Source: Nanopusillaceae archaeon (GTDB taxonomy: Archaea; Nanobdellota; Nanobdellia; Nanobdellales; Nanobdellaceae). Taken from it: a DNA stretch of 32,000 nt. Below, piece after piece: positions 1 through 32,000 of this stretch; positions within the stretch are counted from its first letter, which is position 1, and every line of letters begins with the position of its first letter. The DNA lies in NCBI GenBank assembly GCA_049974095.1, contig JBMFJD010000002.1, positions 30,001 to 62,000 on the forward strand, read 5' to 3'. Below the pieces are notes generated by a model. It was given only the letters and a program-made list of their open reading frames with translations. It ran no database searches and was not told where the DNA came from. Made by a program: the position numbers and the translations under genes.

Positions 1-1
1 T

Positions 2-907
2 ACATATAATTATATTAATGTAAAAGAAAAAGAATTATATTATTATTATGAAATTGGAAGGAAATGGATTAATGAATTTTTAACATGGTATTTTTATCCA
101 TATTATGATTTACCAGAAAATTATCTATTAATTTATACAATTGGGAGATATGAACCATATAATAAAGGAATAGACTTATTTATTGATATATTAAAATATT
201 TGGAAGAAAATCAAATAGATACAATTGCATTTATATTTGTTCCATATTATTATGAAGGAATAGATGAAAATATAATAAAAACATACAAAGATTATATTAA
301 TTTAAAGAAATATCTTGAAGAAAATCAATATGAAATAATAAGATCTTTATATAATAAAAAAAATATATTAAATTATCTTGATAGAATAAAAAATAGAAAT
401 CCTCCAATTGTTACTCATAAGACAAATGAATCATTTATTATAAATAAATTAAAATCTGTAGGATTAAATAATAGTAAAGATAATTTTGTAAAAGTAATAT
501 ATGCTCCAATATATTTAGGAAAAGATATAATATTTAATTTAGAACAAGAATATTTATTACCTGTATTTGATTTTGGAATATTTTTATCTAGATACGAACC
601 ATATGGATATACGCTATTGGAAGCATTATATAATTTTGTCCCAATAATAATATCAAATAAAACAGGATTTTATAGAAATCTTTTGAATAAAGGAATAAAT
701 CATGATTTTATAATATCTGTAGATCCATATAATATAGAAAATGAAAAAGAGAATATATTAAGAAAAATTATTAAATATAAAAATTTAGATTTATATAAAA
801 AATTAGAAATTAAAAAACAAATGTATGAAATATCAAAGAAATATAGTTGGAAGGATAATATTAAAGAATATATTAATATTTATGAAAATATTTTAAAAGG
901 TCAATAA
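2..907 (+). CDS. Glycogen synthase, eukaryote-type GT3 family (C-terminal part; the 5' end lies upstream of the window)
   Basis: Frame 2 is open from base 2, so the TTG at 200 in the ORF track is not the true start. The translation carries GT3 glycogen-synthase hallmarks: GRYEPYNKGIDLFIDIL, PPIVTH...VKVIYAPIYL and SRYEPYGYTLLEA. The last motif is YEPxGYT rather than the EPxGL typical of GT4/GT5. Confidence 0.7.
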   Translation, partial: TYNYINVKEKELYYYYEIGRKWINEFLTWYFYPYYDLPENYLLIYTIGRYEPYNKGIDLFIDILKYLEENQIDTIAFIFVPYYYEGIDENIIKTYKDYINLKKYLEENQYEIIRSLYNKKNILNYLDRIKNRNPPIVTHKTNESFIINKLKSVGLNNSKDNFVKVIYAPIYLGKDIIFNLEQEYLLPVFDFGIFLSRYEPYGYTLLEALYNFVPIIISNKTGFYRNLLNKGINHDFIISVDPYNIENEKENILRKIIKYKNLDLYKKLEIKKQMYEISKKYSWKDNIKEYINIYENILKGQ

Positions 908-920
908 ACAAAATAAATAT

Positions 921-1577
921 ATGACAAGCTTTGCGAGCTTTATAATTAATCTAATAAACTATTCTGGGATAAGTTTTATATTTTTATTTATATTTTATTT
1001 CGCAGTATTTTATTCATTATTATTATTTTTATTTAAATTTATTCAGATAAAAGATCAACAAAAACAACAAAGTCAAGGACAAAAAAAGATAGAAATAGAT
1101 AAATTTATTGCTTTATTAATTTCATTATCTGCAGCATTCTTTTTAGCATCTTTTTCAGGTTACTATTTATTTACTCAATATTTTTTGGCATTTTTAGCAT
1201 CAATGATTATTGCTTTATTCTTCTTTATTTTAATAGTAAATTTATTAACAAATGGCGCATTCTTTAATTATTTATCAAATTTATTTAGCAATCCTCAAAA
1301 CTTATCTACATCTAGAATAAGATATGTTCCAATATTTACTATATTAGTGATAGTTCTTTTTGCATTACTTGCAATATATTATGCATATCAAAGTTATTTT
1401 TTATCATTAACAGTAGGAACAAGTTCTCAATCCCGAATGTATCAAATAACATTTAATCAATATATTTTATTTGCAGTAATTTTCTTTGTCATTTTAGGAG
1501 TATTTATTATAGCAATGAGTTCTGGAGGAGAAACACAAAAGGGAGGAGGTGGGGGAACTCAAGCAAAAAGTAAATGA
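921..1577 (+). CDS. Polytopic membrane protein, unknown function (Gly-rich C-terminal tail)
   Basis: 218-aa ORF with an ATG start and about 5-6 long hydrophobic segments separated by short polar loops. It has a QQKQQSQGQKK loop and a GGGGG tail. I recognise no family. Confidence 0.5.
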   Translation: MTSFASFIINLINYSGISFIFLFIFYFAVFYSLLLFLFKFIQIKDQQKQQSQGQKKIEIDKFIALLISLSAAFFLASFSGYYLFTQYFLAFLASMIIALFFFILIVNLLTNGAFFNYLSNLFSNPQNLSTSRIRYVPIFTILVIVLFALLAIYYAYQSYFLSLTVGTSSQSRMYQITFNQYILFAVIFFVILGVFIIAMSSGGETQKGGGGGTQAKSK

Positions 1578-2267
1578 TTATTTTTTTATTTCTTCAATTA
1601 TACAATCATCCCCACATAGTTTTCCTATATCAGAATAAAATTCTGATAAAAGACCTATAGGTATTTCTAAAATTGCTTCATAATTTTCTCTCCAATTTTC
1701 TCTAATTACTTTATACTTATTTTTTATAATTCCTATTATTTTAAACTTTTGAGGATAAACAATTAATCTTATATTTTTATATTCTATCTTTAATGGATAT
1801 TTTTTTCTTATTTCCTTTATTACTTCTTCTGCTTGTTTTTCAATTGGTTTGTTTAAATCAACAGTATATCTTATCATTTCAAATAATTCTTTTGCTCTTT
1901 CATATGTTAAAGGCATATTATTTTTAGCATCATATGAAATTCTTCTTATATATTCTATTATTTGCTTTTTTCTTTCTTCTATTAATTCCCTCTTATATTC
2001 TGTAGGTAATGGAATTTCAGAATTTTTTATTATTTCTTCTGCAATCTTTAAATTATCAGTTGTTCCAAAAACTTTATTTAAAGATTCTGTAGATGCTCTC
2101 TCTCCTTTTCTAGCATCTTTAAATGTATCATCACTAACTAATACTTCTCTTATATCCTTTATTTTTCCTTCTTTATATTCTAATGCCTTTCTTAAGTATA
2201 CTATTATTTCAAAATTATATCCTTCTTTTTTATATTTTACAATAATCTCATTGTCCTTCTCCTTCAT
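1578..2267 (-). CDS. SBDS/Sdo1 family ribosome maturation protein
   Basis: The N-terminal FYSH-like segment (VKYKKEGYNFEIIVY...KDARKGERAS..L.KVFGTTD) and the overall length are typical of archaeal SBDS orthologues. Its position directly downstream of psmA matches the conserved archaeal neighbourhood. Confidence 0.85.
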   Translation of the reverse strand: MKEKDNEIIVKYKKEGYNFEIIVYLRKALEYKEGKIKDIREVLVSDDTFKDARKGERASTESLNKVFGTTDNLKIAEEIIKNSEIPLPTEYKRELIEERKKQIIEYIRRISYDAKNNMPLTYERAKELFEMIRYTVDLNKPIEKQAEEVIKEIRKKYPLKIEYKNIRLIVYPQKFKIIGIIKNKYKVIRENWRENYEAILEIPIGLLSEFYSDIGKLCGDDCIIEEIKK

Positions 2268-2973
2268 AAATTTTCTTTACTTCATGATTTTCAATTATCT
2301 TGGCTTTCTCTCCTACTTTTATATATCCAACAACAATTCTTTCATATGAAAAATTATCTTTTAGATAATCTTTTAATGTATCAATTCCAAATTTTATTGC
2401 TTCTTCAACATTCATTTCTTCATATTTCTCTTCTAATATTGGCATTATTTTATCTTCTCCTTCTCCAATAGCAATTGCTAAATATTTATAAAATATTCCG
2501 GATGGATCTAAAGAATAAATTTTTGGACTTTTATCTTTGTCAATTCCTCCAATTATTAATGAAACTGCAAAAGGTCTTACTCCTCCAAATCTTGTATAGG
2601 ATTGCATTATATCACTTAAGTCTCTTATTAATAATTCAATATCAATTTGCTTTCCATATTGTAATCTATAATTTTGAGAAATTTCTCTTGCAGAATCTAC
2701 TAATACTCTTCCATCTGGAATAAATCCAGAAAATGTTCCTAATATAAAATCATCAATTTCTAGTATCTTTTCAACAGAATCTGATGTAATTAATTTACTT
2801 GTTCTCTTTTTATCAGCTACAATTACAATTCCATCTTTTGCAGTAATTCCAATTGCAGTAGAACCTGCTTTTGCAGCCTGTTTAGCATATTCTACTTGTA
2901 TTAATTTTCCCTCTGGTGAAAGCATCATCCATGCCCTATCCATTGGTCCAAATTGGTCAAATCCAGGTTCCAT
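2248..2973 (-). CDS. psmA: Proteasome subunit alpha
   Basis: The N-terminus is the alpha-subunit signature: DRAWMMLSPEGKLIQVEYAKQAAKAGSTAIGI (compare [20 protein letters not shown]). The length is 241 aa. It overlaps the SBDS start by 20 nt. Confidence 0.9.
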   Translation of the reverse strand: MEPGFDQFGPMDRAWMMLSPEGKLIQVEYAKQAAKAGSTAIGITAKDGIVIVADKKRTSKLITSDSVEKILEIDDFILGTFSGFIPDGRVLVDSAREISQNYRLQYGKQIDIELLIRDLSDIMQSYTRFGGVRPFAVSLIIGGIDKDKSPKIYSLDPSGIFYKYLAIAIGEGEDKIMPILEEKYEEMNVEEAIKFGIDTLKDYLKDNFSYERIVVGYIKVGEKAKIIENHEVKKIYEGEGQ

Positions 2974-2984
2974 AAAAATCTAAT

Positions 2985-3263
2985 TTATGATATATTTAAA
3001 AATTGTTTTATTGATTTTATTGTCTTAAATATCTTTATTGGTCTTACTTTTTGTAAATATAATAAAAAAATAAATTTATATATACTTTTTTTATTAATAG
3101 ATATAATATAAAAATTATTTATTTCTATTATTTCAATATTTGAATTAAAATATTCTAAATAACCAAAAAAATCAATAAAATCTTCCTTTAGCTTATTTTT
3201 ATCTATTTTTTCTACTAGTATATATCTTCTTTTTATCTTTAACCCCTTTATTAATATTACCAC
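2985..3263 (-). CDS. Possible RNase P protein component 2 (Pop5/Rnp2-like), short form
   Basis: 92 aa. It has a K-I-K-R-R-Y-I-L-V-E motif (compare the KKRYIAFE of archaeal Pop5). This is followed by FFGYLEY...IEIIEI...FYIISINKKSIYKFIFLL (compare LGELG...IVRCDR...LRFAL) and a C-terminal basic IKSIKQ. Its position immediately upstream of psmA fits the conserved archaeal neighbourhood. Sequence similarity is weak. Confidence 0.45.
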   Translation of the reverse strand: MVILIKGLKIKRRYILVEKIDKNKLKEDFIDFFGYLEYFNSNIEIIEINNFYIISINKKSIYKFIFLLYLQKVRPIKIFKTIKSIKQFLNIS

Positions 3264-4183
3264 TCTTCAGTATTATTCAATTTTGCTTCAATATCTTTTA
3301 AATTTAATTTTTCTAGTATTTCTTTATATCTATTTCTTATTGTTACTTCGGTAATTCCTGCAACTTCCGCAATATCTTTTTGTGTCTTTTGTATCCCATG
3401 TTTTACACATGCTAGATATATTGCTGCTGCTGCAACTCCTGCAGGTCCTCTTCCTGCTGTTATATCTGCTTCTTTTGCCTTTTCAACAATTTCTACTGCT
3501 GTAGATACAACTTCTGGTGGTAAATTTAATAATGAAGAAAATCTGTGTACATATTCTGTTACATCAATTGGTGTTACTTTAATTTTTAATGCTTGCAATA
3601 AATGTTTGTATGTTCTTCCTAATTCCTTCTTATGTATATTTGATGCTTTTATTATTTCATCAATTGTTCTTGCAACATCATGTAGTCTACATGCAATATA
3701 TACACATGCAGCTACAACTGTTTCTACAGATCTTCCCCTAATCAATCCTCTTTCTACTGCTTCTAAATATAATTTTAATGCTGTTTCTTCAACTTGTTTT
3801 GGTAATTGCAAGAATGAAGATATTCTCTTTAATTCTTGTTGTGCTAATTTTAAATTTCTCTCATAAGAACTTGTTGATCTTTGTTGCCATTTCTTTAATT
3901 TTCTTGTTAATGCTACATCTTCTTCTCCAGATTCTACTTTTCCAATTTCTGTTGATAAGGAACTTGCTATATTAGAAAACTTTATTGCGCTTCCTGTTCT
4001 TGATCTTTTTTCCAATTCTTCTGAATTTATAGTTCTATATTCTTTTCCTAAATATGGTACTTCTTCAATTACATATCCACATTTTGCGCATACCAATTCT
4101 GATGTCTTCTCATTGTATATAAATTCTGTGCTTCCACATACCGGGCATTTCAATTCTTCTACTTTTATTAACTTTTGGACCAT
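3257..4183 (-). CDS. tfb: Transcription initiation factor TFB (TFIIB homologue)
   Basis: N-terminal Zn ribbon CPVCGS...CAKCG, a B-finger/linker region and two cyclin-fold repeats (RGRSVETVVAACVYIACRLH... and GRGPAGVAAAAIYLACVKHG...). Length 308 aa. Confidence 0.95.
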   Translation of the reverse strand: MVQKLIKVEELKCPVCGSTEFIYNEKTSELVCAKCGYVIEEVPYLGKEYRTINSEELEKRSRTGSAIKFSNIASSLSTEIGKVESGEEDVALTRKLKKWQQRSTSSYERNLKLAQQELKRISSFLQLPKQVEETALKLYLEAVERGLIRGRSVETVVAACVYIACRLHDVARTIDEIIKASNIHKKELGRTYKHLLQALKIKVTPIDVTEYVHRFSSLLNLPPEVVSTAVEIVEKAKEADITAGRGPAGVAAAAIYLACVKHGIQKTQKDIAEVAGITEVTIRNRYKEILEKLNLKDIEAKLNNTEEW

Positions 4184-4185
4184 TA

Positions 4186-4231
4186 TAACTTTTTAAATAT
4201 TATGTTTTTAAACTTAACTTTTTAAATATTA
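4186..4231 (-). promoter_or_regulatory. Two direct copies of a 17-nt TATA-containing element upstream of tfb
   Basis: The plus-strand sequence taactttttaaatatta occurs at 4186-4202 and 4215-4231, with 29 nt from start to start. On the minus strand it reads TAATATTTAAAAAGTTA. The proximal copy ends 2 nt from the tfb ATG at 4183. Confidence 0.3.
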
Positions 4232-4362
4232 CTAAAGAAATGACTTACTGAAGAGAAGATAAAGGGATAGAAGAGTATATAAAGGTAAATTGAATGATAA
4301 ATAAATTTATTTTACTTTTTTAAATAAATTTATAAAATCGAATTTGATTATATTTATAAAAT

Positions 4363-5325
4363 TTATTTTGTTAAGACATCAAACTGTTTTCTTACCCATA
4401 CAATTGCAAATATTAATATTGAAAATATTATTACTTCTATTGGATTAAATATTATTGATAAAATTGGTAATATAGCAACAGTTATAATTGTTGATATATA
4501 GAAAGGAGTTGAAGATAATATTAATAAATCTCCTATAAATTTATTTGTATAATAATATCCTTTACTTATTGATATATATGGGGACAATAATATTCCTATT
4601 GGTATTATTGATGTATATGTAAAGAAGAATAAGAAATTGAAAAAATATTCTACGAAACCATATAGTATTGGTGTAAAACTGGATAGGTATTTAATAGATG
4701 AATAAATTATCCATAAAATGAGCATAGAAATTAAAAATATTCTCAATAATTCATTATTAGATATTTCTATATTTTTTCCTTTTCCAATCCTTTTATACTC
4801 TATTAATATTGGTTTTATAGAAAATACAATAGGTACAAAAAATCCAAAAGTAATTAAAGAAATCATAATAGATATCCAATAGCTCATATTTATTCTTTTT
4901 ATAAATGCAGAACCAATCTGTTTACTTTCTTTTTGTCTTTTTTTAATATTTTCTATAATTAAATAAAATATAGAAATTATAATTATTGAAAGTATTAAGA
5001 ATAGAAATAAATTGTTTCTAAAAATAAAGAAAAGAAATATTAATATGAATATAAGATAATAATAATATTGTTTTGTTGATAATTTATAATATAATAACTT
5101 TAATTCTGCAACAACAAAATCTAATGAAATATATATCCCATAAAAAGATGAAACGAAATTAAAAACTAATAATATGATAAAATATGATATTATTGAAAAT
5201 ATAGAAGCAAATAAGAAATTTGAAATTCCAATAAATAAATTATCCCAATGATTAAATGATAAGAAAAATCCAATGATTATTAGATAATATATTATCCTTC
5301 TATCTATCTTAACATATTCGAACAT
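4363..5325 (-). CDS. Polytopic membrane protein, unknown function
   Basis: 320-aa ORF that is almost entirely hydrophobic helices (roughly 8-9), with one basic loop (KKRQKESKQIGSAFIKR). I saw no catalytic motif. Confidence 0.5.
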   Translation of the reverse strand: MFEYVKIDRRIIYYLIIIGFFLSFNHWDNLFIGISNFLFASIFSIISYFIILLVFNFVSSFYGIYISLDFVVAELKLLYYKLSTKQYYYYLIFILIFLFFIFRNNLFLFLILSIIIISIFYLIIENIKKRQKESKQIGSAFIKRINMSYWISIMISLITFGFFVPIVFSIKPILIEYKRIGKGKNIEISNNELLRIFLISMLILWIIYSSIKYLSSFTPILYGFVEYFFNFLFFFTYTSIIPIGILLSPYISISKGYYYTNKFIGDLLILSSTPFYISTIITVAILPILSIIFNPIEVIIFSILIFAIVWVRKQFDVLTK

Positions 5326-5377
5326 TTTATTTTTTTGTTTTTATGTTTTTATATTTTTTATCCTATAAGTATATATT

Positions 5378-7240
5378 ATGACTGATAACACAATAATATC
5401 TATTAAAGATCTATATAATATATTTAATTTCAAAACTACTGAGGAGATTAAAGTACCAGAAAAAATATCAGAACAAATAATTGGACAAGATGAAGCTTTG
5501 GATATAATAAAGAAAGCTGCAAAACAAAAAAGATATGCTTTACTTATAGGAGATCCTGGTACTGGAAAATCTATGTTAGCACAATCATTAGCAGAAATAT
5601 TATCTGAAGATAAAGAATTAGTTAGAAGTCTAGAAGATATTGTTGTTTTTCCAAATCCAAATGACGAATATAATCCAATAATTAAAACATTTCCTGCAGG
5701 AATGGGCAAAAAAATCGTTGAAGAAATAAGAAAAAGATTATTAGAACAAGCAAAAATGTTTCAATATTTCTATATAATTTTATTATTAATTTCATCTTTA
5801 ACTCCTCTATACTTTTATTATGTTAAAAACTATATTATGTCTGGAGCAACATTTATTGGTTTTATGATATTAATTGCTGGATTATCATTTTCTATGCAGT
5901 TTGTTCAAAAACAAATGTTAAAAAATTTACCAAAAGTAATTGTTGATAATTCAGATAAAAAATCTGTTCCATTTGTTGATGCAACTGGGGCATTTGAAGG
6001 AATGTTATTTGGAGATGTTTTACATGATCCATATCAATCTGGAGGATTAGAAACACCAGCTCATCAAAGAGTAATTGCTGGGGCAATACATAAAGCGCAT
6101 AAAGGAGTATTATTTATTGATGAAATCGGAACATTGAGACCAGAAGTACAAATAGAATTATTAACTGTTTTACAAGAAAAAAAATATCCAATATTTGGAA
6201 GATCTGAAAGATCTGCTGGTGCAATGGTAAGAACAACTCCAGCTCCTGCAGATTTTGTATTAGTTGCAGCAGGAAATTTAGAAACATTAAAAAATTTACA
6301 TCCAGCATTTAGATCTAGGATAAAAGGATATGGATATGAAGTATTTATGAAATCTGAGATTCAATTTACTGAAGAAATTGCAAAGAAATTTGCTCAATTT
6401 GTTGCTCAAGAAGTAGTAAAATCTGGAAACATACCTCACTTTACAAAGGAGGCAGTAATAGAAATAATAAGAGAAGCACAAAGAAGATCTGGAAGAAAAT
6501 CATATTTAACATTAAGGTTAAGAGATCTAGGTGGATTAGTAAGATTAGCTGGAGATATTGCAAAATCGAAAGGAAAAAAATATGTAGAGGCAGAAGATGT
6601 TATAGAAGCAAAAGAAAAAGCATTATCTATTGAAGAACAATTATCAAAATATTATATCGAAAGAAGAAAACAATATCAAGTAGTAAGAACATCTGGAGAA
6701 GAAATTGGAAGGGTAAATGGATTGGCAGTAATAGGATCTAGGTTATATTATTCAGGAATTGTTTTACCTGTAGAAGCAGAAGTAGTACCTGGAAAAGGAT
6801 CTGGAAAAGTAATTGCAACAGGAAATTTGGGAAAAATAGCTAAGGAAGCTATAATAAATGTATCTGCAGTAATTAAGAAAAAATTTAATGAAGATTTAAA
6901 AAATTATGATGTTCATGTTCAATTTTTACAAACATATGAAGGTGTAGAGGGAGATTCTGCATCGATAACTGTTGCAACAGCAATAATCTCTGCATTAAAA
7001 AATTGGCCAGTAAGACAGGATTTAGCAATGACAGGATCTTTATCAATAAGGGGAGAAGTATTACCTGTAGGGGGAATTATTGCAAAAGTAGAGGCGGCAA
7101 TAGAATCTGGATTGAAAGAAGTATTAGTACCTGAAAGTAATTATAATGATATACCAGAAGAGTTGTTTGATAAAATTAAAATAACGCCTGTTAAATATAT
7201 TGATGAAGTTATAGAAATAGCTATGGGTAAAAAGATTTAA
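5378..7240 (+). CDS. lonB: Archaeal membrane-bound Lon protease (LonB)
   Basis: Walker A GDPGTGKS, followed by a two-helix TM insertion ([21 protein letters not shown]...[13 protein letters not shown]) inside the AAA+ module and Walker B VLFIDEI. The C-terminal protease domain has the catalytic Ser in EGDSASIT and the Lys in [10 protein letters not shown]. Confidence 0.95.
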
Positions 7241-7243
7241 ATA
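7236..7243 (+). promoter_or_regulatory. TATA-like box (TTTAAATA) for the large surface-protein gene
   Basis: The 8-mer ends 21 nt before the ATG at 7265 and overlaps the lonB stop codon. Several other genes in this window show the same spacing. Confidence 0.35.
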
Positions 7244-7264
7244 TTTTTTTAATAATTTTAATTA

Positions 7265-10200
7265 ATGAGAAAATTATATTATTTATTATTTAGTTTATTT
7301 TTTATCCCATTAAGTATTTTTTCTCAAGGTATAAATATATGGCATGAGAGTTATTTATATAATCCTGTAGCATTTTTAAATATTTTATTATCAAATAATT
7401 ATCTAAATCCAGGTCAAACATTATATTATAATGTAACAATTAATTATAGAGATATATATTATTTGCCGAATGTATCTTTAGTTATTCAAATAATAAAAGT
7501 AAATGATAACAATCCAATATATCCATTTCAATTTACAAATGATAATGAAATATATGAATATGTAGTAAAGAATTTATATTTACAACCTGGAGAAACATTA
7601 ACAATTCCATTAAATTATACAATATCTTCTGATCTTTCTTCAGGATATTATTATATTGTTGCATATTTATATACTCCTTTAGGTAATATAAATGGATTGC
7701 CATTTATTTATTATCCGGGAGTTTATACAAAATTCTATGTAAATAATCCATCAGGAAATTATCCAACTATGTATATAGTAAAAAATGATACATACATATC
7801 TTCTGGAGCTTTATATACATGGGGATCTTTATTATCTTCTTCAGGATATTATTATTCTTCATTAAGTGGGCCAACAGGATATGGTGTTCAAAATTATATT
7901 AATTTAACAGTAGATATATATTCTAGTCAAAATACAAATGCAGTATTAAAAATAATTATTTCTCCATGGGATGATATATTGTATTCTCCAGTATATGAAT
8001 ATGAAGAAAGTGTAAATTTAACAGGAGGAAATAATATAATAGAAATACCAAATACTTTTGTAGGAAATCTTACACCAAATGCATATTCTTTAAGGATAGA
8101 ATTAATAAGTAATAATCAAGTACAATCAATATATAGATTGAGATTTATTGTTTTAGGACCTACTACAAGATTAGATGGCGTATTTTTACAAGGAAATGGA
8201 AATTTAACATTTATTGTTGCTCCATCTCCAGATCATTATACATATCCTACAACACCAAATGTTGTTGCTCAAGTATATTCAAATACATTAGGATTTGATA
8301 AAAATATATCTTTAGGAAATATTAGTTGGTATACCACTCAATTTACATATGTTAATTTACAATTACCATTAAATTCTTCTAGCTTTGATCTATGTATAAA
8401 TTTGTATTCTAATAATATTTTAGAATATAGTTATTGTACTTATTATTATATAAATAAAAATAATATACATGGAATACCATTATCTCAATTAATTTATGTA
8501 AATTATACAAATAACTATTTCTATATATGTTCAAATATATCTGGAAATTTAGTAATTTCTTTAAATTCTTTATCAAATGCAATATTTTCAACGAATTTAT
8601 ATAATAGCTGTTATAATTATACGTTTGAAAGCAATGGAACATATTATATTTCTTTCTTTTCTTCTCAATATTCATCTGAATGGACAGTAGAGCATATTAT
8701 ATATTCTCCTCAGCAAAATTATACTACAATTAAACAAACAATACAATATAAACAAAGTTATAATTATTCTTATATCCTTCTTTTAGTATCGATTTTAATA
8801 ATATTGCTGTTAATAATATTATTTATGAGAAAGAAAAAAATATTCTTACTAATAATTTTACCATTAATTCTCTTGTATTTTATTCACTCTCAAAATGTTG
8901 AAGTAACTCCAAATAATGTATGTTATCCAGCAGATAATGTAAGTATTATTACTCAAAACTTTTCAGGAATTGTTGATGTTTCTTATATTTTCTATAATCC
9001 AAATAATATTAGTATAATATATTCTCAAGGAAATTATCAATATTTAAATATAAATCTTCTCAATTCAATATATGTATATAATATAACGTTATATAACTTA
9101 ACTCCAGGAATAAATCAAATAATAGATTATAATATAACAGTAGAAAATTGTACAGAATCGAAAAAATTATTTGTAAATTGTTCATATTATAATTTTACAG
9201 GTTCTATGAATTCTAGTTATCCATTTTACTTTGAATATTATATAAATCCAATTTATACTGGTGGAGATGATGCTGCATATATAATTCCAGGATGTCAAGA
9301 AGCAGAAAATTTAATAGATAACACATATTTTAATTTTACAGTTATATTACCAAATGTAACATCAATAGTTACAAGGATAAATTGTTCAGGTTCTGGAGAT
9401 CCAGAGTGGGGACAAAATTTATGTGATCTATATATAAGTAATTATGATTCTAATGTAGGAAATTACACATTCAATGGAACTTACATATTCAATAATGTTT
9501 TATTTAATTTATCCTTTATAGATAATCCTTTGCAAGTATTAAGTGCTTCTAATGGTGGTTTTACAACAACATCATGTTCTCACGCCGGTTCAGATACAAG
9601 TACAAATTCAAATCCATTAAATATTAACATAAACTATTATGGACCAAATCAAGGAACAAATTATACATATAACGGATCGATGTATATATTAGCTCAAAAT
9701 ACGACTTTAGCGTTTAATGTAAATGGAGGATATAATGTATTGTGTTCCGATGGAGTAACAAATTCTGGAACTCCTGCAGTTGCTGTATGGTTATATTCAA
9801 CAGATCATTTTAATTTAAATTCTTTAAACTATATTATAGGATTATCCAATTTAGGTATAAACTTTACTAATTATAATGTTGATAGAAAAATAATATATAT
9901 TGCATATCCAAAAGAGGGTTTTGTATATTCTGGTTTAGATTGGACTTCTCCAGTACAGGGATCATCTTCAATTTACTTATATAATTTTAGTATGAATTCT
10001 GCAGGATATTATATAGTATACCAAGATTATATAAAAACAATATGTAATTCTCCATTATCTTATATTTGTGATCCAGATGGAAAGTTATGTAATATTAGAC
10101 ATATACAAGGACAAGCAGAAGGATGGCTACCAATAAATCCAGAACCGGGATATTATATATTAGTAATTAATCCAAATGCAACAGTTAATTTACAAAATGT

Positions 10201-11545
10201 TACATATTATCCAAATATTTCTAATACAAATCCTGGTGATGCGATAAATATAGGTAATATAAATGATGTTGGAGTAGGAAATCTTACGGTAAATGCTAGT
10301 TGGATATTGCCAGATCCTACAAATGAATATAGTAGTTTCTTATTACCAGAAAATACGCAGTTGCCAATCTATATATATTTCCCAACTAATGAATGTGCAC
10401 ATGTAGATTGTCAAATACCATATAATGTAAGTTATCAAAATGCATATGGATTAACAGTATATCCTGTAATTTCATATTCTGGATATGTAAATATAAAATG
10501 GGATAATTTATCAATATATACAAATCCATCATTAACAGAAGTAACATATGGAGAACCATCGAATATTACAATAGCTGTAGAAAATCTAGGACCAGTATCA
10601 GCAGAGAATATTTCTGCATATAATATACAATATAATCCTTCATGTATACAAATACTAAATATATATAATATTTCTTCGTTACCATCTGGAGAAACAGGAA
10701 ATTTAAATATAGAAATAAATATTACAAATTTGAATTGTAAGCCACAAGATTATAATATTTCATTCCAAGTATATGGTTGGAATACATATATATATAATTA
10801 TTCATTAATATTGCCAATTAGTTATATAATTAATCCTCCAAATGGAGCACAATTACAATCACAAACATTATTTAATATATATGATATAAATGCTCAAACA
10901 TGTTATATAATATTTAATAATGCTCCATACAATAGAAATTGTAATTCTCAATTTATATATCAATCTTCCATGTGTCCAGGCAGTATATGTAATACACAAA
11001 TACAATCAATAAATAATTATGCAGAATTCTATCAAAATTATACATATTATAATTATTTATCAAATCAAACAACAATATTTGGTATTTCGTTACAATCTCC
11101 AGTTATTAGTTTATATGTTGGACAAGAAGCAGATTATAATGTATTAATAAAAAATTTGGTACCAACAACAATATCATGTCAATTATTACCACCAATAACG
11201 CAAACTGGAAAAGCAAGTGTAGTTGGATATAGTATAAATGGACAATATGCAAATAAATTCAATATTTCACCAGAGGGAGCGGCATTATTAAATATATATG
11301 TAGTTGGTATAGCAAGCGGAATAGATAATCTAATATTTGGAATATCATGTAACTCATCGGTATATGGTTCTTATTCATATACGCAATCACCAATACCTGT
11401 ATATGTATTGACAACAGGTAATGTAATTGCAAATTATACTCAAACTAATATTATAGTATCAGAGAAAATAAATCCAATAAGTTTAATAAGTATTTCAGTA
11501 GGTATATTAATGGGTATCTTATTATCTTCTTCCTCTCTTATTTAA
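7265..11545 (+). CDS. Very large exported, sequon-rich surface protein (S-layer or adhesin candidate) built from two in-frame modules, each signal peptide + ectodomain + TM anchor
   Basis: N-terminal signal peptide MRKLYYLLFSLFFIPLSIFSQ and C-terminal TM anchor ISLISISVGILMGILL. An internal TM anchor (YILLLVSILIILLLIILF), then MRKKK, then a second signal-like helix (IFLLIILPLILLYFIHSQ) lie at 8765-8893. The ectodomains are rich in Asn, Tyr and Ser with many N-x-S/T sites. Motifs resembling beta-sandwich CARDB/NEW3-like domains are present (LQPGETLTIPLNYTISSDLSSGYYYIVAYL; EPSNITIAVENLGPVSAENISAY). Confidence 0.7.
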   Translation: MRKLYYLLFSLFFIPLSIFSQGINIWHESYLYNPVAFLNILLSNNYLNPGQTLYYNVTINYRDIYYLPNVSLVIQIIKVNDNNPIYPFQFTNDNEIYEYVVKNLYLQPGETLTIPLNYTISSDLSSGYYYIVAYLYTPLGNINGLPFIYYPGVYTKFYVNNPSGNYPTMYIVKNDTYISSGALYTWGSLLSSSGYYYSSLSGPTGYGVQNYINLTVDIYSSQNTNAVLKIIISPWDDILYSPVYEYEESVNLTGGNNIIEIPNTFVGNLTPNAYSLRIELISNNQVQSIYRLRFIVLGPTTRLDGVFLQGNGNLTFIVAPSPDHYTYPTTPNVVAQVYSNTLGFDKNISLGNISWYTTQFTYVNLQLPLNSSSFDLCINLYSNNILEYSYCTYYYINKNNIHGIPLSQLIYVNYTNNYFYICSNISGNLVISLNSLSNAIFSTNLYNSCYNYTFESNGTYYISFFSSQYSSEWTVEHIIYSPQQNYTTIKQTIQYKQSYNYSYILLLVSILIILLLIILFMRKKKIFLLIILPLILLYFIHSQNVEVTPNNVCYPADNVSIITQNFSGIVDVSYIFYNPNNISIIYSQGNYQYLNINLLNSIYVYNITLYNLTPGINQIIDYNITVENCTESKKLFVNCSYYNFTGSMNSSYPFYFEYYINPIYTGGDDAAYIIPGCQEAENLIDNTYFNFTVILPNVTSIVTRINCSGSGDPEWGQNLCDLYISNYDSNVGNYTFNGTYIFNNVLFNLSFIDNPLQVLSASNGGFTTTSCSHAGSDTSTNSNPLNININYYGPNQGTNYTYNGSMYILAQNTTLAFNVNGGYNVLCSDGVTNSGTPAVAVWLYSTDHFNLNSLNYIIGLSNLGINFTNYNVDRKIIYIAYPKEGFVYSGLDWTSPVQGSSSIYLYNFSMNSAGYYIVYQDYIKTICNSPLSYICDPDGKLCNIRHIQGQAEGWLPINPEPGYYILVINPNATVNLQNVTYYPNISNTNPGDAINIGNINDVGVGNLTVNASWILPDPTNEYSSFLLPENTQLPIYIYFPTNECAHVDCQIPYNVSYQNAYGLTVYPVISYSGYVNIKWDNLSIYTNPSLTEVTYGEPSNITIAVENLGPVSAENISAYNIQYNPSCIQILNIYNISSLPSGETGNLNIEINITNLNCKPQDYNISFQVYGWNTYIYNYSLILPISYIINPPNGAQLQSQTLFNIYDINAQTCYIIFNNAPYNRNCNSQFIYQSSMCPGSICNTQIQSINNYAEFYQNYTYYNYLSNQTTIFGISLQSPVISLYVGQEADYNVLIKNLVPTTISCQLLPPITQTGKASVVGYSINGQYANKFNISPEGAALLNIYVVGIASGIDNLIFGISCNSSVYGSYSYTQSPIPVYVLTTGNVIANYTQTNIIVSEKINPISLISISVGILMGILLSSSSLI

Positions 11546-11812
11546 TTTTTTAGTAACTTTATTTTTTATCTCAATTACAGCATCATGTGTTCCTATACCA
11601 GCAAATAAAGATGTTAAAATGTATGCATCAAAAAAATATGTTAATAATCCAACAATTGACAAATATATATGATGAATTTTTGCCTTATATTTCTTTGTTC
11701 TTGTTTGTATTTCAATAAAAAATTCTGGTGAGGATCTTTTTATAATATAATCTGAAGATATGAATCCTACAGTAAAGAATAATCCATATATGATAAATGG
11801 TAGAACATTCAT
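11522..11812 (-). CDS. Small two-TM membrane protein, unknown function
   Basis: 96-aa ORF with two hydrophobic helices and a basic C-terminal tail (KKLNKRGRR). It converges on the 1426-aa gene and overlaps it by 24 nt. I recognise no family. Confidence 0.35.
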   Translation of the reverse strand: MNVLPFIIYGLFFTVGFISSDYIIKRSSPEFFIEIQTRTKKYKAKIHHIYLSIVGLLTYFFDAYILTSLFAGIGTHDAVIEIKNKVTKKLNKRGRR

Positions 11813-11863
11813 TAAATATTTGTATTTATAGGATTTTAAAACCTTGTTGCTAAGAATAATATC

Positions 11864-12148
11864 ATGGAAATAAATATATTAAATAGGGAAAAAAATGCAT
11901 TATTAAATAGGGAGGAAATGCTTGTTAATATTGAACATAAAGGAGAAGCAACTCCTAAGAGGGAAGAATTAAGGAAAAAGATAGCAGCAATGATTGGAAA
12001 AGATGAAAAATTAATAATTGTAGAGAAAATATTAACAGAATTTGGAAAAAATAGATCTAGAGCATTTATAAATGTATATGAAAATGAAAATGATATGAAA
12101 AAAATTGAGCCAAAGCATATATTAAAAAGAAATAAAATAATACAATGA
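11864..12148 (+). CDS. rps24e: 30S ribosomal protein S24e
   Basis: [39 protein letters not shown]...[15 protein letters not shown] is the typical S24e pattern. An ATGA overlap links it to the downstream S27ae gene, which is the conserved archaeal pair. Confidence 0.9.
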
Positions 12149-12351
12149 GCGAAAAAGAAAAACAATTACAAGTATTGAAATTATATAAATTAGAAAATGG
12201 AAAAGTAATAAGATTAAAGAAAATATGCCCTAGATGTGGAAGATTTATGGCGGAACATAAAGATAGATATCATTGTGGATATTGTGGATATACAGAATTT
12301 AAACAACAAATAAATAAAGCAATAATAAAGGAAATTGGAATACAAATATAA
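12145..12351 (+). CDS. rps27ae: 30S ribosomal protein S27ae
   Basis: 68 aa with the [39 protein letters not shown] zinc ribbon characteristic of S27ae. Confidence 0.9.
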
Positions 12352-12664
12352 GATAAAATATTTTGGACCTTTTAGATCTTTTATTGGTTTAATGTTTCAA
12401 ATACCAGAAAAGAATGCAATATATATATTAGATTTAAAAGAGGATGTTAAAGATGGATTTGTTCATACATTTTTTTGTCTAAAACCATTAGATATATATT
12501 TATTTAATTCTAAATTAGAATTAATTGATTTTAGAAAAAAATTAAAACCATTTAAAATAATTATTCCAAAAAGACCATTTAGATTTATAATAGAAGGATT
12601 AGATATAAATGAAGATAAAATTAATTTTTCTTTAGATTATCTAAAATCTTCCAAGATTATTTGA
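12335..12664 (+). CDS. DUF192-like small protein (start uncertain; the ORF track uses TTG)
   Basis: The pattern [10 protein letters not shown]...ILDL...[23 protein letters not shown]...FRFIIEG resembles DUF192/COG1430 (GLM..., .M.nt..pLDiif.d). The match is weak. Confidence 0.4.
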
Positions 12665-13027
12665 TAAAATTTCTATTTCTATAAATAGTCTATCAATCAT
12701 ACTCTTTATTTCTTTTATATTATTATTTATCTGTCCAATTATTTCTGATTTAATTGTAGGTGTTATATAAGGATTTGTGGATATTTCTTTATAATATAAT
12801 TCTATATAATTTTTAACTAATTCTAAAATACCTATTATGACTTTTATTGTATTCATTAATGTATTTATTTCTTGTAATTGATATTGATATAAACCATGTT
12901 GATTTCCTTGAATTGTTTTTTCATAATTATTTAGGTTTTCAATATATAAAACATAATTATTTATCTGTCCAATTAAGTTTTTAATTTCTATTAATATTTT
13001 ATTTTCTTCTTCTTGAAAGTTATCCAT
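12641..13027 (-). CDS. Hypothetical coiled-coil protein
   Basis: 128-aa ORF with an ATG start and heptad-like Ile/Leu/Asn/Glu-rich sequence throughout. I recognise no family. It overlaps the convergent 12335-12664 ORF by 24 nt. Confidence 0.4.
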   Translation of the reverse strand: MDNFQEEENKILIEIKNLIGQINNYVLYIENLNNYEKTIQGNQHGLYQYQLQEINTLMNTIKVIIGILELVKNYIELYYKEISTNPYITPTIKSEIIGQINNNIKEIKSMIDRLFIEIEILSNNLGRF

Positions 13028-13062
13028 AAAATATGGTAGGGCTTTAGGATTTAATAATTTTA

Positions 13063-13118
13063 AAATCAGGGAGGAGGTGTATTCATCATTTTTCAGGCGC
13101 GCGCAACATCATCATATA
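13063..13118 (-). ncRNA. C/D box sRNA (2'-O-methylation guide)
   Basis: The minus strand reads AUGAUGA (C, 13115-13109), a 12-nt guide UGUUGCGCGCGC, CUGA (D', 13096-13093), AAA, AUGAUGA (C', 13089-13083), a 13-nt guide AUACACCUCCUCC and CUGA (D, 13069-13066). The two guides form the only strongly GC-rich patch in the window. The C box overlaps the udg TGA stop at 13114-13112. Confidence 0.7.
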
Positions 13119-13723
13119 TATTTTAATATCCCTACTTTATTATTATTTAAAACACTCTTTATTAACTTAAAATCATTATCAAATAATTCTCTCCATTCTT
13201 TATGATATAAAGTAGATGCAGGATGCAATGTTGGAATTATCTTTATTTCTTTCCCCCATTTATTTACTTTATATATTTTTCCTCTATCTTTCATAATTGA
13301 ATTAAATTTTATTCCAAAATATTCAAATATCCATTTTGTAGAATAATGTCCTAAAGTTATAATTATTTCTGGTTGAATTATTTCTAATTGTTTTTCTAAC
13401 CATATAGAACATGCTTTTATTTCTTCATCCTTTGGTTCTCTATTATTTGGAGGTCTACATTTTACAACATTTGTTATATATACATCCTTTCTATCGAGAT
13501 TGAATATATTTTTTATATTTTCATTTAAAACTTGTCCAGCTTTTCCTACAAAAGGTTTTCCTTGTATATCCTCATCTCTTCCTGGTGCTTCACCAATAAA
13601 TAATATTTTAGAATTTGGATTACCATCTCCAGGTACATAATTTTTCTTAAATTGATATAAAGGACATCTTTTACATTTAAGTATCTCTTCATTTAATTCA
13701 TTTATTTCCTCATTTTTATTCAT
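13112..13723 (-). CDS. udg: Uracil-DNA glycosylase, family 4 (Fe-S type)
   Basis: CKRCPL near the N-terminus, GEAPGRDEDIQGKPFVGKAGQVLN (family-4 motif A), NVVKCRPPNNR and a C-terminal HPAS motif. Length 203 aa. Confidence 0.9.
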   Translation of the reverse strand: MNKNEEINELNEEILKCKRCPLYQFKKNYVPGDGNPNSKILFIGEAPGRDEDIQGKPFVGKAGQVLNENIKNIFNLDRKDVYITNVVKCRPPNNREPKDEEIKACSIWLEKQLEIIQPEIIITLGHYSTKWIFEYFGIKFNSIMKDRGKIYKVNKWGKEIKIIPTLHPASTLYHKEWRELFDNDFKLIKSVLNNNKVGILKYI

Positions 13724-13758
13724 TGATAATATATAAAAATAATTTTTATTTTATTTTA

Positions 13759-14580
13759 ATGTTTGCTCATGCACAAGGAGAATTTGAAAAATCAAAATGG
13801 ATAATTGTAGGAATTCCATCAGAAATCGGTAGTTTATCTCATATAAAAAACTATTTAGAAGGACCTGAAGCAATTAGAGATGCTTCATATAGAATTTTTT
13901 CTCCAATATTTGGAAAAATAAATATGGAAGAAATATATGATTATGGAGATATAGATTTAGAAGATATAAAAGATTTAAGTAAAGTTTATGAGAAAATATA
14001 TAATGAAGTAAAGAAAATATATAGGAAAGATAAAAAATATATTTTTTTAGGAGGAGATCATTCAATTACATATCCAATATTAAAAATAATAAAAGAAAAT
14101 TGGGAAGATTTTTATTTATTATATTTTGATGCTCATCCAGATATCCATCCAGATCCATATCCAAATTATCAAAGTTTTATTTATCATTTAATTAAAGAAG
14201 GATATTTGGATCCAAAGAAAATAATATATGTAGGAATATCAAATTTATCATTTGAAGAAAGAAATATAATTGAAGAATGGAAAATAAAATATTATAATCC
14301 ATTAAATACTTGGGATAATATAAAAGAAATATCAAAAGAAATATCTGAAATTTTATATAATAAAAATGTTTATATTTCAATTGATATTGATGTATTTGAA
14401 AATGGATGTGGACATTGGTTAGAAGGTTTTGGAATAAGACCATATCATTATTTTAAAATTATTAGTGAATTAAATATTAATTTAATTGGATTTGATTTAT
14501 TAGAATTATTCTCTAATGAAGTATGTGACAATTTAGCTGCAAAAATTATAATAGAAACAATATCTATTTTTAATAAATAG
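13759..14580 (+). CDS. Ureohydrolase family protein (agmatinase/arginase-like)
   Basis: Mn-binding motifs GGDHSITYP, FDAHPDIHPD and ISIDIDVFE. I prefer the ATG at 13759 (MFAHAQGEF...) over the TTG at 13723, which would share its first base with the divergent udg start codon. Confidence 0.75.
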   Translation: MFAHAQGEFEKSKWIIVGIPSEIGSLSHIKNYLEGPEAIRDASYRIFSPIFGKINMEEIYDYGDIDLEDIKDLSKVYEKIYNEVKKIYRKDKKYIFLGGDHSITYPILKIIKENWEDFYLLYFDAHPDIHPDPYPNYQSFIYHLIKEGYLDPKKIIYVGISNLSFEERNIIEEWKIKYYNPLNTWDNIKEISKEISEILYNKNVYISIDIDVFENGCGHWLEGFGIRPYHYFKIISELNINLIGFDLLELFSNEVCDNLAAKIIIETISIFNK

Positions 14581-15613
14581 TATTTCCATATGTAATATGT
14601 AAACATAATATAGATAGACCAAGAATTCCAAATATTAATAAATTAATTGTAAAAATTTGAATGGAGAGAATTATATTTGTTGTATAATAAAAGAAAATAA
14701 AATTAAGAAAAGAAATAAATAAAATAAATATACCCGAAATTATACCCAGATTTATTTTATTTTTATCTGGAAAATTATGATATAGATAAGAATGGATAGC
14801 AATAAAAAATAAGAAAATAAAGAAATTAATATTTTGGAGTAAATATATTATTGAATTTTTTATAATAAATAAAAGTACAGTAAAAAATATATATAAAATA
14901 AGAAATAAAAATGGAAAATACATTGTAAAATTCTCTTTTTTATTTTCAAATACTTCTTTAATTATAATTATTATAGGAATTTCTAAAAAAGAGAATAATC
15001 CTGCTATCATAATAAAAAATATATTAATAGAGAAGATAGATAAAATAAATTGGAGAGAAATTAAGAAAAAAATTAATAGAAAAATATAATCTTTATATTT
15101 TTCAATAGAATTTAATTTATATAAATAATAAATTTTCTTATCATTTAAATTAAGCAAAAAGATTAATATAGATAATAAAAATAAGGAAAAAAGATTGATA
15201 TATTTTAAATAAAAAATAATTGTTGAATAAAAATAGATTATGAATAAAAAAATTATCTGTTTTCTATTTATAGATAGTTTATTTTCTCCAAAGAAATTTC
15301 CAATAAAATAAAATAAAAGAAAAAATGATAGAACATAGGAAAAATATTTAAATAATATATTATTAAAATTTAGAAAAAATAATTGGATTATTATTATAAT
15401 GTATGAGATTTTTATCATATTTATTTTAGTATAATTAATAAAAAAGTATAAAATAATAGAATAAAATATAAAGAAAACTAAATAAAAATAAAAATATGGA
15501 TTACTAATATAGAATGATAAGATAAATATTGATAAAATAATATAAATTATGTATAATTCAATATTGAAATATTTATTTTTATCAATTATCCTCTCTATAA
15601 AAGATTCATTCAT
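14570..15613 (-). CDS. Polytopic membrane protein, paralogue A (last gene of the surface locus)
   Basis: 347 aa, about 9-10 TM helices. Clearly paralogous to 17533-18696: NYTKINMIKISYIIIIIQLF vs KYTKSNTIKIIYILIIFQIF; EKYKDYIFLLIFFLISLQFILS vs DKYKKYIFMLIYFIILIQIILS; KKENFTMYF vs KRENFTIYF; IHSYLYHNFPDKNKINLGI vs IHYGLYKKYPDPLKKSLGI. Confidence 0.55.
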   Translation of the reverse strand: MNESFIERIIDKNKYFNIELYIIYIILSIFILSFYISNPYFYFYLVFFIFYSIILYFFINYTKINMIKISYIIIIIQLFFLNFNNILFKYFSYVLSFFLLFYFIGNFFGENKLSINRKQIIFLFIIYFYSTIIFYLKYINLFSLFLLSILIFLLNLNDKKIYYLYKLNSIEKYKDYIFLLIFFLISLQFILSIFSINIFFIMIAGLFSFLEIPIIIIIKEVFENKKENFTMYFPFLFLILYIFFTVLLFIIKNSIIYLLQNINFFIFLFFIAIHSYLYHNFPDKNKINLGIISGIFILFISFLNFIFFYYTTNIILSIQIFTINLLIFGILGLSILCLHITYGNTIY

Positions 15614-15635
15614 AATAAATTTATATTTGGATATT

Positions 15636-15643
15636 AATATAAA
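15636..15643 (-). promoter_or_regulatory. TATA-like box (TTTATATT on the minus strand)
   Basis: It ends 22 nt upstream of the ATG at 15613, in the 31-nt gap that precedes the gene. Confidence 0.3.
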
Positions 15644-15644
15644 A

Positions 15645-16304
15645 TTATGCTATTCTTATTTCATTTTCTCCAACTCTTTCCAAATATACATTTACAGATT
15701 TATACAATGTAATATTATTTACAAAATAACAAGGTAAAATATTACATATAACTTGTCCATTATAATTTGTTGTACATATTTCATTTCCAGAAATATTCGT
15801 TGGAAATAGAAATATAAAATATTGATGAGCAAATGTTTGATTTTCTAAACAAAAAATATATACAAAATAATAGAAATCTGAATAGAAGTTTTTGCAAATT
15901 ATAATATTAATATAATTTAATGTAAAATTTATAGATATGGGATAAGATATTTTTTCACAATTTCCGATAAAATTTAATATTCCAAAAGAATAGTTTCCAA
16001 CATATGCTCTAAATGGATATGGAAATATTGCACATGTTGGTAAAGAATTTTGGTAAAAAATACTAAAATATTCTAGTTTATCTGTAGTTGTATAATATAT
16101 AGGATAACTTTGATATCCCAAACAATTTGGAGAAAATAGATCATATAATATATCTTGAGAATAAGAAAATGTATTTTTTTGAGCATAATTATATAGATTT
16201 ATTGAAGAAAAAATACCAGTAATTATTATTATTCCGACTAAAAATAATACAATTAATATTGTTATAAATGTAATAGAAAATTGATTTTTTATCATTGATT
16301 GCAA
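15645..16304 (-). CDS. Exported Cys-containing protein with a prepilin-like N-terminus
   Basis: The N-terminus is MQSMIKNQFSITFITILIVLFLVGIIIITGIF. Starting at Met4 (16295) gives an ATGA overlap with the upstream stop and the leader M-I-K-N-Q. QFSITF resembles the Q-x-S-x-E-F start of archaeal class III signal-peptide proteins. There are 8 Cys after the helix. Confidence 0.5.
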   Translation of the reverse strand: MQSMIKNQFSITFITILIVLFLVGIIIITGIFSSINLYNYAQKNTFSYSQDILYDLFSPNCLGYQSYPIYYTTTDKLEYFSIFYQNSLPTCAIFPYPFRAYVGNYSFGILNFIGNCEKISYPISINFTLNYINIIICKNFYSDFYYFVYIFCLENQTFAHQYFIFLFPTNISGNEICTTNYNGQVICNILPCYFVNNITLYKSVNVYLERVGENEIRIA

Positions 16305-17533
16305 TATGTATTTACTTGTATTTGAGATGGGCAGATTACTCCTTCAGCACAGTTTAAATTACATCCACACTGAACATTTATCCAACATACATAACATTGT
16401 GCTGGTATGGATTCATAGTATGTAAATTCTATAGTTTTAGTATTATTTTCTTTGGAAATAATTTGAGATGTTCCACATCCTTCTTGTGAATTACAAGAAT
16501 TTTGAGCATTTGTTAAATTACAAGTTAATGGCAAAGGAGTTATTATTTCATTATTTGTTGTATTAATTTGATATTCGCATTGATATTCACATATTTTATA
16601 TGCATATTGAGTAACATTCTGATAATATACTACAGAACTAATATATATTGATTGTGGTTTTGTTTTTCCTAAAAAATATACATTATATTGCGTATCTTCG
16701 CAATATAATCCTATAATACAGGCTATACCTTGAGGATATTGGCAAACTGTATTACATGTAGCATATGGTAAATCACATTGATATTTTGTTATACTTTCAT
16801 TGCATTTTATATATGGATTATTTGACATTTGTTCAAATATTTGAGCACATGTATTTTGAGGACTTTTTCCTTCTAATGCATTTATACAATCTTGTAAGGA
16901 ACATTGAGAAAAAACACCAGAAATAGAAAACGAATAAGATAAGTTATATAAATAAAATGCAGGATTGTTTGTTATATTTACAGAAATATTAAATGGAATA
17001 TAAGATCCAGAGCTATTACTTGTTGTTATTATAGTTAATCCATTAGCTTGTATTGGGAAATAATAATTGTATTCTCCTGAATTAATCTCGCTACAATTTC
17101 CAATTATTGATGCATTATAATTATTTGTAAAATTAACTGTTATACTATATGGATAATAAAAATTTAAAGCTTGTAAATTTGTTAATCCATAAGAAATAAC
17201 TGATTCATAATTTATTGTTAATAGATTATTATAATAATTTAATGCTTGTTGACATGAAGGGGGTAAATTGCATCCCTCTGGTACAGAAGCCCAAAAGGTA
17301 TCATTCCATGAAGTTACTCCAGCAAGATACGAACTACTATATCCTTGTTGAATTAAAGATGTATATAAATAACCTAAAAAATAATTTGAAAGAGTTATTG
17401 AAGATGTATATCTTACAAAAACCTGGTTTTGTTTGTATTGAAATGAAAGAGAATAAAATGTTAATAATATTACAATTATTATTAAAGCCAAAAATAGAAT
17501 TGTATATATAATTTCTGCCTGACTTTTCATCAT
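16292..17533 (-). CDS. Exported Cys-rich protein with a prepilin-like N-terminus (413 aa)
   Basis: MMKSQAEIIYTILFLALIIIVILLTFYSL, i.e. a K-S-Q leader followed by one long hydrophobic helix. There are 24 Cys, all after the helix, densest at the C-terminus (CYVCWINVQCGCNLNCAEGVIC). Many N-x-S/T sites. TAATG junction with the upstream gene. Confidence 0.5.
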   Translation of the reverse strand: MMKSQAEIIYTILFLALIIIVILLTFYSLSFQYKQNQVFVRYTSSITLSNYFLGYLYTSLIQQGYSSSYLAGVTSWNDTFWASVPEGCNLPPSCQQALNYYNNLLTINYESVISYGLTNLQALNFYYPYSITVNFTNNYNASIIGNCSEINSGEYNYYFPIQANGLTIITTSNSSGSYIPFNISVNITNNPAFYLYNLSYSFSISGVFSQCSLQDCINALEGKSPQNTCAQIFEQMSNNPYIKCNESITKYQCDLPYATCNTVCQYPQGIACIIGLYCEDTQYNVYFLGKTKPQSIYISSVVYYQNVTQYAYKICEYQCEYQINTTNNEIITPLPLTCNLTNAQNSCNSQEGCGTSQIISKENNTKTIEFTYYESIPAQCYVCWINVQCGCNLNCAEGVICPSQIQVNTYCNQ

Positions 17534-18696
17534 TATATTATTGAATGAAAATATAAAAATATTAATATTAAAACTGTCATCACAATACCATGTATTATTG
17601 ATAAAATTAGACTAATATTTGGAATATAAAATAGCGGTACAATAAAACTATCCATATTTGGAGGAATACCAAATATTGCAGATTCTAATAATTCTCCTAA
17701 AACTAATTGAATAAGAAATATTATACCTATTGTTATTCCTAAAGATTTTTTTAAAGGATCCGGATATTTTTTATATAAACCATAATGAATTCCTGAAAAA
17801 AACATAAATAAAGAAATTAAAATTCTAGTATGAAAGAAAAATGAATAATAATCTTGAAATAGAAAATAAAACTCTCCAAAAATAATTATTGAAGATAATA
17901 AAATAAGTAAGAAATATATTGTAAAATTTTCTCTTTTATTTTTTATTTTTCTATATATTAGATAGAATATGATGAATTCAAATATAGAAATAAATACTAA
18001 AGAAAAATCGAGATAGAATTTCCAGTTATTAGAAATTAAAAATATGTGTAAATAATAAAGAGATAAAATAATTTGAATTAATATTATAAAATAGATTAAC
18101 ATGAATATGTATTTTTTATATTTATCTATTTCATTTAATTTTATTATACTTAATTCATTTTTATCAATTGCATCTGTATAAAATAAAAGAGGAATTATTA
18201 AAAGAAAAGAAATAAAATAAATTAAAGAAAATAGATAGATATGAGACATTGAGAAATTATATATGTAAGCAATATATCTTGGTATTTTAACATCGATATC
18301 TCCATAAATCATTTGATAGATTGTTTCAAGAAAATAAACAAAAAAATAATAAATTATTGACGATATATATAATATCAATGATCTTTTTGAGAAATTAAAT
18401 CTCTTTTCTACGGAATAATATCCTAAAAGAAAATAGAATATATAAAAATATATATAATTTGTAAATAAGCCTCCTGAAAAATCTTTAAAATAAAATAAAC
18501 TAAAAATCTGGAAAATTATTAAGATATATATTATCTTTATTGTATTACTTTTAGTATACTTTAATAAGAAAAATAAAATAAACAAATATATAGAGCCAAA
18601 CAAAATAATATAATAGTTGAAACTTGATAATATAGAAAATAATAAAAATAAAAGCAAAAATATTGAAAAAAGAACTTTATTTATATTTTTTACCAT
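17533..18696 (-). CDS. Polytopic membrane protein, paralogue B
   Basis: 387 aa, about 10 TM helices and no Cys. Paralogous to 14570-15613 (motifs listed there). It overlaps the upstream stop by 7 nt. Confidence 0.55.
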   Translation of the reverse strand: MVKNINKVLFSIFLLLFLLFSILSSFNYYIILFGSIYLFILFFLLKYTKSNTIKIIYILIIFQIFSLFYFKDFSGGLFTNYIYFYIFYFLLGYYSVEKRFNFSKRSLILYISSIIYYFFVYFLETIYQMIYGDIDVKIPRYIAYIYNFSMSHIYLFSLIYFISFLLIIPLLFYTDAIDKNELSIIKLNEIDKYKKYIFMLIYFIILIQIILSLYYLHIFLISNNWKFYLDFSLVFISIFEFIIFYLIYRKIKNKRENFTIYFLLILLSSIIIFGEFYFLFQDYYSFFFHTRILISLFMFFSGIHYGLYKKYPDPLKKSLGITIGIIFLIQLVLGELLESAIFGIPPNMDSFIVPLFYIPNISLILSIIHGIVMTVLILIFLYFHSII

Positions 18697-20234
18697 ACTC
18701 TTAATATAGCAACAAGATATCCACCAAGAAATCCTGTATCTGTTGGATAATAGAAATCAAATACATATGTATTTACTCCTGGTGGGACTGGATATCCTAA
18801 ACTAATATATTTCCCATTTTCACGAAATAAAAATGCATTTAATTCTAGTTCTTTTCCATCTTTTGTTATACAATAAACTCTAGCCATTGCTATTCCATTG
18901 CTTCCATAATGAGGATCCCAATATGCAGCAGATATTTTTATATATGGTACATTTGGATCCCTATCATCTATAGCCCATTTTGTTATATTAAATTGATATA
19001 TTCCCCAAGAATTTATATTATCTCCTATTAAATATACTAAGGGACATTGTTTTCCAACAATAGTTCCATTTATATTTTCTACATTATCGTATACTCCAGT
19101 GGGACATGTTACATTACTGTAATTACAATCCGGATCTGCTGCTAAAAATATATAATCTGGTTGTCCTGTTTTGTTTACAAAAGCAATATATAATCTAATT
19201 ACCTCATGCCATGGATAGTCTATAAATAACTGTTGACAATCCGATGGTATATAAACTTTTCCTGTATAAAAAGAACCTACAATAACATATTTATTGTAAA
19301 CATCATTAAAACTTATTAATCCTAAATAATATGCTAGTAAATTAATATTTGTTGCAGTTTTATATGTTGGAGGATTTACATAATAGTGTCCTGTATTTTC
19401 ATTTACGCATCCATAATTATTGCATCCTTGGAAAAAATAAGGTAAGTTACTACTTGGAGAAACAGTTACCATGGATCCTTCATCTAAATCTTGAAACAGA
19501 GGCCATTCACCATTTGGACAGAATACAGAAGCCGGTGTAAAATTTTCTTGAGGAAATATTTTAGAAAGAGGTTCACATATATCTTTTTGTACTGAAGAAT
19601 ATGTACAAGTAGCAGGAGAATATAAACCATTTAATCCCCAATCAGGACATGAAAATTGCTGATGAAAAGGAGCAGTGGCATTTACCCATCCAGCTCCAGT
19701 TAAATTTAATATATTTCCATTTGGTGCTATAACAGTTTCTTGATAATTACTTACATAAAAATACGTATAATTCCATTCATACCATTTAAATTCATTATTA
19801 TCATTTGGAGGATTTATTTGACAACTATCCCAATCTCCTAAATTTCCTACAAATATAAACATATGAACAATCCATCCTGTTACCGGTGGTACAAAATATA
19901 CTGTTAAGTTCCATCTATTTCCATAAATACTCTCAAAATATTGTATAATATCTTGTGATATATTTGTGCAGATATTTTGATTTATACAATATGTATCATT
20001 TCCTGATGTACTCCAATATGATAATAAGAATGCATAGGATAAATTAACTATAGGATCATTTATATAAGGTAATAAAATTACACTATTTTGTATTGTTGAA
20101 GAATATTGCTCTATTGATGTTATATTTTGCTTTTTTATTGAATAATTATAAGAAATTAAAAAGTATAGAATTAAAGATAAAATTATTATTGCAGAAATAA
20201 TTATATAAAAAATAAAATTTATTTGATTTCTCAT
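18690..20234 (-). CDS. Large exported Cys-rich protein with a prepilin-like N-terminus (514 aa)
   Basis: MRNQINFIFYIIISAIIILSLILYF has nearly the same leader as the 143-aa protein at 20793-21224. There are 14 Cys, all after the helix, and many N-x-S/T sites. ATGA overlap with the upstream DUF333-like gene. Confidence 0.5.
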   Translation of the reverse strand: MRNQINFIFYIIISAIIILSLILYFLISYNYSIKKQNITSIEQYSSTIQNSVILLPYINDPIVNLSYAFLLSYWSTSGNDTYCINQNICTNISQDIIQYFESIYGNRWNLTVYFVPPVTGWIVHMFIFVGNLGDWDSCQINPPNDNNEFKWYEWNYTYFYVSNYQETVIAPNGNILNLTGAGWVNATAPFHQQFSCPDWGLNGLYSPATCTYSSVQKDICEPLSKIFPQENFTPASVFCPNGEWPLFQDLDEGSMVTVSPSSNLPYFFQGCNNYGCVNENTGHYYVNPPTYKTATNINLLAYYLGLISFNDVYNKYVIVGSFYTGKVYIPSDCQQLFIDYPWHEVIRLYIAFVNKTGQPDYIFLAADPDCNYSNVTCPTGVYDNVENINGTIVGKQCPLVYLIGDNINSWGIYQFNITKWAIDDRDPNVPYIKISAAYWDPHYGSNGIAMARVYCITKDGKELELNAFLFRENGKYISLGYPVPPGVNTYVFDFYYPTDTGFLGGYLVAILRVW

Positions 20235-20758
20235 TTTAGTATGTATGTTATTAATTCTATTGCTACTATAGAAATTCCAATTATTAAATAATTGCTATAA
20301 TTATTTTCATATAATTTTTGCATATTTTTATAATTTGTTAAATTTATTGTTGGAGGAATTGTTAGTGTAATATTAATAACATTTGTAGTATAATTTGCTG
20401 AAAATATAATATCGTTTAATGCATTTATAGGTATTAAACTATATGGAGAAACAGCAGTTCCATTTGGGTATACACAATAATAAGTTTGGTAAGTAACATT
20501 GTGGTAGATAGTTAAATTTAGAAAATATGTAGATAAATTAAAATGAGAACAAAAATTATATTGAACAGGAACATTTCCATTATAATAATCTATCGCATTA
20601 AATATTTTTCCATCTACAATACAATATTGTCCAGAAGAATTAACAAAATATGTTCCTCCACTATATTCACAAAATACTGCAAAAGGATTTCTTATTGAAT
20701 AAATTTTACTAAAAAATATTAGTAATAATAAAAATAAAAAATACTTTATTTTTTTCAT
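20231..20758 (-). CDS. Exported DUF333-like protein with a C-terminal TM anchor (175 aa)
   Basis: Signal peptide MKKIKYFLFLLLLIFFSKIYS. This is followed by NPFAVFCEYSGGTYFVNSSGQYCIVDGKIFNAIDYYNG, which fits the DUF333 pattern (NPA.vyC...GG......G..C...dG...eWa.yrG). C-terminal anchor YLIIGISIVAIELITYILK. 4 Cys. Confidence 0.5.
   Translation of the reverse strand: MKKIKYFLFLLLLIFFSKIYSIRNPFAVFCEYSGGTYFVNSSGQYCIVDGKIFNAIDYYNGNVPVQYNFCSHFNLSTYFLNLTIYHNVTYQTYYCVYPNGTAVSPYSLIPINALNDIIFSANYTTNVINITLTIPPTINLTNYKNMQKLYENNYSNYLIIGISIVAIELITYILK
20579..20661. repeat. 83-nt block nearly identical to 21884-21966 (copy 1)
   Basis: Base-by-base comparison shows a single mismatch (c at 20594 vs t at 21899). 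The 67 nt at 20595-20661 are identical to 21900-21966. The block encodes GGTYFVNSSGQYCIVDGKIFNAIDYYN in both paralogues. Confidence 0.85.
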
Positions 20759-20779
20759 TAAATTATTTTTCTTTAAAAA

Positions 20780-20787
20780 TATATAAA
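20780..20787 (-). promoter_or_regulatory. TATA-like box (TTTATATA on the minus strand)
   Basis: It ends 21 nt upstream of the ATG at 20758, in the 34-nt gap that precedes the gene. Confidence 0.35.
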
Positions 20788-20792
20788 CATTA

Positions 20793-21224
20793 TTAGCCGG
20801 CTCCTCCCATTATATTTTGTATAAATTGCAAAGAAGGAGTTATGTATAAATTATTTCCATATTTTAATATATAAATTTCTGATGGATAGATTAAAAAAGA
20901 TACATTTTCTTCATTATTATTTATCAAATATATTGTAGAATTATAAAAAATAACAGTATAATTATTTTCTTGATAATTTATTATTAATTCAGAATTATTT
21001 GAATATAAAATAATATCTTTTGGGACAGATAATTCAATATAGTAATTTCCATAAGATGTATAAATTGTATTTGCTAAGTTCTGTAAGTTTTGTAAAAATA
21101 TCGTAAATTCTTCTCTTTGCTGATTTTTTTGTAAATTCATTGAAAAAGAAAAATATATGCCAATAGCAATTCCAACAATTATTAATATTATTCCAAAATT
21201 AATAAAATTTATTTGATTCTTCAT
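20793..21224 (-). CDS. Small exported protein with a prepilin-like N-terminus (143 aa, no Cys)
   Basis: MKNQINFINFGIILIIVGIAIGIYF leader plus helix, then an Asn/Tyr/Ile-rich beta-type sequence. ATGA overlap with the upstream DUF333-like gene. Confidence 0.5.
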   Translation of the reverse strand: MKNQINFINFGIILIIVGIAIGIYFSFSMNLQKNQQREEFTIFLQNLQNLANTIYTSYGNYYIELSVPKDIILYSNNSELIINYQENNYTVIFYNSTIYLINNNEENVSFLIYPSEIYILKYGNNLYITPSLQFIQNIMGGAG

Positions 21225-22162
21225 TTTAGATAAAATAACAATATTATTAATCCAATTATCATAACAGAAATTGTTATTATTGCAGGTATTATAAAGTTAC
21301 TATTATTCATATTGTTATTTGTTAGATTTTCTTCATTTTTTATTATTTGTTGTACTAATGTATTATTTTGTTGTGTTTGATTTAAATAAATACATTGAAA
21401 CATTCCATAACAATTTACTTCTATTTTATTTGGTGGTGGACATTGTTTTTCAAATTCTTGATATAATTCTTCTAATGAATAATTCTGCGGACATAAGTAC
21501 CAAGGACTAAATGCGTTGCTATTGCATTTTCCGCATCCAACATATTCTCTATAAAATTCTATAGTTTGATTATAAGATCCAATATATAAATTTGGAGGAA
21601 TATATGGGGGATTAAAGCATGGATATGGGATATTAGAACATTGAGAAGCTTCCCAAGGAGTACTTGGGCATTGTAATATATTTGAACAATTTGATTGACC
21701 AATTTCTATAATATTTGAATTACTATTTAGATAATTTTCAAAGATAATATATGGTGAAATTAATGTTCCATTTGGATATTCACAATAGGATTCATATAAA
21801 GTAAAGTTTGATATATTTTCTTGTTTAATTACTAATGTTAAATTAAAATGAGAACAAAAAGAATATTGAGGTGGTACAAAATTATTATAATAATCTATTG
21901 CATTAAATATTTTTCCATCTACAATACAATATTGTCCAGAAGAATTAACAAAATATGTTCCTCCACCAATTTGGCAATATTCTTTGTATATTTGCTGAGA
22001 AAAAGCAGGAAAAAATAGAAATATTAAAAATATTAAGAAGATTTTTTTAATCATTTTAAGAATAAGTTGCTTCTTGTATTGTAACCATATACTGTGAAAA
22101 GTTTTCCCATAAAGTGTAGGCAATTCATTGTAATATGGTATATATAATAATCCATTTTTCAT
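21221..22162 (-). CDS. Exported DUF333-like Cys-rich protein with a C-terminal TM anchor (313 aa as ORF; 277 aa if it starts at 22054)
   Basis: The internal Met37 (ATG at 22054) begins a signal peptide, MIKKIFLIFLIFLFFPAFSQ. Next come YCQIGGGTYFVNSSGQYCIVDGKIFNAIDYYN (DUF333-like) and a Cys/Pro-rich region (CPSTPWEASQCSNIPYPCFNPPYIPP). C-terminal anchor IIPAIITISVMIIGLIILLFYLK. 14 Cys. The choice between starts at 22162 and 22054 is unresolved. Confidence 0.5.
   Translation of the reverse strand: MKNGLLYIPYYNELPTLYGKTFHSIWLQYKKQLILKMIKKIFLIFLIFLFFPAFSQQIYKEYCQIGGGTYFVNSSGQYCIVDGKIFNAIDYYNNFVPPQYSFCSHFNLTLVIKQENISNFTLYESYCEYPNGTLISPYIIFENYLNSNSNIIEIGQSNCSNILQCPSTPWEASQCSNIPYPCFNPPYIPPNLYIGSYNQTIEFYREYVGCGKCNSNAFSPWYLCPQNYSLEELYQEFEKQCPPPNKIEVNCYGMFQCIYLNQTQQNNTLVQQIIKNEENLTNNNMNNSNFIIPAIITISVMIIGLIILLFYLK
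21884..21966. repeat. 83-nt block nearly identical to 20579-20661 (copy 2)
   Basis: See copy 1. One mismatch in 83 nt, whereas the flanking coding sequence of the two paralogues is much more diverged. Confidence 0.85.
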
Positions 22163-22179
22163 ATAATATAGATATTCCT

Positions 22180-22950
22180 CTATATTAATTCATCCTGTAT
22201 AGTTTCTCTGCTATTTCCTTCATTATCCTTTGCATTAATTACTATATTATATATACCTGCATTAATAGAGTTTGGTATACTAATTGTAGATGAAATTGTA
22301 CAAGATGAAAAAGTTATACAAGATGTTTGATTAAGAGAACATGCAATTCCATTTGGTGATATGCATGAAAATGATATATTATATGGAGTATTTTGAGGTA
22401 GATTTTCTTGCGCAGTTATATATATACTTGTGGATCCTCCAGATTGCAATGTTATTAGAGAATTATTTGGATATAAATAAATAATTCCTTTTATACTATA
22501 AGTTTGCTGATAGTTTAGCTCTCCTAAACTTATTATAATACTGTTTGGAGAATTTTTTTCAATTATTAAAGGTAATACTTCATAATTTTTTCCATAAAAT
22601 GATGTATAATAAATTCCCGAAGTATAATATTGGATTAAATTATTTGTAGTATTTATATAAACTAAGCATGGAAATGAATAATTATAATATGTATTATATA
22701 TATAACATGTAACAGTATTTCCATTTGAAGAAACATAATTTAAATACTTATTTACTTTAAAATTGAGATAAATAGTAGTTCCATTATTTGAATAGCATAC
22801 TTGTTGAATAGTATTAAATAAATTTTGACATTCAGATATTTCAGTATAAATTTCTTCTGTTTGATAATTTATATTAGTAAATTTAAAATATAATAATAAA
22901 GATAAGCTAAAAACAATAATACTTATTATTATCCAAAACCATTTTTCCAT
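22180..22950 (-). CDS. Exported or signal-anchored Cys-containing protein (256 aa)
   Basis: N-terminal hydrophobic helix MEKWFWIIISIIVFSLSLLLYF and 8 Cys after it. The C-terminal part has a beta-sandwich-like motif (NAGIYNIVINAKDNEG). I recognise no family. Confidence 0.45.
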   Translation of the reverse strand: MEKWFWIIISIIVFSLSLLLYFKFTNINYQTEEIYTEISECQNLFNTIQQVCYSNNGTTIYLNFKVNKYLNYVSSNGNTVTCYIYNTYYNYSFPCLVYINTTNNLIQYYTSGIYYTSFYGKNYEVLPLIIEKNSPNSIIISLGELNYQQTYSIKGIIYLYPNNSLITLQSGGSTSIYITAQENLPQNTPYNISFSCISPNGIACSLNQTSCITFSSCTISSTISIPNSINAGIYNIVINAKDNEGNSRETIQDELI

Positions 22951-22973
22951 ATTTTATCTATAAAATATTATGA

Positions 22974-22981
22974 TATATAAA
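22974..22981 (-). promoter_or_regulatory. TATA-like box (TTTATATA on the minus strand)
   Basis: It ends 23 nt upstream of the ATG at 22950, in the 32-nt gap that precedes the gene. Confidence 0.3.
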
Positions 22982-22982
22982 G

Positions 22983-23390
22983 CTATCCTTGTAATTGGAT
23001 ATATACATATTCTCCAGTAGAGTAAACTAATATATAATCTCCAGAATTTATTGTATAATTGCAATTTTGCATAACAACACTAGGATTAATTTGATTTACT
23101 AAATTAATTAAATCTTGACATGTAAAAGATTTTCCTTGATACGAAATTAGATAACATAATCCATTTTCTTTTTTTTCATAACAAGAAATTATATCCAAAG
23201 CTATAGTATCAATTGACGATACATTTGTTTCAACAATAGTTTGCGTATTATTGTATTTAGGTAATGTATGATTAATAAAAGATGTTATATTTCCTTTAAA
23301 GTAATATATAATTCCAATTATTGTTAAAGTAACAATAATACCTATTATTATTAAAAACGTTAAGCTTACAGGCATTTCCTGATTTTTCAT
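22983..23390 (-). CDS. Small exported protein with a prepilin-like N-terminus (135 aa)
   Basis: MKNQEMPVSLTFLIIIGIIVTLTIIGIIYYF leader plus helix. 4 Cys after the helix. Confidence 0.5.
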   Translation of the reverse strand: MKNQEMPVSLTFLIIIGIIVTLTIIGIIYYFKGNITSFINHTLPKYNNTQTIVETNVSSIDTIALDIISCYEKKENGLCYLISYQGKSFTCQDLINLVNQINPSVVMQNCNYTINSGDYILVYSTGEYVYIQLQG

Positions 23391-23411
23391 ATTTTTATAT
23401 AGTCCTTATTA

Positions 23412-23419
23412 TTTTATAT
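23412..23419 (-). promoter_or_regulatory. TATA-like box (ATATAAAA on the minus strand)
   Basis: It ends 21 nt upstream of the ATG at 23390, in the 29-nt gap that precedes the gene. Confidence 0.3.
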
Positions 23420-23899
23420 TTATTGCCATAAAATGATATTGCTATTATTATATATAATAAATAAACTATTGTATGGATAAATTATTTCATCATTATTCTT
23501 TAAATGGAATTCTAAATTATTAATATTGAATGTAGAGTAATTTTCAAGATAATTTGTTATATTTGTTAAATTTAAACTAATATTTTCATCTATATAGATA
23601 TCATAACAAATATTAAATAAAGTATTTTTGTCTATATTATTATAATAGCAATTTATTATAAATCCAGAGATATCAGAGATAATTTCATCCTCAGTTTGAT
23701 TTGTAAATATAATACTTATTGCTGATGGGTAATATTTTATACATGAAGGGGAAAATCCACCCTCAGAAATTAATGTTTTGCAGTAATATAATTGAGAATT
23801 TGCAAAAAATTTTGTATATACAATATCTAATATTACAAATACCGATATTATCGCAATAATTATAATAAATGTAGTATCTATTGCTATGTCAGTTTTCAT
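23420..23899 (-). CDS. Small exported protein with an N-terminal hydrophobic helix (159 aa)
   Basis: MKTDIAIDTTFIIIIAIISVFVILDIVY. 4 Cys after the helix. ATGA overlap with the upstream gene. Confidence 0.45.
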   Translation of the reverse strand: MKTDIAIDTTFIIIIAIISVFVILDIVYTKFFANSQLYYCKTLISEGGFSPSCIKYYPSAISIIFTNQTEDEIISDISGFIINCYYNNIDKNTLFNICYDIYIDENISLNLTNITNYLENYSTFNINNLEFHLKNNDEIIYPYNSLFIIYNNSNIILWQ

Positions 23900-24183
23900 A
23901 TATAACTAATATTACCTTCATAAATATATATTATTCTATATCCTGCGGGAATTGTTATATTATTGATTGTACAATTTTCTGTTAAATATATTTTTTCATC
24001 AATTATTTTATAATAACTTTCATTATATAATTTATATAATTGATTGCAATTTAATGTTATTACATTATTTTCACCATTTATATTTTTATTAACTTTGTAA
24101 ATATATGAAAATGCAAAAATAGATGCTACAACAATTAGTATAAAACTTATTATTGCCCAATAAATATATTGTTGGTTTTTCAT
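23896..24183 (-). CDS. Small exported protein with a prepilin-like N-terminus (95 aa)
   Basis: MKNQQYIYWAIISFILIVVASIFAF leader plus helix. 2 Cys. ATGA overlap with the upstream platform-like gene. Confidence 0.45.
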   Translation of the reverse strand: MKNQQYIYWAIISFILIVVASIFAFSYIYKVNKNINGENNVITLNCNQLYKLYNESYYKIIDEKIYLTENCTINNITIPAGYRIIYIYEGNISYI

Positions 24184-26150
24184 AATTGTATTGTAGTTGG
24201 TAAATATGGGCCAAATATAGTATATACTAACATTATACCCAATAATGAAAATATTACATAAAATATCGTTCCTGTTATTAAATTTCTTCCTACGTAATAT
24301 GAAATCATTGTACTATCAAATCCATATTTTATTCCTGCAGTCATAAAAGAAGTAATAGCTACATATTCTATAAAAAATATTCCTATTATTGCTTCAAAAT
24401 ATGTTGGAGGAATAAGGTTATAGAGATTAAATGTATTTACAATAAAATTGTATAAGCTAAATGATCCTCCAATACCCAACGATTGGCTAATCATTTGAAA
24501 AAAATATGCAATTGCAAATAATATTGATACAATAGCATTATTAAATACTGTTACTAATGAAGAAATAAATGGAATTAGATCTCTAGATGTTATATCTAGC
24601 ATATTTACTATTTCATTCAATATTTTTCTTACATTATATCTTATATTCATAACATTTTCTAAATTATATGATATATTATATGTAATCTGAGACAAAACTT
24701 GTGGACCTTTTGGCAGAGAAAGAACTATTAATTGCATTGTTTCTCCAATTAATTTTGATGGATAATAGTTTAAAGATCCAATTTTTCTATCAAAAATTGA
24801 TGTGACTAGATCATATCCCTTTCTTAAATTATATAATGTAATTTTTAGAAATCTTTCCATTACTCCAGATGACTTTATTATTTTATAGTTATCATATGTT
24901 TTTTGTATTACAGCCTCCATTGGATATCCATCTTCTAATAATGATGCAAATTCATATGTAACAATTGGAAATTCATTTTCTATTTCTTCTATTTGATTTA
25001 TTCTTTTTACTTTTTGGAAAGATACTAAATAGTAATATGAACCAATTCCTAATCCCAAACCCAAAGGTAACATTAATGTTAAAAATGAATATATTAATGC
25101 TCTATCCTGATAAACAATATTTAAATAATCACTAAGATCCCCCTGAGGTAAAAACAAGATTTTTAATGATAAAGCAATTAAATGATATATTCCTAATATT
25201 GCAATAGATCCCAATATAATTGAAACAATTATTGCTGGAATTTCTTTATTTCCAATTTTAAATTTTCCAGGAGAAGGTAAATCTTTAGATAAAGATAAAT
25301 CTGGAACTGAAAATGCAAATGGATTTCTAGATAATAGATTTTGTATAAATAAGAATGTTATTACAGGTAAAATAATTATATAACTAAATGCAATAAAATA
25401 AAAACTTACAGTATTTAATAGAAATATCGATAATATTGGTAATATTATTAAACTAATTAGCGGCATCATAACTAAAAAAGAAACAATAACTGTAGCAGGT
25501 TGCTTTAATTCATCTACATAATTTTGAGATCTTTCTAATGATTTCTTTAATATCCAATTTAATATTCTATCTACTAATTTGTTTATTTCTTCAACAGAGT
25601 TCTTATATTTTATATTTATTAAATGAGTCATTGCATATACAAAATCTGGACTCAAGTAAAACCATCTATATTGATAAAATTGAATTGCAGACTCTATATC
25701 TTTAAACCTATTTGTTTCTAAATCATAAATTAGTTTTTTGAAATCATCGGCAATTACACCTTTCATATAATATGCAACATATTGTATTGCGCCTTCTAAA
25801 TTTGGATTCCTTTTAATATATAAGGATAAATATAAAATTATCCAAACAATTTCAGAAGTTGCTTGTATTTTTACAATTTGTGTATATAATATTGGATAGT
25901 ACATTAAGTATAAATCCAGTATTATTAATGATATTAATAAAGAAAATGCTAGTTGAAAAGAAACAAAGCTTAATATAAAAAATATTACTATAGAAAATAT
26001 TAATAATGTTATTGTGGAGGAAAATATTTTGTTAGGATCTGTATTTAATTTATTTAACCATAAATGAAATGCATATAATTTATATATTGGTTGAGGGGCT
26101 CTTAATTTAATTAATGCAAAATTATTATAAAAATTTTCAAAAAAAGACAT
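24180..26150 (-). CDS. FlaJ/TadC/PilC-like (T2SS-F family) polytopic membrane platform protein, putative
   Basis: 656 aa with a duplicated architecture of two soluble helical segments, each followed by TM bundles. The segments are roughly ...NPNLEGAIQYVAYYMKGVIADDFKKLIYDLETNRFKDIESAIQFY...SPDFVYAMTHLINI... and ...FPIVTYEFASLLEDGYPMEAVIQKTYDNY...SGVMERFLKITLYNLRKGYDLVTSIF...YPSKLIGETMQLIVLS.... This arrangement is seen in archaeal FlaJ/TadC. Its position amid prepilin-like genes supports the call, which rests on pattern recognition rather than an alignment. Confidence 0.55.
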   Translation of the reverse strand: MSFFENFYNNFALIKLRAPQPIYKLYAFHLWLNKLNTDPNKIFSSTITLLIFSIVIFFILSFVSFQLAFSLLISLIILDLYLMYYPILYTQIVKIQATSEIVWIILYLSLYIKRNPNLEGAIQYVAYYMKGVIADDFKKLIYDLETNRFKDIESAIQFYQYRWFYLSPDFVYAMTHLINIKYKNSVEEINKLVDRILNWILKKSLERSQNYVDELKQPATVIVSFLVMMPLISLIILPILSIFLLNTVSFYFIAFSYIIILPVITFLFIQNLLSRNPFAFSVPDLSLSKDLPSPGKFKIGNKEIPAIIVSIILGSIAILGIYHLIALSLKILFLPQGDLSDYLNIVYQDRALIYSFLTLMLPLGLGLGIGSYYYLVSFQKVKRINQIEEIENEFPIVTYEFASLLEDGYPMEAVIQKTYDNYKIIKSSGVMERFLKITLYNLRKGYDLVTSIFDRKIGSLNYYPSKLIGETMQLIVLSLPKGPQVLSQITYNISYNLENVMNIRYNVRKILNEIVNMLDITSRDLIPFISSLVTVFNNAIVSILFAIAYFFQMISQSLGIGGSFSLYNFIVNTFNLYNLIPPTYFEAIIGIFFIEYVAITSFMTAGIKYGFDSTMISYYVGRNLITGTIFYVIFSLLGIMLVYTIFGPYLPTTIQL

Positions 26151-26157
26151 TTTAAAT

Positions 26158-26913
26158 TTATGTTAGACCGTTTAGTTGCTGATATGGTATCTGTAGTAGG
26201 AATTCACATAGTGGTATTCCTAAGCTATTATTTACTATATTTAATTTTGAGCAATTTCCTGTTACATATAATGTTTGATTTATTACTTGTAAACTTAAAT
26301 TACATCCATTATTTGTATTATAATAATTTAATACTTTTAATAACGCTACAAATACCTGATCTGTAATCCATGTTGGTATCATTCCTGAACATTGTTGTGG
26401 TCCTGGATATAATATTTGATTTTGAGAAGGTGCAGAGAAATATATATTTGCTGTTTGTGTTTGTACATTAAATGATGTTAATGGAGAGTAATTACCAAAT
26501 ACTAATGATGTAGCTTTCTCTGGAGATTTTTGTAAAGTATTAATATAATATTGACATTCAATATACATACAATCTAATGGGGTTACAGGATATCCTTCAT
26601 ATGTACATTGATTATTCGATCCCCCATATAATTGCAAAATTACACTACAAGGTACAGAATTTGCACATAAATAATATCCTGGTTGTGGTTCTATAATACC
26701 TTGTCCTATTGTTTCATATTTTGAGCAAAAAAATGATATACTCTGACATTCACTTATGCAATCGCTCACCGCTTGTTGTATTTCTGTATTAGATATTTTT
26801 GAAATATTTGAAGATTGTTGCTGGAATAATTTTATTACTATTACTGCTACTACTAACATAATTAATATTACGAAAATCAATTCAACAGCCATTTCTATAG
26901 ATCTCTTTTTCAT
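26158..26913 (-). CDS. Prepilin-like (class III signal peptide) Cys-rich exported protein; first gene of the locus
   Basis: MKKRSIEMAVELIFVILIMLVVAVIVIKLF resembles euryarchaeal pilin/archaellin-type signal peptides (compare the KKGQIAMELGIL type): a basic leader, a small residue, then an acidic-punctuated hydrophobic helix. 12 Cys after the helix. The gene lies 7 nt upstream of the FlaJ-like gene. Confidence 0.55.
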   Translation of the reverse strand: MKKRSIEMAVELIFVILIMLVVAVIVIKLFQQQSSNISKISNTEIQQAVSDCISECQSISFFCSKYETIGQGIIEPQPGYYLCANSVPCSVILQLYGGSNNQCTYEGYPVTPLDCMYIECQYYINTLQKSPEKATSLVFGNYSPLTSFNVQTQTANIYFSAPSQNQILYPGPQQCSGMIPTWITDQVFVALLKVLNYYNTNNGCNLSLQVINQTLYVTGNCSKLNIVNNSLGIPLCEFLLQIPYQQLNGLT

Positions 26914-26934
26914 AGAATGATAGAATATTTTGAT

Positions 26935-26942
26935 ATTTATAA
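26935..26942 (-). promoter_or_regulatory. TATA box (TTATAAAT on the minus strand) heading the surface locus
   Basis: It ends 21 nt upstream of the ATG at 26913, within the 31-nt gap. The same 8-mer at the same spacing precedes rpoH and rpoB''. Confidence 0.4.
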
Positions 26943-26944
26943 GT

Positions 26945-27352
26945 TTAATAATAAATTATAAAAAATAATTCCTTTTCTTCTCTCAATTTCTCAACTATTT
27001 TCCTATTTATATCAATAGCACTTTTATTTGAATAAATAGCAAAAGTTCTATTATCAATATAATTACTTTTCCTAATTACAATACTTTTTTCATCTGTTAG
27101 TTTTAAATTTTTAGATCCATAAGCAATTAAGTTATCTATTAAATCATCTACTTTTATTTCTATTTTTATTTTTCCTTCATTTAATAAATAATCTTTTAGA
27201 TCATTTGGCAAATCTTTAACAGAATGAGTAGAATTTATACCAATAATGCAATCCCCCCTTTCAGTTAAAAAATTTTCTTTAGTAATTTCTAACGTAGATT
27301 TATGTGTTGCCTTTATTAATTTACTTCCTCTAGCCTTTATTACCAACTTCAT
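26945..27352 (-). CDS. DUF371 family protein
   Basis: ARGSKLIKATHKSTLEITKENFLTERGDCIIGINS matches the conserved N-terminal signature of archaeal DUF371 proteins (H.n..atH.ttfEiTk...lt.rGDCIiGv). 135 aa. Confidence 0.6.
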   Translation of the reverse strand: MKLVIKARGSKLIKATHKSTLEITKENFLTERGDCIIGINSTHSVKDLPNDLKDYLLNEGKIKIEIKVDDLIDNLIAYGSKNLKLTDEKSIVIRKSNYIDNRTFAIYSNKSAIDINRKIVEKLREEKELFFIIYY

Positions 27353-28184
27353 TTAAGTATTCTAATATTTTTCTAGTTACATTTTTTCCGACATACTTTT
27401 CAAATCCTTCATATTGAAATATATTATGTATATCTATTAAATAATATTCATCATCCTTTATTAATACATCATATGCAAATATTTGTAAATCTGCTTTTTC
27501 CATTATTTTATAACCAATTTCCTTTAATTCTTCATTTAATTCATAAGGTTTTCCATATGCTCCTTGACTTATATTTCCTTTAAAAGATTTTTCATTTATT
27601 CTTTGCATTCCTCCAAAAGGTTCTCCAACAAAGAGTACTCTTATATCTTTTTCATATGGTATATATTTTTGAAATATTAAGAATCTCAAATTTCCTTTTT
27701 TATTTATTAAATAATCCTCTAAAAATTTATACAATTCTTCTTCGCTATTTATTTTATATACAAATTCCCCTCTATGAATTAATTGATGCTTTATTACCAT
27801 AGGAAATCCTATTTTCTTTATTATATATTCTATATTATCTAAAGAATAGATCTTTGCAAATTCTGGTATTTTTACATATTTATATAAATAATAATAAAAC
27901 ATAGCTTTGTACATTATTGCTTCTTTTACATGTATTTTATTTACCACATTTTTTCCATTTTCGTATAAAAATTTTGCAAGCATATGCATATCATATGTAG
28001 AAGTAGTACCTAAGAAAAAATAATATGTATCATAATCTAAAAATCTACTTTCTTCAAATGGAAAAATTTCTTCCTTGTTCATTTCTATCATATTAATATT
28101 ATTAAAATTCCTAATTTCTTCTGTCATTCTCTTTATTCTATAATCTTCAGCTTTTTCTCTTATTAGTATGGCAATCTTGCTCAT
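27330..28184 (-). CDS. ATP-grasp ligase, RimK/LysX-like
   Basis: GFPMVIKHQ...FLIFQKYIPYEKDIRVLFVGEPFGGMQRINEKSFKGNISQGAYGKPYELNEE...FAYDVLIKDDEYYLIDIHN follows the RimK-type ATP-grasp pattern (DiRv.vvG......mkR......fr.N...Gg......l). Confidence 0.6.
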   Translation of the reverse strand: MSKIAILIREKAEDYRIKRMTEEIRNFNNINMIEMNKEEIFPFEESRFLDYDTYYFFLGTTSTYDMHMLAKFLYENGKNVVNKIHVKEAIMYKAMFYYYLYKYVKIPEFAKIYSLDNIEYIIKKIGFPMVIKHQLIHRGEFVYKINSEEELYKFLEDYLINKKGNLRFLIFQKYIPYEKDIRVLFVGEPFGGMQRINEKSFKGNISQGAYGKPYELNEELKEIGYKIMEKADLQIFAYDVLIKDDEYYLIDIHNIFQYEGFEKYVGKNVTRKILEYLNEVGNKG

Positions 28185-28206
28185 CTTATTATCTGATATA
28201 AAAAAG

Positions 28207-28214
28207 TTATAAAT
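28207..28214 (+). promoter_or_regulatory. TATA box (TTATAAAT) for rpoH
   Basis: It ends 20 nt upstream of the rpoH ATG at 28235. Confidence 0.4.
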
Positions 28215-28234
28215 CTTTTAAGTAAAATAGGAAT

Positions 28235-28546
28235 ATGGGTAAGAAATCTTCTAAGTCTGCTAAAAAAACTAAAAAGGAGAAAAAGAATGTTAGAAAATTA
28301 AGAGACTTATCTGAGATAGATATAACAAAACATTATTTTGTTCCAAAACATGAATTATTAACTGAAGAAGAAAAACAAGAATTATTGAAAAAATATAATA
28401 TTAAACTATCAGATTTACCAAGAATAAAATTATCTGATCCAGCAATTAAAAATCTTGGAGCAAAGCCAGGAGATATTGTAAGAATAATTAGAAATTCACC
28501 AACAGCAGGAGTGAGCGCATATTATAGAGTGGTTGTGGAAGATTAG
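28235..28546 (+). CDS. rpoH: DNA-directed RNA polymerase subunit H (Rpo5)
   Basis: The core [60 protein letters not shown]...YYRVVV is the canonical RpoH/RPB5 C-terminal domain. It carries a Lys-rich N-terminal extension. Confidence 0.95.
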
Positions 28547-28548
28547 GT

Positions 28549-28556
28549 TTATAAAT
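28549..28556 (+). promoter_or_regulatory. TATA box (TTATAAAT) immediately downstream of rpoH, upstream of rpoB''
   Basis: It ends 22 nt upstream of the GTG at 28579. Confidence 0.35.
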
Positions 28557-28578
28557 ATAATTTGTAAATATTACAGAG

Positions 28579-30096
28579 GTGGACAACTCTAACGATAACT
28601 TTATTCTCTTCTATAAATATTTGGAAGAAAATGATCTTTTAGAGACGCATCTAAGGTCATTTGAATATTTTGCTGATGTAGAAATGACAAAGATTGGAAG
28701 GGAACTTGGAAAGTTTTCTCCAAGAATATTACCTTCTGGATTAAGAGATTTGCAATTTAAGATAGAAAGAATATGGTTAAGTAAGGCAGATTTTATGGAA
28801 AAAGAAGGGGTTTCTAGATTAATTTATCCAAATGAAGCAAGATTAAGAAATATAACATACTCTGGTATGGTCTATATGGAATTTTCTGTATTTGAAAATG
28901 AAACATTTAAGAGTAAATACCAAGTTGGAATAGGAAGATTACCTATTATGGTTAGATCAAAATATTGTAATACATATGGATTATCTGAGGAAGAATTAAT
29001 TAGAATTGGAGAGGATCCAACAGATAGAGGCGGATATTTTATTATTAATGGAAGTGAAAGGGTAATTATATTATCTGAAGAGCTTGCTACAAATAGATTT
29101 TATGTACAAAAAGGTAGCAGTCCTGTAATATATAGTGGATATTTGTTATCTGAATCTTTAACATTACAAAAAGCACATAGAATGGAATTAATGAAGGATG
29201 GAATCTTATATTTAACATTTGAAAAGTATAAAAGGGTTCCATTAATTCCACTATTAAAAGCATTGGGACTAGAAAAGGATGTTGAAATTGCTCAATTAAT
29301 TAATGAAGAAGATAATTTTGAAGAAACATTTATTAATTTATTAGAATTCCAAGATATACAAGATGAGGAATCTGCAATTAAATATCTTTCAGATAGATTA
29401 AAATTAACAGGATCTCCAGAAGTAAAAAGGGAGAAATTATTAGGAATATTAGATACATCATTATTGCCATATATTGGAACCTCTCCAGAAGATAGATTAT
29501 GGAAAACATATAGTTTGGCAAAAATGGCAAGGAAAATATTATTATTAGCACATGGAAAAATTGATGAAGATGTAAAAGATCATTTTTCAAATAAAGTTGT
29601 TAGAACTCCTGGAGAATTATTGAGAGAATGGTTCTTAATTACTTTAAGAACATTAATGAATGATGCAATGTATCAATATGAAAGATTAGTTAGAAGAGGA
29701 AAGGTTCCAACATATAACTCAATATTTAGATCAAAGATATTTACTGAAAGATTTGAATCTGCAATGGGAACAGGAAAATGGACTAGAAATAGAACAGGTA
29801 TTTCACAGCAATTAGATAGAACAAATAAAATATCTGTATTATCACATTTAACAAGGGTTGTATCTTCTATATCTGAAGAAGCAGAACTATTAGAAGCAAG
29901 AATGGTTCATGGTACTCATTGGGGAAGATTAGATTTAATTGAAACTCCTGAAGGACATGAGACAGGATTAAGAAAAAATCTTACAATATTATCAAAGATA
30001 AGTTTTGAGGAAATAGATAGAAATGAATTATTAGAAAAATTAGAAAATATTGGATTAAGGCCAATAATTAAAAATATATCTTCTAAAAAAGAATAA
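28579..30096 (+). CDS. rpoB2: DNA-directed RNA polymerase subunit B'' (N-terminal half of split Rpo2)
   Basis: 505 aa with a GTG start. It has the Rpb2 protrusion/lobe/fork motifs (HLRSFEYF..., RLPIMVRSKYC, GGYFIINGSERVII, GTHWGRLDLIETPEG). The protein ends where split euryarchaeal-type B subunits break. Confidence 0.95.
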   Translation: MDNSNDNFILFYKYLEENDLLETHLRSFEYFADVEMTKIGRELGKFSPRILPSGLRDLQFKIERIWLSKADFMEKEGVSRLIYPNEARLRNITYSGMVYMEFSVFENETFKSKYQVGIGRLPIMVRSKYCNTYGLSEEELIRIGEDPTDRGGYFIINGSERVIILSEELATNRFYVQKGSSPVIYSGYLLSESLTLQKAHRMELMKDGILYLTFEKYKRVPLIPLLKALGLEKDVEIAQLINEEDNFEETFINLLEFQDIQDEESAIKYLSDRLKLTGSPEVKREKLLGILDTSLLPYIGTSPEDRLWKTYSLAKMARKILLLAHGKIDEDVKDHFSNKVVRTPGELLREWFLITLRTLMNDAMYQYERLVRRGKVPTYNSIFRSKIFTERFESAMGTGKWTRNRTGISQQLDRTNKISVLSHLTRVVSSISEEAELLEARMVHGTHWGRLDLIETPEGHETGLRKNLTILSKISFEEIDRNELLEKLENIGLRPIIKNISSKKE

Positions 30097-31898
30097 TGGC
30101 AACAGAAGTTTATATTGATAATATCTTTGTAGGATATATAGATGATCCTAAGGAATTTACTGAAAAATTTAAGGAAGAAAGAAGGAAGGGTATAATTCCA
30201 TATTTTGTAAATATATACTATGATGAAATAAGAAACGTAATTGAAATAAATACTAGGAAGGGAAGGATATTAAGACCATTGATTGTTGTAAAAAATGGAA
30301 AACCATTATTAACACAAGAACATATTGAAAAATTAAAGAAAGGAGAACTAAAATGGAGTGATCTAGAAAAGCAAGGAATAATTGAATGGGTAGATCCTGC
30401 AGAAGAAGAAAATTTAAAAATTGCTCTATTTCCTGAAGATATAAGAGAAGATACTACACATTTAGAGTTATCTGCTGTAGCTATATTTGGAATTGCAACA
30501 TCCTTGGTTCCATTCTCAAATAAAAATCAATCTGCAAGATTAAATAGAGGTGTTAGACCACAAAGACAGGCTCATGCTACTTATACTTTAAACTTCTTTA
30601 ACAGGTTTGATACAGATACTTCTATCCTATATTATCCACAACAGCCAATTGTTAGAACATTTTCTCATAAAATATTTGAAAAAGAAGATTTGATTGGACA
30701 AAATGTGATTATTGCAGTTATGACACAAGAAGGATATAATATTGAAGATGCCATAATCATGAATAAAGGATCAATTGACAGAGGATTATTTAGATCTGTA
30801 TATTTTAGATCTTATGAAACTGAAAGAATGGGATATCCTGGAGGATTAAAAGATGAGATTACAGTTCCAACTCCAGATGTTGAATTATATAGAGGAAGGG
30901 ATAAATATATAAATTTGGAAGAAGATGGTGTTATTGCTGTTGAATCATTTGTTCAATCTGAAGAAGTTCTTGTTGGAAAAGTTTCTCCTCCAAGATTTAT
31001 TGGATTAACATCTGAAAGTATTGCTACAGGATTAAGAAAAAAGGATTCTTCTTTAACAACTGGAGGTGGGGAAGAAGGATGGGTAGATGCAGTTATGTTA
31101 ACAGAATCTTCTGATGGAAATCTATTAATAAAAGTAAGATTAAGAGATTTAAGAATACCAGAATTGGGAGATAAATTTACTGTTAGACATGGACAAAAGG
31201 GTGTTTTGGGAATGATTGTTGAAGAATCTGATATGCCATGGACATCTTCAGGTTTAAAACCAGATATTATATTTTCTCCTGCAAGTATTCCATCTAGAGA
31301 GACTGTTGGTTTATTATTAGAATTACTTGGAGGAAAAGTTGGAAGTTTAAATGGTAGATATGTTGATGGTACTCCTTGGTATGGAGAAAAAGAAGAAGAT
31401 TTGAGGAAAGAATTATTATCTTTAGGATTTAGAGAAGATGGAACAGAAACAATGTATAATCCTTTAACTGGAGATGAATTTAAAGCTAAAATATATATTG
31501 GAAGTATATATTATCTAAGGTTAAGACATATGGCAAAGAATAAATTACAAGCAAGAGCTACAGGTCCAGTTACATTATTAACAAGACAGCCAACTGAGGG
31601 TAAATCAAAGAAAGGCGGCTTAAGATTTAGTGAAATGGAACATGAAGTTCTTGCTGCTCATGGTGCTTCATATTTATTAAGAGAAATGTATTCATCTGAT
31701 GATACTGTTATATTTGTATGTGAAAATTGTGGTTCTCTAGCTGTTGAGGATAATATAAGAAATAGAGTTTATTGTCCCGTTTGTGGTGAAACAGAAAAAA
31801 TATCTAAAGTTAAAGTTTCATATGGATTTACATTATTATTAAAAGAATTAATTTCTTTGGGTATTTGGCCAAGATTAAAATTGAAGTATAAGTTTTAA
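30096..31898 (+). CDS. rpoB1: DNA-directed RNA polymerase subunit B' (C-terminal half of split Rpo2)
   Basis: 600 aa with GYNIEDAIIMNKGSIDRGLFRS, GDKFTVRHGQKGV, IYYLRLRHMAKNKLQARATGP, GGLRFSEMEHEVLAAHGA and the C-terminal Zn ribbon CENCGS...CPVCG. TAATG overlap with rpoB''. Confidence 0.95.
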   Translation: MATEVYIDNIFVGYIDDPKEFTEKFKEERRKGIIPYFVNIYYDEIRNVIEINTRKGRILRPLIVVKNGKPLLTQEHIEKLKKGELKWSDLEKQGIIEWVDPAEEENLKIALFPEDIREDTTHLELSAVAIFGIATSLVPFSNKNQSARLNRGVRPQRQAHATYTLNFFNRFDTDTSILYYPQQPIVRTFSHKIFEKEDLIGQNVIIAVMTQEGYNIEDAIIMNKGSIDRGLFRSVYFRSYETERMGYPGGLKDEITVPTPDVELYRGRDKYINLEEDGVIAVESFVQSEEVLVGKVSPPRFIGLTSESIATGLRKKDSSLTTGGGEEGWVDAVMLTESSDGNLLIKVRLRDLRIPELGDKFTVRHGQKGVLGMIVEESDMPWTSSGLKPDIIFSPASIPSRETVGLLLELLGGKVGSLNGRYVDGTPWYGEKEEDLRKELLSLGFREDGTETMYNPLTGDEFKAKIYIGSIYYLRLRHMAKNKLQARATGPVTLLTRQPTEGKSKKGGLRFSEMEHEVLAAHGASYLLREMYSSDDTVIFVCENCGSLAVEDNIRNRVYCPVCGETEKISKVKVSYGFTLLLKELISLGIWPRLKLKYKF

Positions 31899-32000
31899 TG
31901 ATGACTGAAATATTTTCCAAAAGAATCTCTGAAATTCAATATTCTTTGTTAAGTCCAGATATAATAAGAAAAATATCTGTAGCAAAAATTATTGTCCCAG
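31898..32000 (+). CDS. rpoA1: DNA-directed RNA polymerase subunit A' (N-terminal fragment; continues beyond the window)
   Basis: MMTEIFSKRISEIQYSLLSPDIIRKISVAKIIVP matches the conserved Rpo1 N-terminus (I..I.F.lLSPeeIRkmSv..I). TAATG overlap with rpoB' and the canonical H-B-A' gene order. Confidence 0.85.
   Translation, partial: MMTEIFSKRISEIQYSLLSPDIIRKISVAKIIVP

What the first reader, a model, noticed from the sequence alone, without database searches (positions are those of the whole stretch)
14570..26913. 12.3-kb, 14-gene surface locus: FlaJ/TadC-like platform, eleven exported Cys-rich proteins and two paralogous polytopic proteins, with no ATPase or prepilin peptidase in cis
Fourteen co-directional minus-strand genes are packed with ATGA/TAATG overlaps or spacers of at most 34 nt, and none is a recognisable housekeeping function. 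The content falls into three groups. (i) A 656-aa polytopic protein with the duplicated soluble-domain plus TM-bundle layout of T2SS-F/FlaJ/TadC platform proteins. (ii) Eleven proteins of 95-514 aa. Each begins either with a very short charged leader and one long hydrophobic helix (class-III/prepilin-like or signal-anchor) or with a classical signal peptide plus a C-terminal anchor. Their ectodomains are Cys-rich, sequon-dense and rich in Asn and Tyr, and I can assign them to no family except for a DUF333-like module in two. (iii) Two paralogous polytopic proteins of 347 and 387 aa. No FlaI/PilB/VirB11-type ATPase is present; the only Walker A motif I see in the window is GDPGTGKS in LonB. There is also no A24 prepilin peptidase and no FlaF/G/H-like set. 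The locus is therefore not a canonical archaellum or a known archaeal adhesive-pilus operon. About 38% of this very compact window is spent on lineage-specific surface proteins. My inference is a non-canonical type-IV-pilus-like filament or attachment apparatus, for example for contact with a host cell or substrate.
Basis: partly seen in the sequence, partly recalled or inferred. Interest (0 to 1): 0.85.

Follow-up and report, generated by a model that had tools for sequence, protein, structure and literature searches.

The report
Nanoarchaeal pilus locus lacking its motor
This 12-kb gene cluster of a tiny parasitic archaeon encodes the membrane platform and about nine pilin-like subunits of a type-IV-pilus-like surface machine, but not its ATPase motor. 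It is conserved in every cultured relative that builds a still unidentified "attachment organelle" on its host.

Summary
There are 14 co-directional minus-strand genes at 14570-26913, with spacers of -13 to +34 nt. No secretion ATPase or A24 peptidase lies anywhere in the 32-kb window.

The window comes from a Nanopusillaceae archaeon (order Nanobdellales, about 23% GC).

- **Platform.** The 656-aa protein is a very divergent T2SS-F/TadC-type platform. Its nearest outside relatives (25-28% identity, E about 1e-57) reach Pfam T2SSF. In 5 of 5 loci they lie beside or within 2 kb of a ~755-aa T2SSE ATPase.
- **Pilin-like proteins.** Eight proteins carry class-III-like leaders of the form M-[KR]-[N/S/G/A]-Q followed by a hydrophobic helix. 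A ninth carries a degenerate leader.
- **Other products.** Two proteins are Sec-exported, C-terminally anchored and DUF333-like. Two are lineage-restricted paralogs of about 12 TM helices and unknown function.

The whole locus is syntenic in Nanobdella aerobiophila, YN1 and two other relatives, and never has an ATPase. The platform evolves as slowly as housekeeping neighbours (dN/dS 0.09). Congeneric Nanopusillus genomes encode T2SSE ATPases elsewhere, one with pilin-like genes and no platform in the sequence held.

In relatives, a papain-like protease is fused to a pilin-like N-terminus; here that domain is deleted.

Verdict: a new variant of a known kind. Its function, host contact, is inferred.

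The parts
26158..26913 (-). g14, 251 aa. First gene of the cluster and best candidate for a canonical pilin. Leader MKKRS|IEMAVELIFVIL; 12 Cys.
   Evidence: Orthologue leaders are MKKRG|IDMAVEL (N. aerobiophila) and MRKRA|LDMAIQL (L005), so G/A/S sits at -1 and the M-A-x-x-L-x-F core is invariant. A single N-terminal TM is predicted. No Pfam or PDB hit.
24180..26150 (-). g13, 656 aa. Divergent T2SS-F/TadC-type platform protein with about 9 TM helices and two cytoplasmic helical domains.
   Evidence: Homologues at 25-28% identity (E about 1e-57) include P0012, which passes PF00482 (40.8 bits, two stretches), and P0009 (24.2 bits on the first domain). The family profile matches the GspF cytoplasmic domain at E=0.07. 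AF2 model: pLDDT 85, pTM 0.83. dN/dS is 0.094 against YN1. In outgroup loci the homologue lies beside or within 2 kb of a T2SSE ATPase, 5 of 5.
23896..24183 (-). g12, 95 aa. Small pilin-like protein, leader MKNQ; 2 Cys.
   Evidence: Orthologues occur in all five genomes.
23420..23899 (-). g11, 159 aa. Pilin-like protein, leader MKTD; 4 Cys.
22983..23390 (-). g10, 135 aa. Pilin-like protein, leader MKNQ; 4 Cys.
22180..22950 (-). g9, 256 aa. N-terminal helix with a degenerate leader (MEKWFW) and a weak Ig-like (DUF4625) C-terminal end. It is the truncated remainder of a gene that in YN1 continues into a papain-like protease.
   Evidence: Residues 1-247 match YN1 579-aa protein residues 1-242 at 63% identity. 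The YN1 protein has Peptidase_C1 at residues 304-500 (66 bits). DUF4625 scores 21.9 bits, below the cut-off.
22091..22171 (-). Relic of the C-terminal end of the deleted Peptidase_C1 gene. It had been read as the start of the g8 ORF.
   Evidence: tblastn maps YN1 579-aa residues 543-569 to window 22171-22091. Residues 244-542 have no counterpart anywhere in the window.
21221..22051 (-). g8, 276 aa from M38. Sec-type signal, DUF333-like module, Cys-rich ectodomain (14 Cys) and a C-terminal TM anchor.
   Evidence: 61% identical to the YN1 283-aa protein, which starts MMKKVLLLFF.
20793..21224 (-). g7, 143 aa. Pilin-like protein, leader MKNQ; no Cys. The same module forms the N-terminus of the C1 protease in N. 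aerobiophila and L005.
20231..20758 (-). g6, 175 aa. Sec-type signal, DUF333-like module and a C-terminal TM anchor. It is a shortened paralog of g8.
   Evidence: DUF333 E=1.3e-4, 22.6 bits, below the cut-off of 25. Similarity to g8 orthologues. Fastest-evolving gene of the locus, dN/dS 0.65.
18690..20234 (-). g5, 514 aa. Largest pilin-like protein, leader MRNQ; 14 Cys and 15 sequons. Candidate adhesin or tip subunit.
   Evidence: 42-69% identical in all five genomes, with 139 invariant columns. No Pfam or PDB relative.
17533..18696 (-). g4, 387 aa. Polytopic protein with about 12 TM helices, a lineage-restricted paralog of g1. Function unknown.
   Evidence: Paralogy. Only 12 relatives among 1.84 billion representatives. 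Invariant residues are F258, H304, G320 and H384, with no invariant Asp, Glu or Cys. AF2 model pLDDT 61 with no fold match.
16292..17533 (-). g3, 413 aa. Pilin-like protein, leader MMKSQ; 24 Cys and 13 sequons.
   Evidence: dN/dS 0.50.
15645..16295 (-). g2, 216 aa from the ATG at 16295. Pilin-like protein, leader MIKNQ; 8 Cys.
   Evidence: Orthologues start MKNQF or MKSQF.
14570..15613 (-). g1, 347 aa. Polytopic paralog of g4 and last gene of the cluster, convergent with the arginase-family gene.
   Evidence: The same boundary is seen in N. aerobiophila.

Best explanation
The locus is the platform-plus-subunit half of a type-IV-filament (archaeal T4P-like) machine, specific to the order Nanobdellales.

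Proposed mechanism:
- g13 is the polytopic T2SS-F/TadC-type platform.
- g14, g12, g11, g10, g7, g5, g3 and g2, and in degenerate form g9, are inserted in the membrane by an N-terminal hydrophobic helix.
- Their short basic leader (M-[KR]-[G/A/S/N], then Q or I) is probably cut off.
- The subunits are then stacked on the platform into a pilus or short pseudopilus. The large Cys- and glycan-rich ectodomains (g5, g3), and in relatives a papain-like protease, are displayed on it.
- g6 and g8 are separate Sec-exported, C-terminally anchored surface proteins.
- g1 and g4 are accessory membrane proteins of unknown role.
- The hexameric ATPase that must drive assembly is encoded elsewhere in the genome.
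- The likely biological role is adhesion to, or work on, the surface of the host archaeon.

Shown: gene content, platform homology, leader conservation, synteny, purifying selection, absence of the ATPase in cis, and presence of T2SSE ATPases elsewhere in congeners.

Inferred: leader cleavage, filament formation, which ATPase is used, and the role in host contact.
For: **Platform**
- establish family membership through homologues.
- The AF2 model is confident and the topology has two soluble domains.
- A weak, in-register internal duplication is detectable.

**Context of the nearest outside homologues**
- In 5 of 5 loci (L003, L126, L127, L038, L125) the homologue lies beside or within 2 kb of a ~755-aa PF00437 ATPase.
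- In L003 seven small genes follow it, six with a basic leader and hydrophobic start (several KKG|Q/E/F), and an A24 peptidase lies 9 kb away.

**Leaders**
- Across 28 pilin-like N-termini of four Nanobdellales genomes, the residue after the last K/R is N (12), S (10), A (2) or G (1), and the next residue is Q in 20.
- In N. aerobiophila the same genes have G or A at that position in 3 of 8 cases, for example MKKRG|IDMAVEL.

**Conservation**
- The whole locus is syntenic between the DUF371 gene and the arginase-family gene in N. aerobiophila and in YN1 as far as the fetched sequence reaches. L004 and L005 are syntenic to their contig ends.
- dN/dS is 0.09 for g13 and 0.13-0.65 for the other genes.

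**ATPases in trans**
- N. acidilobi has a 515-aa T2SSE ATPase next to a 277-aa T2SSF protein and two pilin-like genes with the same leader style.
- Nanopusillus sp. DS.bin.8 has a 594-aa PilB3-like T2SSE ATPase flanked by pilin-like genes, with no platform in the 8 kb held.
- A related single-cell reference genome lists three COG0630 ATPases (PMC6142677 supplement).

**Literature**
- Nanoarchaeota are said to have two T4P systems plus an archaellum and four FlaJ/TadC homologues (PMC6142677).
- Nanoarchaeal T4P ATPases have unidentified cognate pilins (PMC4858521).
Against: - The window protein itself gives no direct Pfam or NCBIfam hit.
- Foldseek against PDB found nothing significant for the model. 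The best-probability hit was a PilC model at 0.54.
- hhalign against a bona fide Nanopusillus TadC is weak (E=0.026).
- Most leaders have N or S, not G or A, at the putative cleavage site.
- An A24 prepilin peptidase was not found in the window. It is reported missing from two nanoarchaeal genomes (PMC4858521), so processing is unproven.
- The rest of this MAG could not be searched, so an ATPase in this very genome is not shown.
- A platform separated from its ATPase departs from the rule stated for archaeal TFF loci (bioRxiv 10.64898/2026.04.22.720090).
Confidence: 0.6

Rival explanations
1. This is a bindosome-like or pseudopilus display system rather than a long pilus. The platform assembles a short membrane-proximal stalk, and the point of the machine is to hold functional ectodomains at the cell surface. 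These would be the g5 and g3 adhesins and, in relatives, the papain-like protease. The model is the Sulfolobus Bas system, where class-III-signal proteins are enzymes or binding proteins.
For: - Several 'pilins' are far larger than structural pilins: 413, 514 and, in relatives, 436-579 aa.
- A Peptidase_C1 domain passing Pfam's cut-off is fused to a pilin-like N-terminus in four relatives, either to the g7 module or to the g9 module.
- Class-III signals on non-filament proteins are widespread in archaea (bioRxiv 10.64898/2026.04.22.720090).
Against: - Five small pilin-like proteins of structural-pilin size (95-159 aa) are conserved in the locus.
- Nothing distinguishes a short from a long polymer at sequence level.
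- The window itself has lost the protease domain yet keeps everything else under purifying selection.
Confidence: 0.22
2. This is not a type-IV-filament machine at all. It would be an operon of ordinary signal-anchored, glycosylated envelope proteins, for example S-layer-associated or cone components. g13 would then be a platform-derived membrane protein that has lost its ATPase partnership and does something else.
For: - No ATPase in cis in any of 5 Nanobdellales loci.
- No A24 peptidase detected.
- Non-canonical -1 residues in most leaders.
- g13 is too divergent for a direct family hit.
Against: - g13 is the most conserved gene of the locus (86% to YN1, dN/dS 0.09) and keeps both cytoplasmic domains, which in this family are the ATPase-binding part.
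- The leader motif is conserved across eight or nine unrelated ectodomains and reverts to canonical G or A in N. aerobiophila. That pattern is hard to explain for mere signal anchors.
Confidence: 0.12
3. The locus is an accessory part of the archaellum, using FlaI and archaellar FlaK-type processing.
For: YN1, N. aerobiophila and N. acidilobi make archaella and encode Fla/Arl genes elsewhere (PMC11420986; PMC11104419; PMC4935971).
Against: - No archaellin, FlaF/G or FlaH signature in any of the 14 proteins.
- The nearest homologues of g13 pair with ~755-aa non-archaellar ATPases in loci without archaellins.
- A separate COG1955 FlaJ exists in a related genome.
Confidence: 0.04

Closest known systems
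T4P-like loci of Woesearchaeales and other DPANN archaea: a ~755-aa T2SSE ATPase, a ~720-aa platform and a row of KKG|Q-type pilins (e.g. GCA_018652475.1, locus L003)
   Same: The platform is homologous over about 90% of its length (E about 1e-57). It is followed by a run of small genes with a short basic leader and a hydrophobic helix, often with Q at +1.
   Different: In those loci the ATPase is adjacent or within 2 kb (5 of 5), and an A24 peptidase is nearby in L003. Here the ATPase is uncoupled in 5 of 5 Nanobdellales loci. The pilin ectodomains share no detectable similarity. The two ~12-TM paralogs and the DUF333-like anchored proteins are additions.
Euryarchaeal Epd-type pili (Methanococcus maripaludis, EppA-processed pilins with Q at +1; from my own knowledge, and 'system 1' in the TFF preprint)
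   Same: A short basic leader, a small residue, then Q at +1. Many different pilin genes sit in one locus.
   Different: Epd systems have their own ATPase, a split platform and a dedicated A24 peptidase (EppA). Here -1 is mostly N or S, and no peptidase is known in the lineage.
Haloferax volcanii PilB/PilC systems with pilins encoded elsewhere (from my own knowledge; Makarova et al. 2016, PMC4858521)
   Same: They set a precedent for the parts of one archaeal T4P machine being scattered over the genome and shared between ATPase/platform pairs.
   Different: There the ATPase and platform stay together and the pilins are dispersed. Here the platform stays with the pilins and the ATPase is elsewhere.
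Sulfolobus bindosome assembly system (Bas; from my own knowledge; bindosomes)
   Same: Class-III-type N-termini sit on proteins whose job is enzymatic or binding rather than filament building. Compare the pilin-like N-terminus fused to Peptidase_C1 in relatives.
   Different: Bas has BasE (ATPase) next to BasF (platform), and its substrates are sugar-binding proteins rather than Cys-rich proteins or proteases.
Second T4P locus of Nanopusillus acidilobi (CP010514.1, about 537-540 kb): two pilin-like genes, a 515-aa ATPase and a 277-aa single-domain TadC
   Same: Same lineage and same leader style (MKSI..., MKTQ...).
   Different: It is a complete minimal core with the ATPase in cis and a half-size platform. 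It has no large ectodomain proteins and no polytopic paralogs.

Membership tests
T2SS-F / PilC / TadC / FlaJ platform family (PF00482) | Sequence match to the T2SSF domain, present twice | tested here: met
   There is no direct hit, but the transitive link is sound. P0012 matches the window protein at E=4.5e-57 with 95% coverage, and scores 40.8 bits against a cut-off of 25.2, with two stretches. P0009 hits the first domain at 24.2 bits. The family profile matches the GspF cytoplasmic domain at E=0.07 on the second domain.
T2SS-F / PilC / TadC / FlaJ platform family (PF00482) | Polytopic topology with two cytoplasmic helical domains, each followed by TM helices | tested here: met
   Hydropathy places TM segments at about 40-89, 217-274, 302-370, 528-551, 587-605 and 623-650. 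The AF2 model is all-helical with pLDDT 85. Comparing the two halves gives a weak in-register match at E=0.12.
T2SS-F / PilC / TadC / FlaJ platform family (PF00482) | Structural similarity to solved or modelled platform proteins | tested here: inconclusive
Archaeal type IV filament (TFF/T4P) system | T2SSE-family ATPase in the locus | tested here: not met
   None is found in the window by Pfam, Walker A scan or tblastn. None is found in the four syntenic loci.
Archaeal type IV filament (TFF/T4P) system | T2SSE-family ATPase somewhere in the same genome | not testable with these tools
   The rest of this MAG could not be reached. Congeners have such ATPases: N. acidilobi 515 aa (PF00437, 4e-35) and Nanopusillus sp. 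594 aa (2e-35). A related reference genome lists three COG0630 genes.
Archaeal type IV filament (TFF/T4P) system | Subunits with a class III signal peptide: short basic leader, G/A/S at -1, about 20 hydrophobic residues | tested here: inconclusive
   The architecture is met in 8-9 proteins. The -1 residue is canonical (S, G or A) in g14 and its orthologues. Across 28 leaders it is N (12), S (10), A (2) or G (1). No FlaFind or cleavage data are available.
Archaeal type IV filament (TFF/T4P) system | A24 prepilin peptidase (two Asp, GxGD motif) | tested here: not met
   There is no PF01478 hit and no GxGD motif in any polytopic ORF of the window. The literature reports none in two nanoarchaeal genomes. 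The whole genome was not testable.
Archaellum | Archaellin (PF01917), FlaF/G, FlaH and FlaI next to FlaJ | tested here: not met
   No such hits among the 14 proteins or the flanking genes.
Peptidase A24 or archaeosortase, as the identity of the g1/g4 paralogs | Invariant catalytic Asp pair (A24), or Cys/Arg/His (archaeosortase) | tested here: not met
   In the alignment of 10 family members the only invariant residues are F258, H304, G320 and H384. g4 has no Cys.
DUF333 (PF03891), for g6 and g8 | Pfam match above the gathering score | tested here: inconclusive
   g6 scores 22.6 bits against a cut-off of 25 (E=1.3e-4). g8 has no hit but shares the module with g6 orthologues at 59-71% identity.
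Bindosome-like display system | Functional (enzyme or binding) domains carried on class-III-type N-termini | tested here: inconclusive
   This is met in relatives: Peptidase_C1 scores 44-89 bits behind a pilin-like N-terminus in YN1, L004 and L005, and Peptidase_C1 is precomputed for N. aerobiophila. In the window the domain is deleted.

The most novel reading that the evidence does not exclude
The locus may encode extracellular parts of the Nanobdellales 'attachment organelle', whose molecular identity is explicitly unknown. The candidate structures are the 7-8 nm tube or filament that passes through the cone portal into the host, or the second, 15-nm rough appendage.

In this reading:
- a T4P-like polymer is assembled on an ATPase-uncoupled platform;
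- its tip carries Cys-rich adhesins and, in most species, a pilin-anchored papain-like protease that opens the host S-layer;
- its subunits are matured by a peptidase that is not of the A24 family, conceivably the two His-bearing polytopic paralogs g1 and g4.
Probability: 0.12. Interest if true: 0.9.

Novelty: new variant of a known kind. Interest (0 to 1): 0.55.

Why it matters
Nanobdellales (Nanoarchaeota in the strict sense) are the best-studied archaeal ectoparasites. Three recent cryo-ET studies describe a cone, portal and filament 'attachment organelle', and all state that its components are unknown.

This locus is a concrete, testable candidate set:
- It has 13-14 genes and is conserved in N. 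aerobiophila, YN1 and Nanopusillaceae MAGs; the platform gene alone was also found in Nanobsidianus and Nanopusillus.
- Almost all of its genes are annotated 'hypothetical'.
- The published surface-protein survey would have missed it, because that survey considered only proteins with detectable signal peptides.

It also bears on two open points in archaeal type-IV-filament biology:
- whether a platform can work with an ATPase encoded elsewhere or shared with another system;
- how class-III-type leaders are processed in a lineage where no A24 peptidase has been found.

The recurrent fusion of a papain-like protease to a pilin-like N-terminus suggests a way for the parasite to breach a host S-layer.

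Tried and rejected
- **Direct family assignment.** Pfam and NCBIfam searches of all 14 proteins gave only sub-threshold noise, apart from DUF333 and DUF4625 just below their cut-offs.
- **Polytopic paralogs g1/g4.**
  - The word-indexed search found only 3 relatives.
  - The exhaustive profile search found 12 in 1.84 billion representatives.
  - The AF2 model had pLDDT 61 and gave no fold match.
  - I considered a divergent A24 prepilin peptidase, prompted by 'YGDIDVK' in g4, and rejected it. That segment is deleted in g1 and not conserved in the L004 orthologue, and no acidic residue is invariant.
  - Archaeosortase was rejected because g4 has no Cys.
  - GT-C type glycosyltransferase was rejected because no invariant acidic residue is present.
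- **C-terminal anchors of g6 and g8 as PGF-CTERM-like sorting signals.** Rejected: no conserved motif precedes the TM helix.
- **Ectodomain profiles.** Profiles of g5 and g14 orthologues against PDB sequences found nothing, as did single-sequence searches with g5 and g8.
- **Looking for the Nanopusillaceae ATPase by homology search with the L003 ATPase.** The 120 rows listed were all relatives at 61% identity or more; the named ones were Woesearchaeota, Nanoarchaeota or unclassified archaea, none Nanopusillaceae.
- **Fourth FlaJ/TadC homologue in the Jarett et al. supplement.** A search by gene length failed.
- **Supplements of the YN1, YN4 and N. aerobiophila papers.** They held no usable gene tables.
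- **RNA genes.** No tRNA or Rfam feature in the window.

Full report
**Origin and observation**

The window has about 23% G+C. The 656-aa protein is 100% identical to a hypothetical protein of a 'Nanopusillaceae archaeon' MAG, and 86% identical to YN1_4460 of the cultured Nanobdellota archaeon YN1. Flanking genes are archaeal housekeeping genes:
- RpoH, RpoB and a RimK-type ATP-grasp gene on one side;
- an arginase-family gene, UDG, LonB, TFB, a proteasome subunit and SBDS on the other.

The fourteen minus-strand ORFs exist as described. They overlap by 1-13 nt or are 7-34 nt apart.

The absence of a motor and a peptidase in cis is solid:
- The only Walker A motif in six frames is in LonB.
- Three different T2SSE ATPases used as tblastn queries find nothing.
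- No Pfam T2SSE, A24 or archaellin hit occurs.
- No GxGD motif lies in a polytopic ORF.

**The platform**

The 656-aa protein (g13) gives no direct Pfam or NCBIfam hit. Its homologues fall into two groups:
- orthologues at 54-100% identity;
- a group of 672-743-aa DPANN proteins at 25-28% identity, E about 1e-57, covering about 90% of the length.

Of the second group, P0012 passes Pfam T2SSF (40.8 bits, cut-off 25.2, two stretches). P0009 hits with its first cytoplasmic domain (24.2 bits). A profile of the family matches the crystallised cytoplasmic domain of GspF at E=0.07, on the second soluble domain.

Other lines of evidence:
- Hydropathy gives about nine TM helices around two soluble domains.
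- The AlphaFold model is confident (pLDDT 85, pTM 0.83) and all-helical.
- The two halves align weakly in register (E=0.12).
- hhalign against a genuine Nanopusillus TadC is weak (E=0.026).

I accept family membership on the transitive sequence evidence and on context. In five of five loci of the 25-28% group, the platform lies beside or within 2 kb of a ~755-aa PF00437 ATPase (L003, L126, L127, L038, L125). In L003 seven small genes follow it, six with a basic leader and hydrophobic start (several KKG|Q/E/F), and an A24 peptidase with a GGGDAK motif lies 9 kb away.

**The exported proteins**

Nine proteins have a single N-terminal hydrophobic helix behind a very short leader. In g2, g3, g5, g7, g10 and g12 the leader is M-(x)-[KR]-[N/S]-Q. 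In g11 it is MKTD, and in g14 it is MKKRS|IEMAVEL.

Across 28 such N-termini from four genomes, the residue after the last basic residue is N (12), S (10), A (2), G (1) or another residue (3). The next residue is Q in 20.

In Nanobdella aerobiophila the same genes read MKKRG|IDMAVEL, MKAQ, MAMKGQ, MKSQ and MRNQ. The canonical G or A is therefore present in three of eight. This is what one expects of class III signal peptides whose -1 glycine or alanine has drifted to Asn or Ser.

The shared motif across unrelated ectodomains argues against plain signal anchors. g9 has only M-E-K before the helix, although its L004 orthologue has MRNQ.

g6 and g8 are different. They have a Sec-type signal, a DUF333-like module (22.6 bits, just under the cut-off, in g6), a Cys-rich ectodomain and a C-terminal anchor.

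Every Cys-containing exported protein has an even number of cysteines: 2, 4, 4, 4, 8, 8, 12, 14, 14 and 24. This is consistent with disulfide-bonded extracellular domains. No ectodomain has a detectable relative in Pfam, NCBIfam or PDB sequences.

**The polytopic paralogs**

g1 and g4 are paralogs (E=1e-10). An exhaustive profile search of 1.84 billion representatives found 12 family members in total. In an alignment of ten members, the only invariant residues are two His, one Phe and one Gly. That excludes an A24 aspartic peptidase or a Cys-dependent archaeosortase. The model is of low confidence (pLDDT 61, about 12 helices) and matches nothing. Their role is unknown.

**Conservation**

The locus is syntenic, gene for gene, in:
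- YN1 (AP031373.1);
- N. aerobiophila MJ1 (AP019769.1);
- two further assemblies.

In N. aerobiophila it lies between the DUF371 gene and the convergent arginase-family gene. The YN1 stretch fetched ends inside the g1 orthologue, and L004 and L005 are truncated by contig ends. Orthologues of g13 also occur in Nanobsidianus stetteri and several Nanopusillus MAGs. None of the five loci has an ATPase.

Against YN1, dN/dS is 0.094 for g13. The flanking RimK and DUF371 genes give 0.145 and 0.055. The other locus genes give 0.13-0.65, highest for g6 and g3 (dS is near saturation, so the values are rough). The platform is thus a constrained, functional gene and not a relic.

**Where is the motor?**

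I could not search the rest of this MAG.
- N. acidilobi (CP010514.1) carries two pilin-like genes (MKSI..., MKTQ...), a 515-aa T2SSE ATPase (4e-35) and a 277-aa T2SSF protein (8e-15).
- Nanopusillus sp. DS.bin.8 carries a 594-aa T2SSE ATPase (2e-35, with a weak PilB3_C match). It is preceded by three small genes (a 120-aa gene and two pilin-like genes of 279 and 126 aa). No platform lies in the 4.5 kb downstream; the upstream side is cut after 1.7 kb.

That ATPase without a platform in the 8 kb held is the mirror image of the platform here, and is the obvious candidate partner. This is inference.

The supplement of Jarett et al. 2018 lists three COG0630 ATPases in a closely related reference genome: 1785, 1494 and 2244 bp. 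[quoted passage not shown] Makarova et al. 2016 noted nanoarchaeal T4P ATPases whose pilins could not be identified, and the absence of an A24 peptidase in two nanoarchaea.

**Mechanism proposed**

The steps are as follows:
1. The subunits are inserted in the membrane.
2. Their leaders are removed by an unidentified peptidase.
3. They are polymerised on g13 by an ATPase encoded in trans.
4. The product is a pilus or short pseudopilus that displays large glycosylated, disulfide-rich ectodomains.

In four relatives a Peptidase_C1 domain (44-89 bits in YN1, L004 and L005; precomputed hit in N. aerobiophila) sits behind a pilin-like N-terminus. In N. aerobiophila and L005 (L004's N-terminus could not be assigned to either module) this is the g7 module; in YN1 it is the g9 module. 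The apparatus therefore evidently carries a protease in most species. In this window the domain has been deleted, leaving a 256-aa g9 and an 81-nt relic of the 3' end.

The bindosome-like reading (display rather than filament) is a close rival that sequence alone cannot separate.

**Comparison with the known, and novelty**

The kind of system is known: an archaeal type IV filament system. The literature already notes T4P-related genes in Nanoarchaeota. The YN4 preprint lists 'adhesive type IV pili' genes, one of which (YN4_417) is probably this platform, judging by its relative genome position; I did not verify that.

What is not described:
- this locus as a unit;
- the uncoupling of platform and ATPase, 0 of 5 here against 5 of 5 in the nearest relatives, and contrary to the rule stated in the 2026 TFF survey;
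- the N/S-type leaders in a lineage without a known class III peptidase;
- the two restricted polytopic paralogs;
- the pilin-anchored papain-like protease.

The N. aerobiophila surface-protein study considered only proteins with recognisable signal peptides. I rate the finding a new variant of a known kind.

**The more novel reading**

Cryo-ET of N. aerobiophila, YN1 and YN4 shows a cone, a portal and a 7-8 nm tube or filament reaching into the host, together with a second 15-nm appendage. All are of unknown composition. A conserved, lineage-restricted T4P-like locus with adhesin-like and protease-bearing subunits is a reasonable candidate for one of these structures. Nothing here links them directly, so I give this reading about 12%.

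Noticed in passing
window 22091-22207 (between g9 and g8): A Peptidase_C1 (papain-like) domain of about 300 aa is present in the orthologous gene of YN1, and in neighbouring genes of N. aerobiophila, L004 and L005. In this window it is deleted. g9 ends after the part matching YN1 residues 1-243. An out-of-frame 81-nt relic matching residues 543-569 had been read as the start of g8. This could be a real lineage-specific loss or a MAG assembly artefact.
   Followed up: yes
L001 13201-14940; L004 13579-15087; L005 13612-14922; L128 13615-15123: The papain-like protease is fused to a pilin-like N-terminal helix in all four relatives, but to different modules. In N. aerobiophila and L005 it is g7-like, and in YN1 it is g9-like. 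This implies domain shuffling inside the locus. In YN1 and the window, g7 and g6 look like a truncated duplicate of the (g7-C1, g8) pair.
   Followed up: partly
L025 (Ca. Nanopusillus sp. DS.bin.8, JAWDMD010000001.1:40001-48000), 4531-7961: A 594-aa T2SSE ATPase with a weak PilB3_C match lies in a four-gene run: a 120-aa gene, a 279-aa pilin-like gene, a 126-aa pilin-like gene, then the ATPase. No platform gene occurs in the sequence held. It is the mirror image of the ATPase-less platform in the window and a candidate partner.
   Followed up: partly
window 7265-11545 (+): The 1426-aa ORF looks like two surface proteins in one reading frame. Residues 1-~525 run from a signal peptide to a C-terminal TM anchor. 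At residue 521 (nt 8825) a new signal-peptide-like start, MRKKKIFLLIILPLILLYFIHS, begins a second Asn/Tyr/sequon-rich protein with its own C-terminal anchor. There is no stop codon between them. It may be an S-layer-type protein pair.
   Followed up: partly
window g-proteins compared with L128 (N. aerobiophila) orthologues: The putative -1 residue of the class-III-like leaders is G or A in several N. aerobiophila genes, but N or S in the window, YN1 and L005 orthologues. The substitutions G (GGN) to S (AGY) to N (AAY) would fit pressure from the extreme A+T bias (inference; G+C was measured only for the window), and would imply a processing enzyme tolerant of Asn.
   Followed up: partly
window 4363-5325 (-) and 921-1577 (+): Two further polytopic proteins of 320 aa and 218 aa have no family assignment. 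The 218-aa protein ends in a Gly-rich tail, GGETQKGGGGGTQAKSK. Neither has a GxGD motif.
   Followed up: no
(ATPases of the L003 type, P0032-P0151): The ~755-aa DPANN ATPase partnered with the platform family is 60-85% conserved, while the platform is only about 25% conserved to the window protein. It has unusual motifs: Walker A GTRSSGKTS and AGTIHGG instead of the usual TGH...T.HA His box. Some members (about 1270 aa) carry intein or homing-endonuclease Pfam domains (PF14528, PF14890).
   Followed up: no
window 17215-17511 (+), 14192-14443 (-), 1849-2349 (+) and similar: Antisense ORFs of 80-166 aa lie inside real genes. They appear to be by-products of the A+T-rich, low-complexity sequence and should not be counted as genes.
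   Followed up: no
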